Positions 1 through 64,000 of a stretch of 64,000 nucleotides of DNA are shown piece by piece (within the stretch, counting starts at the first letter, position 1; each line of letters begins with the position of its first letter). The notes beneath the pieces were generated by a model, which saw only the letters and a list, made by a program, of their open reading frames with translations, had not been told where the DNA came from and ran no database searches. This DNA comes from a virus. Made by a program: the position numbers and the translations under genes. The stretch is taken from positions 1 through 64,000 of the IMG/VR virus record IMGVR_UViG_3300044675_005263; one strand, 5' to 3'.

Positions 1-1102
1 CAAATGCCCTTGCTTCACTAAGATCCTTAGTTGCTTTTGTTAAATCTTTAGCTGCTTTAAATGCATCTACTTCAGCATTATTTTGAGCTTGACGAGCCTT
101 TATTAGGTTTTTTTCTGCTGATATTACGTTTTTGTTTCCGTCAATACCCTCTTTATTGGCTTGAGCGGTTTTCTTTCGTAAATCTCCATTTTTATCAATA
201 GCACGGCGAAGGTTAAGATCTGCTTCAGCAAAAGCAAGCTCAGCCTCACGGCGAGCACGAGAGTTAGGTGGAAGATCTTGAACACGTTGTAAAGATTCAC
301 GAGCTTTTTCAAACTCAAGGCGTGCTTTTTTCTCGGAAATAACTCCGCCTTCAAGCTCGAAGCGAAGTTGTTGAATAGCTTCTTTTGCTTCTTCACGAGC
401 TTCAGTTACTGCTTCTAACGCTTCAGCAGTTTCTTCAACCGAATCTTGATACGCACGCTCAGCGTTTTCTACACTACGTCTTGCATCCACTTCTGCGTCT
501 GCTGCAGATTCGATAGCATCTGCTGCAGCTTTTGTTCTTTTTTGAGTTTCTTTTACAGTTTCGTTATAATTATATTTTGCATCTTCAAGAGCTCTTGTTG
601 CTTGGGCTAAAGCTTTTTCTCTTTCTGCAGCACCTGCAGCTGATTCTCCCTGAGCTTTTAGTGCATCACCTACACCACTAAACACTGCCTTTAAAGTACC
701 TGCAATAGCTACAATTGTCCCTAGTATTCCAACTAATCCTAAGAATGCTGGAGCTACAGAAGCTGCAATTACTGCTGCAACGACACCTAAACCACCTATT
801 AAAGAACCTAGAACACCACTTACTGCGGTAATACCCACTGATAGTAGATATGCTGAAGCGTTTAAATCTAAAAATCTTTGTCTGGTTTTTTGAAGACCAG
901 CTATTGCTTTAGCGTCGTAAAATTTTCCAAATAATATTCTTCCATCAGATTGATTTTTAAATCCTCTAGAAAAAGCTTTACCTGCTTTAACACCAGCTCT
1001 GTCACCAGCTGAATCGGCATCGTTAAATGCTCTGTCAATATCTTTTTTAACACCATCGGTGATGGCTCTAACAATTATCTCTGCACTACCAACTACTGCC
1101 AC
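1..1102 (-). CDS. Tape measure protein, N-terminal part (runs off window)
   Basis: Not in ORF track. GTG start at 1102 behind GGAGG; reads MAVVGSAEIIVRAITDGVKKDI, then a hydrophobic Gly/Ala stretch and Ala/Glu/Lys coiled coil; follows the tail chaperone pair. Confidence 0.85.
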   Translation of the reverse strand, partial: MAVVGSAEIIVRAITDGVKKDIDRAFNDADSAGDRAGVKAGKAFSRGFKNQSDGRILFGKFYDAKAIAGLQKTRQRFLDLNASAYLLSVGITAVSGVLGSLIGGLGVVAAVIAASVAPAFLGLVGILGTIVAIAGTLKAVFSGVGDALKAQGESAAGAAEREKALAQATRALEDAKYNYNETVKETQKRTKAAADAIESAADAEVDARRSVENAERAYQDSVEETAEALEAVTEAREEAKEAIQQLRFELEGGVISEKKARLEFEKARESLQRVQDLPPNSRARREAELAFAEADLNLRRAIDKNGDLRKKTAQANKEGIDGNKNVISAEKNLIKARQAQNNAEVDAFKAAKDLTKATKDLSEARAF

Positions 1103-1130
1103 AAGCCATCACCTCCAATGCAAGTAAAAA

Positions 1131-1574
1131 CTAGTTGCCGATAGGGGCATCTAGTAGATCACCAAAGGGTTTTGGCGATTCTGGGTTGAAGTCTGTTGAG
1201 GGAAAATAAGACTTCGTAGGTTCCTTTAAAGGATCTACAGGGACTATCTCGTCTTCGTAGAATTCTCCACTAGAGTTTGCTGTCTGATAGTCTTTATTTT
1301 TTCTAGCTAAAGTATATTTTTGGTTATAGAGTGATGAATAGATCAACTCTCTAGCCTTATCTTTGGCCTCACTTTGCTCAGCAGTAGAAGAGCGAGAAAA
1401 ATCTTCTTCCATATAAAAATGCATAACATCTAACATGTCAGACATCTCTAACTCAGCCAATTTAAGTCCGTTCACTATAGCTTTTCCATTTACATACGGC
1501 CAGAGTTCTACTGCCCACTCAGAGATTGCTCTGGCCCCGACGTAGGGCGGCCTGAATACTCTTCCACTAGCCAA
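1131..1574 (-). CDS. Tail assembly chaperone, frameshift (gpT-like) portion
   Basis: Lies between chaperone and tape measure; overlaps the upstream ORF in the -1 frame; no convincing own RBS. Confidence 0.7.
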   Translation of the reverse strand: MASGRVFRPPYVGARAISEWAVELWPYVNGKAIVNGLKLAELEMSDMLDVMHFYMEEDFSRSSTAEQSEAKDKARELIYSSLYNQKYTLARKNKDYQTANSSGEFYEDEIVPVDPLKEPTKSYFPSTDFNPESPKPFGDLLDAPIGN

Positions 1575-1858
1575 GCAGTAATCTCTCCAAGAGATTCAAT
1601 AGTTACAATTTTATCTGAGGAATCTAGTAATACAAGAAATCTGTCGTAGCTTTCTTGAATCATAGCCTTAGAGAAAAAACTTGTAATTGTGTGGGAAACA
1701 TCTTCTGCTTCTCCACTTTTTGCATTAGAAACCATATCTAACAAGGCTTTTCCTTGAAGACTAGGCTTGCAATGAAACTCTTCTCCATGAAGTTTAAAAG
1801 ACAGTGGAGTTAGATTAACTTCTCCACCACTTCCAAAATCCTTAAATCGTGTTGTCAT
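1508..1858 (-). CDS. Tail assembly chaperone (gpG-like)
   Basis: 116 aa ending ...EYSGRPT..; position upstream of tape measure. Confidence 0.75.
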   Translation of the reverse strand: MTTRFKDFGSGGEVNLTPLSFKLHGEEFHCKPSLQGKALLDMVSNAKSGEAEDVSHTITSFFSKAMIQESYDRFLVLLDSSDKIVTIESLGEITAWLVEEYSGRPTSGPEQSLSGQ

Positions 1859-1895
1859 GTATTATTTCCTTTTCTGTCGTTGATTTGTTGCCTTA

Positions 1896-2288
1896 TTATT
1901 CTATCACTTTACGCATAGGGTCAGAAAGATACTTATTAGCCTTAGTACCTTTATTTATAACTTTATGAGCAAAGACTATTTTTCCTCTAGAGACAAAACG
2001 AAGAACTTTTGCATATCTAGGGGCTATTACTTGAGGACCTCGTCCTTCGTGGTGGATTAATGCATATCTCACGTCAGAACCAATCCACATTTGTTGACCC
2101 CTAGAATCTCTAAAATGTCTTTTATGTGCAATAGATCCTTGAAGTCTTCCTGTTTTATACCCCACTTGCTGCTTAGCTAATCTAATAATTTCATCACCTT
2201 GATTTTTTAAATATCTTCCTACATCGCCGTTAGTATCGTATAGAAGTCGTTGAATAGCTGGTTTAAAGTATTGAATTTTTACAGTCAT
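1896..2288 (-). CDS. HK97 gp10-like tail completion/neck protein
   Basis: KTGRLQGSI, YALIHHEG and GTKANKYL motifs. Confidence 0.75.
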   Translation of the reverse strand: MTVKIQYFKPAIQRLLYDTNGDVGRYLKNQGDEIIRLAKQQVGYKTGRLQGSIAHKRHFRDSRGQQMWIGSDVRYALIHHEGRGPQVIAPRYAKVLRFVSRGKIVFAHKVINKGTKANKYLSDPMRKVIE

Positions 2289-2797
2289 TATGGAACCGCC
2301 ACTGTAATAGTCATTGTAACTGTTTGAAAACCACCCTCTGGAGCATTTGTTTCAACAGTTGCAATAACACCTAGGCCAAACGAACCACCCGTAGCCCACT
2401 GGTCAAGAGCCCGTGAGCTATCTAAAAGAATCCATGCATCGTATGCAGAAATTTCGGAAAAAGCTTGAATATCATCTGCTGCTGGTGCTTTGCCGTTAGC
2501 AGAAACTGTAGGGACTTCTCTAGAAACAGAAACAATAAGTGTTGCGCTTCTCGGGTCATTACAGCGTCGTGGCTCAGTTGCTTCATCTCCTGGAGATCCG
2601 ATATACATTTGCAGCATAGAAACTACAACTTGCTCGCAGTCTACTGAAGGCTCTCCAAGAGTCCAATATCTACGACCTGGTAGCGGCATTGTGTATGATG
2701 CATATGTGCTAATGACGGAGTCAAGAACTCCCTGCATAAGAGCAGCTAGGTTTTTAGCTCCATCATCAACAGTTGCTGTATTAATAGGTGTAGGCAT
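2288..2797 (-). CDS. Putative tail terminator / head-tail connector
   Basis: Size, synteny, C-terminal PEGG motif. Confidence 0.5.
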   Translation of the reverse strand: MPTPINTATVDDGAKNLAALMQGVLDSVISTYASYTMPLPGRRYWTLGEPSVDCEQVVVSMLQMYIGSPGDEATEPRRCNDPRSATLIVSVSREVPTVSANGKAPAADDIQAFSEISAYDAWILLDSSRALDQWATGGSFGLGVIATVETNAPEGGFQTVTMTITVAVP

Positions 2798-2824
2798 ATG
2801 TCCTCTTGTCTTTAGGTTGTCGTA

Positions 2825-3958
2825 TTACACAGTATAGATTGGAATTGTTCTTTCCCCCAGCTGAACGATTACGTTGCTGGAGACAAGGTGAACAACTTCA
2901 TTCACCGCAGGATTAGCAAGACTTGGACGCACTGCATAAAGATCGAGTACACCTGGATCACGGGGACCAACAATGCTGTTGATTTGTGTAAATGTGGCAC
3001 TTACTCGGATTGTGTTTTCTACACGATCAATAACAGCAGCGTTAGGGATTTCTGTGGTTGTGTTGTTATTAATGTCTGATACCTCAGTAAGGATTGTCCA
3101 AGCGCTGTCTCCGTCTAGGAAGTCGGCAGCAATCTCTGAAAAATAATAAATGTTAGATGTTCCATCTGCGCCAACATAGAGATCGTTTGCGCTAAGAGGA
3201 TAAAGAGGTGATGCGCCAGTAATACGGCGAGCACGAGGAATATCTGGTGAAAATACTCGTGAACGAGCACGAGCCTTGTCTGGGTTAGCTGTCTTAAGAA
3301 ATAGATCGATAGCATAGATACCAGTGCGAAGTTCATCAATAAAGTCTTGGCTATCAAGAAGAGTGTAAGAAACTCCCTGACGAGATATAGAGGTCACACG
3401 TTGCGGTAGGGCGCAAGTATCGTCACCTTCATATAGTTTGACTAGCTCGGTGGCTAGAATGCGTGCAGCAGCCCTTCCAGCCGTTGGTGGAGGGCTTCCA
3501 TAGGTATATGTAACCTCTACACGAGAAGAGAACCAGTTGGCTCCTGATACGCCGATAAGGGTCGAGTGATCTGCAAGATAATACTTACTTGGGTCTACCA
3601 TTTCGCCGTCTAAATTTCTAACGGTGTGAATTTTTACAACTTTACGGCCACGAAGTCTTAGACGAGATGAAGCGGTTGTTCCATCTCCTTGATAATCTTT
3701 ATCATACCCATATCCCACATATGGAACGTTTTCTATTCTGCCATCAACAAGTACTGGAGAATAATTAAAATTTGAACCAGCAGTCCTTAGGTATGGATCA
3801 AAAGATGATACATAACGCTCTGTGACAGTTGTAATCCCTGTAAATTTACGGCCTGACATCCCCCAAAGAAGATAAGAAGCTGTCTTACAAGCATCATAGG
3901 CATAGTCAGAGTCAGCATGGTCGCCAAGCTCTTCTGGTGTTACCCATAGATTACTCAT
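2825..3958 (-). CDS. Head-to-tail adaptor with C-terminal extension
   Basis: ASYLLWGMSGR, VTYTYG-PP, CALPQRVTSISRQGVSY, TGIYAIDLFL motifs of actinophage adaptors. Confidence 0.75.
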   Translation of the reverse strand: MSNLWVTPEELGDHADSDYAYDACKTASYLLWGMSGRKFTGITTVTERYVSSFDPYLRTAGSNFNYSPVLVDGRIENVPYVGYGYDKDYQGDGTTASSRLRLRGRKVVKIHTVRNLDGEMVDPSKYYLADHSTLIGVSGANWFSSRVEVTYTYGSPPPTAGRAAARILATELVKLYEGDDTCALPQRVTSISRQGVSYTLLDSQDFIDELRTGIYAIDLFLKTANPDKARARSRVFSPDIPRARRITGASPLYPLSANDLYVGADGTSNIYYFSEIAADFLDGDSAWTILTEVSDINNNTTTEIPNAAVIDRVENTIRVSATFTQINSIVGPRDPGVLDLYAVRPSLANPAVNEVVHLVSSNVIVQLGERTIPIYTV

Positions 3959-3980
3959 AAGTTCTTCCCGTCTCTAATAG

Positions 3981-4031
3981 AAAAAGCGGGCAACGTTTCA
4001 ACGGTATATACCATCGGTACGCTGCCCGCCT
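3981..4031 (-). terminator. Intrinsic terminator after major tail gene
   Basis: GCGGGCAGCGT...ACGTTGCCCGC stem followed by T5 on minus strand. Confidence 0.7.
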
Positions 4032-4043
4032 CCTCTTATTTAA

Positions 4044-5090
4044 TTACGCTGATGGATCCTCAGTTGACGCAATAATGTAGTCAATTGGTAGATCTGCATT
4101 GTATTCTTCGTTACCTGGAACGTTAAATGCAGTTGTTGATCCTTGTGAGGCAAAGTCTGAAACCGATAGATATCCACGGTTACGAAGAACTGTACCTGTT
4201 GGTGAAACTGCTGTAGATGCAACATCTGTTGCAGTCTTTGCATAGCGGAATGATGTTGTTGTTGGAACTGCAGTGATTGTGTAAGTACCATTGAAGGTGC
4301 TATCCACGCCAGCTACAGTCACGCTCTGACCTGCTAGGAAGCCGTGTGCGGTTCCTGTTGTCAAAGTAGCAATATTTGATGTTAGAGCCTTGTTTGAAAC
4401 AGTATTAGTTGCTTCATCAAACCATTGGTAGAAGCCCTTAAGACCTGTTGGAGCCCATGATGCACGAGCATATGAATATGAACGCTCAGAAGCTACTGGA
4501 TACTCCCAGCGGCCATCAAGACCTGAACCGAATGAGATGTTTCCAAGGCCATAGCCTTCGAATGTTGTTGCAAGCATACCGTTTTCAATTACACGGTCAC
4601 CTGACTGACGTAGCTTGACGTATGGGAATACCCAGTGGAAGTAAGGGTTTGTTGCTGCACGACGTCCGTCTGCAACAGCAAATGACCAAACTTCTAGTGC
4701 CACGCCGTTACCTGTTGGGTCATCGCCAACAGATGGTGCAGCCCAACCAACAGACTTGTTGTTTGGTGATGCGAAAGAACCAAAGTTCTTACGAAGCAAC
4801 AAACCGCCTGAGATTAGCTGTGAAAGTTCTGTATCTGGTTCGCAAATTGCGAGTTCCATTGTAATGCGCTTGAGAGTGTCAGGGGCTTTGTATGACACGC
4901 ATACTGTGCCGTCAGCTGACTTCTCAACAATTTCGTCACCCTCTTCATATTCAGGTGTAAAAGACGTGCGGAGGAACGCCGAAGTTGTGTAGCTGTCTCC
5001 TGCTCCATTGAGCAGATTGCCAGCGGCGTCCAGTCTGGTGACTCGGATCGACACACCTTGGACGCTAGCCGCATATTCTTGAGTGGCCAT
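4044..5090 (-). CDS. Major tail protein with C-terminal beta-rich accessory domain
   Basis: IRVTRLDAAG, EYEEGDEIVEKSADGTVC, VALEVWS, YFHWVFP; C-terminal AHGFLAGQSVTVAG..FNGTYTIT module. Confidence 0.8.
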   Translation of the reverse strand: MATQEYAASVQGVSIRVTRLDAAGNLLNGAGDSYTTSAFLRTSFTPEYEEGDEIVEKSADGTVCVSYKAPDTLKRITMELAICEPDTELSQLISGGLLLRKNFGSFASPNNKSVGWAAPSVGDDPTGNGVALEVWSFAVADGRRAATNPYFHWVFPYVKLRQSGDRVIENGMLATTFEGYGLGNISFGSGLDGRWEYPVASERSYSYARASWAPTGLKGFYQWFDEATNTVSNKALTSNIATLTTGTAHGFLAGQSVTVAGVDSTFNGTYTITAVPTTTSFRYAKTATDVASTAVSPTGTVLRNRGYLSVSDFASQGSTTAFNVPGNEEYNADLPIDYIIASTEDPSA

Positions 5091-5118
5091 TCCAGTGTTC
5101 TCCTTCTATTGGTTTTGC

Positions 5119-6000
5119 TTAGGTGGTTGGTAGTGCTAGTCGTACTGTGTAATGAATCGATGGATCAAAGTATACCGCAGCTGCACGAACGGCTTTGACT
5201 GTAAGGTCATTAGTGTTTGTGCTAACTGTGAAGCCTTGTCCAAGGTTTTCGTTTACAACTTCAGGCTTGCTTAGATGTACGTCAATAGGTCCAGTTGCGA
5301 ACATCCACTTGTTTGAAGCAGATGCAGTGGTGTTTGAATCGCCAATGCGACCAGCACCTGTGTAACCAGAACCAATAACTACCTCTGTACCTAAACGAGT
5401 CATAGCCTTGCCTGTTTTTCCGCCATCTGCTGGTGAGTAGATAAGGCGTGATCCGAGGATCGACGCAACATCACGAGTCATATGGATGACTCCATTGATA
5501 CCTGCAGGTGAACTAGAAATCGCTTGTTCCAACAGCATCAAAGCTGTTGCTGGAGCGAGAGCACCGCTGTTAACAACGGTTGCTGCTCCTGATTCTCTTA
5601 AAAAGTCATTCCCATTAGTTTCGGCTAGTGCTGCAACGCCTTCCCAAAGCTCGAGCTCTACTGCCTTCTGTGTTACTACATCTAGTTGAGCAAGTGCAAC
5701 TTTGAAGCGATCTTCTCCAGTTAGACCAAACGCTGAGCGAGTATCTGTTACTTGGATAAAGAAAGGATCGTATTCCTTGAACTGAGGAAGTGTTGAGGTT
5801 CCAACTGTTCCACCAGTAACTGTTGCATCATTTACTGTAAAAATTTCAACTTCTGGCTGAGAGTCAAATTCGTAGCTAAAACCACGAACCCAACGCTCAT
5901 CGTAGTCTGCGCCACCGTGTGACATTACACGAGCGACACTCAGAAGGCCACAAGGGGCAGGGGTCAAATCTGGTGCTGGATAAATTCCTCTAAACGCCAT
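5119..6000 (-). CDS. Second capsid protein (major capsid pentamer-type)
   Basis: PAP..GLLSVA..RWVRG N-terminus, T.LGT.VV.G.GY; directly after the large capsid gene, as in mycobacteriophage cluster B-like heads. Confidence 0.65.
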   Translation of the reverse strand: MAFRGIYPAPDLTPAPCGLLSVARVMSHGGADYDERWVRGFSYEFDSQPEVEIFTVNDATVTGGTVGTSTLPQFKEYDPFFIQVTDTRSAFGLTGEDRFKVALAQLDVVTQKAVELELWEGVAALAETNGNDFLRESGAATVVNSGALAPATALMLLEQAISSSPAGINGVIHMTRDVASILGSRLIYSPADGGKTGKAMTRLGTEVVIGSGYTGAGRIGDSNTTASASNKWMFATGPIDVHLSKPEVVNENLGQGFTVSTNTNDLTVKAVRAAAVYFDPSIHYTVRLALPTT

Positions 6001-6069
6001 TTTCGATCTTCCTCTTTCTTCTGAGTGTCTGCTCGGGTAATTAACTACTAAGGGTTATTCGTGTACGGT

Positions 6070-8142
6070 TTAGTACTCGATAGCCGCAGCTGTTGCGCCA
6101 CCTGTTGTGTCACGGAGAGCTGCTGCTACACCGTTCACTGAGATGGTTGATGTGACCTTGAGTGATTCAACGCCAATCTTTGCAACACCTTCGAAGGTTT
6201 CAACGAACATCTTGTAGTCGTTTGTACCAACGAGGGTTGAGTCACGGATAACACCAAGATCCAATGTACCGCCATCTAGGAACAAGAATGTTCCTTCAGC
6301 GAACATGTACCAAACGAATGTATCAGCAAACTCGTTAAGTGCTGCTGCACTCTGAGCGTCTGTGAAATCATCGATGTGGTATGTGATGTTGATGTTGCGT
6401 GAAGCAATGAAGCCATCAATCTCTGATGCAGCGTTAAGAGTTGCATCGCCTGGCATCTGTAGAGCTAGATCTGCAACCATAGCGTCCTTGATCCAAGCTG
6501 GAGCAATAACACGAAGTGGTGCATCTGCCTCTAGACGGTGACGTCCACGGTAGTTAGCTGCTGCACGACCAAGTGTTACAAGGAAGTCACGAGCTACACC
6601 GATTAGAGATGTTGAAGTTACAGCAGTTGACAAAGCTGTCAAACGTGTAAGGATTTGGCCTTCTGCCTCACGAGCATGCTGGATTAGACCAAGCTCGTTG
6701 TGACGAGCGATCAATTCAGGATATGCACGAGACATCAAGTTACCGAACTGTAGTTGCAATGTAACTGCATCTGTTGCGACTGTTAGCTCTGAAGCTGCTG
6801 AAACAGTTAGGCTCAACTTTGAAGCTGGGCTTGGTGTTTCTGCTGAATCGTTTGCTGCAGTCCAGATACCAACAGCGTTAGCGTATGAGCTAAGTACTGG
6901 TGGAGTTACGAAGCGGATACCGCCACGGTCTGCTTGGAATCGAGGAAGTGCGTCACGAAGTGGACGGGCAGTTGTGCCAAGTCCAAAGATGTCGTACTTA
7001 ACTTCGAATGGTGCTGAGTGGCCACCTGAAGCAACAAGTGCTTCTGGACCAGTTACAGCTTGTACTTTTGCCCAGTTTGATTCTGCATCCTGTGTAAGGG
7101 TGCGGCCTTCTGGGTATTGTGTGGTGATAGAAGCAACAATGTGTTGTTCTCCATCTCCACCATTAACACGACGAAGAGCGTGTAGACGCTTCTCCATCGC
7201 TACTGAAACGTCGGACATTGAGTCCATTGAGCTTCCAGCCGTATATCCAGGAATGTCTGCGCCCGCTGTGATCGCCACAGCTGCGGCAGAAGTCTCTGTG
7301 ATAGGACGACGATCAGCCGGGACCTCAATATTGAGGTTGTCTGCATTTGCAGCGGCGGTCACGGGTGCCTCCATAATTTCTTGAGTCATTGACTCAGTTT
7401 GGGTTTCTTGGGTTACTACTGATGCTTCTGCACCATCAGCAACATCAGCAACTGCTGCTGCATCATCTGAAGCTACTGCTTCATCTGCTACAACTGCTTC
7501 TGCTTCTACTGCTTCTGCTACTGGAGCCTCTTCTACTACCTCTGCAACTGCTTCTGGCTCTGAGCCATCTGCAACTACAGCATCCTCAGCTACGGCTGTA
7601 ACTTCGGTAAGATTTGATTCTGTTGAGAACTCTGCGGTCTTATCCGCTTCGGTTGACGCTTCAGACATTTTTTCCTCTTCCTTTTTCTTTTCCTCGTCCA
7701 TCGCTTCTGATGGTGCTTCTTCTTCTGCTGGCATTTCTTCTGCTACAGGAGCTTCGGCTGCGGGAACTTCCTCTGAAGGCATATCTGCTGGCTTCTCTTC
7801 TTCAACTGGCATTTCTGCCATTGCTTCAGTTTCTGCTGGCATTTCTTCCTTCTTATCTTCGGAATCGGATTCCATATCCTTTTCACCGTCATTGCCATGT
7901 ACACGAGAAGCTGCCTCGGCTGCTCGTTGTGCGAGCTCCTGTGCTGCTGCCTCACGTCGCTTGAATTCACCACGAACGGTGTCAAGCATGTCGGCTAATG
8001 ACGACATTGCGTCAACTGTCTGGGGAGTTGGATCTTCTTTCTCAACGGACTCAAATTCCTTGATGATCTTGTTTTGCAGGTCGGTAACTTGATCGCTATC
8101 GAGATCTGCTAACTGGTCCATCATGTCTTTGATTTGGTCCAT
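6070..8142 (-). CDS. Major capsid protein (hexamer-type) with acidic N-terminal scaffold
   Basis: E/A-rich N-terminal half; ALVASGGHSAP..YD, LPRFQADRGGI, GTLDLGVIRDSTL..NDYKMFVETFEG. Confidence 0.85.
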   Translation of the reverse strand: MDQIKDMMDQLADLDSDQVTDLQNKIIKEFESVEKEDPTPQTVDAMSSLADMLDTVRGEFKRREAAAQELAQRAAEAASRVHGNDGEKDMESDSEDKKEEMPAETEAMAEMPVEEEKPADMPSEEVPAAEAPVAEEMPAEEEAPSEAMDEEKKKEEEKMSEASTEADKTAEFSTESNLTEVTAVAEDAVVADGSEPEAVAEVVEEAPVAEAVEAEAVVADEAVASDDAAAVADVADGAEASVVTQETQTESMTQEIMEAPVTAAANADNLNIEVPADRRPITETSAAAVAITAGADIPGYTAGSSMDSMSDVSVAMEKRLHALRRVNGGDGEQHIVASITTQYPEGRTLTQDAESNWAKVQAVTGPEALVASGGHSAPFEVKYDIFGLGTTARPLRDALPRFQADRGGIRFVTPPVLSSYANAVGIWTAANDSAETPSPASKLSLTVSAASELTVATDAVTLQLQFGNLMSRAYPELIARHNELGLIQHAREAEGQILTRLTALSTAVTSTSLIGVARDFLVTLGRAAANYRGRHRLEADAPLRVIAPAWIKDAMVADLALQMPGDATLNAASEIDGFIASRNINITYHIDDFTDAQSAAALNEFADTFVWYMFAEGTFLFLDGGTLDLGVIRDSTLVGTNDYKMFVETFEGVAKIGVESLKVTSTISVNGVAAALRDTTGGATAAAIEY

Positions 8143-8270
8143 TACTGTCCCTCCTCCGGGTCAGTTGCGACAGGTACGAATAACCTGTCTCGCTTATCAG
8201 TCAAAGGCCGAGGGACTCACAGACGCATTAGATGCGTGGAGGCACTCCACCTAGTTATATATTACATTAC
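8143..8270 (-). promoter_or_regulatory. Putative promoter and structured leader of capsid gene
   Basis: TGTAATATAACT -10-like element; GTCCCTC (8210-8216) can pair with the SD region GAGGGAC (8147-8153). Confidence 0.5.
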
Positions 8271-8305
8271 TTCTTATTTAGTTATTTGTACGGTTTTTGA
8301 TCAAC

Positions 8306-11300
8306 TTAGGTAAGTAACCTAAGAAGCTTTGCCATCTGGGATGAGATCTCTGATTGGTTGTAGAGCTCACTTCCTGAGATGAATTGTTTTAGTTCAGCAG
8401 TAGCAATATCAGCATCTTCCTTGCCAATCTTTGCTTCTACCTTCGTGATCATATCTTCCATAAGGTCACGAAGTGCTGGGGGAACATCTGAGAAGCGAAT
8501 CTTCTGTGCTTCCTCGCCGAATGCGAATGGTAGGTTAGCAATAACCTTTCCAAGCTCACCAGCGCTATTACGGACGTTTTCTAAAGATTCAGCATTTAGC
8601 GCTCCAGAGTCCAATCGGTCAATAATTCCGATCAAATCTGTGGCTGCTTTGGCTGCTCCAGCGTAATCGCCAGTGCTATCAAAGTTTTCTGCTTCTTTAA
8701 CCTTATCCAAGACATTCTGCAAACCAGAGGTTCCAAGGTCTTGCTTGATACGGGCTAAAACTGTTCTAAATTTTCCTGTTGCATCACGAGGTTGGGTTTC
8801 AGCGGTGTACTTGACACGGCCATCAGCATCTCTCTCTGGAGGTGCTTCACCATCTGTGGCTCTACCCTCTTCACGAGCCTTGGCTTCTTCCTTCAAAGCT
8901 TGAATTTCTTCAGGGCTTAAGTCCACAATTTCATCTGTAATTTGCTCTGCAAAAAGTGCTTCAGAATTGGTTGCAAACTCTGCTCCAAGGCGAGTTCCGA
9001 ACTCTTCAGTACGAGCCTTCATTGAGGCAACAATCTCGTCAAGGTTAGAAGCAGCACCCTTCCAGTTTTCTGGAATTAGTTCTTCCTTACCAAGACCAAT
9101 AGCACGCTTCATAATGTGGCGCTTTACTTTGCCACGGTTTCCTGGCTTAGCACGACCATAAGCACGAATAGCATTTCTTAAATCTCCAGCATTCCTGATT
9201 GGAAATGAACCATCGTTTAGAGCCTTGCCTTCCTTAGCTAAGCGTTCACGAACTCGGCGAGAGATAACTGCCATTTCATTTTCTGGGTCATCATCCAGCA
9301 TCTGGATCATGTAGTCAACATCTTGATCTGCATCTTCTTTAACTTTTTTAACTTTTGCAGCAAGCTCTAACTTCTTAGCAGCGAGAACTTCCATGCGGTT
9401 TGTTTCAAAGCGAGCACGGACATCATTAGCAGAAGCAACTAGCGCCATCTTCTTATCGCCTTCAAGATCAGCAATACGAGCATTGAGTTCTGCAAGTGGG
9501 TCGCTCTTTAGCATTGCAAGAGTGCTTGCACCTGCTGCAACCAAAGCCATTACTTGACCTGATGCAACACGGGCACGAGCGATTGGGAATCCTGGAACAT
9601 TTACCTGACATACGGCAACTAGTTCTAGGGAATTTTTAATTGGGCGCCAGTCACCAGAAGGTGCTGATGCACGAAGTGCACGAATTTGTTCTGGGCTAGA
9701 TCCCGGACGAACTGAGCCAGCGACCCAGATTCCGTAAGCATCTTCACCAGCATGAACGTCTGCAATTGCAGATGCAGTATCGTCATAATGACGTACTGCC
9801 TCTGCTGCAGATGCTTCGAGACCAGCATGTCCGCCCGCAAGAGTTAATTGACCAACTGGAACATCAGTTCCATTGTCAGTACGAACTACTCCAGTATGGA
9901 AGTAGGCATATTTGCTACGGCTACGAGGAGGTTTAGTTCCTGCTGTCATACCAATGTGGTCGACGTGCCATGCAGCAATGTGTCCGAATACTCGGCCATC
10001 ATCATCTACAGTAAGAGGTGTAGGTCCCTTAAGTTGTGGGTCGTTAAACCACTCTGTTGGTGGGTTTACTGGAATTGCTCCAGCAATCATTCCACAAGCA
10101 ACTAGAGCCGAAGCTTCCAGAGCATTGACTCCCTCGACGTAAACTCCGTCAGGAATATTCACTTCATCCTCCTCAACGCTAGCCTGATCAGCTAACTGAA
10201 TTGTGCACTCTTGGAAAGCAGGTTTAGGCACGATAGTCACAGCCATGACTCGTGCTTTTGTTATAGTAATTTTACCTGCTTCTACCTTAGTGTCAGATCC
10301 GTTTTCGTCCTCTTTGCGCTCATCATCAGCCTCAAACTGATCTAGGTCAGCTGATACTCCTCTGATGAATCCACCTCGAACTAAACGCTCTGCTTCTTTA
10401 CCATACTCGCCAGTATCGAAGTGCCCACGAGCATTTCCAATACCGTCGTCAGTTCTTTCCATAGATACAATCTGACCAACTACGACAGAACCGTCATGTC
10501 CTTCGCCTGTTTTAATCTGCCATAGAAGAGGTAGAGGAAGTTCTCTCATATCGAGAGCACCCTTTCTCATAATTCTTCCGTCGCCAGACTCCATACCTTC
10601 TGGAATAACAAGAGGGATTACAAACTCTGCCCCCTGAGTTTTTGCAGTCTCGCTGGTCTCGTAAGCTCCAGCGATTAGGACTCTTGACCTAGCATCTGCT
10701 GCTTTTGCCTTCATTGCAAAAGTGCTCAGAAGTTGGTCATATGAATGCATTGTATTGACAGAAAAATTAGAAGTCTCTTGGTTTTTACGATCTCCTGGCC
10801 AGTAGCCATTCATCTCTTTGTGACGGAGGGCGCAATAACCCTTGGCACGAGGACCCATGTATTTAGCAAGTTGCTTGTAGCAACGAGTCCAGTCTCCTGG
10901 AGTTCTCCAACGAATCTTGGCTGCACCTTTGCCATAAGTCCAATAACGACGAAGCTTTTCTGCTTGTCCACGATTTCGGTCTGCGCCACCAGCAGCAGTA
11001 ACTGCTTTCTTTCCATCTACCTGCTCTAGAACATCAACGAGATTTGTGTCGTCTAGAACGACTACTGGAGGTGGTGTTGCGCTACGAAGATCTGAAAGAA
11101 TCTGTGGTTCTGGAATCCACTTACCATCTTTACGAGTAAAGGTTGTTGGCTCAGTTGAAGAGTCAGTTGTTGGTACTAAAGCAACTAAATCCATCACTGC
11201 TTGTGGGTCATCTGGAGAAACGACTGCCATGTGAATAACTGGAACATCAGATGTCATTGGTGTTACCTGCACTGGTTTTTCAGCTGAAGCTTTTAGAGGA

Positions 11301-13054
11301 TCTCCCTTTTTATCTAGGAAAGGACTCTTTGCTCCTTTTGCATCTGTGTAAGGATCTAGCAGTGGATTACGGGCTCTTCTATATTCTGGACCTGATTCAA
11401 GCCACTTTTTAAGAATAGGAATGTTGTAAGCATTTACTGCTTTTCTAGGCATATCAGAAGGACTAGTTTTTGAATAATATTTTTCTAAAGGATTTGCACT
11501 TCTAGCAGCAGGACCAGACATATCTACACCACTTGGCTTCGCTGCAACATCTGGAGAAAGTCTTTGATCAGATACCCAAGATGGATAATCAGTAAGTACT
11601 TTACTTAAACTTTGAGCATTAAGTGGAGGTAAAGTTCCTGGCATACGAATTGGAGAATCCATAGGAGTGCGAGGCTCTCCAAGAATTCCGTTTGTATCTA
11701 ACTCGCCTTCAGCAAAGCCTTGAGGAATTGGGGTGTAAGTCTCTAGCGGCTCTGTGAGCTTTGCGTTGACATCAATAAGGTTTCCATTATCAAGTTCTAC
11801 TTTGACATTTCCTGTTACGTTATCAATAGAACGAATATTTCCTTGATAGTTAGGACGACCACCGATGATTACTCGGCCACCCATCTTTGCAAATTTTCCT
11901 GATTTATCACGAAGTTGAGCGGAAGCTTTTTCAGATAGAAAAGCAGGGTCTAACTTTCCATCTCCATCTTTATCTGCCTTAGAGCCAGAAGTTGGAGCTT
12001 CTCCTGCTGCAGTAAGTGAGTCATCCATATCCCACATAGACGCTTCTTCGTCAAACATAATAATTTCATCCATAAGCTCATAGTCCAGTTCTGGCTGAGC
12101 ATCAATAACCATCTTGTATTCTTCTGGTTGAATCTTGTCAACCCTGTGAGCAATCAAAGGCTCGTTGTCTAGAAGCGCTGCAATAAGAAGAGCAGTTTCT
12201 GTGTCAACTGGCATATGAGTTTTAAGGACAACATCGTCAATGTCATCAAGCATCTTGTCGTAGCTACTGTGGTCGTTTTCTGGGTTACCCATATCGTCCC
12301 AGTTGCCGTCATCCCACACATACATCAAACCGTCTGGCTCGATGCGATATAGACGGTCAATGCCAGATCCATCCATACGGATGCGAACAAAAAATTCAAT
12401 TACATTGTCTTCAGGCATACTCTTGGAAGTGATAAAAGAATCATAGTCAACTGCTTTAGGCATTTCATGCTCGTATGACTCATAGCCATAAGCAATCATT
12501 GCGTTTGACTTAGCTTTTTTATTCTCACGTTCTACGATTGCTGATGCCCAACGCTCTGCGGCATCTCCACCCCAAAGCGCCCAAGCGATTCGGCCATTTG
12601 ATGGATAATTCTTTTGTCCCGGCTTGTAACCAGTTCCTTTTTTATCTACTTGATGACGTGGGAAGTATTTTGCAATATGACGAACCTTGCGAATACCGAT
12701 TTGTCCACCACGAGCAAGTGTGCGAGCAGTGTTAAGACCGACTGAAGTTCCGCCACGGTTCTCTTCCTTACGCCAAGCAAGTCCACGCTTTGCCTCTGCA
12801 ATAACAGAGTCTGGAATTGTATACATGCGGTCATTATTTGAAAATACCTTGATATCAAGAGATGTTAAAGCAGCAGCAGCAAGTTCTACCGATGCGCCTG
12901 TAGGACGATCACCCTTGGAATCCCATTGAAATGAAGCAATAAGAGGTTCTTTAATATCTAAAGCAGCAACAATGTTCTGAGAGTCGTCTACAACAACACC
13001 CTTATCGTCCGAGACAAAAAGGACTCTAGTTCCGTTACGACCGATGAACTCCAT
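8306..13054 (-). CDS. Multidomain capsid maturation protease
   Basis: Central EGMESGDGR..LPLPLLWQ..GHDGSVVVG..RGVSADLD..VPKPAF protease domain; GRVFGHIAAW..PSGDWR..VNVPGFP domain; several small fused head-associated modules; upstream of capsid. Confidence 0.8.
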   Translation of the reverse strand: MEFIGRNGTRVLFVSDDKGVVVDDSQNIVAALDIKEPLIASFQWDSKGDRPTGASVELAAAALTSLDIKVFSNNDRMYTIPDSVIAEAKRGLAWRKEENRGGTSVGLNTARTLARGGQIGIRKVRHIAKYFPRHQVDKKGTGYKPGQKNYPSNGRIAWALWGGDAAERWASAIVERENKKAKSNAMIAYGYESYEHEMPKAVDYDSFITSKSMPEDNVIEFFVRIRMDGSGIDRLYRIEPDGLMYVWDDGNWDDMGNPENDHSSYDKMLDDIDDVVLKTHMPVDTETALLIAALLDNEPLIAHRVDKIQPEEYKMVIDAQPELDYELMDEIIMFDEEASMWDMDDSLTAAGEAPTSGSKADKDGDGKLDPAFLSEKASAQLRDKSGKFAKMGGRVIIGGRPNYQGNIRSIDNVTGNVKVELDNGNLIDVNAKLTEPLETYTPIPQGFAEGELDTNGILGEPRTPMDSPIRMPGTLPPLNAQSLSKVLTDYPSWVSDQRLSPDVAAKPSGVDMSGPAARSANPLEKYYSKTSPSDMPRKAVNAYNIPILKKWLESGPEYRRARNPLLDPYTDAKGAKSPFLDKKGDPLKASAEKPVQVTPMTSDVPVIHMAVVSPDDPQAVMDLVALVPTTDSSTEPTTFTRKDGKWIPEPQILSDLRSATPPPVVVLDDTNLVDVLEQVDGKKAVTAAGGADRNRGQAEKLRRYWTYGKGAAKIRWRTPGDWTRCYKQLAKYMGPRAKGYCALRHKEMNGYWPGDRKNQETSNFSVNTMHSYDQLLSTFAMKAKAADARSRVLIAGAYETSETAKTQGAEFVIPLVIPEGMESGDGRIMRKGALDMRELPLPLLWQIKTGEGHDGSVVVGQIVSMERTDDGIGNARGHFDTGEYGKEAERLVRGGFIRGVSADLDQFEADDERKEDENGSDTKVEAGKITITKARVMAVTIVPKPAFQECTIQLADQASVEEDEVNIPDGVYVEGVNALEASALVACGMIAGAIPVNPPTEWFNDPQLKGPTPLTVDDDGRVFGHIAAWHVDHIGMTAGTKPPRSRSKYAYFHTGVVRTDNGTDVPVGQLTLAGGHAGLEASAAEAVRHYDDTASAIADVHAGEDAYGIWVAGSVRPGSSPEQIRALRASAPSGDWRPIKNSLELVAVCQVNVPGFPIARARVASGQVMALVAAGASTLAMLKSDPLAELNARIADLEGDKKMALVASANDVRARFETNRMEVLAAKKLELAAKVKKVKEDADQDVDYMIQMLDDDPENEMAVISRRVRERLAKEGKALNDGSFPIRNAGDLRNAIRAYGRAKPGNRGKVKRHIMKRAIGLGKEELIPENWKGAASNLDEIVASMKARTEEFGTRLGAEFATNSEALFAEQITDEIVDLSPEEIQALKEEAKAREEGRATDGEAPPERDADGRVKYTAETQPRDATGKFRTVLARIKQDLGTSGLQNVLDKVKEAENFDSTGDYAGAAKAATDLIGIIDRLDSGALNAESLENVRNSAGELGKVIANLPFAFGEEAQKIRFSDVPPALRDLMEDMITKVEAKIGKEDADIATAELKQFISGSELYNQSEISSQMAKLLRLLT

Positions 13055-13776
13055 TATGCTTTTCCTGACTCCTCAGTTACTGGTCCGCCAGCTACCCATG
13101 CGTCGCATGTTCTAGAAGCTGCACATTTAAAGTCGAATGCTTCACAATACCCTAGATCGCCAGCCTCGATTGAGCCCCAAGCATCATTTCCAGCCTCGTT
13201 TCCAAGTCCAGAAGCAATACAGTCAAGCATTTTTGGTGTTTGAATGAATACAGCGCAGTTTCCACACAGGGATTTCTTTGCATCTTCAACTGGGACAGTC
13301 CAGCGGTCTGCCTTTGCTTGCCAAAACGCATTGTTTGGAAGTGCTGGATTCATTGGGCCATAACCAGCCGTTTTGATAGCACCTTCTCTGTTTTTTAAGT
13401 TGACTGCGATATCTGATGTAGCAGGGGGGCATCCTTCAGATGTCTCAACTGCGGCAGTCATAGACTTACCACTCTCTTCAAAAGAATATACAACTTCATA
13501 GTCTTTTACTTGATCATATTTAAGGTAGACATTTGATTTTTGAGCAGTATCGAACATATCAGTAACTACTTTGTAGTCGGCAGGAAGAATGTCCATAATT
13601 GAAAGGTTTTCAAGACTTGTGTCTTCAGGAGATAGAGCAAGCCATTCGCCATCTACTCTAGTGTAAGTTCCAAATCGCTCTGTTTGAAAAACTGCTTGAT
13701 ACACAACGTTTTCACCGTTTGCATAGATTAAGGACATACCTTCTACAGGATAGGTCTTTGCGTTAGAGAGTCTCAT
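13054..13776 (-). CDS. Head-associated protein with C-terminal Cys cluster
   Basis: CGNC...YCEAFDFKCAASRTCDAW; coupled to the protease gene. Confidence 0.7.
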   Translation of the reverse strand: MRLSNAKTYPVEGMSLIYANGENVVYQAVFQTERFGTYTRVDGEWLALSPEDTSLENLSIMDILPADYKVVTDMFDTAQKSNVYLKYDQVKDYEVVYSFEESGKSMTAAVETSEGCPPATSDIAVNLKNREGAIKTAGYGPMNPALPNNAFWQAKADRWTVPVEDAKKSLCGNCAVFIQTPKMLDCIASGLGNEAGNDAWGSIEAGDLGYCEAFDFKCAASRTCDAWVAGGPVTEESGKA

Positions 13777-13898
13777 AGCTTTTCCTCATCCTCAGGCTCG
13801 TATGAGTCAGCATTAGGATCAACCTCTGCTAGCTCGATAATCTTGCGATAAGCAGCAACAACAGCTTCGTTGTACTTTTCTTTATCTGACTTAGCCAT
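13773..13898 (-). CDS. Small acidic protein (41 aa)
   Basis: MAKSDKEKYNEAVVAAYRKIIELAEVDPNADSYEPEDEEKL; ATGA overlap with next gene. Confidence 0.6.
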   Translation of the reverse strand: MAKSDKEKYNEAVVAAYRKIIELAEVDPNADSYEPEDEEKL

Positions 13899-13900
13899 TA

Positions 13901-14014
13901 TTATACCGTCTCCTCTAGGTCTTCGTCTTCTTCAGGGATAGGTTCTTCAGAAGGCTCTGGGTTGTAGTCAGGACCTAAAGGATCCACAATTTCATACTCA
14001 AAATCATCCGACAT
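13901..14014 (-). CDS. Small very acidic protein (37 aa)
   Basis: MSDDFEYEIVDPLGPDYNPEPSEEPIPEEDEDLEETV; overlaps end of the giant ORF and fills the gap. Confidence 0.5.
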   Translation of the reverse strand: MSDDFEYEIVDPLGPDYNPEPSEEPIPEEDEDLEETV

Positions 14015-17000
14015 TTAGATTTGCCTTTCTGTAAGATTCTTTAAGACCTTCTGCAGCTTCACGACCAAGTACTTTATCAGTGATATAGATATAATTCATT
14101 CTATATTCTACCCCATGAGCATCCATTCCCTCTGCCACGCTAATTGCTGTAGCAAAATGAGCGATTTCGTGAAGAATAGATGGTTCGTTTCTTGATAAAA
14201 GGCTGTTAATTTTTAATGTTGAAAAAAATACACCGTCTTTAAAACCATAACTATATTTACCACCTGCTTTTTTACTAGTGATCAAACTGACTGGAGGTCT
14301 TCCCATTCGTCCTCCGTCACCAAAGGCTTCTACAAACCAATCGGCGGTGATTATATCTTCTACATAGTTTTTAACACCTTTTGCAGATCCGTTTAGATGT
14401 TTTTCTCCCAATGGAGATTCAACATATCTTGACATTTCTCGATATGCATCATCGTAATCTTTAGAGTATTTTTTAAAAGCTGCTTTATAAGAGTCTGAAT
14501 CTGAGAAATCTGCACGTTTAGGGGCAACAGGTGGTTTAAAAGGTCTTTGTTGTTGAGGGGTCCATACTTCTTCTGCAGCATATACTTTTTTAATGTCTAG
14601 ATCACTCTGGGCTACCTGTAAGCTATATACTTCTCTAGGGCTAAGACTGTGCCCACCTTTTACGCCAGCAGGTTTTATATCATCTTCTGCAATCTCTTCT
14701 CCAGTTCTACCCTGCTCTCCTACATTTGGCTCTGGAGTTGATTCTGGCTTTAATCCTGCATCTTCTGCAATCTGATCGCCTGTCTTACCTTCGCTACCAA
14801 CACCTTCGCCAACAGGTTCAGTAGGATTTCCTTCTTCATCAACCTTTGCTGGCTCTTCTTGCTTGCCTAGCATGTGATCTACAGCCTTTTGTGCTTGCTT
14901 GGCTGCTTTGATAATCATTGTTGGATCATTCTTAAGAGCCCTAAGCCATGACTGTGCATATGCAGTTATGTTGCCAAAATCAATCTCAACGCCAAGGCGT
15001 CCTGCAACAATTGCAACAGAAATCTCTGCAATAAGTTCTTCTTCTCCACGGCTGGCTTTGTGATTTCCATAGTTTTCTAATAGCTCTGTGCGATTTACAC
15101 GAGATGGGTGTCCTGTGCTGTGTGCAAGTTCGTGAACTAGTGTCTCAAAAAGATCTTGCTCTGAACCAAACTGCTCACGGAGAGGTAGATAAATATTGTC
15201 ATTTATTGGCATGTAATAAGCGCTATCTTGACGCCCGTAATTAATTTTTGGATGATCTTTGAATGTTTCTAAAAGAATTCTCTCTGCATCACTTACTGGT
15301 ATTGGATCAGGAGTAACAAGAGGTGGAAGATCTAACCCCTCTGCTTGCTCTACGTTGAATACGTTAATAATCTTTGGCGGTGTGTAGATAAACACATCTT
15401 TAGTGGTTCCATCTGGCTGGTCTACTTGCTTAAACTTTGGAGCCCAGTGGATGATTGAAGTTGCCTTCTCGCCACGCTTAATATTTCCGCCAAGCTTTTC
15501 TGCTTGCTTGTATGTGAGCCAGCGGTTATCTACCCAGCCATTTGCTTGCTGAGCAGCCCAGAGGCTAATAACATTTGAACCTTCGTATACTTTACCAGTC
15601 GCAACACTAGTTGGAAGAAAACCTGCGCCAGTCCAAGGCTTACGCCAAGGAACATTTCCATTCTCAAGAGATGCAATAATTGCATCTGCAATCCTCTGAG
15701 TTGCTGGATCAATTTTCTTTGCAGTTTCTTGTACTTCATTATCAAACTCTTCTGGTGTTACAGGAGTTGGATCTGTCTCAATATTAGACATTGCTTCTAT
15801 AGTAGATGAAGAAGGGGTTACTTGCTCATCTTCTTCAGATGTGTGGTCATACACCCATGTCAAAGGACCTAGGTAGATTTCTTTCTTAGCACGAGTCACT
15901 GCAACATATGCAAGACGAAGCTCTTCTGGTGCTGGTAGCTCTTTATCGACACTGCCTTTAACGTCTTTTGGACCCCAAAAGTCGTCATATATACGAACTG
16001 AATCGTATTCAGCACCCTTTGATTGGTGTGCTGTAGTAATTACTACATCTGCCTTTACTGGTTCAATTACGCCTTCAAGAATCTTTTTAAGTTGATTAAG
16101 TTTGTCAACCTTTTTAAGGTCATCTTCGATTGTAAGACGACGATCTTTTGCCCAATTACCATCTTTATCTTTTCTTGCCTTGAACCCTGCTTCTTTAAGT
16201 TTTTCATTGTTATACTTAAAGAATCCAGTAAGAACAATATCATTGCCTTCAATTTTGTATGTGACAGAACTATCTATTTTTCCAGTAGAGCCGTCTTCTA
16301 CTTTGTCTAAGGTAAGAGGCTTGTATTTTGCAAGAGCAGCTTTGCTTTCTGCAGTTTCTTCACGCTCTACAACAACACGACCTAAAATATCACGAAGGTT
16401 CTGTATACCGTTTTGATTTATTAAATCATAAAGAGATTTAACTTCACGGGCTTTTCCATCTTTTATTAAAAGTCCAATCTCTTCCCAAGAGTCATACATA
16501 CCAAGTTCTGCATTATATTTTGATGGCTTTGAGTCTTTCTTTTTGCCATTCATAATCCAAGTAGCTGTTTCAATAGCCTCTTCAAGTCGTGTCTTGGTTG
16601 ATTGACTAATTCCAACAGTCTTGTTTTGATCTAAATACTCGATCATTGCTTTAAATGCACCACCATTGGTGCGAACAAGTACTGCATCTGGATCAGGCAT
16701 ATCTGCAAGATCTTCTACAATTTTTCCTTCGTTTTTACTTAATCCAATAACTTTTTCTGGCTTTCCAGCAACAGCAAGGAAACGGTTAGCAACTGCAGCA
16801 ATATTTGGACCAAAGCGGAATGACTCTGTAAGTTGGAGTTTTTCTGCTCCTTCGAGAGTGTCCAACTGATCTTTTGCTCCACGCCATCCGTAGATAGATT
16901 GATTGCCATCTCCAACAAATACCTTTTGAATAGGCTGTTTACGAACCCAGTCACCAGCAACATCGTTAATGTCCTGAGCCTCATCGAAGAAGATAATATC

Positions 17001-20000
17001 TGCTGCAGGTATTACTTTGTCTGGATTTGTAGTTTCTGAGTCTGGAGACATCGTCACATCAATGCCGTTAAGCTGTACATACTTTTCTGGATAAGACTGG
17101 TTCATTGTTAGCTTACCCTTAGGGCTTGAAATATCATCCCACCAGCGGTTTGCGTAATCAATGAATACTTCAGGAATGTCTACAAAGTTATCTGTGAAGT
17201 GCTTAGGCATAATCTTTTCGTCCGCACTTTGTGCAAACGCTGTAACAGCATCACGAACTGATTTAACAACTTCTCTACTTGAAAGAGTTGCATTTACCTT
17301 TTCGCCATCTTTTTTAATTTCTACAACCTTGACAGGTCCAATCCCAAGATGATCTGCGACATCTGATGGAAGTCCAATGGAGTCCTTCTTAAAGCTACGC
17401 TGTTGCATCCAAGTTGGTGCATGGTGCCAAGCAACTTGTGTATTGGTTCTTGCAATCATATTTGATGGACGATCTGGATCTGCGTTGAGTTCTGCAGCTA
17501 CAGCTTTACCAAATGCAATATAAAGAATAGTTTTATCTGGATACTTTTCTGCAACAGCCCTTGCAGCCATCTTCAGTGTGCTGGTTTTACCTGTTCCAGC
17601 AAGAGCTTGAACAATTACATCCTTGCCATCGACTACAGCATCTATTACTGCTTGCTGTTGTTTAGTTGGCTTAATTATTTTTGGCTCAAGGGGAGATAGA
17701 GCTGAAATAAACTCGGGGTCTGGACCTTCATCTGGGCTACCAGTAAGTTCTTCTGGAAACTCTTGGTTCAGTGAGATCATTCCCATTTTTTCTAGATTAG
17801 GGTTTTCTCCCAGAGGGAAAGTAACTTTATCTTTATTCTCAACCGCTGTGTATAGGTCTGGAGATACAACACTAAACATCCAGTTAGGAGCAGCTGGGTT
17901 ATCGTTGTAAATAATAGTCCCATCTGACTTAATAATTGCATCAGTGTTGTTAGGACCTGACATTACAAGAATGTCGCCTTCTTCTTTGCCATACTTTTTA
18001 ACATCATCTTTAGTTGGTTTTAAGAAGGTATATTCTCTTCTTAGAGGTTCTCCAGTTGATAGATTAGGCATAAAGGCTATGAAAGATCTTCTATGTCCTT
18101 TTCCGTAAACAGAAATACTATTTACTGCTTCTGTAAGCTCTTTTAATGCTTCAGGACTTACCTTGCGGTAGTTAAGATCAAGAGCGTACTTCATTCTCTT
18201 TTCTTCGTTTTCTTTCCAAGCTTTGGTTCTTGCTTCTCTATCTACAACTTCAGACGCTTCTGGGGTTTCAAGAGTTGAATATATTTCTTCTAAAGATTTT
18301 GGAGTAGTGTTAGGGTTTACTGGCTCTCCAGTGCTAGGAGGGGTTGGATCTTTAAAGAAACCGCCACCATCATCAGGATTGATAATTTCTAGTGCACCAG
18401 CTGAAATGTTTTCACGCTTTGCAGCATCATCAAACTTAACCTTGACATAATTCTTATATCCTCTAGTGCCATAAGAACCAATAAATGCTTTAACCTCACC
18501 CATACGGCCTGTCTTAACGCCACGAACTCTGTCGCCAACCTTAAGAGGAACACCGCTAGCTGAAAGATGGAACATAGAACCATCAGTGCGATCTTCAAGA
18601 ACCAATGACTTAACTGTGTCATCAACTGGGAGACCCTTAATTGCTTCTTCAGACGATGCATCTGTTTTAGAACCAGAGGTGATTGTCTTAATTGCTTCGC
18701 CAACAACGCTCTGTAGTTCATCAGTAGTTACTGTCTTAGATCCCTTAGGTGTTGAAACCTTTGGCTTAACTGTTGGTACTGGATCTATAGCTACAGGCTT
18801 TTCTATAAGCTTTCTAATCTCTGCAGGTGTCTTACCAGCAAGTTCGTTGCGACGACGCAGTGTTCCCTTAAGGGTTTCTCCGTTAGCCCAACCAATTCCT
18901 GGAGAGTTCTTCTTTGTAACTCGTGTGCTGTAGAGATTTCCAGATGCAACAATCTTGCGAACAACAATAGTTCCGTTTGGATCTTCTGGATCTTGAAGAA
19001 GATCTATAACTTCGTGGTATCCGCCATCTTTAGCTGGTACAAAGTCACCAATTCTAATGTCTTGTACTTTTGCATTACCTTCATCAACAATAAATGTATT
19101 TTCATCGTCTTCAATCCAACTATTGGTAATTGTTCCACCAAAAATTGATTCGAACTGATGCTCGTCAGCAGATTCTGTGCTTCCGTCTGGACCGAATGAT
19201 GATTCTGGCTTTTCGGTAAGTGACTCGGCATCTGTTGGTACTGGCTTACCTGCCAATCCATCCTTGAGTGCAGCTGCAGCAGCAAGATCTGTTTCTTGCT
19301 TCTTCCAATCTGCCATATCTCGTAGCCACTTAGCACGCTGAGCGTTAAACTCTGACATACGATCTTCAGGACTAAATTGTGGATTATCTGGTTGAGCATC
19401 TTTAAGAAGCTTTTCAAGAATTTCTGGTAGGACTTCAGAGTCTGATGCAGCGTTATGCCAGAATAAAGGATCCTTTTCAATACCGTATCTCTTTGCAACT
19501 GCCTCTAAGTCGTTGTATCTATTACCAAAGGTGCGTGCAAGCTCTAAAGTATCAATTACTCCACTAAAGTTGTAATCAATACCAAGCTTCTGCGCCCACT
19601 TTTCAAAAGTATTAGTGTCAAACTCAGCGTTATGTGCAATAAGAATTGCATCTTTACCTAGCAACTCTGCAAACTTACGAAGCTGCTCTTCAAGACCAGG
19701 CTGAGTAGCTAGAAAAGCATCATCTACCTTTGTTCCATTATTGTCGATAACTCTTTCAGGGTTTAGAGCTCTATTGCCATCCTTATCTAGATATGGCTTC
19801 TTATTCTTTCCCTTACCTTGTGAGTAGTAGTAGTCGTCAAGAGGAACTCCTGGATTTATAAATAGATTTATCTCGTCTACTTTTTCGCCGTTTTCAAATA
19901 CAGCTGCTGCTACTTGAATTGGTTGGTCTGGATTGTCTGAGTCGAAGCCTTTTCCAATAGTTTCAAAGTCAAAGTAGACAACTCTCTTACCCTTAAGGGC

Positions 20001-23000
20001 TTCCCAGATAGCTGCGCCATCCTTAAGCTTTGCCAACTCTGCTGCGGAACCAATGAATGCTGGACGATTGCCCTTATCCCAATCTGAAGGACGGTTTACA
20101 GAAACCTTAGGGATTTCTACAGCTTCAAGATTTGGAGTGTAACCCTTTGAAGCTTCTTTTCTTAGTGCTGCAATTTCTGCGTTCTTGTCTTTGTAAGCTT
20201 GACCCTTCAAAGTTCCTGGTGCAATGCTTTCAATTCCTGGCTTATCGCCCTTAGCTGGAATGTTTGCTGGGTCTTCACCACGCAGGACGTCTATACCTGT
20301 CCCAACCTTCCAAGCCTTAACTTGTGATTCGTGTCCTGGATAGTATCCACGGATTTGAACTTTCTCTTCAGCTGGCTTTCCATCTGCACGATCAACCATA
20401 ACTGTGCCTGGAAGAACTTCTTCAATAACAAAAAACTCGCCTAACTCGTCGCCATCTTTTTTAAATGCAATGTCGCCTGGTTTTAAATCTTTTCCAACTG
20501 CATTTACAACGTGAAGAGTGTTTGCGGGGGTAAATGCTGGCTCTGTCTTTTCAACCTCTGGAGGTTGCCATGTAGCCTTACGACGCTCTAGCTCTTCTTT
20601 ATATTCTGCTAGTTTTGCCTCGTAGTCTGCTTTATCAGCTGGATTTTTAAAGTCCCAAACGTTGTTACCCTTTGAATCTACTCCTACTGGCTCTATAGCT
20701 CCAGATTCTTTCATATCTGGCTTGCTAAGTTCTTCGAGATCTCCCTTTGCTGGAGGTGTAGCTCCACGATAAATATCAAAAGTAATATCGTCTGCCCAAA
20801 GCTTTGTTCTTTGTTCCTTTGATCCTGGGTAGTATCCAGTAATCCAAGAAGAAGGTACGGATACTCCGTCTCTTCTCTTTGTAAACCCTGGTTCAATTTT
20901 AGTAATTGTGAAATAGTCATCAGCAGTTACATCGCCTGGTTGTAGCTCTGATGTGAGAGCAGAAATTTTTCTTGCTTCTACAAGCTTAGATTTAACTTTT
21001 GGGTCTCTTACTTCTGGAGTAGTAGGAGCTTCTTCTACAACTTCAGGAGTTGCAGTAGTCGTAGGAGTAGGCTCTTCTTTTTTCTTAGCCTTCTCATCTT
21101 CTTCTAGGAGCTTGTCTTCACGCTCACGCTTTTTGCGCTCCTTGATTTCTTTAACTCGACGTTTTCTGTACTCTTCTGCAGCTTCTTCAGGAGTTAGAAC
21201 TGTAGGAGGAGCTACACGAGGAGCTAGTTCCTCTGCAAGACGAGCATCCATTTCGTCATAGTAGTTGTTAACCATTGCAATAAGTTCTTCATCAGAAAGA
21301 CTCTTTAATTCTTTTCTATATTCGCTCATTGCTCGTTGGATATATGGACTTTCCATACGACGTAGGCCATAACCCCACTTCTGCACCATTAATTTACTAA
21401 TCATGTCACGTCTAGAACCGAAAGGACCAACGCTTTCGTCGTCTAATAGTTTACGCTTTAATTTATCAATAAGCTCTGGAAGAGTTAGCTTAGGTCCTTC
21501 TCCAGTCATTGCATCGTCTATTGCTTCTTGGATTACAGTTTCTTCTGAAACTGGCTCTCTATTTGTAACAGCATCAACACTAAAATCACTCTTAAGCTTT
21601 TCTAGGTCGTTTCTACCCTTTTCAATTATGTCTAGGCGAATAGCTTGCTCTTCGGAGTCTAGATTTTCTTCAGATAGATTTAATTTAGCGCCTTCAACTT
21701 TAAACTTTATATCTTTAAAGTCTTTGTAATACTTTGAAACATCACCTATAAGCTTCTCTGCTTTAGCTAGTTTTTCTTGTAGCTCAGCAATTTCTTCTGC
21801 TGGAGCAGTGCTATTAATAGCAAGCTCGATATTAGTTTTTTCTGTCTCTAGTGCCTTTAAAACATCTGCAACTCTTTTTTCAAATTTTTTATCAGACTCT
21901 TCGAAGTCCCCTACAAGATTACTCTTTCTACGGAATAGGTCACCTAAAGCATCTTGATCAAGAGTGCCTTCTGGATTATCCTTAATAACCCTTGATATTT
22001 CAGCATCTATCTCTGATACTCGATCCTCAATAGCTTTGTTGTCTGGTTCGACAGATACTTTAGCTTCTTCTTCTTTTTCTTTTAATAACTCGTCTTCTTC
22101 TAGTAATTGAGCTTCAAATTTTGCCTGATCAGCTACTAGTCGATCAAGGTTTGCTTCTAGCTCAGCTACTCTATCCTTGTCTCCATTAATTCTTGCGAGA
22201 GCAAGTTCTCTATTTGCATAGACAACACCGCTTGCATAATATTGACCAGGAGATAGGTCTCTATTCAGTTGATCACGAAGTTCTTGAGTAATTTCACTTA
22301 CTTTTGGCATATCTTCTTTACGGATATCTCCCATATTGGAGTCAAGCCACTCTGCTACTGCCCTTAGTTCCGGGCTTCCGTAGTAGTCATTAATTTCTTC
22401 TTCAAAGCCCTTATTAAACCAGCCGTCTGATCCAATTCCAAATATTGGATACCATTTTCCGACAGGAACATTCTTTTTTCCGCCTTTACCTGAACTGATA
22501 TAGAACGGTATGCGTACTCCATTGACGTTGATTAAAACCATAGGGCGACCACGAAGATTAAAGACTGGTGTCTCAATCTCTTGTCCATCTGGGCCAGTAA
22601 CCTTAATCATCTGGATGCCATCACGCTTTAAAATTTTATCGTTAAGTGAGGATGGCTCGGAAGGTGTTGGTGTTTCTGGCTGAGCAACATCTTCTACAGG
22701 TGTAGTGTCTTCAGGAGTTTCTGGTTTGGCAGTGTCTTCTGCTTGCTTTCCAGAATTTTTGTTATAGAAATCAAGTGCATCTTCAAAAGACTTAAATGAA
22801 TCTGGTGAGTCAAAGTCAGCGATTACTGACCAGTATGGCTCTGCACTTCCATCTTTACTATATGTTCCAACAATTCTGTCGCCGTTCTCGTTTTCAACAG
22901 CTTGCATGAAATAAACTTCGTTATACCCACGCTCTTCATCTTCTACCCAGCCGTCAGGTAGAGTCTCTGGTAGAGGTAAGAACTTGCCAAACTCTTCATC

Positions 23001-26000
23001 TTCTCTTTCTTTAAGAGACTTTTCTTTTGGTGATACTTCTTCAGGCTTATCAAAAAACTCTTCGCCAAATCCACTAGGCTCAACACCTAATTTATCCATC
23101 ATATCTCTGACAATTTTTGCTCTGTCATCGATAGTTGTGCGTGACCCATCTTCATTAAAATCTAAAGAATCGAAGAACTCTTGTTCTTCTCTAGTCATAA
23201 TACTGCGTGGGAATCTCTGACCGTTAAGTTCATTTTCTAGAACTGCTCTGAGAAGACTTCTAAGGAATTCAGGCGAGAGGTTTGGTGGACCTGAAGGTGG
23301 GGACGCTGGAGCTGCTTCTGGTAGTGGAGGAGTTTCAATTACTTCATCTTTAGAGTCAAGATCAATTGGTGGTTGTCCTTCTCGTGGGATGAGATCAAGC
23401 CCAAAATTATCTCTTAACTTACGAAGGAAGTCTCTAGCCTTTGCTTCATCCATGCCAGACTTTGTTTCAGCCTTGACTGCGTCATTCCACTCAAAACCAT
23501 TCTCATCTAAAAAGTCTTTTATACGCTGATCTTTAAGTGGGACCTTTTTACCAGAGCGTAGCTCAAGACGGTCTCCGTTAAGAAGATATTTTATCTGAGG
23601 AGCAATCTTTGCTTCTTCTTCTACCTTCTTATCTTTTTCAATCTGCTTATCAAGCTTTGCAATTTCCTTTGCAAGAGTTGCACGAATAGAGTCGATTGCT
23701 TTATTTTCAAAAACATCTGTTTCATCTAATTCTTCCTGTGCAGCCTTGAATTGCTCGTCCGCTGAGTTAAGGATATTTCTTAAGTTTTGATTTGTGCGTG
23801 CACCTTTTCTACCGTGCATGCCACGAATAAAGTCGTCTGGGTTCTCGAGAAGATCCATTGCATAACTAATACGACCTGCTGGGGTTGGCTCAAAGCCTTG
23901 CTCTCCAATATCAATTGCTTCTGCTTCACTACCAGACTCAAAGCCTTCCATCTGCTGATCTTGATAGTCAGACATAAGAGGGCTGTTAAATGTAGGGTCG
24001 TTATAGAGAGCAGCTAGTCTTGTAAAATCTTTATTCTTCTTAAGCATGTCGTGGAAGACAGTTTCTGAAACTTCATCATTCAACCACTCGTCGACTGTAT
24101 AGCCTTCTTTAAGAGGATCTTTGCCAGCCTTAGAGCCGATCTTCTCGTCTATTGGTGCTGGAGTCTTTGATTCAGGAAGTTCTGCTACAGGAGCTTCTTC
24201 CTCATCTTCAGCTGGCTGCTCTGGAAGATCAGCTGGGTCAATAATGTCTTGGGTTTCGTTGTAAGAATTAATAACATCTTCTGCAAGTTGACGAGCTTCT
24301 TTTTTATTTTTTGCAGGGTAGTTTTCTTCAGCGTCTACACCACCATCAGGACTGAATCGAGTTGCATCCGCAGACCAGTTGCCTGACTCATCTTTTCCAT
24401 ATGAGACAACTGTGTTATCACCCAAGTCGTGTTCCATACGACCTGTTTCTTTATTCTTCTTAAACTTTATTGGAGCCTTTTCCTCTACAGGATCGTATGC
24501 ACCATCTAACACTGCTCTGTTGACTTCGTCCATACCGTAGTCACGCAATTTAATTGCATCACGAAGAACTTCACTTGGAATCTGAACAGTCTGTACTTCA
24601 CTATTCTCATCTTCAACACCGAAAGGTGCAGATCCGTTTTCGTCAAAAAGATTCTTAACAGCGCCGTTATATGACTCGATTAGGTCGTCATCTGATAGAT
24701 CCGAGTTAGCAAGTTCAAGAGCTTGCTTACGCTCTTCTGGTGTAAGTTCTCTATCTTGTGGAGGTGTTGAGCCTTCTGGCCAATCAACAGGTCCATCTTT
24801 TGGAAGATATGGTGTGTAGTCACCGTTCTTTTGGAAGTCTGCTTTTTCTTCTTCTGTAAGCCCCTCAAGAAGTGCTGGAAGTTTAGATGGTTCTGCATCT
24901 TCAGTAATCTCTGGAATCTCTGCAACAGGAGTTTCTTCTTCTGCAGGTGCCTCTGTTTCTGGTTCTGGAGCCTTTGTTACTTCGTCAAATACTTCTCCGA
25001 GCTTCTTTGGCTCGCCAATCTTTCCTTCTCTATCTGCTTCACGTTGTGCAGATAGTGCATCCTCATTCTCCGTTGTACCAAGACGCTTATCGTATGCTTG
25101 TGCGAGTGCAAGTTCTGCGTCTCCACCCTTTTCATCAATTGCCTTAAGGATTGCCTCTGCTGGAACTTCTTGCTCTCCACCACGATCTTCTCCTTCTTCA
25201 GGGAACTGAAGACGGCCCAAACCTGTATCCATTGAGTCATCAAGTGCGTCAATGAGTTCATCGCCTTGGAACATGTTTGCAAGAGATGCAGGATCGTCAT
25301 ACTCTGAAACAGAACGATATGGAGCCTTTGGATCTGTTATCTCATATGTATTTTCTGGGACTTTGTATTTAAAATCTGATGGAGCTTTTGCAGTTTCTTG
25401 TTCTGGAAGACGTGCGATTTCTTCTTTCTTAAACTTATCTTGCTGATCTACAAGTGGAGTCTCATCCTCAGGAGTGTTGTCATCCTGTGTAATTCGTGCA
25501 AGAGGTGTGCGACCCTCTTCTTCATCTAGGAATCTCTGATCAGCTGCAATTCTTTGCTGTGCATCGTTCCAGTTCTGTGTATATGCAAAAGGAGTTCCGC
25601 CACGGCGTGAAACTGCATAGATAGGACGTGATGGATCCCAGAACTGCTTTCCTGAATCTGGATCTGTCTCTCCTTGCTTGTCAACTGCAGCATCGTCTAA
25701 GTCCTGCTCTGCTCTGCGCTTGTTTGTTTCTGAGAGATCTGCAAGAGCACGCTTGTTGTCGTCAAACTTAACTACATCGTAAGCTTGGTCTGTGTACTTA
25801 GTTGTTCCCTGCTTGCTACCCTTCTCATCTTTATCAAATGAGCTAGGGCTTTCCATAAATGTAAGGTCTGCTTCGTCAATGATTGGATCGCCCATATCAT
25901 CAGATGTTGAACCAGCTTTAGTAAAGCCATCTTTTCTTGATTCATCACTTGGAAGGAATGTTCCACCTCGTGCTTGACGAATTGGAATTGCAACAATACG

Positions 26001-26747
26001 ACCATCGTTGAGCTCTACGTCTGCAAGAGCAGGGCTGTAGATGTTCTGACCAACTGCACGACCTGTGAGAGCACTTGTGCTTCCATCACGGCGCTTTACC
26101 TTAATACCAAGACCACCAAACATCTCAACCCAACGGCCGATGCGATCACGGAGCTGGAGAGCAACACGAGCACGCTTTGCAGCAGCAGAGTTACCTCCAC
26201 CGTATGCTGCAGTGATTGCTTCTAGTGGGATGTGGCCTTGTGGGAGGTTCTCAAGGCGTGTAATTGCGTAAAGTTTTTCTGGAGAGTTAATTGGTGCGAG
26301 CATTGCAGATGCAAGAAGTGCTCTAGCAGTGTCGTCTGTGATGCGTGGATCATCTGTAACCCACTTAACCTGTGAGCGGATCATTGCAGATGCGGTCATG
26401 GAGTGTGCACGAGTTGATCGTGGGTGTGTAAGAGGTAGAAGATCGGTGTTGAATGCTGTGAGGCCAACTACCTTGTTGTGCTTTGCTAATGCAATGTAGT
26501 TTGAAAGCTCTGTAAGTGCTTGGTGCTTGCGAACTGAGAACGGAAGACCTTCAGATGAGTGAAGTGATCGAGAAACAACACGGAAAGCTGAACGGCGATT
26601 GACTCTACGAGTGTTGGTTGTAAATTCGTTTGCTGATTCGATCATCTGCAACGCTTCGTTGCGGATTAGGCGTGCCTGTTGACGAGTTGAGAAGATAGTA
26701 TCGCTCTGAGAAACAATATGAAGTTTTTTCTGACTCTTCTTAGACAT
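14004..26747 (-). CDS. Giant polyvalent protein: DEDDh exonuclease, SF1 UvrD-like helicase, ArdC-like domain, zincin peptidases
   Basis: YFDFETIG/AHNAEFD/HNAASD (~19430-19985); ALAGTGKT, FDEAQD, VGDGNQSIYGWRG, TAHQSKGAEY, LAYVAVTRA (~15870-17670); VPWRKPW..WLTYKQA..VFNVEQ..HELAH..EELIAE (~14870-15700); HEIAH (~14160). Confidence 0.85.
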   Translation of the reverse strand: MSKKSQKKLHIVSQSDTIFSTRQQARLIRNEALQMIESANEFTTNTRRVNRRSAFRVVSRSLHSSEGLPFSVRKHQALTELSNYIALAKHNKVVGLTAFNTDLLPLTHPRSTRAHSMTASAMIRSQVKWVTDDPRITDDTARALLASAMLAPINSPEKLYAITRLENLPQGHIPLEAITAAYGGGNSAAAKRARVALQLRDRIGRWVEMFGGLGIKVKRRDGSTSALTGRAVGQNIYSPALADVELNDGRIVAIPIRQARGGTFLPSDESRKDGFTKAGSTSDDMGDPIIDEADLTFMESPSSFDKDEKGSKQGTTKYTDQAYDVVKFDDNKRALADLSETNKRRAEQDLDDAAVDKQGETDPDSGKQFWDPSRPIYAVSRRGGTPFAYTQNWNDAQQRIAADQRFLDEEEGRTPLARITQDDNTPEDETPLVDQQDKFKKEEIARLPEQETAKAPSDFKYKVPENTYEITDPKAPYRSVSEYDDPASLANMFQGDELIDALDDSMDTGLGRLQFPEEGEDRGGEQEVPAEAILKAIDEKGGDAELALAQAYDKRLGTTENEDALSAQREADREGKIGEPKKLGEVFDEVTKAPEPETEAPAEEETPVAEIPEITEDAEPSKLPALLEGLTEEEKADFQKNGDYTPYLPKDGPVDWPEGSTPPQDRELTPEERKQALELANSDLSDDDLIESYNGAVKNLFDENGSAPFGVEDENSEVQTVQIPSEVLRDAIKLRDYGMDEVNRAVLDGAYDPVEEKAPIKFKKNKETGRMEHDLGDNTVVSYGKDESGNWSADATRFSPDGGVDAEENYPAKNKKEARQLAEDVINSYNETQDIIDPADLPEQPAEDEEEAPVAELPESKTPAPIDEKIGSKAGKDPLKEGYTVDEWLNDEVSETVFHDMLKKNKDFTRLAALYNDPTFNSPLMSDYQDQQMEGFESGSEAEAIDIGEQGFEPTPAGRISYAMDLLENPDDFIRGMHGRKGARTNQNLRNILNSADEQFKAAQEELDETDVFENKAIDSIRATLAKEIAKLDKQIEKDKKVEEEAKIAPQIKYLLNGDRLELRSGKKVPLKDQRIKDFLDENGFEWNDAVKAETKSGMDEAKARDFLRKLRDNFGLDLIPREGQPPIDLDSKDEVIETPPLPEAAPASPPSGPPNLSPEFLRSLLRAVLENELNGQRFPRSIMTREEQEFFDSLDFNEDGSRTTIDDRAKIVRDMMDKLGVEPSGFGEEFFDKPEEVSPKEKSLKEREDEEFGKFLPLPETLPDGWVEDEERGYNEVYFMQAVENENGDRIVGTYSKDGSAEPYWSVIADFDSPDSFKSFEDALDFYNKNSGKQAEDTAKPETPEDTTPVEDVAQPETPTPSEPSSLNDKILKRDGIQMIKVTGPDGQEIETPVFNLRGRPMVLINVNGVRIPFYISSGKGGKKNVPVGKWYPIFGIGSDGWFNKGFEEEINDYYGSPELRAVAEWLDSNMGDIRKEDMPKVSEITQELRDQLNRDLSPGQYYASGVVYANRELALARINGDKDRVAELEANLDRLVADQAKFEAQLLEEDELLKEKEEEAKVSVEPDNKAIEDRVSEIDAEISRVIKDNPEGTLDQDALGDLFRRKSNLVGDFEESDKKFEKRVADVLKALETEKTNIELAINSTAPAEEIAELQEKLAKAEKLIGDVSKYYKDFKDIKFKVEGAKLNLSEENLDSEEQAIRLDIIEKGRNDLEKLKSDFSVDAVTNREPVSEETVIQEAIDDAMTGEGPKLTLPELIDKLKRKLLDDESVGPFGSRRDMISKLMVQKWGYGLRRMESPYIQRAMSEYRKELKSLSDEELIAMVNNYYDEMDARLAEELAPRVAPPTVLTPEEAAEEYRKRRVKEIKERKKREREDKLLEEDEKAKKKEEPTPTTTATPEVVEEAPTTPEVRDPKVKSKLVEARKISALTSELQPGDVTADDYFTITKIEPGFTKRRDGVSVPSSWITGYYPGSKEQRTKLWADDITFDIYRGATPPAKGDLEELSKPDMKESGAIEPVGVDSKGNNVWDFKNPADKADYEAKLAEYKEELERRKATWQPPEVEKTEPAFTPANTLHVVNAVGKDLKPGDIAFKKDGDELGEFFVIEEVLPGTVMVDRADGKPAEEKVQIRGYYPGHESQVKAWKVGTGIDVLRGEDPANIPAKGDKPGIESIAPGTLKGQAYKDKNAEIAALRKEASKGYTPNLEAVEIPKVSVNRPSDWDKGNRPAFIGSAAELAKLKDGAAIWEALKGKRVVYFDFETIGKGFDSDNPDQPIQVAAAVFENGEKVDEINLFINPGVPLDDYYYSQGKGKNKKPYLDKDGNRALNPERVIDNNGTKVDDAFLATQPGLEEQLRKFAELLGKDAILIAHNAEFDTNTFEKWAQKLGIDYNFSGVIDTLELARTFGNRYNDLEAVAKRYGIEKDPLFWHNAASDSEVLPEILEKLLKDAQPDNPQFSPEDRMSEFNAQRAKWLRDMADWKKQETDLAAAAALKDGLAGKPVPTDAESLTEKPESSFGPDGSTESADEHQFESIFGGTITNSWIEDDENTFIVDEGNAKVQDIRIGDFVPAKDGGYHEVIDLLQDPEDPNGTIVVRKIVASGNLYSTRVTKKNSPGIGWANGETLKGTLRRRNELAGKTPAEIRKLIEKPVAIDPVPTVKPKVSTPKGSKTVTTDELQSVVGEAIKTITSGSKTDASSEEAIKGLPVDDTVKSLVLEDRTDGSMFHLSASGVPLKVGDRVRGVKTGRMGEVKAFIGSYGTRGYKNYVKVKFDDAAKRENISAGALEIINPDDGGGFFKDPTPPSTGEPVNPNTTPKSLEEIYSTLETPEASEVVDREARTKAWKENEEKRMKYALDLNYRKVSPEALKELTEAVNSISVYGKGHRRSFIAFMPNLSTGEPLRREYTFLKPTKDDVKKYGKEEGDILVMSGPNNTDAIIKSDGTIIYNDNPAAPNWMFSVVSPDLYTAVENKDKVTFPLGENPNLEKMGMISLNQEFPEELTGSPDEGPDPEFISALSPLEPKIIKPTKQQQAVIDAVVDGKDVIVQALAGTGKTSTLKMAARAVAEKYPDKTILYIAFGKAVAAELNADPDRPSNMIARTNTQVAWHHAPTWMQQRSFKKDSIGLPSDVADHLGIGPVKVVEIKKDGEKVNATLSSREVVKSVRDAVTAFAQSADEKIMPKHFTDNFVDIPEVFIDYANRWWDDISSPKGKLTMNQSYPEKYVQLNGIDVTMSPDSETTNPDKVIPAADIIFFDEAQDINDVAGDWVRKQPIQKVFVGDGNQSIYGWRGAKDQLDTLEGAEKLQLTESFRFGPNIAAVANRFLAVAGKPEKVIGLSKNEGKIVEDLADMPDPDAVLVRTNGGAFKAMIEYLDQNKTVGISQSTKTRLEEAIETATWIMNGKKKDSKPSKYNAELGMYDSWEEIGLLIKDGKAREVKSLYDLINQNGIQNLRDILGRVVVEREETAESKAALAKYKPLTLDKVEDGSTGKIDSSVTYKIEGNDIVLTGFFKYNNEKLKEAGFKARKDKDGNWAKDRRLTIEDDLKKVDKLNQLKKILEGVIEPVKADVVITTAHQSKGAEYDSVRIYDDFWGPKDVKGSVDKELPAPEELRLAYVAVTRAKKEIYLGPLTWVYDHTSEEDEQVTPSSSTIEAMSNIETDPTPVTPEEFDNEVQETAKKIDPATQRIADAIIASLENGNVPWRKPWTGAGFLPTSVATGKVYEGSNVISLWAAQQANGWVDNRWLTYKQAEKLGGNIKRGEKATSIIHWAPKFKQVDQPDGTTKDVFIYTPPKIINVFNVEQAEGLDLPPLVTPDPIPVSDAERILLETFKDHPKINYGRQDSAYYMPINDNIYLPLREQFGSEQDLFETLVHELAHSTGHPSRVNRTELLENYGNHKASRGEEELIAEISVAIVAGRLGVEIDFGNITAYAQSWLRALKNDPTMIIKAAKQAQKAVDHMLGKQEEPAKVDEEGNPTEPVGEGVGSEGKTGDQIAEDAGLKPESTPEPNVGEQGRTGEEIAEDDIKPAGVKGGHSLSPREVYSLQVAQSDLDIKKVYAAEEVWTPQQQRPFKPPVAPKRADFSDSDSYKAAFKKYSKDYDDAYREMSRYVESPLGEKHLNGSAKGVKNYVEDIITADWFVEAFGDGGRMGRPPVSLITSKKAGGKYSYGFKDGVFFSTLKINSLLSRNEPSILHEIAHFATAISVAEGMDAHGVEYRMNYIYITDKVLGREAAEGLKESYRKANLNVG

Positions 26748-27891
26748 CGTCTTCTCCCTTTTTAGGCAATAAATCTGAATCTAAACTTTCATAACCTAGT
26801 GTTGCAAAATTAGATGCTCTTTTAAAAGGATTATCGCCACTGCGAACTCCACGAAGCCAAGATGCACGAACTGCATGCTCTGCTTCGTAACCAAATCCTG
26901 AAAACTCTGCTAAGGAAAGAATAGCGTGTTCTGGTGAGTCGTATTCTTCTTCAGGAAGGATCTCTACTGCTAGCTCTTGTTCAAATCTATATTCTTCTGC
27001 GATTTGTTGGAGCTCTTCTAGCGATTGGATGTCTCTTCCGAGTTTTTCTCCTTCGAGAACGCCAACATCAACGACGCCATCTGGGATAACTGCGAAACGA
27101 CACTTACCTTCGTCCTCGACTTCAAATTCGATGATTCTGCACGCCCCATTACCCATGTATAGAACACAGTTAGAGCATTTGACTCCGATACCTCTGACAT
27201 CATTTTCTGCTGGAGGTGTGTATCCTGCCCAGATTCCTGTTGCATCTTCGTTAAACTTTCCATACGTCTCAGCGATCTCAATGAGAGCATTAGCTAGGTC
27301 TGATTCTTCTGGAACTAATCCAGCAGAAGCAGTGATTGAGTTGTCCTTCTTTGTTGAGCGAGGATGCTTTGCTGGGAGCAAGTCATTATCTGACTTGTAA
27401 GCTGAGTTCGCTGGCTTACCAGACTTAAGCAACTTGAGGAACGCATTAACACGAGCCATTGCCCAACCGTTGCGAGTCATTCCGGGGCGATGCGATACCG
27501 AGTATGCACCTGCACCACGGCGATAGACCGCCTTGAGCATTCCTAGAGTTGCACGACGGCCTTCTCTAGCTTTCTCGTTGTGAGTTTCTACTTTATCTTT
27601 AAGAGACTTTTCGACTGCTTTAGAAAAAACTACTTTGCGAGAACCTGATGCAGATCCTTTTTTATTTTTGCTAGAACCTTTAATTTGATCTTTCTTAGGA
27701 GCTGGAGTTTGAGAGATAGTGCGCTTTTTCTTTGCTGCAAACTCTGAATCATCTGAAGCATCAACAGGCACACAGTTGGGGACCATTTTTCCGTTCTTTT
27801 CTTTCATCCCAACTTGCTTGTAGCCTTCCCAACACGGATCTCCCGCTGAAACAAGTGAAGTAACTACATTGTCAATTGGCTGATCAGACAT
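26740..27891 (-). CDS. Multimodule head protein (383 aa; likely start MSDQPID)
   Basis: ATG 27891 overlaps portal end; CWEGY..VPNCVP motif, LKAVYRRGAGAY..WAMARVNAFL..DLLP domain, CSNC..C..C cluster. Confidence 0.7.
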   Translation of the reverse strand: MSDQPIDNVVTSLVSAGDPCWEGYKQVGMKEKNGKMVPNCVPVDASDDSEFAAKKKRTISQTPAPKKDQIKGSSKNKKGSASGSRKVVFSKAVEKSLKDKVETHNEKAREGRRATLGMLKAVYRRGAGAYSVSHRPGMTRNGWAMARVNAFLKLLKSGKPANSAYKSDNDLLPAKHPRSTKKDNSITASAGLVPEESDLANALIEIAETYGKFNEDATGIWAGYTPPAENDVRGIGVKCSNCVLYMGNGACRIIEFEVEDEGKCRFAVIPDGVVDVGVLEGEKLGRDIQSLEELQQIAEEYRFEQELAVEILPEEEYDSPEHAILSLAEFSGFGYEAEHAVRASWLRGVRSGDNPFKRASNFATLGYESLDSDLLPKKGEDDV

Positions 27892-29587
27892 TCTCTGTTG
27901 CCTCAGGTGTTGGCTCTTCTGCTGGAGCTTCTGCAACATTCCCTGCTGCTTCTGCACCTGCAGATGCTTGTTGTAATGCTTGCTCAACCTCTGGAGGTAG
28001 TGGGGCAACGGAAGCTTCTTGCTGTGCGGTGCGAATTGCAGCCATAACATCTGGTGCAACTGCTCCAAGCATTGCTTCTGTAAGTTCTGGGGTTAGCGTT
28101 CCTCGCTCTGAGAGCATACGGATTGCCATCTCTGTTGGAGTTGGTGCATCTTGGTCTGAGAAGCCATGAGCACGACGCCATGTGTCGTAAGAAACTGCTC
28201 CACGATCAAAGCCTGAGTCAGCATCTGCTGCACGGTCATTGCGAGTTGCAATTGCTGATGGGTCATACCAAACAACAAGGCGATTTACTTCTGTATCTGT
28301 AAAACCGCTTGCGATAAGGTATGGACGAAGATAAACAACTGTGAGTGCATCTGCAATCAACAACATCAATGGTTCGATGTGTGACTTGTAAAGAGTTTCA
28401 TCGATCTGCAATGCGTTTGAATACTTAACGTTAGCTAAGCCAGTAACAACATCCTTTGGAACATCTAGCCCCTGCAAGATGCGCTCTAGTACACGATCAG
28501 CACGTTGTGCGAGTGCTGGGTCAAATGAACGCTCAAACTTAAACTGCTTAATCTTGTCGCCAAGTTCTGCAGGACCACGAATGATTAGCGGAACAACTGC
28601 CGATGCTGACTCTTCATCTCTGATAGGAGTCGTCATCGCATCCATTAATTGTTCTTCGAATTCATCCTCTGCTTCTTCAGCAGTAAACCCTGCGCCGATA
28701 CCATCTTCAGAATCGTAGGGGTAGTCTGGATCCGCTTGCGCCGCAACCGAAAGACCATCTGGAAGATAAAGAGCGCCAGCATTAAGGCGAGAACGAGCAG
28801 TAGCACGGAATGTCCTATTCAATAGAAGAAGTTCAGCACAAAGATCAAGCAATCCACGAAGTGATGAATCTGCTTCATCTGAGTAGCGTGGATGTGAACG
28901 CCAAATGCGTCCTACGAATGCATTCTTTGAAAGTTTTGTAGCGATACCGTTGCTTGTACTCTGTGAACCAGTGCTTTGTTCACGGCGGCCAACAACATTA
29001 AATCCGCCCTTTGGATCTGTTGTTACTTCGTCAACAGAACGAACATCCCAAGACTCGGGAAGACCAGCTCCAGCACGAGCGGGCATCTGTACGAGATAGC
29101 ACTCACCCGCAACCGAAAGATTGAGAGCTGCATCTTTAAGTAATCCTGCTTGTCCGCCATATGCAGAGTTTAGCCTATCTAGAGCACGCTCTGCTGCTTG
29201 TGCAAGACGATCTTCGACTCTATCTGAGTTACGAACTGATACTGGTGCTTCTGCAGGATCATCAACGACCGCTGCATAAATTCTAATTCTTGAAACTACT
29301 GATGCAACAAGATTGAAAGCATATTTAACTTCACCAATTGCGTCGTAGTATTCCCAAGCTTCGGCTTGCCATGCGCTAGATGCTGCTGCACGACGAACTC
29401 TAAACTGTTCGTATTCTCCCTTGTCATTTACTTTTAATTGCGCTGCTGCTGCAGTAAGTGCACGAGGTGTTGAGTAGACAACTGCTTGTGCTTGATTAGA
29501 TGTAAAGATAGTTGATAGTGCTGATGGCGCAGATTTTTTAGGAGCGGGGGTGACTGGTGTGGAATCGTCGTTGGTGAATATACCCAT
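27884..29587 (-). CDS. Portal protein
   Basis: WQAEAWEYYDAIGE, LNLSVAGECYL, RIWRSHPR..ADS, SRLNAG, SAVVPLII motifs of actinophage portals. Confidence 0.85.
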   Translation of the reverse strand: MGIFTNDDSTPVTPAPKKSAPSALSTIFTSNQAQAVVYSTPRALTAAAAQLKVNDKGEYEQFRVRRAAASSAWQAEAWEYYDAIGEVKYAFNLVASVVSRIRIYAAVVDDPAEAPVSVRNSDRVEDRLAQAAERALDRLNSAYGGQAGLLKDAALNLSVAGECYLVQMPARAGAGLPESWDVRSVDEVTTDPKGGFNVVGRREQSTGSQSTSNGIATKLSKNAFVGRIWRSHPRYSDEADSSLRGLLDLCAELLLLNRTFRATARSRLNAGALYLPDGLSVAAQADPDYPYDSEDGIGAGFTAEEAEDEFEEQLMDAMTTPIRDEESASAVVPLIIRGPAELGDKIKQFKFERSFDPALAQRADRVLERILQGLDVPKDVVTGLANVKYSNALQIDETLYKSHIEPLMLLIADALTVVYLRPYLIASGFTDTEVNRLVVWYDPSAIATRNDRAADADSGFDRGAVSYDTWRRAHGFSDQDAPTPTEMAIRMLSERGTLTPELTEAMLGAVAPDVMAAIRTAQQEASVAPLPPEVEQALQQASAGAEAAGNVAEAPAEEPTPEATENV

Positions 29588-29627
29588 GTTTACTCCTCGT
29601 CAATTCTGCTGCGGAACATGAGGGCTG

Positions 29628-29924
29628 TCACTTATCCTCATATGCGGTCAACAATCCTGCAATAGCCGATAACGCTGAAATGGTTATGACTATGTAGGCT
29701 ACTTCAGGAATAATGATAGCGGATAATAGATAACCTGATGCTATCCAAACTGAGGTGCACCATTCGCAGGTAAAGAGATACCCAATAAAAGACTTCTCTG
29801 GGGGAGATTTTTTCCAAATCCAATTACGGATGGGGTTGAAAAGAGTATCCCTAGTAAAGAAGCGAGTTGTGCGATAGGTAGCAAGACCTAGAAGAGCGAT
29901 CTGAAGAGTTGAGAAGTCGCTCAT
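29628..29924 (-). CDS. DUF1360-like membrane protein
   Basis: LATYRTTR..D..F.PIR and LFTCEWCTSVW; likely start MSDFST. Confidence 0.7.
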   Translation of the reverse strand: MSDFSTLQIALLGLATYRTTRFFTRDTLFNPIRNWIWKKSPPEKSFIGYLFTCEWCTSVWIASGYLLSAIIIPEVAYIVITISALSAIAGLLTAYEDK

Positions 29925-30289
29925 TCGGTTGGATCCGATGTCGAGAAGACTGAACTGTTTTGTCCATATGGATTCCAAGTGCGTAGGCGTGATCCACAGC
30001 CGCAGTTCTCATCCTTTGTAAAGGCCACAACCTTGCCTGTGTCAGTTTTAATCGTTGTAGTCTTCCCGTTGACCAACCTAGCTGTGAAACCCTCTCTAAA
30101 GACCAATTTAGGGCCTTCTGGAGAGTCCTGAGCGATAAGGATGTTGTTTCCAAGCAGGACAACACGGATTCTGTCCACTTTTCTTGTTCCCTCTGGGCTT
30201 GGACCGCTTGTGGAGAGGTCAGCAAGTGCTACAGAGTTAGCTGGAGCAATCCAAGCAACGGCTGGAAAGATGTCTGCGATAGAACGCAT
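29921..30289 (-). CDS. Hypothetical protein (CGCGSRLR motif)
   Basis: ORF coupled to neighbours. Confidence 0.65.
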   Translation of the reverse strand: MRSIADIFPAVAWIAPANSVALADLSTSGPSPEGTRKVDRIRVVLLGNNILIAQDSPEGPKLVFREGFTARLVNGKTTTIKTDTGKVVAFTKDENCGCGSRLRTWNPYGQNSSVFSTSDPTE

Positions 30290-30291
30290 AG

Positions 30292-30633
30292 TTAGTCTCC
30301 TAGGTTGGTGTATTCGGTAGGTATGTAGAACTCGTCCCAGCCTAGATAGGATTTAGCTAGAGGCAATGGAACCAGTATAGGGGACTGTCTTGAAGTTTTG
30401 CCTATTAAAGAATCAATATCGTTTGGGTTCTTAGTGACTTTAAAAGTCTTCCAAGCATGGTGGGAAGTTAGATGGGCAATGGGAAATGCCATTGGATATC
30501 TAGAGTTAGGAGAAGTCATAGTCTCAAGGCGTCGAGACTGTGGGCGCTTAGAAATTTTAGGGTTAACCCAAATGACTACGGCTAGATCCTCTTCGCTATA
30601 AACACCAGATGCTGTTTCGTATGTTCTAGCCAT
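30292..30633 (-). CDS. Hypothetical protein
   Basis: ORF in operon. Confidence 0.6.
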   Translation of the reverse strand: MARTYETASGVYSEEDLAVVIWVNPKISKRPQSRRLETMTSPNSRYPMAFPIAHLTSHHAWKTFKVTKNPNDIDSLIGKTSRQSPILVPLPLAKSYLGWDEFYIPTEYTNLGD

Positions 30634-31126
30634 TGGACAGTCGTCTTGCCATAGCTCGGTAGGTAACTCCTGCGGCTTCAGCGATAGAAGCGGTAGGAAC
30701 GCCTCTGCTTCTCAGCTCTTTGGCAATCTGGGTTAGCTCAACGTTGGCTTTAGCTAGAGGACTATCTGGAGATGTCTTAGCACGATAGCGTTTTGATAGC
30801 ACAGACAACTCCCTGAGTCTAAGTCTGATATCGGCAGGAACGCCCGGAGAAATGGATCTCAAGCGAGGAGCATTCTTAGTAGGCACGGATGTGGTGAGGG
30901 ACTTTGGAGGGGGAACTGGGATGTTCCTAAACTGCTTTACATCTTCAGCTCTACGAACCCAGAAATGAACTGTCGTCTTGGGGCGAGGCGGATTTAGAGA
31001 GTCTCCAATAACTGCAAGGGACCAGCCAGCATTCCACAACGCTCTAAGGCGTGATTCCATCTCAGCTCGAGGCAGCAAAGCAATATATGCAACTTCGTCT
31101 AGGGGGAGTTTTGGCTGATTAATCAT
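30626..31126 (-). CDS. Putative double-HTH DNA-binding protein, first gene of the structural operon
   Basis: GWSLAVIG..TTVHFWV and GVPTASIAEAAGVTYRAMARR; likely start MINQPK. Confidence 0.6.
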   Translation of the reverse strand: MINQPKLPLDEVAYIALLPRAEMESRLRALWNAGWSLAVIGDSLNPPRPKTTVHFWVRRAEDVKQFRNIPVPPPKSLTTSVPTKNAPRLRSISPGVPADIRLRLRELSVLSKRYRAKTSPDSPLAKANVELTQIAKELRSRGVPTASIAEAAGVTYRAMARRLSNG

Positions 31127-31269
31127 ATGCTTATTGTACTTGAAGTTCAAGAGGGCGTACAAAGAAAAGGAGATGAAATCTTGTACGGCAGAGGAGAAAA
31201 GATGAACCTTTACATAAATTGCTTTTGACCTGCGAGAAGGGTACTGATGTTTTTCGGGTTTTTCAAAAT

Positions 31270-31490
31270 CGTTCCGGGCCTTTTTGTCTGACTTTTTTAC
31301 CCCTTTTTTTATTTTTATTTTTGACTGTTTTTCTGATAACTTTTCTTTATAAAGTGCATAGATGCTCTCTATCTTTATTTCTTTTGCGACTTTTGCAAAA
31401 TAAAAAAAGCTTTTTATTTTTTTCTTTTTAGTTTTGTTTTTGTTTTGCTTTTATTTTTATTTTTATTTTTACTTCTTTTAATTTTATCTA
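31270..31490. repeat. T-rich low-complexity tract
   Basis: Many T4-T9 runs, non-coding, between divergent gene blocks. Confidence 0.8.
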
Positions 31491-31655
31491 AGGACTTGGT
31501 CTAAGTTACTTGAGAAGAAGTAAAGTAACTTAAGATCTCTCTTAGGTCTTGAGGGATAGTTACTACTTAGTAACTTAGGCTCTTGCCTTCCTGACTTCTA
31601 GAAACCTAGGTCAAGAACTATGACTAGTCATCTATCTATTATAGTTTGTAAAGTG

Positions 31656-31674
31656 CAGGGAGATAGGATACCTT
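31656..31674 (+). promoter_or_regulatory. Early-type promoter CAGGGAGA-N5-TACCTT
   Basis: Member of repeated promoter family. Confidence 0.6.
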
Positions 31675-31721
31675 TATCTCATTGGGGCAGGGAGTTCCAA
31701 TACAGACAAAGGGAGAAACAA

Positions 31722-31982
31722 ATGTCATATGGAGTTTCAATTACAGTAAAGTATTCAGAGACAACATCAACAGGAACAATCACAAAAGAAACGAACTACC
31801 ATTTCCACGTTGATACCGCATCAAATGCAAGCGATCTAATTACTAAGACCGCATCAAATGCAAAGGGTATGAACGCAAAGGTGGAGAAGGTAGAGGTTAC
31901 CGAAGAGAACCCATACTCTTACGAAAACCCATACCGCAATCTTACAGACGGCGAAATCTTGGAACTTCTCCTAACCAAGTAA
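31722..31982 (+). CDS. Hypothetical protein (start MSYGV)
   Basis: AAGGGAG RBS, promoter upstream, terminator downstream. Confidence 0.75.
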   Translation: MSYGVSITVKYSETTSTGTITKETNYHFHVDTASNASDLITKTASNAKGMNAKVEKVEVTEENPYSYENPYRNLTDGEILELLLTK

Positions 31983-31994
31983 CCGCAAAGAACT

Positions 31995-32030
31995 AACCCC
32001 CCTGACTTCCCTCGGGGGGGTTTTTCTTTT
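31995..32030 (+). terminator. Intrinsic terminator with CUUCCC loop
   Basis: AACCCCCCTGA-CTTCCC-TCGGGGGGGTT then T-run. Confidence 0.8.
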
Positions 32031-32074
32031 CCCGACACGCCGTAAAAGCTTTTTTCTTTCAATTTTACAAAAGT

Positions 32075-32093
32075 CAGGAAGATAGGCTACACT
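32075..32093 (+). promoter_or_regulatory. Early-type promoter CAGGAAGA-N5-TACACT
   Basis: Repeated promoter family. Confidence 0.7.
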
Positions 32094-32145
32094 TTATCTA
32101 AGCGGTTAATCACAGGGAGAACACCGCACAACAAGGGAGAACAAA

Positions 32146-32523
32146 ATGAACAACAACGACACAATGACAATCACAAAGACTTTCACAGTCGGTCAACTAT
32201 GGGAGGCAGTTTTCGGTTCTGACGGTTCAGGAATTGTCTACTGGTCTCCAAAGATCCGCAAGCAAAATGGACACGGCATTGACCTATGGAAGACAGTTGA
32301 CGGAGAACTTCAACCAAACCCACAAGATTTCAAGATCTGGGATATCGAAGAAAACAAGTGGCACTTTATAACCGTAGAAGACCTCCGCACAGGTTTTGAG
32401 AAGGCTTTAATCGCAAACCAAACCCACTGCGGTGGATACCCTCTAGACCTTGAAGATTATGACGCTTGCTTCTGCGATATGGTTATCCAATACGCAGTCT
32501 TCGGAAAACTGGTTTATGGCTAA
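32146..32523 (+). CDS. Hypothetical protein
   Basis: AAGGGAG RBS; C-terminus D..D.VIQYAVFGKLVYG. Confidence 0.8.
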   Translation: MNNNDTMTITKTFTVGQLWEAVFGSDGSGIVYWSPKIRKQNGHGIDLWKTVDGELQPNPQDFKIWDIEENKWHFITVEDLRTGFEKALIANQTHCGGYPLDLEDYDACFCDMVIQYAVFGKLVYG

Positions 32524-32537
32524 GAAACTCCCGCAAG

Positions 32538-32568
32538 AAACCCCCTGAGAAATCGGGGGGTTTTTTGT
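32538..32568 (+). terminator. Intrinsic terminator
   Basis: CCCCCTGA-GAAA-TCGGGGGG then T6. Confidence 0.8.
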
Positions 32569-32589
32569 TGGGCGTGTCGTTGATTAAGT

Positions 32590-32608
32590 CAGGAAGAAGG
32601 TTTATAGT
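32590..32608 (+). promoter_or_regulatory. Early-type promoter CAGGAAGA-N5-TATAGT
   Basis: Repeated promoter family. Confidence 0.7.
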
Positions 32609-32653
32609 TTTCCTAGTGGTTCAGGGAGAACCGCAGGAAGAAAGGGAAAGCAA

Positions 32654-32743
32654 ATGTTAATAGCCTCAATAGCAATAGTTGCAGGGATTATAGGAACTGC
32701 AATCGCTTTAATTCAAGACCCAATCGAACAAGAAAGGAAATAG
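32654..32743 (+). CDS. 29-aa membrane peptide
   Basis: AAAGGGAA RBS; MLIASIAIVAGIIGTAIALIQDPIEQERK. Confidence 0.55.
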   Translation: MLIASIAIVAGIIGTAIALIQDPIEQERK

Positions 32744-32747
32744 GGAA

Positions 32748-32888
32748 ATGGCAAAAACTGTAGAACTAGTCAACAGCAAGACAGTCGAACAAATAACAAA
32801 ACAACTTCTAGAGGCACTGTCAGAAGGCAACACCGCAAGGGCTGAACTTCTAGAAATGTGGCTAACAGAATTAAAGAACTCTAAGTAA
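32748..32888 (+). CDS. 46-aa hypothetical protein
   Basis: MAKTVELVNSK..., purine-rich RBS, terminator follows. Confidence 0.6.
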   Translation: MAKTVELVNSKTVEQITKQLLEALSEGNTARAELLEMWLTELKNSK

Positions 32889-32899
32889 ATCCGTCAAAC

Positions 32900-32941
32900 A
32901 AAAAACCCCTCAACCGTAAAGGTTGGGGGGTTCTTTGCTTT
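32900..32941. terminator. Bidirectional terminator between convergent genes
   Basis: A6-CCCTCAACC-GTAAA-GGTTGGGGG-TTCTTT. Confidence 0.75.
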
Positions 32942-32946
32942 CAGAA

Positions 32947-33222
32947 TTAAGAAGATTTTCTTCCTTTATCAACCAAAGCAAATGCTTCGTCAATTTCTGC
33001 CGTAGTTAGTTTTCCGTCTGCAAGGTAGGCACGAGCCAAAGCCTCTAAGACAGTAGCAACACCAAGAGCACCCGCAAGGGTTACTGCTTGAGTTAATTCA
33101 ATACCAACAATAGAACCAGCGCCGATCACTGATAATCCTGATGCAGCGAAAACCGCAATGACTCTAGAGACAATCATTTTAGTTTTCTCGAACTGCTTAT
33201 TCTTTATTTCCTTTACTGCCAT
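32947..33222 (-). CDS. Small membrane protein (holin-like)
   Basis: Two hydrophobic helices, DGKLT..EIDEAF tail; start MAVKE after AAAGGA. Confidence 0.6.
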   Translation of the reverse strand: MAVKEIKNKQFEKTKMIVSRVIAVFAASGLSVIGAGSIVGIELTQAVTLAGALGVATVLEALARAYLADGKLTTAEIDEAFALVDKGRKSS

Positions 33223-33331
33223 AAGTGCTGTGTCCTTTCTATGTTCACACTTAGGCGCTAGAAATACCAACGCCCAGCCTCTCAATTTTACTTGAGCGAC
33301 TGGGCGCTGATCAGAATTGGAGAGGTAGCTA

Positions 33332-33754
33332 CTACGCTCCAACTCCTACATCTAAACCATCAAAAAGATATGCAAGGACTGCTTCATCAAAGCAACCGCA
33401 CTCCTCTAAGCCTACTGACTTGCGATAAGCGTTGATAGCCTCAACACTTCCTGCTCCTAGTCTGCCAAACTTATCTCTAACAACTGCGTCAAAACCTAGA
33501 TCTTTTAGACGCAACTGAACAGTCTGAACAGAAGAAGAGTTGCCAGCCATAGCGTTAACCTTAAGAGCAGAAAGAGAAATAATTGTGTTTGCTTCTCTCT
33601 TTACCTTTGGTGCTGACTTGCTTTCCTTCTTTACTTCTTTGACCTCTACAACTTTAGGCTCTTCTGCGAGCGCAGGTGTTGCCTTAGGCTCTTCCGTAGG
33701 TGGTTCCATAGGCTGAAACATTGAACCTACTAGGGGTCTGAGTTCTTGGCTCAT
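33332..33754 (-). CDS. Peptidoglycan-binding domain protein
   Basis: VQTVQLRLKDLGF..G.LG..SVEAINAYRKSVGL resembles PG_binding_1. Confidence 0.6.
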   Translation of the reverse strand: MSQELRPLVGSMFQPMEPPTEEPKATPALAEEPKVVEVKEVKKESKSAPKVKREANTIISLSALKVNAMAGNSSSVQTVQLRLKDLGFDAVVRDKFGRLGAGSVEAINAYRKSVGLEECGCFDEAVLAYLFDGLDVGVGA

Positions 33755-33759
33755 TTTTC

Positions 33760-34335
33760 CTACTTTCCTTCGGGGAACTTCTTAAGCCACATTTGAAACC
33801 TAGGTTCCGCCGTAGCACTATTATAGTCGCTCTTTGATATCTTCCAAGCGGAGAAATCTTCTCCACCCTTGCTCATATGGTGAGCAATCTGAGCATTAAC
33901 TACTGGATTGAAAAGGTCTGAGTTTGAGTCAAGCGAGAATTTAATTCTGCGCTCCGGGCCTAGGTCGCCAATCATATTGATCTGATAGACACCATAGGAA
34001 CTATCGCCTGTCTTTGCGTTGCCATTGAAGGCAAGCGGGCGACCATTAGACTCCTTCTTTGCAATAGCCCACGCAATGCGAAGAGCCTTGCCTTCAAAGC
34101 CTACGGCAATGAGAAGGTCTCTCAACTCTGTATCTGTAAGAGAGGTCTTGTTCTCAAAATCTGAAAGCTTCGGTTTTACTTCTACTACTATTGGTTCTTG
34201 AATTACAACTGGTTTAACAGGTTCCATTTGCTCTGGACTCTGCGCTACTGCTATTGCGGTAGATGCTAGAACTACTGTCAAAGACATTAGCGCTATCAAC
34301 TCTTGCAAATGGCGTTGCTTAAGAGATTGCCTCAT
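33760..34335 (-). CDS. Secreted lysozyme-like / lytic transglycosylase
   Basis: Signal-like N-terminus; AIAKKESNG, SYGVYQIN, LFNPVVNAQIA, FSAW. Confidence 0.8.
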   Translation of the reverse strand: MRQSLKQRHLQELIALMSLTVVLASTAIAVAQSPEQMEPVKPVVIQEPIVVEVKPKLSDFENKTSLTDTELRDLLIAVGFEGKALRIAWAIAKKESNGRPLAFNGNAKTGDSSYGVYQINMIGDLGPERRIKFSLDSNSDLFNPVVNAQIAHHMSKGGEDFSAWKISKSDYNSATAEPRFQMWLKKFPEGK

Positions 34336-34789
34336 TTGGGTTCCTTCGTTTGGGGACAGGGACAGGTTGCTCGACTTGCCAACCTTGCTAACCCACTTGG
34401 GGGTGAGCCTTACTTCAAGTGTCTAATCCGTAGATCTCCTTACGTCACTTGTCTTGCTTGAATAAACTATACCGCAATGTCAGGTTAATCCGACACTGAT
34501 TTAGCCTACCAAACTAGGATTTATTTCACACCGTGAGCGTAAAAGCCCTGCTGATAGCCTTAAATCTATAATAAAACCTAAATGCTCCATAAAAAATGCA
34601 GGGAGGTGAGTTTTTCCCCTCCCCGCACCTTAAAGCTTTAGCGTTTCTCTCTAGCGGATAGAGTTGCTGATGCTACTGAGGTTAGACCAAAGGCGAGCGC
34701 CATTGAGTCATTACCTTGATAACCTGCCACGAGGCAAGCCACTCCAAGGGCTAGGGAGATTACTGCTGTCCAAACTATGTTCTTTGTAT

Positions 34790-34984
34790 TCATATGCTCA
34801 CTCTCTTATCAGGTCTAGTTCTGCCTACCAAACGAGCAGAGGGGTCTCTAGCGACCACTCCAGCCCCGTAGACAGCCTTTCTAGCGGTTCGGTAGGCAAC
34901 GCCTAGTTCTTTGGCTACTGCCTCTAGAGATAGCCCACTTTCGTAAAGGCGGACTGCCTCTTCTGTAATCTTTTCGATCTTCAT
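34790..34984 (-). CDS. HTH DNA-binding protein
   Basis: LYESGLSLEAVAKELGVAYRTARKAV. Confidence 0.75.
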   Translation of the reverse strand: MKIEKITEEAVRLYESGLSLEAVAKELGVAYRTARKAVYGAGVVARDPSARLVGRTRPDKRVSI

Positions 34985-35160
34985 TACTTAGTTACTCTCT
35001 TTTCTTTTAGTAGTTCGGCTTGGAGAAATCTAATCTTGTCGTTCTTTTGGTTGATGACTCGGTGCAACTGACCCTGCGCTCTAATACCAACAACCATAAC
35101 AAAGCAAGAGCCAGCGAGCGCAATTACTATTCCAATCAAGGTTCCCGTATCTAAATACAT
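34984..35160 (-). CDS. Small membrane protein (start MYLDT)
   Basis: GGGGTAAAAATG start context; one TM helix. Confidence 0.65.
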   Translation of the reverse strand: MYLDTGTLIGIVIALAGSCFVMVVGIRAQGQLHRVINQKNDKIRFLQAELLKEKRVTK

Positions 35161-35162
35161 TT

Positions 35163-35354
35163 TTACCCCCTCTCTTTTATAGTGTAAGCAAAAGTAAAGA
35201 CAGAGAAACAACCAACCCAATCGCCCCACCTTTTGCCAAAGTGAAAGGTTCTCCAGTTAGTAGCCACAATGTTAAGCCAAAGGGTATAGCGACCAACCCC
35301 AATAGTTAGATGAGCTAAGTAAGTCGGTAGCCCAAAGCCAAGATCAAACATCAT
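35163..35354 (-). CDS. Hypothetical protein
   Basis: GGGGTAAAAAATG start context. Confidence 0.6.
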   Translation of the reverse strand: MMFDLGFGLPTYLAHLTIGVGRYTLWLNIVATNWRTFHFGKRWGDWVGCFSVFTFAYTIKERG

Positions 35355-35357
35355 TTT

Positions 35358-35591
35358 TTACCCCTCGTATTCGGCTCTTATTAGTTGTAGTTCCTCGTCA
35401 ATGCGCTGTTGTTCTTCGGCACGAGCGTAATACTCGATAGCAATTTTGTCGTAAGCGTTTTTTATTAGTTCTAGTTCATAACCTGTCGGCTTCCACTTAC
35501 GAACTTTAGGGTGTCGAAATGTTGCTAGCATAACCGCATAGAGTTCGTCATCACTTAGCAGAATTGGTTGAGGTTTTCTAAGTCTAGGCAT
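35358..35591 (-). CDS. Hypothetical protein
   Basis: GGGGAG RBS. Confidence 0.7.
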   Translation of the reverse strand: MPRLRKPQPILLSDDELYAVMLATFRHPKVRKWKPTGYELELIKNAYDKIAIEYYARAEEQQRIDEELQLIRAEYEG

Positions 35592-35603
35592 TTGCTCTCC
35601 CCC

Positions 35604-35759
35604 TTATGGATACAACAGGTCTAGGCAGAATTGGTTCATCTGCTCTGTTGGAACTTTGCACATTTCAGGTGTTGTAGCGTCCATAGCCCAAGCGAACAGA
35701 GCCAACAAGATAACTGCAACTGCGATACGGCGTCTAATAAACTTTGCTTCTGTTTTCAT
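35604..35759 (-). CDS. Small membrane protein (start MKTEAK)
   Basis: AGGGAG RBS; promoter at 35800-35818. Confidence 0.65.
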   Translation of the reverse strand: MKTEAKFIRRRIAVAVILLALFAWAMDATTPEMCKVPTEQMNQFCLDLLYP

Positions 35760-35837
35760 CTTCTCCCTGCTTCCTTTGGCTCCCTTAGCCAATAAGTAAA
35801 TACTAACAGACCTTCCTGCACTTTGCAACTTCTCTAA

Positions 35838-36053
35838 CTATTCGGCGTGTTGCTTCTGCTTCTCGATAGTTAGACGAGCCATAGCCAAGAGTTCCTCGAA
35901 ACTTCTAGGGTCTTGATTGAAACACTCCCACGATTGAGCAAGAGTTATTGAGTGAGGCTTTGGCTTTGCTACGGCACTACTTCTATTTCCACCCTTGCGA
36001 CCCTTTAGACTTTTTACAGTTCCCAAGATTGCGCTATCAGGTAATCCCCACAT
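35838..36053 (-). CDS. Hypothetical protein
   Basis: RBS and promoter at 36086-36104. Confidence 0.65.
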   Translation of the reverse strand: MWGLPDSAILGTVKSLKGRKGGNRSSAVAKPKPHSITLAQSWECFNQDPRSFEELLAMARLTIEKQKQHAE

Positions 36054-36172
36054 TTTGTTTTCCTTTCCCTATTCCCTATAAATAAATAATAACAGACCTT
36101 CCTGCATTTTGCAAGTATCGGCATAAAATAAAAGTGGAGAGGAGCGCCCTTGCGAGCGCCCCTCTCAGAGCG

Positions 36173-36412
36173 TTATGCGAGTATGTCGCACTCGGCTGAC
36201 TGTCGGTCTTTCAAGTATTCAGAGCGTTCCTGCTCTGTCTTGAATTCCCAACCAATCATTGCGACATCTGTGTGTCGCTTCTTTTTTGAGTCTTTAGTGT
36301 GTTTTTGAAATTCATCGTTAGCGTAGAGCTGTTGCTCGTGCCACTCGGTGAAATACCAACTACCGACCCAACCACAAACACAAATGTGTTTGACGATCTT
36401 TCCGTATGAAAT
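36173..36412 (-). CDS. 79-aa hypothetical protein with apparent ATT start
   Basis: Open frame ISYGKIVKHICVCGW... 7 nt after GGGAGG; promoter at 36459-36477. Confidence 0.5.
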   Translation of the reverse strand: MSYGKIVKHICVCGWVGSWYFTEWHEQQLYANDEFQKHTKDSKKKRHTDVAMIGWEFKTEQERSEYLKDRQSAECDILA

Positions 36413-36458
36413 TTTTTTACCTCCCTACTGTCGGCTCCCTTTCCGACCTAGTAAAACA

Positions 36459-36540
36459 ATCTTACCACACCTTCCTGCATTTTCCTAATCACGGCGTGTC
36501 GTAGGCTCAATTAGGTTTTGTCAGGAAGGTGTGCTATAAT
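36459..36540. promoter_or_regulatory. Divergent early promoter pair flanking a GGCGTGTCG box
   Basis: CAGGAAGG-TGTGG-TAAGAT (minus, 36459-36477) and CAGGAAGG-TGTGC-TATAAT (plus, 36522-36540). Confidence 0.75.
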
Positions 36541-36581
36541 AGGATTACCGAACAAGGGAAACGGTAGAAGGGAGAAAACAA

Positions 36582-36773
36582 ATGCCAAAGTTTGATGTTG
36601 AAGTTTCAAGCAAAGGTTGGGGCGACCCTAGATTTATTCTTATAGATGTCGCAAACGCTATCCGCAAGGCTGGCGCAACAACTGAAGAACAAGACCAGTG
36701 GTTTAACGAGGCTACCTCGGGCGACTCTGAAAATGTTCTTCGCACCGCAATGAAGTGGGTGAAAGTCGCCTAA
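36582..36773 (+). CDS. Hypothetical protein
   Basis: AAGGGAG RBS; EATSGD..VLRTAMKWV C-terminus. Confidence 0.8.
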   Translation: MPKFDVEVSSKGWGDPRFILIDVANAIRKAGATTEEQDQWFNEATSGDSENVLRTAMKWVKVA

Positions 36774-36897
36774 CTGATTGAGGGCAAGGACTTCCCCCCT
36801 TGTCCTCTCTCGGCGACACGCCAAGAAAAGTAAATGCAAGAAATGTCAGGAAGGTATGTTAGACTTACTACAACAAGCCAAACAAGGGAGAAAGAAA

Positions 36898-37005
36898 ATG
36901 GCTAAGAAAGTTCAGATGATTTTTATTCATTGTTGGAAGTGTGGTCGTAGGTTTCAGATTGCAGAGCGTGATTACAACCACGGCGCAGTTTGTGAGGATT
37001 GCTAA
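36898..37005 (+). CDS. Small Zn-ribbon protein (MAKKVQ; CWKC..CEDC)
   Basis: Promoter 36847-36865, AAGGGAG RBS. Confidence 0.6.
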   Translation: MAKKVQMIFIHCWKCGRRFQIAERDYNHGAVCEDC

Positions 37006-37202
37006 TGATTAGGTGGAGCAAAGCCGAAGTGGATAATCGTTTGGGGATTATGTCCTCGAACGGAAAATACTTTATAAGCGCAAGAGGCTGGCTTGCTGGT
37101 GGTGTCCTAAATTGGTTCCTCTATGATTTTAGTGATAACACTTACCAAGACGGATTTCGCTATCAAAGAGATGCGAAAGCATTTGCAGAGGAATTAGGTT
37201 AG
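37005..37202 (+). CDS. Hypothetical protein
   Basis: TAATG coupling. Confidence 0.6.
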   Translation: MIRWSKAEVDNRLGIMSSNGKYFISARGWLAGGVLNWFLYDFSDNTYQDGFRYQRDAKAFAEELG

Positions 37203-37768
37203 TCTCGGTATTGAGTCAAGAGGTAAAAAGGTTCCGCAGTCTTGTTATCAAACTTAGAAGAAACGGCGAGCGCAGTTTTGATCGTAGCTCTTGCAGTTGT
37301 GAGAGTTCTATTCTTGCCCTCTGATAAAGCATTGAGCGCACCCAAAGCAAAGTCCGCACCTGAACCTATCGCATAGAGACCAGTCGTATCGTGGCACCAA
37401 GAATAATCTTCGCCTATCTCATAGATAGTTCCATTTATTAAAACCATAATCTGACTTTCTTGGTCGCCATCTTTTGAGTAAGAGGCTTCTTCAAAACATT
37501 TTTTTAGTTCGGGGATAAACACCGCAGTCATAAACTTATCTAGTTTTACTCCTAGAGTTGATCCTGTGCAAGGCGGTGCCTTAAAAACGTGAGTCATTAA
37601 GTTGATAGCTCGAACATCTCCCGCAACACCTAAAACATAATTACCACTCTTAAAAACTTTACCTGAGTCCTTCGGCAAGACATAAGTTCTGCCATCTTCT
37701 TCGGTAACTCTTGAGTCATAACCAACAACAGCCCAGCCATCACCTTGAACGCTCGCTATTGTTGTCAT
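37199..37768 (-). CDS. Proteasome-beta/HslV-like Ntn threonine protease
   Basis: MTTIA N-terminus, DSRVT, K, AIGSGADFALGAL. Confidence 0.8.
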   Translation of the reverse strand: MTTIASVQGDGWAVVGYDSRVTEEDGRTYVLPKDSGKVFKSGNYVLGVAGDVRAINLMTHVFKAPPCTGSTLGVKLDKFMTAVFIPELKKCFEEASYSKDGDQESQIMVLINGTIYEIGEDYSWCHDTTGLYAIGSGADFALGALNALSEGKNRTLTTARATIKTALAVSSKFDNKTAEPFYLLTQYRD

Positions 37769-37780
37769 AGTTTTTACCCC

Positions 37781-38023
37781 TTAGTAACGATTATCCCACA
37801 GCTCATCACGCAAAGCGTATTCATAACGCTCGGCGTAACTAGAGTTCTTCTCTGAAATGTCTTCATCTTGGATAAGACCATCAAGAGAGAACACCGCAGT
37901 GCACTCGGGTTCTTCAAACATAATAACTAATTTAGTATCTGACTCGGCAGGGTCATCAACGATAGCCACAACAAACGGAGCTGAACTCCCATTTGAGTGA
38001 TAAACCTTCTGAACTATTTGCAT
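37781..38023 (-). CDS. Hypothetical protein
   Basis: ORF with GAGG RBS. Confidence 0.65.
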   Translation of the reverse strand: MQIVQKVYHSNGSSAPFVVAIVDDPAESDTKLVIMFEEPECTAVFSLDGLIQDEDISEKNSSYAERYEYALRDELWDNRY

Positions 38024-38115
38024 ACCTCTAAAGATACCTTGATCGGTGAACCCTGATTTTTACCCCCATACAATAGAAAAACCCCCACCTCTCGGCAGGG
38101 GCTTCTCTCTACAAG

Positions 38116-38451
38116 TTAGGCAAGGTTTTCGAAGTAATGCCCTTCGTGCTTCCAAACTGTCTTATTCGCTAGAAGGCTACTCGCCCAGTAATCGAAATTA
38201 AAGTAGCGAGCTAGAGTTTCTATCTGACCATTTCCGCCTGAATTGAGTAGCCCAATTCTGTCGGCATAGTTCTCGGCGAAAGTTCTATCGCTTCCGTAAT
38301 AACCTAGATAGGTATTCTCTGCGTCTTGTGCAAAGCTTTCCCAGTTCGCTAGAGATAATCCGTATCCCATAGCGTAAGTGCTTAGAACCGCAAGACTCTT
38401 GTCTGCTTGTTCGATTGCTTCTTCAATCGCTTCAAGATTTGCAACTGTCAT
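38116..38451 (-). CDS. ArdA-like antirestriction protein (C-terminal part)
   Basis: YLGYYGSDRTFAENY..LARYFNFDYWASSL..GHYF pattern, acidic. Confidence 0.6.
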   Translation of the reverse strand: MTVANLEAIEEAIEQADKSLAVLSTYAMGYGLSLANWESFAQDAENTYLGYYGSDRTFAENYADRIGLLNSGGNGQIETLARYFNFDYWASSLLANKTVWKHEGHYFENLA

Positions 38452-38583
38452 TTGTTTCCCTTGTTAAGTGGTTACTAGAACCAAGTAGATTTATTGTAGT
38501 CGATTATCCTGACATTTGCAAAACGACACGGCAAAAGAAAAACCCCGCATTCCTGCGGGGCTTCTCCTTGATCCTTTTTACCT

Positions 38584-38892
38584 CTAGGCGTATTCCTTAA
38601 GTTCGGATAGTCGGCGAGGTGTCCAGTTAATATCACGCTCGACCGCAGGAATTTCAATTCCACCCATTGAAAGTTTTAGACTCTGCAACTCGCTAAGGCT
38701 GAAATACCCCAGCTCTTTCTCAAAGCCGTGAACCATTCCGAAGAATAAATCTTCTCCATCAAACTCCATAGCAAACCAAGTCCAGCCACTTCCCAAAGCA
38801 AAAAACTTAGCGATAATCATTGGGTCTTTTACTTCTTCATTTGAGTAAAGTGCTGGCAACTTCTTGCGTAGTTCTTTAGTTAGTAGTTCCAT
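38584..38892 (-). CDS. DUF2958-like protein
   Basis: KFFALGSGWTWFAME..LFFG..ELGYFSLSEL..VERD. Confidence 0.8.
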   Translation of the reverse strand: MELLTKELRKKLPALYSNEEVKDPMIIAKFFALGSGWTWFAMEFDGEDLFFGMVHGFEKELGYFSLSELQSLKLSMGGIEIPAVERDINWTPRRLSELKEYA

Positions 38893-38964
38893 TTTTTAAC
38901 TCCCTAGTTCTCCAGCTCCCTGCTGGTGTCTTAAGTGTAACACATCTTCCTGACTTTTTCTTCC

Positions 38965-39219
38965 TTATCGGGGCTCTTGATTTTCCTCGATTAAAAACGC
39001 AAACCCTGCGCCATTTCCTTCCTCATCTTGAGAGAGGACTAAACCTAGTCCATTATCAAATTCAAGAATAGGAACAGCGTGGTGATTACTAAAATCCCAG
39101 CCCATAAGTTCTTCGGCTTCTTCTTCGGTAGCGCTTCTAATACTTACGAGCTTGGCACCTACCAATTGTCCCCACTCTTTATTTAAATACTCGGTGAGCT
39201 GAATTGTGTTATTCGTCAT
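38965..39219 (-). CDS. Hypothetical protein (SQDEEGNGAG motif)
   Basis: GGGGTAAAAAAATG context. Confidence 0.75.
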   Translation of the reverse strand: MTNNTIQLTEYLNKEWGQLVGAKLVSIRSATEEEAEELMGWDFSNHHAVPILEFDNGLGLVLSQDEEGNGAGFAFLIEENQEPR

Positions 39220-39274
39220 TTTTTTACCCCTCTTGTCGGTTTAGGTCTAGCTTATCTGATCTCTATAATAATTC

Positions 39275-39380
39275 AAAATAGACACACCGCACCCTTGCTA
39301 GGGAGAGCAAGGGACGGTGCGATAAGCACAAGTGCTTATCTCAACGGGGAGCAGAAAGGGAAGTTCGCTCGACCCGGTGA
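39275..39380 (-). ncRNA. Candidate three-hairpin small RNA with UCCCU loops
   Basis: TGA-TAAGAT -10 at 39385-39393; three contiguous stems; U-rich end; no convincing ORF. Confidence 0.6.
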
Positions 39381-39419
39381 TCTAATCTTATCATAATCGG
39401 TGTAACTACTTTTTTACCC

Positions 39420-39725
39420 CTAGCCATTAAAACAATCGGGACACTCTACTTCTCTAGTAGTCCCAGCTAGTTCTGCTTTCATTTTTCCAGCACCGTAACA
39501 AGTCTCGCAGTTCGGGTCGCCTTCATCAAGAATTCCTATATGGTTTGAAACAGACTCAACGTCCCAACCGTAGTGCTCCCTCATCAACTGACTAGCTACT
39601 CTAAGACAAGCGTCCTCGTAGACTTCGCCATCTTTTACCCCTTCTTCGGGAACGCCTACCGTAACCATCATTGAGAAATAATCCCCAATAAACATAACGG
39701 TGCGAGTATCCATAACCTTATCCAT
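39420..39725 (-). CDS. Hypothetical protein with CxxCxGxG..CxxC zinc finger
   Basis: CETCYGAG, CPDC. Confidence 0.7.
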   Translation of the reverse strand: MDKVMDTRTVMFIGDYFSMMVTVGVPEEGVKDGEVYEDACLRVASQLMREHYGWDVESVSNHIGILDEGDPNCETCYGAGKMKAELAGTTREVECPDCFNG

Positions 39726-39815
39726 TTTTTACCCCTACCTAATTAGTGTGAGCAGTTTAGCAACTTACTCAGGTTGTTGAGACGGCGACTAGTCTAGTGT
39801 GCAACCGCCTCAAAC

Positions 39816-40136
39816 TTATGCGTAGTCCTCGTCTGTCCCATACCCTGCGCTCGCAAGAGTATCGGCATCTGCTTCTACGTCATTCATTTCGTAAGCCTCT
39901 TCGTCCATTCCGAAAGCAATCTCAGCGCTGTGCCATTCTCCCGTTGCTTCGTCAAGGATATTCTCCTCAATACTCCAATCGGCTTCGTCCCAGCGAACCT
40001 CGTCCTTCATAACCTCGGCGATTTTATCTACGAACCTCTGCATAACCGCTTCGGCTTCTTCGGCACTATTAGCAATAATCTCTACCATTGAGATAGTAAG
40101 GGCTTGCCCTGTGCAGTAATACTTATTTTTGTTCAA
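39816..40136 (-). CDS. Acidic hypothetical protein
   Basis: Promoter 40165-40183; ends DTLASAGYGTDEDY. Confidence 0.75.
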   Translation of the reverse strand: MNKNKYYCTGQALTISMVEIIANSAEEAEAVMQRFVDKIAEVMKDEVRWDEADWSIEENILDEATGEWHSAEIAFGMDEEAYEMNDVEADADTLASAGYGTDEDYA

Positions 40137-40195
40137 CTTCTTCTCCCTTGTTTGTTGTATCGGTATCCTATCATACCTTCCTGCATTTCGTTAAA

Positions 40196-40780
40196 TTAGA
40201 AACCTCTCGGTGGTCTTTTAAACTCTCGATCTAAAACTTCTAGGCTGAGCAACCCACCTTTAGAATAATCTCGGTCAAGTCTTGTCGTTCCTTTTTTTCT
40301 TTTGAGCCTATTTTTCTCACTGTTGGCTCTATTACAAGTTATGCAGTATCTACCTTTATAGAGTTTTCCAGTAGGTTGAGTGCTCCAAGTAGAAAGAGAA
40401 AACCCTGTATTTCTTGAATTGTATTCGTGTCCTTGAGGGCAGTGAGTGATTTTTGCGTATCTTTCTTTTGAAACTATTGCGGTGCGAATAAAACCTTTTT
40501 TGATCGCTTCTTTTCTAACCAACTTTTCTAAGTGATAAGGATTAACACACTCGGCAATACCGCAGGTCGGCATTAGTATTTCTAACTTAGTGGGGTAATT
40601 TTGGTCTGAATTGTATGCTTGCCAGAAAATAAATCTCGGGTTCATTCTATAATTATGGTCTTGATAGAAAGGAACATTGGTGTTACTAGTCATAGCCCCT
40701 AGCCATAGCCAGCAATTTTCGGTTGTCCATTTATTCGGTATTAAAACTTTTTGTATTAACTCTTTACTTCTAGTAGGCAT
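40196..40780 (-). CDS. HNH (His-Me finger) endonuclease-like protein
   Basis: CWLWLG, C..AECVNPYHL, KITHCPQGHEY..RYCITC; the usual catalytic His before TC appears replaced. Confidence 0.7.
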   Translation of the reverse strand: MPTRSKELIQKVLIPNKWTTENCWLWLGAMTSNTNVPFYQDHNYRMNPRFIFWQAYNSDQNYPTKLEILMPTCGIAECVNPYHLEKLVRKEAIKKGFIRTAIVSKERYAKITHCPQGHEYNSRNTGFSLSTWSTQPTGKLYKGRYCITCNRANSEKNRLKRKKGTTRLDRDYSKGGLLSLEVLDREFKRPPRGF

Positions 40781-40850
40781 CTTTTCCCTTTTCTCTCACT
40801 CCCTTAGTGAGTCCCTTTGAAAACCAAGTTTATCATACCTTCCTGCATTT

Positions 40851-41529
40851 TCATACTTTAGGGCAATCGGCATAAGGGTTTTCACTTCCCTCGTTGTCCT
40901 CGCAACCGCACCAATTAAATCTTTCTACCTGCGTGGCGTGAGTTAGTTCTGCCAACTCTCCCCAACTTATAGAGTCTTGACTACATTTATGATCGTGTCC
41001 CAAGTTTAGTAGCGTTGTATTTTCATCGGTGTTTAGCTCTTGATCACACTTACCGCATAGCGGAATAATTTTTTCCCTCACTGCGCCACCTCGCAATCGT
41101 GTCCGTAAGCGTATGCTTCACGAGTCATACTTACGCCACACTCTACGCATTTTATTAGCCATACATCTTTAGCGTAATCATAGTCGTCCGTTATTTTCAT
41201 TTTTTACCTCTCCCTAGTTATGGACTCGGTGGGGAGTCGTATTGTTTCCGACCCTCTAGAGTTCAAGCCGTTCAGGTGTCCAGCGACTTCCCCCCACCGA
41301 GATACCTCAATCCTATCATACCTTCCTGCAAAAACAAAACCCCCACGCCATAAGCGTGAGGGCTTGCCGTAATCTTTTTACCCCGCTAAATAAACTCGGT
41401 CAAGTCCCTATCACTTATCTCGCTTACATCTACGCCTTCGGCTTCAGCGATAGCGTCCCAGAGATCAGCTTCGGTAAAGTCCCCCTCGGGCTTCCACTCC
41501 ATAAGTATAGATAGATAATCTTTCCCCAC
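40851..41529 (-). CDS. Three tiny ORFs (40851-41081, 41078-41200, 41386-41529)
   Basis: RBS or overlap coupling; two are Cys-rich. Confidence 0.55.
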
Positions 41530-41533
41530 TTTT

Positions 41534-41917
41534 TTACCCCTCTCCCTCTTCATCTTTTATAAGGGTGAACGAAAACCCAGCGCAATACTCGTCGTGGCTT
41601 GCTCGTGTTGCCGTAAGAACGGTGCCTTCTTGCTTGAACCGTAGAGTAAAGTCCCCGTTTATCTTTAGTGTGTCTAACACTTTATCGAAAGACACTACGG
41701 CTTCCCCTCTAACTTTGTCCCAATTCATATTGCTTCCCGTAATTCTTACGGTATTCCAATCCACGCCAACCGTCTTACGCCAAGTGTTCATCATATCTTT
41801 GAACAACCATACCGAGTCCTGCCAGCAATCAAAACAATCGGCGCTAGGCGTGCCGTCCTCGTTGGTGCAAGTGCAATCGCTTTTCATCTCAAGCGTAATC
41901 TTTTCCATTGTGTCCAT
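41534..41917 (-). CDS. Hypothetical protein (start MDTMEK)
   Basis: Promoter 41953-41971. Confidence 0.7.
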   Translation of the reverse strand: MDTMEKITLEMKSDCTCTNEDGTPSADCFDCWQDSVWLFKDMMNTWRKTVGVDWNTVRITGSNMNWDKVRGEAVVSFDKVLDTLKINGDFTLRFKQEGTVLTATRASHDEYCAGFSFTLIKDEEGEG

Positions 41918-42097
41918 TATCTTGCCTTTCCCTAGTTTGTTTGAACAAGATAATCCTATCATACCTTTCTGCAAATAGGGCTCTTCAACTCCATATTGTT
42001 TTTTCCGGGTCCTCTAGCTTCTCGGCCTGGATCCTTTTTTACCCCTCGCCACAAAAAAGAAAAACCCCCGCCGTAGCGAGGGCTTCTCTTACTTCCG

Positions 42098-42379
42098 TTA
42101 CGCCTTGCCACCTCGTTTGCGATAGCGACCCAACGCTTCATCTAGTGTTGAGCAGTAATCACCGTTTTGAGCAACGAACCCGTTTTCAGTAGCAAGGACA
42201 TTCCATACTACGAACGGCATACCTTCGATAGCAAAATTGACGAATACCGCTACCCAAGAGGCATACAATCCCTGTGTCCGTTCGCCTGTCTTTGTAACCG
42301 CTATGGCAATACGCTCGTTGATAAACTCGCCAGCCTTGAACTCAATCAAGTCTTTAGGCACTTCATTTTGTGTAAGCAT
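42098..42379 (-). CDS. Hypothetical protein (start MLTQNE)
   Basis: Promoter 42417-42435, AAAGGGAG RBS. Confidence 0.7.
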   Translation of the reverse strand: MLTQNEVPKDLIEFKAGEFINERIAIAVTKTGERTQGLYASWVAVFVNFAIEGMPFVVWNVLATENGFVAQNGDYCSTLDEALGRYRKRGGKA

Positions 42380-42546
42380 TTCTCCCTTTCTTACTAGCCG
42401 TCTTGCTAGTGGAGCAAGCCTATCATACCTCTCTGCACTTTCATAATCGAACCGCTTCCTGGATCCTTTTTTACCCCTGCCCCTTGCCAAAAGAAAAAAC
42501 CCCCACCTTTCGGTGAGGGCTTTTGCCTTGCTAAGTAATAGGGAGA

Positions 42547-42942
42547 TTACTTTGCGGTTAGGACAGGATACTCCGTAGTCTTTGCTACCAAGTCAAAAAT
42601 CTCTCGGTAGTCATTGAACAAAATATCTCCGTCAAAATCGGTGCGTTCCCTTAGGTCAATCTTGACTCGTTCCTCGCCAGCGACAAGCCCAACTTCTGCT
42701 TCGCCAACCCACTTATCTTTCTTATTGACCTTTATTTTTTCCCAACCCATAAGGGCGTAAATCTCTGCCTTGATTTTTTCCAACTCGGCAGTTTGCGCTG
42801 AAATCGTTTCAGAAATAGTTTTCTTTTTTGCGATTAGAGCGAGGACATTAGTTTCATCTAAAACTACTGCCTTCTTTGTTGTTGTTGTTGTTGCTACTGA
42901 CTTTACTTCTACTACTTCGTATGATACTTCGGTGTTAGCCAT
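42547..42942 (-). CDS. Coiled-coil hypothetical protein (start MANTEV)
   Basis: AAGGA RBS, terminator downstream. Confidence 0.7.
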   Translation of the reverse strand: MANTEVSYEVVEVKSVATTTTTKKAVVLDETNVLALIAKKKTISETISAQTAELEKIKAEIYALMGWEKIKVNKKDKWVGEAEVGLVAGEERVKIDLRERTDFDGDILFNDYREIFDLVAKTTEYPVLTAK

Positions 42943-43062
42943 TTGGCGTTTCCTTTTTCTCTTTGTCTTGTGTAAGTCCGAGCGATTTACCCGAACAAGT
43001 AGAACAATACACTCATCATAACCTTTATGCAAATCGTGGTGAGCGTGTCGTCAAATTATTTT

Positions 43063-46000
43063 TTATTGAGCCTCTGCGTGTTCGTAGAGTCCAGTATAGA
43101 TAATTACCTGACCTTCATTATCGTAGTCATATCCCACTCTTTGAGATAGGGCTTCTACTAGGTATGAGGTAGAGATAGCCCAGCGTGAGAACGCATAGCC
43201 AATTCCCCCACCAATAATCATCATCAGTAAAGTGAAACCATTGAAAAACATTTTTACCTCTTTCCCTTCGTCATTTGGTATTGCTAGGCAAGCCTATCAT
43301 ACCTTCCTTCAATTTTCGACAATCTCCACCTCAAACTCGGTAGAGCGTGCAAGGTCGTGTCCATACTCGTTTTGTAGCCAATCAAGGGCTTTTACCTCTG
43401 CCTCTCTTTGAGTATCGGCTTCTAGCTCCGTTCCAAAATGAGATACATAAGTAGCCTTCCAACTCTTACTCATTTACAACCTCATTTACTAAATCAACAA
43501 AAAGTTCGGCGGCATCACTCTGAAAACTCCACTCGCCGTCATCATACTTAGCAACAACTTCTCCCCATTGAGTATCCGTTAGTTCTTTCAGTTCGTCAGT
43601 TTCGTGGTCGTAGGCATAGTCCTCTACCGTTTCCTTATCCCAATAGGCGACTATCAACTCTTGCTCGCCGTCATACGCTTGCAACTGCTCAACCAAGTCT
43701 TTGACCTTCATGCCGTTACTCCCTTATCTTGATCCGTTTTTACCCCCAGCGTGTCTCGCCGTGTAGGTCTAGGCTCGTGTGCGGAGTTTGTTCCATCCCA
43801 TCCGCACACATCACCACCCGTTAGGTCTACCCACCAGCCAGCCTTATCTAGCCGTATGCCGTAGCCACAGAACTTGCATAGTCTCATTAGTAAGAGGCTC
43901 CTAGTTTGTCGGGATTATTTACTGCGTATTCCACGCCGTTATCGTATCCAGCATAATAAAGACTCTCTAGCCGTTCGGCTAGAACCTTTACCGCCTTATC
44001 CATATCGGACATGCTTGCCTCGAAATACATTATTTCCTCGGCTTGTTCTTTTACATCTTTACGAACTTGTTTTTTTGTTCTCATCTTTGTATCACCTCCG
44101 TCATTTGTTGAGCAAGTTTATCATACCTTTTGATTATTCTGTATCTTTTTCTTGACGGATAACATTTACTGCGTTCATAAAAGTTTCTGCTCGAACTTGA
44201 TTGAAAACAAAGTCGTTCGTCCAAAGTCTAAGAAACCTTATCCATTGTTCTTCCGTGATTTCATATCCGAGTTCAGCTTCGACATCTGACTTACACCAAA
44301 CGCCCCAATGAACAAGTTCATTTGGGTCAAACTCCTGAGCAATAAACTCAGCAACTTGATCAGCGGTGAGGAACTCAGCATCTTCTTCTAGTTCTTCATC
44401 ATCTATCTCTATGTTATTTTCATCTTCCATTTTTTATATCACCCCCTTTTTTTCATCTCAGTTTTACCCCTAGTTCGTGCCGACCCAAGTTATCTAAAGT
44501 TTCTTGGGCAATCTCGATAATCCGTTCTAGGATTTTCGGAGAAATCATATGTTCCAACACGACAGGCTCCTCGCCTTCTGTGTGGTCATGGACAAAGAGA
44601 ACAACATTTCCTGCTTCCGAATAGCCGAAGCCAATCGGATAGGTAGAGGTCATAAAATCTAAGTGCATGGTGTTATCAGACATTGGTGCTATCAGGGTTC
44701 CCTTTGGTAGAACCTGCTTTTTGACTTTTGCCATTTGGCTTTTTCCCTTCGTCATTTGTGGAAGTATCATAGCAGTTTTAGTGGTGGAAATCCACCGCAA
44801 CCATAAATTGTTTTTTTGGGTCTTTCTCAATGCGCTCGTGTAGGTATTGCAGATTTGCGGTGCCAGCCTCTAGGTCAAACATGGCACTATCGTAAGTCCA
44901 GTAGTCGGCAAGTGTTGAGCCAATGGTTCGCAAGTAATGACCGTCCATGCCTAGATTATAGTTATTGACTATGGGTTTGTAATCGGCAATTAGATCAGAA
45001 ATGTTCTCTCTACCTTCTAAGTAAGACAACGCTCTTTTCATATTGGCAACTCGGTATTCAGAGAACTCTTTTATCACTTCGTTCCACTTCTCAGGGTCGT
45101 TAGAATAAAGAATTACATCTGGCTCTCCTTCTCCAAAGAGTCCAGAGAAACGCCCACCTATCTCAGACCAATCAGACCAACTTGCCTCATCAAGTCTGCT
45201 ACCAACTGCGTCAATAGCGTCTTGGTGGTTCTCAGCTTCAACAAAAATCAACTGCACACTATGAGACATTTTTACCCCTACACCTTTCCCCAAGAACGGG
45301 CTTCGGTGTAAGGCTCTGCAACATACTCAGCCCACTTGATTAAATCACGGGGAAACTCACATAGGGCTTCTTGCTCTGCCAACTCTATCGCTTCGTCCTC
45401 TGTGTTGGCTTCGACTTCATAATAAATGTTGTTGTCCTCTGAGAGATACCCTCGCACTATCCATTTCTGCTTTTCCATTTTTACCCCTCTTGTTCGCTTT
45501 GTTCTAAGTTGGAAATGATTTCCTCAGGCGACATAAAATCTAAAAGGTCTAGGTGTGAAGTAAGTTCTACAACTTCGCACTCTCGGCACTCCTCTATTCT
45601 TTCCAGCCTTCTCAGCAGGGCTTCATCTCTTAGTGTTAGTTCCAAACCTTCCTCTATCTTGGAAAAAATAACTCTCATCTGTAAATGAAATCTTTTCATA
45701 TAGTCCAAAGAATTTTGGTATAACTCATTTGAAACTATGTCGTTTTCTTTGAGAATTTTCTCGTTGATTTTGCAGGTAGGTATCCACACAGTTTCATTAT
45801 CTATGATTAGTTGATAGCCATCATCAGAAGTTTTCTTTGAGATAGGTTCGTAACTGTGTCTGACTCTGCTAACTGCCATGCTGTGAATACGAGTTCTCTT
45901 TTTCATTTTCTCCCTTTCGTCGTTTGATAAAGCCGAGCCTATCATACCTTTCTGCTAATCCAAAACTAGAATTGCGTCTTTCTGCAAAATAGGTTTTCCC

Positions 46001-46849
46001 TCGTTCTCAATGTCGCAAACATTTACTATGTGTTCAGCGACAACCACCTTCGCACTTTCTACTGCTTCGTCAATGGTGTGGGTAACTTGATCTAAATGGT
46101 TGCCATTTTGGTAGAGGTCAAACCAGTTGTTATGCACCCAGTAGTAATCCTCATCGTCGTGGGTTGCTTCAAGCTTCTCGTCCGAGTCTAAGTCCGAGCG
46201 TATGAAATCATTTGGTGAGCAGAGGTCATAGTAGTAATCCTCACCCGCTTTGTATTTTAGGTGGGTATCCCCGTCAGCATAAACATCTACTTGGTATCCG
46301 TCTATCTCTATGCTTGCAACCCAACCACGGTCAAAGAACACGCTCTCTGTCCGTTTAGGGTGAGGTGTTTCGTTATAGACAATCTTGTATTCATACAGAC
46401 CCGACTCCACGGTTTTACCCCTCGCCGTTTGCTTGCCGTAAGAACTCGCCAATCTTGTCCGATAGGTCATAGTCAAGATCAACTTCGGCAGGGTCGTCAA
46501 AGTTAGTAGTTCTCCAAACCCCCTCACCAGTTTCAAGGTTGGTGTATTCATAGACCACGCCGTCTTGGAAGTGTGCGTTTAGTGTTTCGTCCTCGGCACT
46601 CCACTTCTTTGTTTCCGTGTTGTATGAAAGTAGAAAATGTATCTCTCTCATTTTTTACCCCCGCTCAATCGAATAAACGAGTTTAGTTAAATCTATGCTA
46701 TCTCTCTCGTCAGGGTGTATTAACTCTGCCCACTCATCTCGGCAATCAAGGCAGACCCAATCAATCCAATCCGAGCCTGTATCTATTACTAGGCAGTTCT
46801 CGGTATCGCACTCACGGCAAGTCAAGCCGTGAAAAACTCTTACCTGCAT
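43063..46849 (-). CDS. Run of 13 small, mostly acidic ORFs (43063-43251, 43309-43473, 43466-43711, 43708-43887, 43887-44084, 44134-44430, 44453-44734, 44778-45269, 45278-45478, 45481-45906, 45955-46410, 46415-46651, 46655-46849)
   Basis: Head-to-tail ORFs with RBS or overlaps; no family recognised. Confidence 0.65.
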
Positions 46850-47140
46850 TTTTTCCCTTTCTCTCTTTGTAGCCCAACCCTATCATACCTATCCAAATAA
46901 TCATAGTAGGAACTCTGAATTATTTTTTCCTAAATGCACTCCTGCACCTCACGCTCAAAAAATTAAAAAAGGTGGCGGTCTGCCCGGAAGTAATAATTCA
47001 CACTTGCCGTAAAGCTTCACGATCAAAATTTACCCCCACAAAGTGAAAAGCCCCACCGAGTAGGTGAGGCTTCTCTAGTTTCTAATCGGGGCGACACATG
47101 CTGGGAAAAATACATACCCAATTAGAAATCCTATTCTAGG

Positions 47141-48919
47141 TCAAGCGACCTGCCTTTGCCCTGCGGTTGAGAGGACTCGCTCTGCGGTTCGCCCAATAGC
47201 CAACGCCGACTCTGTGGGGCTGGTAATCCCTGCCACCACCTGAGCATTTACGCCCTTGCAGAGATACTCTGCCTGTGCGCCTGAGTCGCCAATCGGAAGC
47301 CATAGAACTGCTACGCCATTTCGGGTGCAAGCCTTTAGCCAACGCTGAGCCAATTCGCTTTCCTCAGGTGTGTAATGTCCGTCCGACACAACCACGAGTA
47401 AGCGAGCGCCAGTTCCATTGAGAAGGTTGAGTGAGCCGTCCAATGAACGAAATGCTCGGTCGAACTTTTCAGTTCCGTCAGGTGCAGAATAAACTGAAAC
47501 TTCTTTTAGTCGCTGACCTGCTTTGAGTGTTGGGAAAACATCTGAGCCGTAATAAACCATAGCGCATTGACCCTGAACTCTACGAACTGCCTCAGACATA
47601 ATCCATGCAGTAGAAGCCATTGGTTGCATAGCACTAGACATTGACCCTGAAATATCAACCATTACTCCAACTGTGAGTGTTGGTTCGTCTGTGTGCTTGC
47701 GAACTGTTTTGCGAAAAGCCTCTGCTTGCTTATGAACTCCACGAGAAGCAAGTGCCTTGCTCTGAATAATTGCACGAGTGCGTAATCTCCCCGGAGGTGT
47801 AATGCTATTTACTTCTGTAATGTCCTTCTCACGATACTTTGCCTTTTCCAATGCACGAGCAATCTTTACTGTCGCACTTCTTTCAGAAGCAATAGGCGCT
47901 CTTTTCTCAATCAACTTAGAGGCAGTTCGGAATTCTCCGGGACCTGAACTCTTTGAGAATACTTGACGAGAGATTTCCTCATTTTTCTTTTGCTCTTTAG
48001 AACTCATTGACTTCTTTTCAGCAGACTCTTTCATAGCCTCTGAACTCTGTTGCTCTGATAAATCATCTGCAACATTTTCAGAAACTTCTGAGTCCATGTC
48101 TGCCATGAGTTCGCTCATCATCTTTGCGAAGGCTTCCATTTCCTCAGGAGTAGGTTCTCCCTTTTCTTTCTTTGCTTCTCTTACCAACTCAGCCCACTCA
48201 ACTGCTAATGGGTAGCAAGGAGAAATATCATGGTGGCGAGTGTGGCTTTGGAACTTCTCAATAATCGCAACCAACTTCGCAACTAGGTCAGCACCTAGAA
48301 AATCATTTACTTGCTTGATTAAATCTGTCGCTTCTGTTTCTAGTAATGACCCTGCAACGATACGAGCATGAGCCAATCCCACCAACTGGCAAGCAGACCC
48401 AACGCTAGAATTCTCTGCAAAAGTTTCTTTCGCTTCGTCAATAATTAAACCCATAGCACTTGCTCGTAGAAAGTTCTTTGCTCTAGGCATAGCAATAATT
48501 CCCTGTGCCTCAATGCGACCTTCCTCTAATAACATCAAAGCCTGAAACTCATCTTGCTTTAGGTCTTTAATTCCCTGAGCCATATCCCAAGTAGAAAACT
48601 TTGCGTGGAAGGCTTCGTGCATAATCGCACCAATCGCTTTTGGAAACTCGAATTGGTTGCGTGGCTTTGTAAGGTCGTCAATCAGATTAGGTGTAATACC
48701 TTCTCCAAAAGCCTCAATCGTATTTACCTGCACCTCAGCAAGTGAAGGGATAAAGCAAGCAGGTGCGCCTTCACCTTTGTCTGTGCCAATGCAAGCAACA
48801 ATGTCGCTTCGCTCAGACCACTCATTAACGAGCAATCCAATTTCGTATCCAACTGGTAGCCACTCAGTAGGTGTCTTGACCCCTGAGCCTTTTGTTTCTA
48901 GTGGCTTAATGTGTGCCAT
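47141..48919 (-). CDS. CobT-like VWA protein with N-terminal HExxH domain
   Basis: HEAFH..LEEGRIE, MIDAS DISGSMS, VVSDG. Confidence 0.8.
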   Translation of the reverse strand: MAHIKPLETKGSGVKTPTEWLPVGYEIGLLVNEWSERSDIVACIGTDKGEGAPACFIPSLAEVQVNTIEAFGEGITPNLIDDLTKPRNQFEFPKAIGAIMHEAFHAKFSTWDMAQGIKDLKQDEFQALMLLEEGRIEAQGIIAMPRAKNFLRASAMGLIIDEAKETFAENSSVGSACQLVGLAHARIVAGSLLETEATDLIKQVNDFLGADLVAKLVAIIEKFQSHTRHHDISPCYPLAVEWAELVREAKKEKGEPTPEEMEAFAKMMSELMADMDSEVSENVADDLSEQQSSEAMKESAEKKSMSSKEQKKNEEISRQVFSKSSGPGEFRTASKLIEKRAPIASERSATVKIARALEKAKYREKDITEVNSITPPGRLRTRAIIQSKALASRGVHKQAEAFRKTVRKHTDEPTLTVGVMVDISGSMSSAMQPMASTAWIMSEAVRRVQGQCAMVYYGSDVFPTLKAGQRLKEVSVYSAPDGTEKFDRAFRSLDGSLNLLNGTGARLLVVVSDGHYTPEESELAQRWLKACTRNGVAVLWLPIGDSGAQAEYLCKGVNAQVVAGITSPTESALAIGRTAERVLSTAGQRQVA

Positions 48920-49146
48920 GTCTTTTGTCCTTTTCCCTTTTAGTTTTGTATCGTGTGTCTAACGATAGGTCTATCATACATTTTTATTTATCTATATGCA
49001 ACTTTAGGTCTATCTGTGTCTAGGTCGGAAGGTGTGAATTTTGATCGTAGGACTCAAAGCTTCCCCTCGCTTTTACCCCCTTTGGTTATGGTGAGGACTC
49101 CACCCATGAAGCCCTCACCCAACCAAGTCAGCAATCTAATAGGGAG

Positions 49147-50205
49147 TTAGATTTTCGCTGGCTTATGCTCAGCGCCATAGGCACGAGCAATAACATCAAC
49201 CACCACATCTCTATCTAACTCAGGTGCGCTCGCAATCAAGTTAGCGATAGCAAACTCTGTGCCAAATAGTTCGGCAGTAGAACGGAAAGCAAGCAACTCT
49301 CTCATCTGAGGCGACCAAGAAATCTCGGCGCTATCGCCCTGAGTTCTCTTAAACAAGTTCTGAGCAACGCTCACCATTGTCTTTGGAACTCCCAACTTCT
49401 CAGCCAGTTTCCAATCTGTGGTGAGTTCTGCCTGAATTGCAAAACGAGATAGCAACGCTTCTGAAAGTCGAACTCCCGGAGCGTTAGGGTTGGTTGCACC
49501 CACTACGAAAAAGTTAGGGTGGATTTTGATAGTTCCTCTATCAGGGTTCATTGGAATTGTGAATTCCTTTCGTCCGTCCATAGCACCATAAGCAAATGAA
49601 AGAACTTTAGGGTCAATCAAACCAATTTCGTCAATCAAAAGTGGTTCGCCATTTTCTACTGCCTTTGTAAATTCTCCGTCAATCCACTCAAAGTTTCCAC
49701 TAGGTGTCTGAACGAAACTTCCCAAGAAATCTGAAACTTCTGTATCTCCACTTCCAATAATTGTGTGGAGAGTTTCATCAGCAAATGAAGCCTCAATGAG
49801 TGCAGTTTTTCCAGTTCCCGGAGCGCCATAGAGAAGGACGAACTGTGGGTCGCCAACTCCTTCTGAATTGTATTTTGAGGTGGCTTCTCTCGCTTTGCGG
49901 AGAACTGCTATGTCCTTATGAATTCCCCATTGGCGAGTGAAATACTTTTGTCCATTAGGACGAACATAAAATTCGTCAGCCTCGAAAGACTCGACATTTA
50001 CTTCACTAGGACTCATAGCACCAACTCTCTCTTTGGCTTTTCTGTCTGCGCCACTTGCTCGCTCAACGAAACGACCATTAGGTAATACTTTTGCATTTAG
50101 TCGGAGTGAAGTTTCCTCATGCACATTTTGCACTATGCACTCTGAAACGATATTCCAAAAGTCGCCCCCAATAGAAGCCAAACTCTCTTTGATAATTGTA
50201 TCCAT
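49147..50205 (-). CDS. MoxR/CobS/CbbQ-family AAA+ ATPase
   Basis: GAPGTGKT, LLIDE, IHPNF.VVGATNP, LSEALLSRF. Confidence 0.85.
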   Translation of the reverse strand: MDTIIKESLASIGGDFWNIVSECIVQNVHEETSLRLNAKVLPNGRFVERASGADRKAKERVGAMSPSEVNVESFEADEFYVRPNGQKYFTRQWGIHKDIAVLRKAREATSKYNSEGVGDPQFVLLYGAPGTGKTALIEASFADETLHTIIGSGDTEVSDFLGSFVQTPSGNFEWIDGEFTKAVENGEPLLIDEIGLIDPKVLSFAYGAMDGRKEFTIPMNPDRGTIKIHPNFFVVGATNPNAPGVRLSEALLSRFAIQAELTTDWKLAEKLGVPKTMVSVAQNLFKRTQGDSAEISWSPQMRELLAFRSTAELFGTEFAIANLIASAPELDRDVVVDVIARAYGAEHKPAKI

Positions 50206-50217
50206 TTTTATTGCCCC

Positions 50218-50673
50218 CTAAGCAATCTCAACAGGAAAGCCCAATGCTTTTCTGCTTTGGTTGATACGATAAACAACCTTGATAGGTGTTTCTCCCTTTG
50301 ATACTTCTGCCAAATCCTTCTGAGAAGTTTCGACTAGAAATGGCTCATTAACAATAGTCCAACCACCTTTAATAAAACCCTCGAAAATAGAAGTCAGATT
50401 TTCTATGCGCTTCTCAATGTAGGTTTCTCTATCTGAGTCAGCCAAATCCTTCACGCCAATTTCAGCGAGTTCTGTGGCTGGTCGTAGTGTTGTAGCAGAC
50501 CACAACTTCTTTGGTTTATCAGCAGATAACATGCGACGATAAACCTTTGCTGGAACTGGATTTCCTTCGGGAGAAAATCCGTCAGGAGTCATAAAGAACT
50601 CTGTGCGAAATCCCTCTTTAGAGAACTCAGCATAAACTGTGAGTCCTTGCACTTGCTTTGTTTTGTCTAACAT
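50218..50673 (-). CDS. Hypothetical protein co-transcribed with the AAA ATPase (start MLDKTK)
   Basis: AAAGGA RBS. Confidence 0.7.
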   Translation of the reverse strand: MLDKTKQVQGLTVYAEFSKEGFRTEFFMTPDGFSPEGNPVPAKVYRRMLSADKPKKLWSATTLRPATELAEIGVKDLADSDRETYIEKRIENLTSIFEGFIKGGWTIVNEPFLVETSQKDLAEVSKGETPIKVVYRINQSRKALGFPVEIA

Positions 50674-50833
50674 GGGTGTCCTTTCGTCGTTTCGCACCCC
50701 CAAAGTGCGATAAGGCAACTCTAGCAGAAAACATCATAGAGGCAAAATTAGCCTAAGCGTGTCGTAAAAATAGTTCTGCCCCAACGCTAAAACGACGAAT
50801 AAAAGCGTGGGGCAGAATCTTGTTTTGATCGTA

Positions 50834-51431
50834 TTAGGAAATAGAGATTTCCTTTACGATTTCAGGGTCAGGGGTAAAAACTGGCTTCTCCTTATGAAGC
50901 TTTAGTCCAAATTTCTTGAACTCTTTATTAAAGGCTTTATCCTTCTGTGGTCGTCCTGCTTCTACCCACTCGGAAATGACTCGAGCTGCTAGATACCTTT
51001 CCTCGTCCTTTGCTTCCATGACCATAAGGAAGTCCTCCCGGATCCACGCACCAGTTCCAATCACCGTTATCTGATTGGCGTTACCGTAGTTCCCGTCGAT
51101 ATCGAAATAATGTAATCTCATTTTTTACCTCTCTTGTATTCCCACTCCGTTAGGGTAGCACGCCCAGACATTTCCATCTGGGCACGCCGACCTCGAATTA
51201 TTTTTTCCGGGCTTTCTTCAGCATCTTGGATATTTTCTTGAGTTCGTCCTCGCCAAGTTCCACGCCGATTTCGTATGCAACATCTTTGGCGTATCCGTTA
51301 TCCATGGACTCTTCCAACTCCGCTTTATAGATTGGGTCAAGCCCGTTCATGTCCTCGTCGTCAAAGATATAGGCGGTGTCCGATAGGGCGAACCAAGTAT
51401 CCGTTCCAGTATGGCAAACATATAGGGTCAT
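50834..51431 (-). CDS. Two hypothetical ORFs (50834-51121, 51198-51431)
   Basis: GAGGT RBS. Confidence 0.65.
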
Positions 51432-52033
51432 GCCGATACCTCCGCTTCCTCTTCCTCGTCCTCTTTATAGTTAGGGCAATCCGAGTAGTAAGAACATTCC
51501 TCGGGGTCTTCAACGCATGGACATTCCTCGCCCATCTTCTCCCAGCAAGCGTGGTCAATCTCGCCACCCTCTTCGCTGAACTCCTCGCCGTTCTGGTAAA
51601 TAACAATCCCCCAGAAGCACATGCCAGTCTCATTGTATTTGTGTTCAATACAAAGAGTAGGGAAGATTTCGGCAAGCCGAGCAATCGCTATATCTGGTGG
51701 AGACCAAGCCGAATCAAAAGAGTAGGAAAGTGAATCAGTAGATTCGCTGAAATAAACTGAGTCCTCGCCACAAACATCCCACTTAGTTCCCCAAGAGTTG
51801 ATGTGGTTGTGATACCAGTCCTCGTCTCCTTGAGACCTAAAAGCCTCTCCAATTCTTGGCTCTGCATCTTTTGTTGGAGTAGTGATGTTGTAAAGAGAAA
51901 AGATTGGATTTGCAATCTCTTCAACAGTTCCTTCAATGGTTCGCTTGATTGGGCGACCAACAAACTCCTTAAGATTTTTTAGAGTCTCTTGGTCCCCGGA
52001 AATGTTTATTGTATTTGAGCACCAGTTAGGCAT
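51428..52033 (-). CDS. DUF1281 / YubB ferredoxin-like protein
   Basis: MPNWCSN, WGTKWD, FDSAWSPP. Confidence 0.8.
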   Translation of the reverse strand: MPNWCSNTINISGDQETLKNLKEFVGRPIKRTIEGTVEEIANPIFSLYNITTPTKDAEPRIGEAFRSQGDEDWYHNHINSWGTKWDVCGEDSVYFSESTDSLSYSFDSAWSPPDIAIARLAEIFPTLCIEHKYNETGMCFWGIVIYQNGEEFSEEGGEIDHACWEKMGEECPCVEDPEECSYYSDCPNYKEDEEEEAEVSA

Positions 52034-53212
52034 TGTTCTCCTCGTGTTCTATTACAGATTGAGTTATCTCTAACCCAAGAGCCTGAATCTCTTTTCCCAA
52101 ATCGTCAATCGCTTCATCTATGTTTTGACGAACATCAAAGTAATCCCATGGATTTTCGTCAGTCTTTGGTGAGCGAATGTATTGCAAATCAACTGCACAT
52201 GAGACAGCAATGTTGATTACCTTGATTGCGTTCTCATCACCAGCCAAATACTTTTCTGCTAGTTCTTGATACATGTTTTCCCTTTCGTCATTTGTAGTTT
52301 TATTATAGCGATTTACAATCGCTTATTCAACTTCCACCACTCGGAAGTTTTCATCTTCCAAGATAGAAACGCTGAAGTCCAAGTCAATCCCTCTATTGCG
52401 CTCCCCAACTTCAGGGAGGTCGTTGATGTTGATTTCATCATCCATTACTTGCTTTAGAAGAGCCTTTGCCTCTTCATCATTCTTTGCCTCAAACCAAACT
52501 TGGTTCATTGAGATTTCGTTGAATCTAAACGAGTATTGCATTTTTTCCCTTTCGTCATTTGTGGTGTTGGGGAACGAGTTTTTGTTCCTAGGACTTCAAC
52601 CCTATTCAGCATCAGCAAATAGAATCTGCCCCAACAAGCCAAACTTATCATACCTTTCTAGATAAGTGCAACAACACGCCAGAAAGTTTTTGACACTAGA
52701 CATCTTGGTAAATGAAATTGTTTTTTCCCGGCGACCTGGTCCCTCCACACTGGCAACAGCGAATTATTATTTCCGGGTCCAGGGCCTGGCCGCCGACGCT
52801 GTCGCTAAATTATATTTTCCGGGGTGTCATCATTTGCTGCATCAACGATTCTTGTGCGTGCAACTGCAACATCATAAAGTTCGTTGTACTTGACCAAGTT
52901 GTAGATGTCCTCGCAGAACATCTCGGCGGCAGCAATCTGGAGTTCGTCATCCGTCATTGTTATTTCCGGGTCTGTCTGAAGCTGGTCGAGATCGAACTCG
53001 AGTTCTATTTTCGTAACTAACTTTCTTGTCATCCGTTACTCCTCACACTCGCAGAGATGTCCACAGGTATAGCAGACCCACGCCGTTGTCAGGTGGGTGT
53101 AGTACCCATATCGTCTCTCGCCGTGAAATCCTTCAGAGTAGGCGTACCAACGCCCGTCATCTTCCTGAAAGGTGGCTCCGTCTATCTCTCGAGTCTTTTC
53201 TAATGAAATCAT
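52026..53212 (-). CDS. Four small ORFs (52026-52274, 52323-52541, 52805-53032, 53036-53212)
   Basis: RBS-preceded acidic ORFs. Confidence 0.65.
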
Positions 53213-55312
53213 TTTTTACTCCGTTTCTATTAAAGATACGGCGCACCCTTGCCGTGTCACTGCACGAACTTAAAGGGCACGCCGTAATATCTATTTGTTT
53301 TTTAAATTGCTTCTTCCAAACTGAAAGGTGCGCTCGCCGTCAAGCCCGTTGCGTTGCGGTAGAGCCGTGCCCCTTCTTGCCAGTCAGCCCACGAGCCGTC
53401 CGAGCCGATGCTCACCAAACTTCCGTATACCTGCTTGAGGTGAATGAGGCAAGCCGTTACTACAGCGTCGTATGGTTTGTATGCCGTCTTTGTAAACCCG
53501 AAGCCCGATGAGTTGATAGACCAGTCAAAGGTCTCGTGTGAGTCTGGACCGTAGCCGTTGAAGCGGACACTTTCTTTTGTGCATTCCCACTGGCCGAGAT
53601 GGTCGCCCATTGCATCGGCAAGTTGAATCTTTTCCACGTTGGTGGCGTATTCAATAATGGTCCGAGCCCCGTTCATAAACATTTCAAATCTCAAAGCATC
53701 TTCTGGTGAGGTGCCTGTTTTTGTGTAGTAGTGCGTGTATCCCACGGTGTTCCCTTCGTCATTTAGCAGAGTGATTTCTGCTGCAGGATTTATCATAGAG
53801 GGTCGTTTCTTTCTGTGTCAAGTATTGATGAGAAGTATTTCTAGAGTCGACCTATATCCAAAACGGGCAAAACAAATTGTTACTTCCGGGAGGAGGCGGC
53901 CATCCTGGATCCGTCTTCTTGAAGTTGTTTGTTCCGGGCTTGATGCACTGCAGCTGCGGGCTCTAACGTCACATTATATTTTCCGGGCTCCTGGATCCGA
54001 GCTCGGTCCCTCGGTTTTAAAGTTGAGTCGACATGACTCAAGTTTGCAGTACTTGCATTAATCCATCGATGAGATCTGAAGTGCAGCGCAGCTGTGATCC
54101 GCTGTCAAGTTGTTATTTCCGGGTACCGTATGTCCGCTTTGCGAGCACTTGCTCGCAAAGTCTAATCACCCTGTCAAGTGCTTGTCAAGCTACACGCACC
54201 GTTAAGTTATTTGTTCCAGGCATCGAGCTACAAGCTGCGTCCCATAACTCACACCGTTATATATTTGCGAGCGCTATACCCATGCCGCTCTTTGAATCCC
54301 AAGCCGTTTGCAAGCTGCAGCTGTAATCCCAAGCCGATGTTTTATTTTCCGGGCAAAATTCTTCGGGCCCGATCCGTCTTCACGTTTGTATTGTATTTTC
54401 CGGGACAGCTGGACCTGTTGGTCCCGTTGGTCCCGTTGGTCCTCGCCGCTGCGGGTTATATTATATTTTCCGGGCTTGATGCAAGCACGCCGCCTCCGCC
54501 TCCACCGCCGCCAGTGTATCTTGCCGCTGTCGTCAAATTATATTTTCCAGGCTGGAGGAGCTGCATCCCGGCCCTGGCAAATAGATTTGTTTTTTCCAGG
54601 TGATCCAGATCCATCCTGGCACGCCGCCGTGCTCAAGTCAAGTTATTAGTTCCGGGCATCGGATCTGCAGCTGCTGTTCCCATCTGAGTTGTTAGTTCCC
54701 GGACCAATCCGATCAATACGATCAATCCGATCAAAGTTCTCTATATAGAGTAATTTCTTATTTAGAATCTGGCCAGGTAACGAAGTTTAATCAAGTTAAT
54801 CCTATTGATCGGTTTGATCACGCTTAGTTGGATATCCGTCATCTATTCGATTCAGGCGTACAAGGTTAGAATTAAGTCTGTCCGTCAACTTCGGATCTGC
54901 AGCTAGCTACACCCGGAAGTAACAACTTAGATAGATGGCGAGGAAGGCGAGGAAGGTTTTCAAAAAGCTCACCGTTATATATTCAGGCGTCCCTATCCCA
55001 CGCCGCTAGTTGAAACTTCAACTACTCGTGGGTAAATAACAATCTGCGATTCCCTTGCCGCTTGCCGCTTTGATACTTGACAACCGTTAATATAACTAAT
55101 ACGCTATCCGTTAGCGTATTGGTTATATTAACTACAAGCGCACGCCGTTTCGGAAGTTAGAGTTGTTAGTTCCGTTAGGAGCTCTGCGGCAGCATTTGCT
55201 CTCGCCGTTACTCGGATGTGTTCTTCCCGTGTCTTGGCTAAATCAATATCCGCTTTCAAGCTCGCCGCTAGCTCTGCAGCTAGCTGCAACTGTAAGTTGT
55301 TATTTCCCGGCA
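52715..55312 (+). repeat. Dispersed array of AT-rich + TTCC(G/A)GG repeats, densest at 53875-54705
   Basis: About 18 copies, e.g. TTATATTTTCCGGG, nearly all in one orientation, mostly in non-coding DNA. Confidence 0.8.
53302..53745 (-). CDS. Conserved-looking phage protein (GTG start, MGYTHY..FNG..HETF..KTAYKPYD)
   Basis: GAAGGGA RBS before GTG 53745. Confidence 0.7.
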   Translation of the reverse strand: MGYTHYYTKTGTSPEDALRFEMFMNGARTIIEYATNVEKIQLADAMGDHLGQWECTKESVRFNGYGPDSHETFDWSINSSGFGFTKTAYKPYDAVVTACLIHLKQVYGSLVSIGSDGSWADWQEGARLYRNATGLTASAPFSLEEAI

Positions 55313-55313
55313 T
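55128..55313 (-). CDS. Small helical hypothetical protein
   Basis: Overlaps end of upstream gene. Confidence 0.5.
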   Translation of the reverse strand: MPGNNNLQLQLAAELAASLKADIDLAKTREEHIRVTARANAAAELLTELTTLTSETACACS

Positions 55314-56238
55314 CTGGATCTGGCCCGTCTTCCTCTTTGGCTGCGGTTGTTATGTCATAGACATCCGATACCTCGGCGTCAATTATTTTTACCCCGTCGT
55401 TGGCTAAGTTGCTTGCCGTATGTGCAGCACCTGCCGCTAGCCGTTGCAAACGTTCAGCCACGATAACGTGAGCTGGCCGCTCCCCAGAAATATCAACTCC
55501 GATATCCAGCTCGGTCCCGCCTCGCACGCCAGCACGGTCAAGTAGTTCCGTTGCTGCTTTGAGCTGGACTGGTTCGGATACTGCGTTCTCCATCAGTTCC
55601 TCGAGCTTATCCACAGCGTAGCTTGCCGATTGCATAATCTTGATTCGTGCCCGTTCGACATCTGCGCCCGGCCGTCTGATGCCTTTAAGGTGGACACGAC
55701 ACAGACCGTCATCTTTAACACGACCTGAGCCCCACAACATACATCGGATGCCGTCTGACTTAATCTTGGTACAGCGATGAGGCATAGCCGCTGGCGCTCG
55801 CTTTGAGGATTTCGGGCCAGTCTCTTGTTCTGCTTGCCATGTTCGGGTGGCGCCGATAACCCAAGGTGGGCAAATCTTTATAGCATCGTCATCGAGGAGG
55901 AGCTCGAGGCCCGTCAGGAAATCCGAGTTATTATTTCCCGGATCTAACAATAACGGTTTCTTCTCGGCCAAGCTCATCAGCCGCCTTTCTTTGATGGCTT
56001 CTTGTGAGCGGGCGGCAATCAACCCTGTCGGGGCGCCTGACTGGTCATAGACCGAATCCCAGTTGAGCATCGCCTTTCGAAGGGCGGCTCGATTCTCATA
56101 AGTATCTTCTACAACTCCCTTTTCAACTTCGAGCATGCCAAGAGCCGAAAGGTCAGGGCGATAGTCGATGGGGGTATCTACAACTGGTGTTGTATCTTCC
56201 GGGCCATCTTCAGGATCGAAGGGGGAGATGTCTGTCAT
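55300..56238 (-). CDS. Putative terminase small subunit
   Basis: C..C..CxxH Zn module, then AVDKLEELM..VQLKAATELLDRAG and IIDAEV tail typical of TerS-like proteins. Confidence 0.55.
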   Translation of the reverse strand: MTDISPFDPEDGPEDTTPVVDTPIDYRPDLSALGMLEVEKGVVEDTYENRAALRKAMLNWDSVYDQSGAPTGLIAARSQEAIKERRLMSLAEKKPLLLDPGNNNSDFLTGLELLLDDDAIKICPPWVIGATRTWQAEQETGPKSSKRAPAAMPHRCTKIKSDGIRCMLWGSGRVKDDGLCRVHLKGIRRPGADVERARIKIMQSASYAVDKLEELMENAVSEPVQLKAATELLDRAGVRGGTELDIGVDISGERPAHVIVAERLQRLAAGAAHTASNLANDGVKIIDAEVSDVYDITTAAKEEDGPDPDAGK

Positions 56239-56421
56239 GGTTGGTTGCCTGTTAAGTCGAGGATTTGTTTGATGGCAAATTCCTCAGCGGCTTGTGCATC
56301 TGCCAAAGCTTTTGCTTGGGCTATCTCTGCTGGTGTTGGTTCTGTTGGTGTTGACATTTTTACCTCTCTATGATAAGGAAGCCCCTAGAGTTTTTACCCC
56401 TAGGGGACAACCTTTTTACCC

Positions 56422-56715
56422 CTACTTCTTTTTTGCTGGGGCTTTCTTCTTTGCGGCCGCAGCTGTGGAAATCTTCTTTGTTACTTCCGCCGTCGCTGTT
56501 TCAGCGATCAGTCCGAAGGCTGGGTCACTCTTCTTTGCGTATCTGATTACAACAGGAACTAAGGATGCCCAGAGAGCATTGGCTACAAGAAGCCATTCGC
56601 TTGAACCGAAGTTAGTTGGACTGCCTACTCCGCTTGTTTGGCTAACAATGGTGATTGCACCAATGATTTGACCAAGCAAGTTTCTTAAGTAGGAGTCGAT
56701 CATTGCTTTGTTCAT
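56422..56715 (-). CDS. Holin-like membrane protein
   Basis: SYLR, two hydrophobic segments, DPAFG, Lys-rich tail. Confidence 0.6.
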   Translation of the reverse strand: MNKAMIDSYLRNLLGQIIGAITIVSQTSGVGSPTNFGSSEWLLVANALWASLVPVVIRYAKKSDPAFGLIAETATAEVTKKISTAAAAKKKAPAKKK

Positions 56716-56948
56716 GTATTACTCCATATCGTCAAACAGGGTGCTTGACATATGAACAATAGCACGATTAGGGGTAAAAAGATTTTTGCGCCCGTTGAGA
56801 GAGATACAAGGTGTTTTACCCTTTCATAAACAACACTTGGTTTGAGCGTGTTGAACTACGCACGGATTAGGGGTCTAATTACTGTTTCATCATAGAGGTT
56901 GTTGTACAGAAAGTTGTGTAAGTTGTTATATAAAAGTGCTTCTGAAAG

Positions 56949-57021
56949 CGCCCTCGGCAGGAGTCGAACCTGCGGCCAATCGGGTAGAAACCGAGTGCTC
57001 TATCCTCTGAGCTACGAAGGC
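56949..57021 (-). tRNA. tRNA-Arg(UCU)
   Basis: GCCTTCG/CGAGGGC acceptor stem, anticodon loop TT-TCT-AC, GCAGG-TTCGACT-CCTGC T-arm; CCA not encoded. Confidence 0.9.
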
Positions 57022-57129
57022 TAGTCTAAATCTTTCTTAGGGTGTTTGACTTTCCTATTATATTTCTTTTTGTTTTTGGTAGGGGTAGTTGCTGACGACC
57101 TACGCAGATCCATAAGTCGTCTAAGTTCC

Positions 57130-57369
57130 TCAGCTGTTTTGCTGAACCTGAACTTCATCTTGTCTCCAACCAATATAAGACTTCACATACACGACACCAT
57201 AAGCAATTGCAGCAATAATAAATCCATACTGCTTTGTTGTTAAAGCATAGACAATCCAAAGACATTCATTTAGAAAAAGGATTGGCCAACCCCAGATAGT
57301 CTTTCTGCCAACTAAGAATATTCCTGATACTCCTATGAGTGCCAGCAGATAAGACCAATACTCAGTCAT
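57130..57369 (-). CDS. PnuC-like small membrane protein (start MTEYW)
   Basis: Three TM helices with GRK..WGW..LW..Y....QYG. Confidence 0.55.
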   Translation of the reverse strand: MTEYWSYLLALIGVSGIFLVGRKTIWGWPILFLNECLWIVYALTTKQYGFIIAAIAYGVVYVKSYIGWRQDEVQVQQNS

Positions 57370-57474
57370 ACTTTGTTCTCCAGTTCTTACCATAGGCAAT
57401 ATAGCAACCAACTCGATTGAACCAATCAGCTGAGTCGTGAATAAACCAGAATGGCTTAGCTAATAACTTTCTCA

Positions 57475-58710
57475 TCAAATGTCTTCTACTACTTCATCGA
57501 GTTCAAACTCTTGACCTTCAACATAAGGCTTGTCATTGAAACCGTTTCTATCTGTTGCTAGTTCACCGTTTATTATATCTATAGCATGGCGTAGTCCAAG
57601 GGTGTAGAGAGTCTTGTCTTCATCACCATAAAGAGATTCCCAAAGGTTGATCTTGTCATTGAGTTGTCTTTGAATATCCATCTGGGCATCATCAATCGCC
57701 ACACCTAGGTGCGTTATGATTTTCATAGTTGCCTCTGTAGATATCTTACTTCCAGCCATCATAGAGTTAGTTACTTCTATAATTGGATTCGTAATATTGT
57801 CTTTAAGACTCATCAGACTTCCTCTCTACACTTTTGGCATAAAAATCTATCGTAGCCTTCCGAGGCTCCATCGAAAACTAACTTTCCAGTTTTGGTTAAG
57901 GGTACTGGATAAATCTGATGTTCGTCACCAGTAGCATCGCAACGGGCGCATGTTCGTTCGATCAACCACTCTGCAGTTGCTTTCTCTGGCATATTACGCA
58001 ATCCACGAATAAGTGCATGTAAAGCTCCACCACCCTCAGTTCGTCTAAGGAATGTTCGAGTATCACTTACAAGTAGAACAGGTAGAGGTGCTCTGCAAGC
58101 ACAACTCATTCCACCGTTAGGTTTACACAAGTAGCCGTCAGTTGGTCCTGACTTCCAAGGAATATCTTTTGGCTCAGCAGGTTTTTTGTGTTTGTTAATT
58201 GCGTGACCACAAATGCAGACTCTCCTATCTAGAGGTCCACCCTTTCGCTGTCTGTCATCAAACTCATCTACCTCATTAGGGTCAATACCCATCTGGGCTA
58301 GAAAATCATTGGGGCTACTCATAGATCGTCTCCCTCAGTTCTCAGTTGGTGGATGATTGAGGAAAACTTTTCTTCAGTCTCCATTTTCTCATGCATGTGC
58401 ATTAAGAACTCTTCCATCAACTTCATTTTCTTTCGTCGCTCCATAGCTCTAAATAAAAGCAAAGTTAGGTAGGTTGTCATAGAACAAACCCCACCCATAA
58501 CAGATCCCAATACAATTAAGTCCATCTGTGTCAATGTCATTCCGACTCCTCAACTAGTTCTAGAAAGGTTTTAAAAACTCCAACCAACTCTTTGACATCA
58601 TCTCTGAGCTTCTTACTTTCAGCCGTTAAATCTTTTATATCCTTTTGCATTCGCTTAATCTCTAACTCAACTCGAGTCAGTCGCTTTGCAATCTCTTCGT
58701 CTTTCGTCAT
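57475..58710 (-). CDS. Four hypothetical ORFs (57475-57813; 57813-58322 Cys-rich; 58319-58540 membrane; 58537-58710 coiled coil)
   Basis: Overlap-coupled ORFs. Confidence 0.65.
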
Positions 58711-58734
58711 TACTTCCTCACTTTCATCCTAGAG

Positions 58735-59095
58735 CCTATAGCACCTGATAGTCCATAGTCAATACTAAAATCAACTAAAACCATCCTTTAACTACTTTAC
58801 TATACACTATATACTATACAAGGTATACCCTACTATCTTTTGTGGGACCCTCATGTGTACGCACATAGCGTAAGACTATTTATAGTACAGTATACATAGG
58901 ATAGTGTATACTAACCATAGTAATACTATTGAAGACAATTTAGTTTGACTTATTTTTTTAGAATAGTATCTTTTGAAATACAGACTTTCCTGCACTTTTA
59001 GGGATCCCCTTTTTATCATAGAAAAAACAGCTTTTTAGACCCTACTCAGGTTTATAGTAAGGTATACTCTTAAACTGTATAGTACATAGTAATAT
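58735..59095. repeat. AT-rich tract with ACTAT/ATAGT repeats
   Basis: More than 12 copies in both orientations, non-coding. Confidence 0.65.
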
Positions 59096-59098
59096 CTG

Positions 59099-59758
59099 TC
59101 AAACTTGGTAAACAGTCTCCTTATGGTGGAGAACCCTGACCAAGGGGTCAACCCAAATCTTATAGCCAGCTTTCTTGGCATTATTGCAGAAAGAATAGTC
59201 CTCCCCAACATTGGTGTCAAAAGTCATGTCGTCCCAGCGAACCCTATCGATCAAGAACCAAGGTCGCTTCATGTTCTCTAGAACCTCAGCCTTCATAGCC
59301 ACAAAGCCAAATCCTACCCCACCCACCTCAACTGGCTCATCATCTAGCATAAAGTCAGTCTTATTGACCTTCATAGGTCTTCCTAGAAAGTCAGGCTTAT
59401 TCACAGCCACAGTCCCATTAGGATGGGTCTGATAGAGCCCTGAAATAATATCTAGGGGTGACTCAAGCAGCTTCAGGAAATCACCCACCTCCCACTCAAT
59501 GTCTGAATCAATCCAGAAGATCTTTCCACAGGTGAATGCCCCGGAACCAATAACTCGAGTTTCCCAGTTATGCGAGTAGGTATCCGTTGCGGTTAGTTCT
59601 CTGGCACTAGGGACAAAGGATGAATACTTATTGAGCCAAATATAGGAGATTCCCTCACTATCTAATCTGGCACAGGTTTTTACTAACGCCCTGACATATT
59701 CAGCTTTCATTGAATGTCCGGGGGTTGCTATTGCTACATCATAATGTTGCACACTCAT
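59099..59758 (-). CDS. GT-A fold glycosyltransferase
   Basis: IATP, WIDSDI, GFGFVAM, GEDYSFC, GYKIWVDP; start MSVQH. Confidence 0.8.
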   Translation of the reverse strand: MSVQHYDVAIATPGHSMKAEYVRALVKTCARLDSEGISYIWLNKYSSFVPSARELTATDTYSHNWETRVIGSGAFTCGKIFWIDSDIEWEVGDFLKLLESPLDIISGLYQTHPNGTVAVNKPDFLGRPMKVNKTDFMLDDEPVEVGGVGFGFVAMKAEVLENMKRPWFLIDRVRWDDMTFDTNVGEDYSFCNNAKKAGYKIWVDPLVRVLHHKETVYQV

Positions 59759-59795
59759 AGAGCATAGTCTATAGCAAGATAGTAAAATAGTCGAT

Positions 59796-60398
59796 ATGGT
59801 CAATAGTCATCTTGTAGAGTGCAGTTGGGACGACTGTCCTTCCCACAGCACCTTTGACCCATCAGATGCAATTGTTTTAACTTGGCCTAGAGCCCTTCAA
59901 AAGGTAAGATATTTTCATTCAACAGAATGCTTATCAGGGTATGCAAAAACCTTTCCTAATAACTTCGTAACGAGTGGGGAACTAGATGTCTAGAATTGAT
60001 GACGCATTCGATGCCATAGAAGAACTTGGTTACTCGGTCTCATACATCTCCTGTGGCGAATGCGATGGAGATGACCTTCTAGTTGAGCTTCACAGTTGCC
60101 ATCTTAAAGAGGTAAACGTATTGTTCGACAGAGATGGATTGCATCCCACCACTGATCTAATTTAGGAGAGACTATGTCTGATGTTGCTGTTTACTGGAGT
60201 AATTACGAACAACATAAAACAGAAATTGAATCAACTATCCGTCATAAGATTTATATTGCCATACAAGATGCAATTGAAGAAAGCAAATCTAAAGCACTTC
60301 CTGAACAATTTATTGCAGGGTTACAGTGTGCACAGGCGCTCACTTTAGATATGACATCTCATACTGTGGACAAGACCCAGCAACAAGAGCTTTTCTAG
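59796..60398 (+). CDS. Three small ORFs (59796-59993, 59986-60165, 60174-60398)
   Basis: Consecutive ORFs, overlap or GGAG RBS. Confidence 0.6.
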
Positions 60399-60477
60399 AC
60401 AAGATAGACTTAATCCCCTAGGGTAATCCAGTAGTTTTCTTTACCTTTATTTGTAACCCCTTTTATCGAATTGGAGC

Positions 60478-62532
60478 ATGTCAATGTCATTTGTTTTCTC
60501 TTTTAAGTTATCCGAAGATTTCTTAGCAACCTATAAGGATAAGAAGGCTCCTTTCGGATATAGAGATGCAGGTGGCAACTCAGTAGGTGAGATTACTTTC
60601 CTTCGCACATACTCTCGTAAAAAAGAAGATGGAACCAAGGAGACTTGGCTTGAAGTTTGCGAGCGAGTAATCAATGGCATGTACTCAATTCAAAAAGATC
60701 ACTGCAAAACTAATCGTCTTCCTTGGTCTGACACTCGTGCAGCAGCTTCAGCTAAAGAAGCATTTGACCGTTTATTTAACTTGAAGTGGACACCACCGGG
60801 ACGTGGGCTTTGGGTTATGGGAACTCCACTTGTTAATGAGCAAAAGAACTCTGCAGCACTACAAAACTGTGCTTTTGTTTCAACACGAGAGATGACAAAG
60901 AATGATCCAGCAAAACCATTTGCATTCCTTATGGAAGCATCAATGCTTGGCGTTGGTGTTGGCTTTGATGATTTAGGTGCTGATAAAGATTTCACTATCT
61001 ATAAGCCAAACCCAGAAGTTGTTACAACAGTAGTCATTGAAGACTCCAGAGAAGGTTGGGTTACTTCAACTTCACAACTTATTAATTCATATTTGAAATC
61101 AGATCAAGTAACTCTTGCATTTGATTACTCACTTGTTCGTCCAGCTGGTGCACCAATTAAAATCTTTGGTGGAACTGCTGCAGGTCCAGATCCACTTATT
61201 AAACTCCACAACTACATTAGAAGGTTATTTGATGGCCGTGAAAATGAAAAAGTCACTCGTACTGATATCGCCGATATTGGTAATCTCATTGGCGTGTGCG
61301 TTGTTTCTGGCAATGTTCGTCGCTCTGCTGAACTCCTTATCGGAAGATTAGGCGATGAAACATTCTTAAACCTTAAGAATCCAGAAGTATTTCCAGATCG
61401 CAACTCATACGATCCAGAGAATCCCGGCTGGGCTTGGATGTCTAACAATTCAATCTCTGCAGAGGTTGGACAAGACCTATCAGGAATTGTTGAAGGCATT
61501 GCACTTAACGGAGAACCCGGCGTTGTTTGGCTTGACCTATCACGCAAGTATGGTCGCTTAGCAGATCCAATTAACAATAAGGATCATCGCATTATGGGCT
61601 ACAACCCTTGCGCTGAACAATCACTTGAGTCATATGAAATGTGTACTCTTGTTGAAACTTATTTAAATCGTCACGATGACTTGGAAGATTTTAAGCGCAC
61701 ATTAAAATTTGCTTATCTTTACGCAAAGACTGTCACTCTTCTACCAACACATTGGGAAGAGACCAATGCGATCATGCAAAGAAATCGCAGAATTGGCACG
61801 TCAATATCTGGAGTTGCTAACTTTGCAGATCGTATTGGATTACCAATCCTTAAGGACTGGATGGATAAAGGGTACAGCGTAGTTAAGAGTTATGACGTGA
61901 CTTACTCAGAATGGCTAGGTATTCGTGAGTCAATCAAGACTACAACCGTTAAGCCATCAGGCACAGTCTCAATCTTAGCTGGAGAGTCTCCAGGAGTTCA
62001 CTGGACTCCGGGCGGAAAATACTTCAATCGTGCTATTCGCTTTGCTAACTCAGATCCAATGCTTCCACTCTTTAAGATGGCTAACTACAGAGTTGAACCA
62101 GCATCAGAGTCACCTGACACAACTTCAGTTGTATTCTTCCCAATCGAATCAATGGCAGAGCGTGCAGAGAAAGATGTAACTATCTTCGAGAAGATGCACT
62201 TAGCTGCAGCAGCTCAATACTACTGGTCTGATAACTCGGTGTCAGTAACAGTTTCATTTGACCCAGAAACAGAAAAGCAACATGTTGGAACTGTATTACA
62301 TATGTTTGATGGCCAGCTAAAGACTGTTTCATTTTTACCATCTGGAAACTTTACATATCCCCAAATGCCTTACACGCAAATAACTCAGGAAGAATATAAT
62401 GAAGAAGGAGTTAATAAACTCTTCCCAATTGATTTTTCAGGAGTTTATGCAGGTATGGGAGCCGATGCTATCGGTGAGGCTTATTGCACAACCGACGCTT
62501 GTGAGGTTAAACTAATCGCAAATAATCAGTAA
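60478..62532 (+). CDS. nrdJ: Class II (B12-dependent) monomeric ribonucleotide reductase
   Basis: RTYSR, PPGRGLW, LQNC, GNVRRSA, NPCAE, TTVKPSGT, C-terminal CTTDACE. Confidence 0.93.
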   Translation: MSMSFVFSFKLSEDFLATYKDKKAPFGYRDAGGNSVGEITFLRTYSRKKEDGTKETWLEVCERVINGMYSIQKDHCKTNRLPWSDTRAAASAKEAFDRLFNLKWTPPGRGLWVMGTPLVNEQKNSAALQNCAFVSTREMTKNDPAKPFAFLMEASMLGVGVGFDDLGADKDFTIYKPNPEVVTTVVIEDSREGWVTSTSQLINSYLKSDQVTLAFDYSLVRPAGAPIKIFGGTAAGPDPLIKLHNYIRRLFDGRENEKVTRTDIADIGNLIGVCVVSGNVRRSAELLIGRLGDETFLNLKNPEVFPDRNSYDPENPGWAWMSNNSISAEVGQDLSGIVEGIALNGEPGVVWLDLSRKYGRLADPINNKDHRIMGYNPCAEQSLESYEMCTLVETYLNRHDDLEDFKRTLKFAYLYAKTVTLLPTHWEETNAIMQRNRRIGTSISGVANFADRIGLPILKDWMDKGYSVVKSYDVTYSEWLGIRESIKTTTVKPSGTVSILAGESPGVHWTPGGKYFNRAIRFANSDPMLPLFKMANYRVEPASESPDTTSVVFFPIESMAERAEKDVTIFEKMHLAAAAQYYWSDNSVSVTVSFDPETEKQHVGTVLHMFDGQLKTVSFLPSGNFTYPQMPYTQITQEEYNEEGVNKLFPIDFSGVYAGMGADAIGEAYCTTDACEVKLIANNQ

Positions 62533-62567
62533 AGGTTATTTGTTCAACCAAAACTTAATAGGAGATT

Positions 62568-62882
62568 ATGTATTTTAAAAACACACCATCATGTCTAGGA
62601 CTAGATATAAATTTGTTTTTTGTTGAAGATGATTCAGGTAATGCTAATTACACGAATCTAAATCACATCAAGCGAATGTGTAAAAATTGTCCAGCATTGA
62701 TGGAGTGTTTTGAATACTCAAGAGACAACCTAGTCCATGGGATATGGGCTGGAACTACTTTCAACGAAAGAGATACTTACAGACGTAAGAACGAAATAGT
62801 TGGTATACCTGTTGTACCGATCTCTTTAGTTAGAGATCACATAGACGCTTTAGAGAGAGAAGACAATGACTGTAGTAAGTAA
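62568..62882 (+). CDS. whiB: WhiB-family transcription factor
   Basis: C..FF..CKNC..ECF..GIWAG. Confidence 0.85.
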   Translation: MYFKNTPSCLGLDINLFFVEDDSGNANYTNLNHIKRMCKNCPALMECFEYSRDNLVHGIWAGTTFNERDTYRRKNEIVGIPVVPISLVRDHIDALEREDNDCSK

Positions 62883-63168
62883 AGCTTTAAAACCAGTCCA
62901 CGACCAATGGGAGTGGCAGTATCAAGGCGCATGCAATGGCGTTGATACTGATGAGTTTTTTCTTGAAGAAAATATGCGTGGTAAAACTAAAAGAACTAGA
63001 GAGCTTAATGCTATTGCAATCTGCAACACATGTCCTGTAAAACAAGCATGTCTTGATCACGCTCTTAAAGTTCCAGAGGTCTATGGCGTCTGGGGCGGGA
63101 TGAATGAAGAGAGCAGACATGCACTCGCAAAAAGGCTAGGTATTGTTTATGGCATTATACGGATTTAA
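62866..63168 (+). CDS. whiB: WhiB-family transcription factor (WhiB3-like)
   Basis: WEWQYQGAC..FF..CNTCPVKQAC..GVWGG. Confidence 0.9.
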   Translation: MTVVSKALKPVHDQWEWQYQGACNGVDTDEFFLEENMRGKTKRTRELNAIAICNTCPVKQACLDHALKVPEVYGVWGGMNEESRHALAKRLGIVYGIIRI

Positions 63169-63328
63169 GTGTCAAACTTGTTCAGTTGAGAGTGACTTAG
63201 AGTTCCCTATAGGAACTGCTCCGAGCACTTCTGTATGCTCCCAGCAAAGCTGTGAAGGGGAAATGACAAGAGTTTTTACTGCCAACCCAACAATATTTAA
63301 AGGAACAGGCTGGGCAGGGAAACGATAG
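63149..63328 (+). CDS. FmdB-like zinc ribbon protein
   Basis: MALYGFKCQTC..C..C..M.RVF..IFKGTGW. Confidence 0.8.
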   Translation: MALYGFKCQTCSVESDLEFPIGTAPSTSVCSQQSCEGEMTRVFTANPTIFKGTGWAGKR

Positions 63329-63338
63329 AATTGTCCTA

Positions 63339-63458
63339 ATGAAGGACAACCTTGCTCAATGGCGTTGTGATTGGTGCAAGAAACTTTATGTCGTGTCTAG
63401 TCTGGCACGAGACTGTGAAGACAGACATCTAGAAGGAGATGACGAACAATGTCAGTAA
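63339..63458 (+). CDS. 39-aa zinc-finger-like peptide
   Basis: CDWC..YVVSSLARDCEDRH. Confidence 0.6.
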   Translation: MKDNLAQWRCDWCKKLYVVSSLARDCEDRHLEGDDEQCQ

Positions 63459-64000
63459 AAGGATCAGTAGAGGCAATCATCGAGGTTGCTAAAAAAGAAG
63501 TTGGAACTGTTGAAGGTCCAAAAGATAACGAGACAAAATACGGTAAATGGACTGGAATGAACTTCCAGCCTTGGTGTCAATCTTTTGTTTCTTGGTGTGC
63601 GTTCACATCAGGTTTGGATCCTAAAAAGTATCCAAAGTCAGCATCAACTATTGCAGCATCAGATTTCTTTAAAAAGAATAACCGATGGGCAGATGCTCGC
63701 AATGATGACCCAACTCCAGGAGATTGGATCTATTTTGATTTCCCAGATGATGGTGTCAACAGAATTTCTCATGTTGGTATCTGTATCAAGAACAATGGAA
63801 ACGGAACCATTCAAGTTATTGAAGGAAATACATCTGGCACTGCAAAAGGAGATCAACGCAACGGAGGTATGTGCGTAGAGAAAACTCGTGCATATGTTAA
63901 GGATAATAAGTTAAAACTTCTTAACGGAATTGTTGGTTGGGGTCGTCCAGTTTATGCTGGAGAAGACAACCTTCCACTTCTTTCTAAGGTTGGATCATCT
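63449..64000 (+). CDS. CHAP-domain endolysin (runs off window)
   Basis: Not in ORF track; TKYG.W..PWCQSFVSW, PGDWIYFD, SHVGI, IEGNT, GWGRP. Confidence 0.85.
   Translation, partial: MSVKGSVEAIIEVAKKEVGTVEGPKDNETKYGKWTGMNFQPWCQSFVSWCAFTSGLDPKKYPKSASTIAASDFFKKNNRWADARNDDPTPGDWIYFDFPDDGVNRISHVGICIKNNGNGTIQVIEGNTSGTAKGDQRNGGMCVEKTRAYVKDNKLKLLNGIVGWGRPVYAGEDNLPLLSKVGSS

What the first reader, a model, noticed from the sequence alone, without database searches (positions are those of the whole stretch)
31681..50817. Candidate loop-loop antisense network: AGGGA loops in 5' leaders, complementary UCCCU loops in 3' hairpins
Seen in sequence: just after the early promoters, leaders fold into a hairpin exposing AGGG(A), followed by a second AGGGA(G/A) at the SD. 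Examples are 31681-31701, 32102-32127, 32611-32638, 36546-36566 (plus) and 35776-35792, 36430-36447, 38912-38926, 40795-40811 (minus). Stem sequences differ while the loop is kept. On the transcribed strand, 3' hairpins expose the complement: CUUCCC (terminator 31995-32022), ACUUCCCC (36780-36807), CUCCCU (42533-42552) and CUCCCUA (49133-49153), the last two with the stop codon in the 5' arm, and UUUUUCCCA (~47080-47130). Inference: kissing-loop pairing, either 5'-3' within one mRNA or in trans, controls early-gene translation. Alternative from established knowledge: a loop ANGGA plus an SD ANGGA is the CsrA/RsmA operator layout, but no csrA is visible here and it would not explain the antisense loops.
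Basis: partly seen in the sequence, partly recalled or inferred. Interest (0 to 1): 0.9.

Follow-up and report, generated by a model that had tools for sequence, protein, structure and literature searches.

The report
Phage messages pairing head to tail
In the early genes of an uncultured freshwater actinobacterial phage, G-rich ribosome-binding leaders are matched by C-rich hairpin loops at the ends of two of the same messages and in a small phage RNA, and the two sides change together across relatives, so the phage very probably controls early protein synthesis by RNA-RNA pairing.

Summary
Seven of 11 testable early leaders fold into a 5' hairpin with GGG in the loop (an eighth in an interior loop), followed by an AGGGAG ribosome-binding site. 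Shuffles give 0.34. Relatives keep the loop on different stems.

The cited 3' hairpins exist. UCCC loops are modestly enriched (3 of 20 against 0.44, P about 0.02). Most terminators carry GNRA or UNCG tetraloops.

- **Pairing within one message.** For two cited 3' hairpins, behind the AAA-ATPase (49133-49153) and the CobT-like gene (about 47079-47128), the loop complements that gene's own Shine-Dalgarno or leader. It co-varies with it across about 20 lineages in at least 10 distinct pair types per gene (permutation p<1e-5 each). This resembles S. aureus icaR.
- **AGGGA leader hairpins.** They have no conserved 3' partner on their own message.
- **Likely partner in trans.** A conserved 110-nt three-hairpin RNA (39381-39271, minus strand) has invariant UCCCUU and UCCCUAG loop cores.

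No CsrA gene occurs in this phage or in two complete relatives, and the predicted host class is Actinomycetia. No RNA or experimental data could be obtained.

The scan's earlier notes describe similar anti-Shine-Dalgarno phage RNAs on other DNA. I class this as a new variant of a known kind.

The parts
31681..31701 (+). 5' leader hairpin, loop AGGGA, after promoter 31656
   Evidence: The ortholog stems differ in G001 and G003/G005.
32102..32127 (+). 5' leader hairpin GCGGU/ACCGC with a large loop holding CAGGGAG
   Evidence: Orthologs in L169/L119 have stem CGGC/GCCG with GGGA in the loop.
32616..32634 (+). 5' leader hairpin, 7-bp stem, loop AGGGA
35776..35792 (-). 5' leader hairpin, loop AAGGG
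   Evidence: Kept in G001.
36430..36447 (-). 5' leader hairpin, loop AAAGGGAG
36546..36566 (+). 5' leader hairpin, loop AACAAGGGAAA (weak, -4 kcal/mol)
38912..38926 (-). 5' leader hairpin CCAGC-AGGGA-GCUGG
   Evidence: The ortholog in L169 is CUCGCU-AAGGG-AGCGAG.
40795..40811 (-). 5' leader hairpin, loop AAGGG
39271..39381 (-). Conserved three-hairpin small RNA. Loops are CUUCCCU(UUC) and CUCCCU(AG), followed by a U tail. An extended -10 promoter lies at about 39385-39396.
   Evidence: z = -5.5; 29 pairs, 8 compensatory
49133..49153 (-). Hairpin holding the ATPase stop codon. Its loop CUCCCUA is complementary to the ATPase's own SD.
50214..50220 (-). ATPase Shine-Dalgarno UAGGGGG, which includes the stop codon of the upstream gene. 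It is the 5' partner of 49133-49153.
47079..47128 (-). CobT 3' structure. A long stem presents UUUUUCCCA...UGUGUC, complementary to the CobT leader.
48931..48959 (-). CobT leader blocks GACACACGA and GGGAAAA (SD), the 5' partners of 47079-47128
42533..42552 (-). Stop-codon hairpin with loop CUCCCU. Partner unknown; it is not the gene's own SD.
31995..32022 (+). Terminator with loop CUUCCC. The loop is not conserved in G003/G005.
36780..36807 (+). 3' hairpin with loop ACUUCCCC
50775..50816 (-). Terminator-like hairpin whose loop UUCGUCGUUU complements the leader box AAACGACGAA of the next operon (50683-50692)
   Evidence: G001 has UUCGUCAUUU against AAAUGACGAA.

Best explanation
The stretch is the early-gene block of an uncultured phage of about 135 kb, of a family predicted to infect freshwater Actinomycetia. 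Its early mRNAs carry a private G-rich code at the 5' end. This is GGGA-type Shine-Dalgarno sequences, often preceded by a 5'-proximal hairpin that shows ARGGR in its loop.

The phage also encodes matching C-rich anti-Shine-Dalgarno loops, in two forms.

1. In cis. At the 3' ends of the AAA-ATPase and CobT-like genes, a hairpin loop is complementary to that gene's own SD or leader, so the finished mRNA can pair head to tail. This masks the ribosome-binding site, and in CobT also the extreme 5' end, and sets translation and/or decay, as in S. aureus icaR. In the ATPase the stop codon sits in the hairpin's 5' arm, so a terminating ribosome must open it. This would couple the switch to ongoing translation.

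2. In trans. A conserved 110-nt RNA with two to three UCCC loops is perfectly complementary to the leader loops (AGGGA, AAGGG) and to the SDs (AGGGAG, CUAGGGAG). It would bind them by loop-loop or loop-SD contacts and damp or time early translation.

Shown: the structures, their conservation, the complementarity and its co-variation. Inferred: that pairing occurs in vivo, its direction of effect, and that the AGGGA hairpins are the small RNA's docking sites.
For: ATPase. Across about 20 distinct lineages the SD and the stop-hairpin loop change together. The pairs are AACGGAA/UUCCGUU, AGGACAC/GUGUCCU, AGGACGGAA/UUCCGUCCU, AAGGGAGU/ACUCCCUU, AGGGGAAU/AUUCCCCU, GGAGACC/GGUCUCC, GAGACAG/CUGUCUC, GGGGG/CCCCC and UAGGGGG/CUCCCUA. 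The mean Watson-Crick run is 6.65 against 5.33 +/- 0.26 in permutations, p<1e-5.

CobT. Pairs include CGAAAGGACGAA/UUCGUCCUUUCG, CAAGAAAGGU/ACCUUUCUUG, AAAAGGACGA/UCGUCCUUUU plus GGACACACG/CGUGUGUCC, AAAGGGAAA/UUUCCCUUU, GGGAAC/GUUCCC, and UUGGAAG/CUUCCAA against UUCGGAAG/CUUCCGAA. The mean run is 8.08 against 6.41 +/- 0.25 and the duplex energy -23.2 against -19.8 kcal/mol, both p<1e-5. The complementary segments sit in loops.

Small RNA. It is conserved in 8 relatives with 8 compensatory pairs and invariant loop cores. Distant three-hairpin C-rich-loop versions were found. In the L128 clade its loop AUCCCCUUU is the exact complement of the ATPase SD AAAGGGGAU, and that clade lacks the C-rich stop hairpin.

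Other support. Early genes use GGGA-type SDs and late genes use AGGAG/GAGGA. Early ribosome sites pair better with the small RNA's loops than other genes' sites do (-9.5 against -6.9 kcal/mol, p about 1e-6). Leader hairpins are far above chance, with loops kept on changing stems. The precedent is PMC3868564, where icaR SD UAGGGGG pairs with 3'UTR UCCCCUG.
Against:
- The AGGGA motif is invariant, so its pairing with the small RNA cannot be tested by co-variation.
- Early ribosome sites also pair better with the ordinary 16S tail, so part of the signal is simply stronger SDs.
- A cross-lineage matrix of small-RNA loops against ribosome sites did not discriminate.
- Self SD/3'-end complementarity is not general across genes.
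- Sense and antisense duplex energies are equal on average, so a DNA-level inverted repeat is not formally excluded. Only the G.U pairs in this phage and in L118 favour RNA.
- Cultured Microbacterium phages with the CobT-like gene lack the feature.
Confidence: 0.6

Rival explanations
1. The AGGGA leader hairpins are 5' stabilisers or ribosome standby sites. A 5'-proximal stem-loop blocks 5'-end-dependent RNases (RNase E/J). Its SD-like loop recruits a 30S subunit, as with STAB-SD and the phage SP82 polypurine stabiliser in Bacillus. No antisense partner is involved. The cis pairs at the ATPase and CobT genes would then be a separate matter.
For: The hairpins start within a few nt of the predicted transcription start. 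The loop sequence equals the phage's own SD flavour. AGGGA and AAGGG can pair with the 16S tail with one G.U, by inspection. Early ribosome sites pair well with the 16S tail. No conserved cis 3' partner exists.
Against: This phage's purely structural hairpins use GNRA or UNCG tetraloops, so a fixed ARGGR loop implies recognition. The loops are perfect complements of the small RNA's loops but only wobble complements of the 16S tail. The GGGA flavour is confined to early genes, although the ribosome is the same for all genes. STAB-SD is documented in Firmicutes, not Actinobacteria (from memory).
Confidence: 0.22
2. The loop-GGA plus SD-GGA layout is an operator for a CsrA/RsmA-type or other RNA-binding protein of the host or phage, which represses early translation.
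For: Two GGA motifs lie 15-22 nt apart, the first in a short hairpin loop closed by C-G. This is the classical CsrA target geometry (established knowledge).
Against: PF02599 gives no hit in this record or in two complete relatives. The nearest phages all infect Actinobacteria and the predicted host is Actinomycetia (PMC10611076), a group in which CsrA is not known (established knowledge, not tested here). This idea does not explain the C-rich loops or their co-variation.
Confidence: 0.06
3. One reading: each AGGGA leader loop kisses the UCCC loop of the terminator of its own mRNA.
For: Units 31656-32022 and 36522-36807 have both an AGGGA/GGGA leader loop and a UUCCC 3' loop. The principle operates in the ATPase and CobT genes.
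Against: Only 2 of 8 hairpin-bearing units have a C-rich 3' loop. The 31995 loop is AUCCA in G003/G005 while the leader loop is kept. The orthologs of the 32146 and 38584 units also end in non-C-rich loops.
Confidence: 0.1
4. The 5'-3' complementarity at the ATPase and CobT genes is a DNA-level inverted repeat, such as cassette ends or protein-binding sites, and not an RNA interaction.
For: Sense and antisense duplex energies are similar on average. One unrelated gene in the L128 clade is flanked by inverted copies of a promoter-like 16-mer.
Against: The 5' copy always covers the SD or leader, and the 3' copy always sits in a hairpin loop or large loop on the sense strand. This phage and L118 pair only through G.U wobbles, which would be A-C mismatches in DNA or on the antisense strand. 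The repeats are 6-12 nt and gene-specific, and no transposase or recombinase context is present.
Confidence: 0.05

Closest known systems
icaR mRNA 5'-3' UTR pairing, Staphylococcus aureus (PMC3868564)
   Same: A C-rich anti-SD motif near the 3' end (UCCCCUG) pairs with the gene's own SD (UAGGGGG, the same heptamer as the ATPase SD here). In icaR this blocks ribosome loading and creates an RNase III substrate.
   Different: Here the motif sits in a short hairpin loop that holds the stop codon (ATPase), or in a large loop shortly after the stop (CobT), not 260 nt into a long 3'UTR. It occurs in phage genes, in two adjacent genes, is conserved with co-variation across a large family, and the host is actinobacterial. 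The effect on translation and decay is untested.
B. subtilis hbs mRNA 5'/3'-UTR interaction (PMC5737220)
   Same: The 3' end pairs with the 5' UTR of the same mRNA and governs RNase access. The CobT case in DSL-LC01 pairs with the very 5' end of the transcript.
   Different: In hbs the role described is control of ribonuclease action, not SD masking, and no loop presentation is described. Taken from the abstract only.
C-rich-loop small RNAs: actinobacterial 6C (PMC6486639), RsaE/RoxS and the RNAIII 3' domain of Firmicutes (PMC2837412, PMC3861533)
   Same: They have several hairpins with C-rich loops that bind G-rich or SD regions of many mRNAs. RNAIII uses loop-loop contacts with target hairpins.
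   Different: There is no match to Rfam 6C or to any Rfam family. The RNA is phage-encoded, its presumed targets are the phage's own early genes, and the loops are UCCCU(U/A) rather than runs of six C.
CsrA/RsmA operators
   Same: GGA in a hairpin loop plus GGA at the SD.
   Different: No CsrA in the phage family. The predicted host class is not known to have it.
Start-associated sequences of Cluster K mycobacteriophages (PMC3203893)
   Same: A private conserved tag just upstream of the start codons of a subset of actinophage genes, comparable to the AAAYGACGAAAGG box and GGGA SDs here.
   Different: I found no RNA partner described for those sequences in the abstract listed, and I did not read the paper. 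The sequences are unrelated.
3' CITE / 5' UTR kissing loops of plant RNA viruses
   Same: A 3' hairpin loop base-pairs with a 5' hairpin loop of the same message (from memory).
   Different: Those are eukaryotic, enhance translation, and occur in RNA genomes. Here the pairing covers the SD and so more likely represses.

Membership tests
icaR-type 5'-3' SD:anti-SD pairing | C-rich motif at the 3' end complementary to the same gene's SD | tested here: met
   ATPase and CobT, this phage and about 20 lineages
icaR-type 5'-3' SD:anti-SD pairing | Pairing maintained by compensatory change | tested here: met
   At least 10 distinct pair types per gene; permutation p<1e-5. The lineages are not independent in a strict sense.
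icaR-type 5'-3' SD:anti-SD pairing | Inhibits ribosome loading / RNase III cleavage | not testable with these tools
   Needs toeprinting, reporters, RNase assays
CsrA/RsmA operator | GGA in a hairpin loop plus GGA overlapping the SD | tested here: met
CsrA/RsmA operator | A CsrA-family protein available (phage or host) | tested here: not met
   No PF02599 hit in G000, G001 or G002. The host genome is unknown; the predicted class is Actinomycetia (PMC10611076).
6C sRNA (Rfam RF01066) | Match to the family covariance model | tested here: not met
   No hit at E<=10 in 5 records; no Rfam hit at the locus
C-rich-loop regulatory sRNA (functional class) | Stand-alone structured RNA with two or more exposed C-rich loops, own promoter and terminator | tested here: met
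   Structure and co-variation. The promoter (conserved extended -10) and U tail are read from sequence only. Transcription is not shown.
C-rich-loop regulatory sRNA (functional class) | Loops complementary to SD regions of targets beyond what any SD gives | tested here: inconclusive
   Early sites pair better than late ones, but they also do so with the 16S tail. The cross-lineage matrix is weak.
RNAIII-rot type double loop-loop target | Two target hairpin loops, one holding the SD, each matching an sRNA loop | tested here: inconclusive
   The first GGGA is in a loop. The SD GGGA is mostly unpaired, not in a hairpin.
STAB-SD / 5' stabiliser | SD-like sequence near the 5' end that is not used for initiation | tested here: met
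   By sequence only. The effect on stability was not tested.

The most novel reading that the evidence does not exclude
This phage family wires its early genes as closed-loop messages. Gene-specific 3' hairpin loops kiss the gene's own ribosome-binding site or 5' hairpin, with the stop codon built into the 3' hairpin so that terminating ribosomes reset the switch. A dedicated multi-loop anti-SD RNA addresses the remaining early leaders through their AGGGA hairpins. Together these form an RNA-only timer for the early-to-middle switch. It would be a bacterial-virus counterpart of 5'-3' communication in eukaryotic viral mRNAs.
Probability: 0.3. Interest if true: 0.88.

Novelty: new variant of a known kind. 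Interest (0 to 1): 0.75.

Why it matters
Pairing between the two ends of a bacterial mRNA is known from very few cases (icaR, hbs), each supported by experiment in one organism. Here the same design is written into two adjacent phage genes. Natural compensatory changes maintain it across dozens of uncultured genomes, which amounts to a ready-made mutational series.

If it works as inferred, large actinophages regulate early genes by RNA-RNA contacts rather than by proteins such as T4 RegA or RegB. It would also explain why phage early genes often carry private ribosome-binding tags. And it would give a set of orthogonal SD/anti-SD pairs that could be reused as translational switches.

Tried and rejected
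- Megablast of 19 kb against cultured phages gave no match.
- An IMG/VR scan with the promoter pattern returned mostly single, chance-like hits. Relatives were obtained through the ATPase protein instead.
- CsrA (PF02599) gave no hit.
- Rfam gave only sub-threshold chance hits. The 6C model gave no hit.
- Per-gene SD against own 3' end across this genome showed no general enrichment. The same over all candidate starts in 25 loci showed only a slight excess at runs of 9 or more. The cis design is therefore gene-specific.
- The 42533 stop hairpin against its own SD showed no convincing complementarity.
- The sense-against-antisense energy test was not discriminating.
- The matrix of small-RNA loops against ribosome sites across lineages was weak.
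- The capsid search in GTDB genomes for a host found nothing.
- Microbacterium phages Pumpernickel and Zooman show no CobT 5'-3' complementarity.
- The covariance-model search of DSL-LC01 and three distant large or complete records gave no hits, but the same record behind L153 had scored E=0.009 in a locus search. The result is therefore uninformative.

Full report
**Context.** The window is the first 64 kb of a 105-kb IMG/VR record, estimated 79% complete. It has no nucleotide match among cultured phages. Portal, capsid and tail genes, and a 4247-aa polyvalent protein, lie at 1-30 kb. The portal's best relatives are the metagenome-assembled 'Actinomycetia phage DSL-LC01' (74%), then Microbacterium, Arthrobacter and Gordonia phages. 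The DSL-LC01 paper predicts Actinomycetia as host by iPHoP and HostG (PMC10611076). A search with the AAA-ATPase (49147-50205, minus strand) found 45 related loci in IMG/VR. Several come from complete genomes of 134-137 kb.

**The 5' observation.** Twelve promoters of one class lie at 31656-41328 on both strands. They have CAGGRAGR, five bases, then TANNNT, that is, a conserved block upstream of an extended -10. Folding the leaders shows hairpins at all eight cited places, with loops AGGGA (three), AAGGG (two) or larger GGGA-bearing loops (three). An AGGGAG or AGGGAA Shine-Dalgarno follows 15-22 nt later. In MFE folds, 7 of 11 leaders place GGG in a hairpin loop. Dinucleotide shuffles give 0.34 +/- 0.58, and none of 1000 reached 7. 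The twelfth promoter has a different leader, about 100 nt long and structured, and was not included in this test.

Relatives carry the same promoter class and the same loops on other stems: CUCGC-AGGGA-GCGAG, UGGUUC-AGGGA-GAACCA, GUUAGC-AAGGG-GCUAAC and ACCAGC-AAGGG-GCUGGU. Orthologous leaders show full stem replacement with the loop kept. This is a real, selected RNA element whose loop, not its stem sequence, is constrained.

**The 3' observation.** The five cited 3' hairpins fold as described. A census of strong hairpins shows that most terminators of the block carry GAAA, GCAA, GAGA, GGAA, UACG or similar loops. In 19 3' regions, 3 of 20 MFE loops hold UCCC or CCCU, against 0.44 +/- 0.70 in shuffles (P about 0.02), and none holds GGGA. 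It concerns a minority of 3' ends.

**ATPase.** Aligning the 3' end of the ATPase gene in all 45 relatives shows that a small hairpin holding the stop codon in its 5' arm is kept almost everywhere. It has many different stems and a pyrimidine-rich loop. Setting the loop beside the ATPase's own Shine-Dalgarno, about 1050 nt upstream, shows that the two change together:

| SD | Loop |
|---|---|
| AACGGAA | UUCCGUU |
| AGGACAC | GUGUCCU |
| AGGACGGAA | UUCCGUCCU |
| AAGGGAGU | ACUCCCUU |
| AGGGGAAU | AUUCCCCU |
| AGGGAU | AUCCCU |
| GGAGACC | GGUCUCC |
| GAGACAG | CUGUCUC |
| GGGGG(G) | CCCCC |
| UAGGGGG (this phage's clade) | CUCCCUA, UUCCCUG or UUCCCUAG, with G.U pairs |

Over 20 distinct lineages the mean exact complementary run is 6.65. 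Permuting the partners gives 5.33 +/- 0.26 (p<1e-5), and the duplex energy has p = 0.0007. One clade (L128-132, 143, 153) has a UUUA loop instead.

**CobT.** The next gene (47141-48919, minus strand; own promoter and terminator) behaves the same way. A loop shortly after its stop is complementary to its own leader and co-varies with it:

| Lineage | Leader | 3' loop |
|---|---|---|
| L157 | CGAAAGGACGAA | UUCGUCCUUUCG |
| L155 | CAAGAAAGGU | ACCUUUCUUG |
| L118 | AAAAGGACGA, plus second block GGACACACG | UCGUCCUUUU, plus CGUGUGUCC |
| L125 | AAAGGGAAA | UUUCCCUUU |
| L127 | AGGGAAAGA | UCUUUCCCU |
| L126 | GGGAAC | GUUCCC |
| L151 | GAAAGGAAA | UUUCCUUUC |
| this phage | GGGAAAA, plus GACACA | UUUUCCC, plus UGUGUC |
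| DSL-LC01 | AGGACAAGUAAA, at the extreme 5' end | UUUACUUGUCCU |

The mean run is 8.08 against 6.41 +/- 0.25, and the duplex energy is -23.2 against -19.8 +/- 0.8 kcal/mol, both p<1e-5.

In the L136/L139/L144 clade the 5' partner is itself a leader hairpin with a GGA or CGGA loop, and the 3' partner is a hairpin loop CCUUCCA or CCUUCCGA. The extra C in one loop is matched by an extra G in the other.

A third case is the terminator-like hairpin at 50775-50816. Its loop UUCGUCGUUU complements the leader box AAACGACGAA of the following operon. In G001 both sides differ, UUCGUCAUUU against AAAUGACGAA.

**What the AGGGA hairpins pair with.** They do not pair with their own 3' ends as a rule. Only two of the eight hairpin-bearing units have a C-rich 3' loop. 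The CUUCCC terminator loop at 31995 is AUCCA in G003/G005 although the leader loop is kept. The stop hairpin at 42533 is not complementary to its own SD either.

There I find a conserved RNA gene with these features:
- a conserved extended -10 (TGATAAGAT or TGCTAGAAT);
- three hairpins and a U-rich tail;
- MFE z-score -5.5;
- nucleotide-level homologs in eight relatives;
- 29 consensus pairs, 8 with compensatory changes;
- invariant loop cores UCCCUU and UCCCUAG, and in relatives a C-rich middle loop as well.

A covariance model finds one copy per genome. It also finds weaker full-length matches in more distant relatives that are again three-hairpin RNAs with C-rich loops. In the clade that lacks the C-rich ATPase stop hairpin, this RNA's loop AUCCCCUUU is the exact complement of the ATPase SD AAAGGGGAU. 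AGGGA and AAGGG are perfect complements of the RNA's loops but only wobble complements of the 16S tail.

Early genes (31-60 kb) use GGGA-type SDs, while structural and replication genes use AGGAG or GAGGA. Early ribosome sites pair better with the RNA's loops than other sites do (p about 1e-6). They also pair better with the 16S tail (p about 1e-3), so this is supportive rather than decisive.

**Mechanism.** I conclude that this phage family uses SD:anti-SD RNA pairing on its early genes. It acts in cis at the ATPase and CobT genes, and probably in trans through the small RNA, with the AGGGA leader hairpins as likely docking loops. The closest experimentally established mechanism is icaR. There a 3'UTR UCCCCUG pairs with the SD UAGGGGG, blocks ribosome loading and creates an RNase III site (PMC3868564). 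Placing the ATPase stop codon inside the hairpin suggests that translation opens the element.

Whether pairing represses, stabilises (as proposed for hbs, PMC5737220) or recycles ribosomes is not known. The small RNA works like the C-rich-loop RNAs 6C, RsaE/RoxS and RNAIII (PMC6486639, PMC2837412). It is not a member of Rfam 6C.

**Rivals.**
- A 5' stabiliser or standby role for the AGGGA hairpins remains plausible.
- A CsrA-type protein is unlikely.
- A DNA-level inverted repeat is not excluded by energies alone. It fits poorly with the constant SD/loop placement and with the G.U pairs.

**Limits.**
- No expression data could be obtained.
- The host is unknown.
- The lineages in the permutation tests are related, so p-values overstate independence. 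The argument rests on the number of distinct complementary pair types.
- The scan's earlier notes report comparable anti-SD phage RNAs on other genomes. I did not test those.

Noticed in passing
whole genome; window 31000-60000 against the rest: Early genes use GGGA-type ribosome sites (AGGGAG, ACGAAAGGGA, GAGGGGUAAAAAAUG). Structural and replication genes use AGGAG or GAGGA. This is a sharp early/late split in Shine-Dalgarno flavour.
   Followed up: partly
window 41215-41310 (minus): The leader after promoter 41328 is about 100 nt long with a 12-bp closing stem (-33 kcal/mol). Similar sequence recurs in L120 and L169. It has no Rfam hit and could be another RNA element.
   Followed up: no
window 43251-52541 (minus) and DSL-LC01 (L170): A conserved leader box AAAYGACGAAAGG(A/G) precedes many early starts. 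DSL-LC01 has about 48 sense copies in 24 kb, each after a promoter of the form attctaaagatgttataat. It resembles the start-associated sequences of Cluster K mycobacteriophages.
   Followed up: partly
window 31656-41328: The promoter class has a conserved CAGGAAGG block at about -18 to -25, upstream of an extended -10. Weaker versions lacking the block lie at 43.3, 44.1, 46.9, 48.95 and 52.6 kb.
   Followed up: partly
window 34984-46651 (minus), many junctions: Internal genes of early operons are joined by (G)AGGGGUAAAAAAUG. The upstream stop codon UAA lies inside the next gene's ribosome site, a layout suited to translational coupling.
   Followed up: no
window 14004-26747 (minus): A 4247-aa protein carries ArdC-N, a zincin metallopeptidase, a UvrD-like helicase and RNase T-like exonuclease domains. 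It lies between the portal and head genes.
   Followed up: no
L128:12947-13519, L131:17889-18461, L133:18368-18934: A 190-aa gene just after the small RNA is flanked by inverted copies of a 16-mer, AGCAAAAAGUAAAAAA, that looks like this clade's promoter element. This may be convergent promoters rather than RNA pairing.
   Followed up: no
L118:18326-18631 (ortholog of window 39420-39725): In G001 the gene just upstream of the small RNA has the SD AGAAAGGGAA, a 10-nt perfect complement of the RNA's first loop about 60 nt downstream of its stop. The small RNA may therefore also act as that gene's 3' end.
   Followed up: no
window 42062-42145 (minus): There is a weak RsmY-like Rfam hit (22.6 bits, E=0.09, far below the gathering score) over a terminator region. 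It is probably chance.
   Followed up: no

What the first reader, a model, noticed from the sequence alone, without database searches (positions are those of the whole stretch)
39275..39393. Stand-alone ~100-nt three-hairpin RNA with two anti-SD loops
On the minus strand an extended -10 (TGA-TAAGAT) precedes stem 1 (loop CUUCCCU), a perfect stem 2 (GAUAAGCA-CUUG-UGCUUAUC) and stem 3 (CCCUUGCU-CUCCCU-AGCAAGGG), then a U-rich tail. UUCCCUUUC matches GAAAGGGAA SDs (32640, 46853, 52278, 52545). CUCUCCCUAG is a 10-nt match to the RBS at 41208-41217. This resembles C-rich-loop sRNAs such as S. aureus RsaE. Read on the plus strand the loops are AGGGAG and AGGGAAG, as in Csr/Rsm decoy RNAs.
Basis: partly seen in the sequence, partly recalled or inferred. 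Interest (0 to 1): 0.82.

Follow-up and report, generated by a model that had tools for sequence, protein, structure and literature searches.

The report
Conserved actinophage small RNA, C-rich loops
An uncultured freshwater phage of actinobacteria, and about fifty related phage contigs, carry an uncatalogued ~100-base three-hairpin RNA gene whose pyrimidine/C-rich loops mirror the G-rich ribosome-binding sites of the phages' own genes, so it is probably a translation-damping small RNA, though no transcript or target has yet been observed.

Summary
On the minus strand, 39284-39376 folds into three hairpins (z = -5.8) behind an extended -10 element.

- **Family.** The same element lies at the same early-region position, on the gene-sense strand, in about 49 IMG/VR contigs that I sorted by eye into nine sequence groups (A-I).
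- **Structure.** On 29 sequences 92.5% of cells pair, and 28 of 34 pairs show compensatory changes.
- **Strand.** G-U pairs outnumber A-C mismatches 90 to 10, which fixes the RNA strand as the gene-sense one. This rejects the plus-strand Csr/Rsm decoy reading.
- **Own gene.** A TAnnnT -10 box sits 7-9 nt before hairpin 1 in every group. Two groups add a canonical terminator. Flanking genes vary. It therefore behaves as a stand-alone gene.
- **Database status.** There is no Rfam match, 6C included.
- **Conserved sequence.** The linker WUGA and the closing pairs are invariant. At least two loops per group keep a C-run or C/U-rich tract.
- **Targets.** Loop C-run type tracks the G-run type of the cognate phages' ribosome-binding sites, but this rests on only about three independent groups. 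Within this genome no specific target stands out over shuffled loops.

Best reading: a 6C/RsaE-like anti-Shine-Dalgarno small RNA that is not a member of either family. Expression and targets are untested. The scan found this family before on other DNA (e1-5949501, and by its description e1-5797958).

The parts
39385..39393 (-). Extended -10 promoter element TGaTAAGAT. The predicted transcription start is about 39378, which is inferred and not mapped.
   Evidence: Sequence. A TAnnnT hexamer lies 7-9 nt upstream of hairpin 1 in all nine groups. There is no canonical -35.
39345..39376 (-). Hairpin P1, closed by an invariant C-G pair, with an internal bulge. Loop L1 is CUUCCCU (39357-39363) within ACUUCCCUUUCU.
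   Evidence: Fold. In the outer helix, 3 of 4 pairs covary (CGGG/CCCG, CAGG/CCUG, CACG/CGUG, CUAG/CUAG, CUUG/CAAG and others).
39341..39344 (-). Single-stranded linker UUGA. Across the whole family it is WUGA, with UGA invariant.
   Evidence: Alignment A3. Its function is unknown.
39321..39340 (-). Hairpin P2, GAUAAGCA-CUUG-UGCUUAUC, closed by an invariant G-C pair. In most relatives the loop reads UUCCCU, AUACCCU or UUCUACCU.
   Evidence: In this helix, 6 of 7 pairs covary.
39284..39320 (-). Hairpin P3, about 15 bp, abutting P2 with no linker. Its base is GCAC/GUGU. Loop L3 is CUCCCU (39300-39305).
   Evidence: In this helix, 12 of 15 pairs covary, and the G-U pair at the base is present in every sequence that has letters there (22 of 29; gaps in the other 7).
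39270..39283 (-). U-rich tail GUCUAUUUUGAAUU. With P3 it may act as a weak terminator, and it overlaps the -35-like hexamer of the next promoter.
   Evidence: Sequence. It fails the canonical terminator scan. In groups C and G a canonical terminator follows 15-25 nt after P3.
39249..39276 (-). Promoter-like TTGAAT-16 nt-TAAGCT for the downstream gene.
   Evidence: Sequence. Equivalent TTGnnn-17-TAnnnT sites follow P3 in groups B, E and F.
39420..39725 (-). Upstream gene P0001 (101 aa): a conserved ~70-aa acidic domain of unknown fold plus a CxxCxGxG zinc ribbon. Its homologues were used to fetch the family.
   Evidence: AlphaFold model with pLDDT 80 has no PDB fold match.
38965..39219 (-). Downstream gene P0002 (84 aa, no family). 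It is not conserved next to the RNA in other groups.

Best explanation
The element is a stand-alone gene for a small non-coding RNA of roughly 100 nt, from about 39378 to about 39275 on the minus strand, in an uncultured freshwater actinophage.

What is shown by comparative analysis:
- The fold is three consecutive hairpins, 5'-C[P1]-WUGA-[P2][P3]-U-rich tail.
- The transcribed strand is the gene-sense strand.
- A dedicated -10 box lies immediately upstream.

What is inferred about how it works: the RNA acts in trans by base pairing. Its exposed pyrimidine/C-run loops (L1 UUCCCUUUCU and L3 CUCCCUA here; L2 as well in most relatives) anneal to single-stranded G-run Shine-Dalgarno regions such as AGGGAG, GAAAGGGAA and GGGG. 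In groups A and B they may also anneal to AGGGA loops of 5' leader hairpins. The likely targets are phage early mRNAs and possibly host mRNAs. Pairing would out-compete the 16S anti-SD and lower translation or mRNA stability. This is the mechanism shown experimentally for actinobacterial 6C, which works without an RNA chaperone. The invariant linker and closing pairs probably fix the geometry of the three arms or bind an unknown factor.
For: 1. Structure. 92.5% of cells are paired. 28 of 34 pairs have compensatory changes. The covariation score is 0.553, against 0.195 for shuffles (0 of 500 as high) and about 0.1 for slid controls, on 29 sequences. RNAalifold recovers the same three helices.

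2. Strand. There are 90 G-U cells in 22 pair columns, against 10 A-C cells in 4 columns. All covariance-model hits lie on the gene-sense strand.

3. Own transcription unit.
- A TAnnnT box lies 7-9 nt before P1 in all nine groups.
- Canonical terminators follow in groups C and G.
- The next gene has its own promoter-like site.
- Flanking genes differ, and an extra gene separates the RNA from the P0001 homologue in L020 and in group E.

4. Loops. At least two loops per group keep a C-run or C/U-rich tract while the stems change.

5. Loop and ribosome-binding-site co-variation across nine groups. The trace of the double-centred duplex-energy matrix is -6.11. Only 21 of 362,880 permutations are as low. 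Composition-kept shuffled loops give -1.12 +/- 1.36, and none of 30 is as low.

6. Exact 9-10-nt complements of L1 and L3 sit at five ribosome-binding sites in the window.

7. Precedent. The C-rich loops of 6C bind G-rich ribosome-binding sites and 5'UTR loops without a chaperone (PMC6486639).
Against: - No expression data exist.
- Within this genome, pairing to early TIRs is not better than for 19 of 200 shuffled loops. The 16S anti-SD shows the same early-versus-rest bias. No specific target is therefore demonstrated.
- The cross-group signal reduces to about three independent groups. It survives reversing the loops (-5.42), so it reflects C-run/G-run type rather than oriented complementarity.
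- The junction (WUGA and the closing pairs) is more conserved than any loop. Loop-only pairing does not explain this.
- Loop 1 in groups C, D, H and I, loop 2 in the window, and loop 3 in group G are not C-rich.
- AGGGA-loop leader hairpins occur only in groups A and B.
- The window has no canonical terminator.
Confidence: 0.55

Rival explanations
1. It is a protein- or ribosome-binding structured RNA, acting as a decoy or scaffold. In this reading the conserved three-arm geometry and the invariant WUGA linker are what get recognised. The partner could be a host RNA-binding protein, a nuclease or a defence factor. The C/U-rich loops would be protein contacts rather than antisense seeds.
For: The linker UGA, the C-G closing pair of P1, the G-C closing pair of P2 and the GCAC/GUGU base of P3 are invariant or nearly so. 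This holds across groups whose neighbouring protein is only about 40% identical, while the loops vary. Within-genome target specificity is not significant. The element lies in an early region full of small acidic proteins, which another reader called anti-defence-like.
Against: No candidate partner was found. The neighbouring P0001 domain has no recognisable fold, and adjacency to it is broken in several groups. The tracking of loop C-run type with ribosome-binding-site G-run type is not predicted by this model.
Confidence: 0.2
2. It is a cis-acting element rather than a trans-acting RNA. It could be a structured terminator or insulator between early transcription units, or a 5' leader that controls read-through into the downstream gene.
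For: P3 is a long GC-rich helix followed by a U-rich stretch. The early region is built of terminator-promoter modules (note e1-5978704). In groups A, B, E and F no canonical terminator separates the RNA from the next gene.
Against: - The conserved -10 box lies upstream of the hairpins, not downstream.
- Three covarying hairpins with conserved loops and linker are far more than a terminator needs.
- The downstream gene differs between groups and has its own promoter-like site.
- In groups C and G a separate canonical terminator follows.
Confidence: 0.12
3. It is a plus-strand RNA with AGGGAG/AGGGAAG loops that sponges a CsrA/Rsm-like protein binding GGA motifs.
For: The plus strand also folds (z = -4.5). 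Its loops match ANGGA. A TATAAT lies on the plus strand 14-15 nt outside P3 in groups A and C (read).
Against: - On the plus strand the 90 G-U cells become A-C mismatches.
- That plus-strand TATAAT is not conserved in the other groups.
- There is no CsrA gene in the phage.
- From general knowledge, CsrA is not a feature of Actinobacteria.
Confidence: 0.03

Closest known systems
6C sRNA of Actinobacteria (Rfam RF01066; B11 in mycobacteria; PMC6486639)
   Same: Both belong to the actinobacterial world. Both have abutting hairpins that display C-rich loops. In both, the last hairpin is long, GC-rich and terminator-like. In 6C the loops are shown to pair with G-rich ribosome-binding sites and 5'UTR loops without Hfq or ProQ, which is the mechanism proposed here. 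My model R1 weakly hits phage 6C-like RNAs (E = 0.004-0.03).
   Different: - No RF01066 match appears at E <= 10 in the window or E <= 1 in eight groups.
- There are three hairpins, not two.
- The loops carry CCC or CCCC within U-rich contexts, not runs of six C.
- The WUGA linker is invariant.
- It is phage-borne. It was not found in 151 Actinomycetia genomes apart from one dubious hit inside a coding region.
- Group C phages carry a separate near-threshold 6C-like RNA in addition, so this RNA is not their 6C orthologue.
RsaE/RoxS of Firmicutes (Rfam family RsaE; C-rich-region sRNAs)
   Same: Both have several unpaired C-rich motifs that act as anti-SD seeds on many mRNAs, and both are stand-alone genes with their own promoter. 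The RsaE/RoxS side of this comparison rests on established knowledge (RoxS is discussed in PMC8216469, listed) and was not tested here.
   Different: There is no Rfam match. The architecture, phylum and carrier (a phage) all differ.
Phage translational repressors of early genes (T4 RegA protein) and phage antisense RNAs (P1/P7 c4 RNA)
   Same: These are phage-encoded factors that bind the ribosome-binding sites of several of the phage's own genes. c4 does so with loop sequences complementary to the ribosome-binding region.
   Different: RegA is a protein. c4 is processed from an operon transcript of temperate phages and targets defined sites. No homology was tested or is expected.

Membership tests
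6C RNA (Rfam RF01066) | Scores at or above the curated gathering threshold (47 bits) of the RF01066 covariance model | tested here: not met
   There is no hit at E <= 10 on 39200-39450, none at gathering level in the window, none at E <= 1 in G000, and none on the element in eight other groups. The only 6C hits are a different locus in group C phages (46 and 42.8 bits).
6C RNA (Rfam RF01066) | Two abutting hairpins, each loop carrying a run of about six conserved cytosines | tested here: not met
   P2 and P3 abut, but the loops hold CCC (groups A, B) or CCCC (groups E, F, G), and there is a third 5' hairpin.
6C RNA (Rfam RF01066) | Chromosomal gene conserved in Actinobacteria | tested here: not met
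   All confident members are IMG/VR viral contigs. Among 151 Actinomycetia genomes there is only one 27-bit hit, antisense inside a nuoD-like ORF at 72% GC.
6C RNA (Rfam RF01066) | C-rich loops base-pair with G-rich mRNA ribosome-binding sites or 5'UTR loops and repress translation | not testable with these tools
   Only in-silico complementarity is available.
RsaE/RoxS | Match to the Rfam RsaE model; Firmicute chromosomal gene | tested here: not met
   No Rfam family matches the element. The carrier is an actinophage-like virus with two WhiB genes.
CsrB/RsmY/RsmZ-type protein sponges | GGA motifs displayed in hairpin loops of the transcribed strand | tested here: not met
   The strand under structural selection shows UCCCU loops. 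G-U against A-C cells are 90 to 10.
CsrB/RsmY/RsmZ-type protein sponges | A CsrA/RsmA partner protein is present | tested here: not met
   There is no PF02599 match in G000 at E <= 1. The host genome is unknown.
Intrinsic (Rho-independent) terminator only | A single GC-rich hairpin followed directly by a run of at least 5 U in 8 nt | tested here: not met
   The terminator scan finds none in 38900-39800. The element has three covarying hairpins with conserved loops.

The most novel reading that the evidence does not exclude
The RNA is a phage-encoded master regulator of translation that co-evolves with a phage-specific Shine-Dalgarno dialect: AGGGA in groups A and B, AAGGGG in E, F and G, and AGGAG/GAGGA in C, D, H and I. 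By presenting up to three better-than-16S anti-SD loops on a rigid scaffold, it would shut off, or set the timing of, the whole early-gene class. That would make it an RNA counterpart of T4 RegA in lytic actinophages.
Probability: 0.3. Interest if true: 0.8.

Novelty: new variant of a known kind. Interest (0 to 1): 0.6.

Why it matters
Trans-acting regulatory RNAs encoded by lytic phages are few, and I know of none described for actinophages. This family is abundant in lake viromes, is strongly supported by covariation, is absent from Rfam, and has a simple, testable design.

If its loops really titrate the phage's own G-run ribosome-binding sites, it would be an RNA-only early-gene switch. 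It would also be a natural example of a regulator and a Shine-Dalgarno dialect evolving together.

It also extends the chaperone-free C-rich-loop mechanism known from 6C to viruses of the same phylum. The invariant WUGA junction is an unexplained structural feature worth probing.

Tried and rejected
- **Known RNA families.** ARAGORN and Rfam, at both gathering and E-value thresholds, give no tRNA or family hit on the element.
- **Hammerhead.** The CUGAUGAG in some relatives looked hammerhead-like. It arises from P1 covariation (CCCG to CCUG), and there is no GAAA box, so I rejected it by inspection.
- **Outer closing helix.** The UAGAUCA/UGUCUA helix in the window's MFE fold uses bases upstream of the predicted start and does not covary, so I rejected it.
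- **Short ORF.** A short ORF starting at the WUG of the linker is not conserved (inspection).
- **Phage database.** No DNA match. The nearest named phage, Actinomycetia phage DSL-LC01, has no copy even with search filters off.
- **Tight DNA pattern in IMG/VR.** It returned only the contigs already known.
- **Within-genome target ranking.** Early TIRs pair better than the rest (p about 1e-4), but so does the 16S anti-SD (p = 0.006), and 19 of 200 shuffled loops do as well. I do not count this as evidence for particular targets.
- **Leader hairpins with G-rich loops as a general target.** They are present only in groups A and B.
- **GTAAAA box.** The box upstream of the -10 is not enriched as a promoter element in the window.
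- **P0001 as an RNA partner.** The fold model is confident, but there is no PDB fold match.
- **Host-genome search.** It gave one probable false positive.

Full report
**Context.** The window is the first 64 kb of a 105-kb linear IMG/VR viral contig, with an estimated completeness of 79%.
- It carries portal, major head, tail, ribonucleotide reductase and CobT-like ATPase genes and two WhiB genes at 62.6-63.1 kb.
- Its nearest named relative is the uncultured Actinomycetia phage DSL-LC01 from Dishui Lake, at 47% amino-acid identity on one protein (PMC10611076).
- It is therefore a freshwater actinophage-like virus with about 44% GC.
- The finding lies in a 200-nt gap between two small minus-strand genes, 39420-39725 (P0001) and 38965-39219 (P0002), within a long block of small minus-strand early-type genes.

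**Observation.**
- The minus strand folds at -50.7 kcal/mol, against -30.2 +/- 3.5 for shuffles (z = -5.8).
- The layout is as follows:
  - extended -10 TGaTAAGAT at 39393-39385;
  - P1 at 39376-39345, with loop CUUCCCU;
  - linker UUGA at 39344-39341;
  - P2 at 39340-39321, with loop CUUG;
  - P3 at 39320-39284, with loop CUCCCU;
  - a tail GUCUAUUUUGAAUU.
GAAAGGGAA is over-represented (5 sites against 1.0 expected). The 10-mer at 41208 is a single match.

**Conservation and structure.**
- I used homologues of P0001 to fetch related IMG/VR contigs. In nearly all of them the same element lies downstream on the same strand.
- A covariance model built from 13 sequences (R1) then found sequences it had not been trained on. 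These came from much more distant phages, whose neighbouring protein is 40-55% identical, at 19-48 bits. Weaker hits at the same syntenic spot appeared in five further loci.
- Counting the 25 contigs and the 24, about 49 contigs carry it. I sorted these by eye into nine sequence groups, A to I.
- On the 29-sequence alignment A3:
  - 92.5% of cells form standard pairs;
  - 28 of 34 pairs show compensatory changes;
  - the covariation score is 0.553, against 0.195 for shuffles (0 of 500 as high) and about 0.1 for slid controls.
- RNAalifold predicts the same three helices on its own, with 23 of 26 pairs compensatory.
- A caveat applies: A3 was fitted to the model. However, the first MAFFT alignment already showed 12 compensatory pairs.
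- Invariant or nearly invariant features are:
  - the C-G pair closing P1;
  - the linker WUGA;
  - the G-C pair closing P2;
  - the absence of any linker between P2 and P3;
  - the GCAC/GUGU base of P3.

**Strand.** In the helices, G-U or U-G pairs occupy 90 cells in 22 pair columns. A-C or C-A mismatches occupy 10 cells in 4 columns. The conserved structure therefore belongs to the gene-sense (window minus) strand. On the other strand those 90 cells would be mismatches. Together with the absence of CsrA, this rejects the Csr/Rsm-decoy reading.

**Own transcription unit.**
- In every group a TAnnnT hexamer lies 7-9 nt upstream of the first base of P1, often with an upstream TG. This places the predicted start at the foot of P1. 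There is no canonical -35, which from general knowledge is usual for actinobacterial promoters.
- In groups C and G a canonical GC-hairpin-plus-U-run terminator follows 15-25 nt after P3.
- In groups A, B, E and F the next gene's own -35/-10-like promoter starts within about 12 nt of P3.
- The downstream gene differs between groups. In L020 and in group E an extra gene lies between the P0001 homologue and the RNA, while the -10 box stays attached to the RNA.
- The RNA and its promoter thus behave as a module.
- In the window itself the simple scans call neither a promoter nor a terminator, so the ends of the RNA are inferred, not shown.

**Loops.**
- The stems change freely, while the loops stay pyrimidine-rich with a C-run.
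  - L1 is UUCCCUU(U/C)C or UCCCCUUU in groups A, B, E, F and G.
  - L2 is UUCCCU, AUACCCUU or UUCUACCU in all groups but A.
  - L3 is CUCCCU(A) in groups A, B, C, F and I, UUCCCCU in E, and CUCUCUC in D.
- Each group keeps at least two loops with a C-run or C/U-rich tract.

**Targets.**
- Across the nine groups I compared each RNA's loops with the TIRs of about 35-47 predicted genes, taken from 20 kb around the RNA in each group.
- After double-centring the mean best duplex energies, the diagonal (cognate pairs) sums to -6.11. Only 21 of 362,880 permutations are as low.
- Loops shuffled with their composition kept give -1.12 +/- 1.36, and none of 30 is as low. Reversed loops give -5.42.
- The signal is thus a match between C-run type and G-run type:
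  - CCC with AGGGA in groups A and B;
  - CCCC with AAGGGG in groups E, F and G;
  - CUCC or CUCUC with AGGAG or GAGGA in groups C, D, H and I.
- It rests on roughly three independent groups, so it is suggestive and not conclusive.
- Within G000 the loops pair better with early-region TIRs than with the rest (p about 1e-4). The 16S anti-SD does the same (p = 0.006), and 19 of 200 shuffled loops do as well. No particular target can be named.
They lie at 31681 and 32616 on the plus strand, and at 40811, 38926, 36447, 36082 and 35792 on the minus strand. The stem of one covaries in group A relatives. Such hairpins occur only in groups A and B.

**Comparison with what is known.**
- No Rfam family matches.
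- The closest design is actinobacterial 6C. Its C-rich loops pair with G-rich ribosome-binding sites and 5'UTR loops without a chaperone (PMC6486639).
- The element fails the 6C model, has three hairpins, has shorter C-runs and is phage-borne.
- Group C phages carry, in addition, a separate near-threshold 6C-like RNA 1.2 kb upstream (46 and 42.8 bits against a threshold of 47). The element is therefore not simply the phage's copy of 6C.
- R1 found nothing convincing in 151 Actinomycetia genomes.

**Verdict.** This is a real, conserved, uncatalogued phage small-RNA family. The most likely mechanism is anti-SD pairing through its C/U-rich loops, and I put 0.55 on the whole statement. The fold, the strand and the conserved -10 box are shown by comparative analysis. 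The transcript ends, its expression and the pairing to targets are inferred. The conserved junction remains unexplained and keeps a protein-binding rival alive.

The same family was met earlier by this scan on other DNA (e1-5949501, which shares sequence words with this element, and by its description e1-5797958), with the same conclusion. Those notes are not independent evidence.

Noticed in passing
L185:580-653 and L140:314-385 (group C relatives; also G007:C1:77118-77191): These are near-threshold matches to Rfam 6C (46 and 42.8 bits; gathering score 47). Each has two abutting hairpins with CCCCCC and CUCCCCC loops and a U tail, overlapping the stop codon of a 111-aa gene. It is a phage-borne 6C-like RNA, separate from the three-hairpin RNA, and was seen only in group C among the genomes checked.
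   Followed up: partly
window 31681-31701 and 32616-32634 (+); 40795-40811, 38912-38926, 36430-36447, 36068-36082, 35776-35792 (-): 5' leader hairpins display (A)AGGGA in the loop, followed 5-12 nt later by an AGGGA/AGGGAG Shine-Dalgarno and a start codon. The stem of the 38912 hairpin covaries in relatives L002-L004. Similar hairpins occur in group B but not in groups C to I.
   Followed up: partly
window 42533-42552 (-) and 49133-49153 (-): Two further gene-sense hairpins at the 3' ends of ORFs carry the same CUCCCU(A) loop as P3. The first is followed by a canonical terminator.
   Followed up: no
window, upstream of the leader hairpins, e.g. about 35793-35830, 36448-36485, 38927-38960, 40812-40850 (-): Early promoters share a conserved spacer box (A/G)TGCAGGAAGGT, or GTCAGGAAGAT, between a TTGnnA -35 and a TAnnnT -10. 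The RNA's own promoter lacks this box.
   Followed up: no
window 52278-52300 and 52545-52567 (-) and many leaders in L190 and L191: A leader box AAA(U/C)GACGAA(A)GG directly precedes the Shine-Dalgarno sequence of many early genes in several groups.
   Followed up: no
window 39259-39268 (-); L140 and L185 about 15-20 nt after P3: ATTATAGAGA is conserved just after P3 in groups A and C. On the opposite strand it reads TATAAT, 14-15 nt outside P3. It is not conserved in other groups, and its meaning is unknown.
   Followed up: no
window 39420-39725 (-): P0001 is a conserved ~70-aa acidic domain (VMFVGDYF..EHYGWDV) of unknown fold (AlphaFold pLDDT 80, no PDB match). It is widespread in this phage family. 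Only groups A and B add a DnaJ-like CxxCxGxG...CxxC zinc ribbon.
   Followed up: partly
window 62583-62774 and 62914-63126 (+): Two adjacent WhiB-family genes lie next to the ribonucleotide reductase gene, supporting an actinobacterial host.
   Followed up: no
L198:1501-1607 (-) (G162, an Actinomycetia genome): A 27-bit R1 hit has a P1-like CCGGGUCGGAGCG...CGCUCCCCGUCGA. It lies antisense inside the 5' end of a nuoD-like ORF at 72% GC, and is probably a chance match.
   Followed up: partly

Follow-up and report, generated by a model that had tools for sequence, protein, structure and literature searches.

A large conserved loop in an early-operon terminator of a phage probably pairs with a box shared by early leaders

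The c4 antisense RNAs of phages P1 and P7 and the CI RNA of phage P4 originate from the transcription units of their own targets, and their exposed segments pair at or beside the ribosome site. In the 3' hairpins of Staphylococcus aureus RNAIII and in the actinobacterial 6C RNA, seeds displayed in loops, including those of terminator hairpins, pair with ribosome-site regions without Hfq. The enterobacterial 3'-UTR sRNAs CpxQ and SroC derive from mRNA 3' ends and share the terminator of the mRNA; their seed lies upstream of this terminator, and they depend on Hfq and RNase E. Pairing within a single mRNA has also been described, both for icaR of S. aureus, in which the 3'-UTR segment UCCCCUG takes part in 5'-3' UTR pairing (PMC3868564), and for hbs of Bacillus subtilis, whose 5'/3'-UTR interaction comprises 14 bp (PMC5737220). 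A mention of c4 can be found in PMC8198154.

The locus compared here with these systems lies in a window of 64,000 nt (the whole stretch of DNA that was analysed) from a 105-kb record, whose source is probably an uncultured freshwater phage of the actinobacteria type, with actinobacteria as the probable hosts. Genes and elements are on the minus strand unless stated otherwise. A four-gene early operon (50834-52274), which encodes proteins of 82 aa, 201 aa (Api92-like, DUF1281_C), 77 aa and 95 aa, is closed by a hairpin at 50774-50817. The G+C-rich 14-bp stem is formed by a 5' arm (50817-50804) and a 3' arm (50788-50774) with a single bulged U, and encloses a 15-nt loop, UUUAUUCGUCGUUUU (50803-50789), which is predicted to be open at a fold energy of -23 to -24 kcal/mol and contains the anti-box UUCGUCGUUU at 50790-50799. 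Directly after the hairpin, and on the gene strand only, comes the U-tract CUAUUUUUAC (50764-50773). With a G+C-rich 14-bp stem at -23 kcal/mol, then CUAUUUUU and a conserved gene-strand U-tract, the hairpin constitutes an intrinsic terminator for transcripts of the gene strand, and RNA from it therefore carries the anti-box. In relatives, the T-run is nearly invariant and none is conserved on the opposite flank; since the plus strand of the relatives lacks a conserved U-tract, a plus-strand element was rejected. Thus, the hairpin of about 14 bp with a loop complementary to a leader box, as described in the sequence-only reading, is borne out, and the contrary case named there, a hairpin expressed from the plus strand only, is countered by the position of the U-tract. 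Other strong terminators nearby have loops of 3-4 nt, so that a 15-nt loop is atypical, and the hairpin is absent from a simple terminator scan because such a scan allows loops of 3-8 nt. A 10-bp helix within a closed loop of 15 nt is sterically strained.

The box to which the loop is complementary, AAAYGACGRA, is over-represented 17-fold in the window, where TYCGTCRTTT matches ten times against 0.60 +/- 0.78 expected, a number reached by 0 of 100 shuffles. Eight copies lie in minus-strand leaders (43267, 44097, 44748, 45916, 50683, 52284, 52551 and 53755), precisely as had been claimed from the sequence earlier, and all eight abut a ribosome site (AGGGA, GGGAA or GGTGA) with zero gap, the start codon following 9-15 nt further on. 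The same strand has a ninth copy, at 39212, which is start-codon context and was rejected as a leader box, since no ribosome site follows it. Throughout the 105-kb record the box is inverted just once, within the hairpin loop, and neither further exact copies nor leader-type copies with up to one mismatch were found in this record outside 43-54 kb. By structure prediction, the leader boxes are mostly unpaired (0.53-0.99).

Two of the boxes are associated with the operons on either side of the terminator. The box AAATGACGAA at 52284-52293 belongs to the leader of the early operon itself, which runs from 52274 down to 50834 and ends at the hairpin. On the other side, the box AAACGACGAA at 50683-50692 lies in the leader of a 151-aa gene (CDS 50218-50673), the first of a downstream operon (47141-50673) that also encodes an AAA_5 ATPase (49147-50205) and a 592-aa VWA/CobT-like protein (47141-48919). 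Directly ahead of this box is a 5'-proximal leader hairpin, CGCAC-UUUGGGG-GUGCG (50693-50709), at the site of which relatives have a different, covarying stem. A probable promoter of the 151-aa gene, inferred from consensus, lies at 50718-50745 (TTGCCT, a 16-nt spacer and the extended -10 TGCTAGAGT), and alignment A3 of relatives shows little or no variation in its elements TG.TA...T and TTGC.T. The remaining boxes precede a 72-aa gene (box 52551-52560, gene 52323-52541), a 147-aa gene with a GTG start at 53745 (box 53755-53764, located 3' of TTGACA-N18-TATGAT and a 5' hairpin), a 141-aa gene (box 45916-45925, again AAACGACGAA and the second C variant, gene 45481-45906), a 93-aa gene (box 44748-44757, gene 44453-44734), a 65-aa gene (variant AAATGACGGA at 44097-44106, gene 43887-44084) and a 62-aa gene (box 43267-43276, gene 43063-43251).

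Compared with P1/P7 c4 and P4 CI (Rfam C4, RF01695), the locus shares the origin of a phage RNA in the transcription units of its candidate targets and the predicted pairing by the ribosome site. The earlier analogy with P1 c4 can be retained as a likeness of logic but not as family membership, since the hairpin does not match the C4 covariance model and the loop (50789-50803) is the sole complementary segment found, whereas C4 has two segments for two target sites. Moreover, pairing here would rely on an intrinsic-terminator loop, whereas C4 RNA is processed by RNase P, and the candidate targets are several and dispersed, in a phage of a probable actinobacterial host. The phylum of this host is not known to have Hfq, and a loop-displayed seed suits such a host. 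In this respect RNAIII and 6C RNA are closer, although in these RNAs C-rich loops contact the G-rich Shine-Dalgarno core, while the phage loop is U-rich and would pair mainly with the box just upstream of it; the 6C model (RF01066) was not matched. With CpxQ and SroC the locus has in common a putative regulator from an mRNA 3' end that uses the terminator of the mRNA, but the 3' UTR before the phage hairpin is only 16 nt, counted from the stop codon of the 95-aa gene, and the seed would be the terminator loop itself. A cmscan of 38000-56000 against Rfam at E<=1 gave four weak unrelated matches, none of them at the hairpin.

The spacing of the box to the ribosome site is fixed and that to the -10 element varies (8-28 nt or more), on which grounds the box was rejected as a promoter element. 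Another possibility is that it is a double-stranded DNA site of an asymmetric DNA-binding regulator acting just past early promoters, with the loop copy as an extra inverted site. Orientations are equivalent on DNA, and the phage has other dispersed repeat sites of protein-bound appearance; yet all eight boxes lie on one strand at zero distance to the ribosome site, the core shared by loop and box amounts to only 8-10 bp, and one box has changed together with the loop while the others have not, which fits wobble pairing and not a shifted protein specificity. We consider such a DNA site very improbable. An ATG or TGA within the box serving as start or stop codon was also rejected, as the AAAC variants contain neither. 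The box remains invariant among relatives although the triplet that follows it varies (AGG, AAG, ATG or ACG), so its conservation is not merely that of the ribosome site.

The hairpin is conserved in at least 22 distinct relatives, and an alignment of 22 was used to examine how loop and box evolve. Stem pairing is kept through change, with 7 of 15 pairs altered on both sides and 98.1% of cells able to pair, and column identity is 0.93 in the loop and 0.996 in the box as against 0.84-0.88 in the stems and 0.61 in the spacer, which makes loop and box the best conserved segments. Judged from this alignment, the loop is under purifying selection inside a covarying stem. Eight contiguous pairs of the loop-box helix are complementary in 22 of 22 sequences, with one two-sided change; loop column 28 is a C in the majority of relatives, leaving 9 bp. 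The observed complementarity values were reached by 0 of 500 shuffles, and they collapse in slid controls.

When the window was compared with 21 relatives, it was found to have C in the 50683 box and G in the loop, where all 21 have U and A. This sole box substitution (U to C) and the sole loop-core substitution (A to G) fall at a paired position and both in the lineage of the window, whose branch makes up 5.2% of a total tree length of 2.0 substitutions per site; we estimate the probability that branch and paired position are shared by coincidence as 0.052 x 0.1 x roughly 0.5, which gives about 0.003. The covariation (A-U to G-C) is a single event, because 7 of the 10 loop-box pairs never vary, and is limited to the adjacent leader, 105 nt downstream of the hairpin. 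Co-variation of box and loop in related phages, proposed as a check in the sequence-only reading, was therefore seen once, at a paired position. The remark made there on wobble is also correct, as box position 4 (C/U) stands opposite a loop G and position 9 (A/G) opposite a loop U. With loop G, the window has C at position 4 in two of its eight leader boxes (two of nine motif copies), and relatives with loop A have one C box among all boxes listed; in L049 an AAAC box occurs alongside loop A. In a subgroup (L015-17 and L125), the loop is kept and the adjacent box lost.

Pairing of the icaR/hbs style would join the loop with the 52284 box of its own transcript, and might control translation of the first gene or shield the leader from RNases. 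As in the two Gram-positive mRNAs, a 3'-end motif would pair near the Shine-Dalgarno site of a leader, with effects on initiation or on the access of RNases, and a box leader opens the hairpin-ended operon in the window as well as in 25 of 26 clade loci, where the box is 1.1-1.8 kb upstream of the hairpin. Unlike those mRNAs, the phage carries its motif in a terminator loop, eight leaders have the box in common, and the covarying partner is that of the next operon. The own box of the hairpin-ended operon is still AAAU and forms a weaker G-U with the loop of the window, and relative L126 retains the loop with no box upstream within 6.3 kb. We consider pairing within one transcript improbable.

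Beyond the clade, the box was found in a distant complete relative and in other distant relatives, all without any anti-box, which implies that the box is independent of the loop and probably serves a separate function. When anti-box 8-mers were sought on the gene strand of the distant relatives, none was situated in a hairpin, and whole-genome 9-mer counts in distant genomes were at control level. A scan of IMG/VR for the loop pattern gave 68 matches, of which 12 are in a hairpin, all 12 in the same clade, and the remainder were rejected as chance A/T-rich matches. Searching 620 kb of sequence, from the window and its relatives, with a covariance model built on the hairpin (R1) revealed neither additional nor diverged copies, and megablast against phage records gave no match. 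As candidates for box/anti-box pairs of the distant relatives themselves, repeated 9-mers with one inverted copy were considered (GCAAAAAGTA, CTTCYAACG and TATTCATTT) and rejected, because they belong to coding repeats or to arrays of dispersed repeats and not to leader boxes, and because no hairpin loop holds their inverted copies.

These distant boxes suit an account that regards the box as a leader element working by itself, perhaps a standby site or enhancer for the ribosome or a site for an RNA-binding protein or endoribonuclease on early mRNAs, and inherited with promoter-leader cassettes, the complementarity of the loop being incidental and its conservation due to an unrelated reason, e.g., a protein-binding RNA loop. 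The box indeed stands before genes that are not orthologous, orthologous leaders throughout the family have retained it, and its 3' end overlaps ACGAAAGGA, the ribosome-site consensus common to the family. The loop-box duplexes are also predicted to be weak (about -11 to -16 kcal/mol), being short and A/U-rich. Six of the eight boxes (AAAU) pair with the loop of the window only via a central G-U; none of these six is among the 25 best loop duplex sites genome-wide, and a sliding duplex-energy scan does not separate them from background. However, an autonomous box leaves unexplained why its complement lies in the only large-loop terminator, why the loop core is invariant within a changing stem, and why the sole box and sole loop-core changes are complementary and on the same branch. 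We regard this account as possible but doubtful.

Taken as a whole, the comparative evidence supports RNA-RNA pairing of box and terminator loop beside the ribosome site, which probably occurs, and stops short of establishing the discrete sRNA of 45-60 nt or the eight-gene repression regulon suggested earlier. As in base-pairing RNAs, there is a conserved seed, exposed in a loop predicted to be open and complementary to ribosome-site regions, and a compensatory seed-target change, by one event in the lineage of the window only. Our main reading, to which we give a probability of roughly 0.5, is that the terminator of the early operon exposes, through its unusually large loop, an 8-10-nt anti-box that pairs with AAAYGACGA(A), single-stranded between the 5' hairpin and the ribosome site of early leaders, with the leader of the 151-aa/ATPase/VWA operon as the best supported partner. 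The final GAA of the box is part of an extended Shine-Dalgarno helix, GAAAGG, so that pairing in vivo should reduce translation through competition with 30S subunits; it could also form a double-stranded RNase target. Upstream transcripts that end at the terminator, or 3' fragments of them, might act on the 151-aa leader in trans, or the contact might form in cis within a read-through RNA, and because covariation is confined to this leader, cis action appears as likely as trans. The remaining box leaders would be weaker, possible targets. More tentatively, the terminator loop may act as a multi-target antisense effector that, through the shared box and without Hfq, provides RNA-only feedback on an early programme of up to nine early units, in which accumulating early RNA would shut down or rebalance early translation.

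Gene regulation in phages of such lake bacteria is little known. The element is accessible to assays with synthetic RNAs and reporters even when the host is not grown, and a screen of oversized, conserved terminator loops in other phage genomes for regulatory seeds seems worthwhile. Should the pairing be real, large phages of lake bacteria that are abundant but hard to culture would possess a compact post-transcriptional circuit defined by sequence, in which a transcription terminator doubles as a regulator and one short box links many early genes. If the multi-target reading is also true, the leader box and its loop-borne complement would constitute an Hfq-free viral regulon.

A ten-nucleotide box, AAAYGACGRA, was found in all eight minus-strand leaders listed by the sequence-only reading, each time running without a gap into the ribosome-site stretch (AGGGA, GGGAA or GGTGA), with the start codon 9-15 nt beyond it. 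Its reverse-strand search form, TYCGTCRTTT, matched the window 10 times against 0.6 expected, a number reached in 0 of 100 shuffles. Throughout the whole record, box copies are restricted to 43-54 kb, and ACGAARGG before a start codon has AAAYG in front every time; the last box bases are part of a family-wide extended ribosome site, ACGAAAGGA. A promoter-like element lies upstream of each copy (TTGACA-N18-TATGAT at 53821, TATAAT at 52302, otherwise AGGTATGATA), and several leaders have a small 5' hairpin directly before the box. The distance to the -10 element is variable (8 to more than 28 nt) and that to the ribosome site is zero, which places the box, as judged from spacing, in the RNA leader and not in the promoter. 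A site acting at the DNA level would fit poorly with a box whose strand and spacing are fixed, and with the wobble pattern. The copy at 39212 was rejected as a leader box on its start-codon context, as was the conserved look-alike TAATGACGAAAGA (58703-58712, minus strand; 1714 in the related locus L008), which is a coding-sequence start (ATG ACG AAA GAC ...).

The IMG/VR record, whose first 64 kb make up the window, is 105 kb long, with a CheckV completeness estimate of 79%, and close relatives have genomes of about 135 kb with direct terminal repeats. Among named records, the lake-derived, metagenome-assembled Actinomycetia phage DSL-LC01 is the nearest, with Microbacterium and Gordonia phages next, which makes a freshwater actinobacterium the most likely host. 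Relatives were collected as 45 IMG/VR loci by using the AAA_5 ATPase and 28 metagenome loci by using the 95-aa protein, and 22 distinct sequences, from the terminator hairpin through the next leader, form alignment A3 (total tree length 2.0 substitutions per site).

Several other elements were also observed. The promoter of the 151-aa gene (50718-50745, minus strand) looks like TTGCYT-N16-TGnTAnnnT with an extended -10, of which TG.TA...T is invariant in 22 relatives (A3 columns ~101-130); TATGAT just upstream may occupy a spacer position rather than being the -10. AGGTATGATA, found before the box leaders at 43290, 44120, 45940 and 52660 with no clear -35, and in 6 copies in L008, may represent a separate promoter class. 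The small 5' hairpins (50693-50709 and 53765-53784; A3 columns 131-161 in relatives) have G-rich loops (UUUGGGG, GUAGGG, UAGGGAA) and stems that are wholly different between lineages yet always paired, with possible roles in 5'-end stability or as protein or sRNA targets. In L008 and L011-L017, each 21-kb locus has 14-17 copies of (A)GGGGTAAAAA before ATG, a second class of ribosome site that differs from the box leaders and may denote genes of another temporal class. Many copies of a 15-17-nt CCCGGAAAATATAAT-like site are present at 53880-55200 (minus strand), 52715-52825 and ~51205, in 1.3 kb of non-coding DNA that precedes the first box leader, and behind some early genes; relatives carry other repeat words in the same place (GCAAAAAGTA, CTTCYAACG and TATTCATTT). 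A 201-aa protein (51428-52033, minus strand; start MPNWC) has an Api92-like DUF1281_C ferredoxin-like domain (E 2e-11), its gene lying directly behind the box in several relatives, and a tRNA-Arg gene (anticodon TCT) is located at 56948-57021 on the minus strand.

A hairpin at 50774-50817 (minus strand) carries the box complement within its loop, as had been claimed from the sequence, and this is the sole inverted copy in the 105 kb. The 95-aa gene has its stop codon 16 nt before this hairpin, which consists of 14 bp with one bulge and an open 15-nt loop, followed by CUAUUUUU. In the three other strong terminators of this neighbourhood (42090, 41365 and 42524) the loops measure 3-4 nt, and thus a 15-nt loop is unusual for this phage. 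All loci of the clade (ATPase identity of 72% or higher) have the hairpin in the corresponding position, and it is absent from all other relatives' loci searched. Clade relatives conserve the T-run on the gene strand and not on the other, indicating, insofar as sequence can tell, that the hairpin ends minus-strand transcripts whose RNA carries the anti-box (the box complement); expression from the plus strand only, named earlier as a refutation, is not what this orientation suggests.

Within A3, the 15 stem pairs form in 98.1% of cells, with two-sided change in 7 of them. Mean column identity reaches 0.996 for the box and 0.93 for the loop, compared with 0.84-0.88 (stem arms), 0.84 (promoter) and 0.61 (spacer), and the box does not change even in sequences whose following triplet, nominally the ribosome site, differs (AGG, AAG, ATG, ACG), which shows sequence-specific selection on both loop and box. 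Covariation between the two, a test set beforehand, yielded one compensatory change. In pseudoknot notation, eight contiguous loop-box pairs are complementary in 22/22 sequences, one of which reads G-C in the window but A-U in the remaining 21; neither the box nor the 8-nt loop core has any other substitution in the tree. The two substitutions fall on the window's terminal branch (5.2% of tree length), and we estimate the chance of coincidence at 0.052 x 0.1 x ~0.5 = ~0.003. C is present in 2 of the 8 leader boxes of the window (2/9 motif copies), and one C box occurs among all those listed for relatives with loop A; the tolerance of mixed C and U boxes, particular to this phage, is also explained by the G in its loop. 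Seven of the ten loop-box pairs never vary and are uninformative either way, and loop column 28 is C in most relatives, leaving 9 bp.

Several findings limit the case for pairing. Predicted loop-box duplexes range from -11 to -16 kcal/mol, some inflated by a few included stem bases, and a genome-wide duplex scan placed only the two AAAC boxes near the top. About 50 nt before the 151-aa homologue in one subgroup (L015-L017, L125 and L127-L131), the box is degraded to GAACGACAAAG, then a long purine tract AGAGAGAAAGAGAGAAAATG, with the terminator loop unchanged; L015-L017 and L125 keep three other boxes besides this boxless adjacent leader. No box was found within 6.3 kb upstream of the hairpin in L126, and L049 has one AAAC box alongside loop A. 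Distant relatives carry one or two boxes before orthologous genes without an anti-box, and none was found on the opposite strand of a complete 137-kb distant genome that keeps the box. Given these distant copies, the box predates the loop and is more widely distributed, and it probably has its own function; a rival explanation is that it works alone, through a protein, an RNase or the ribosome.

The reading we prefer, at roughly even odds (about 0.5), is that the terminator loop pairs as RNA with the box, which extends into the 5' edge of the Shine-Dalgarno helix, and that the most likely effect is reduced translation. The firmest candidate target is the operon directly downstream (47141-50673, box at 50683-50692, minus strand), encoding the 151-aa protein, the AAA_5 ATPase and a VWA/CobT-like protein, and candidates for the effector are the upstream mRNA once terminated, a 3' fragment processed from it and the read-through molecule itself. 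Because the operon ending at the hairpin (50834-52274) also begins with a box, 5'-3' contact within its own mRNA, for which icaR and hbs are models (PMC3868564, PMC5737220), is a live variant.

The likeness to the P1 c4 antisense RNA proposed earlier stands for the logic of control, and loop-box pairing is similar in this respect to phage c4/CI antisense control and to the loop-seed sRNAs of Hfq-less Gram-positive bacteria. Membership in C4 or 6C does not stand, since Rfam gave no match to either and the element has a single pairing segment, not two. No described case was found that combines a terminator-loop seed, a leader box common to many early units and an actinobacteria-type phage carrier.
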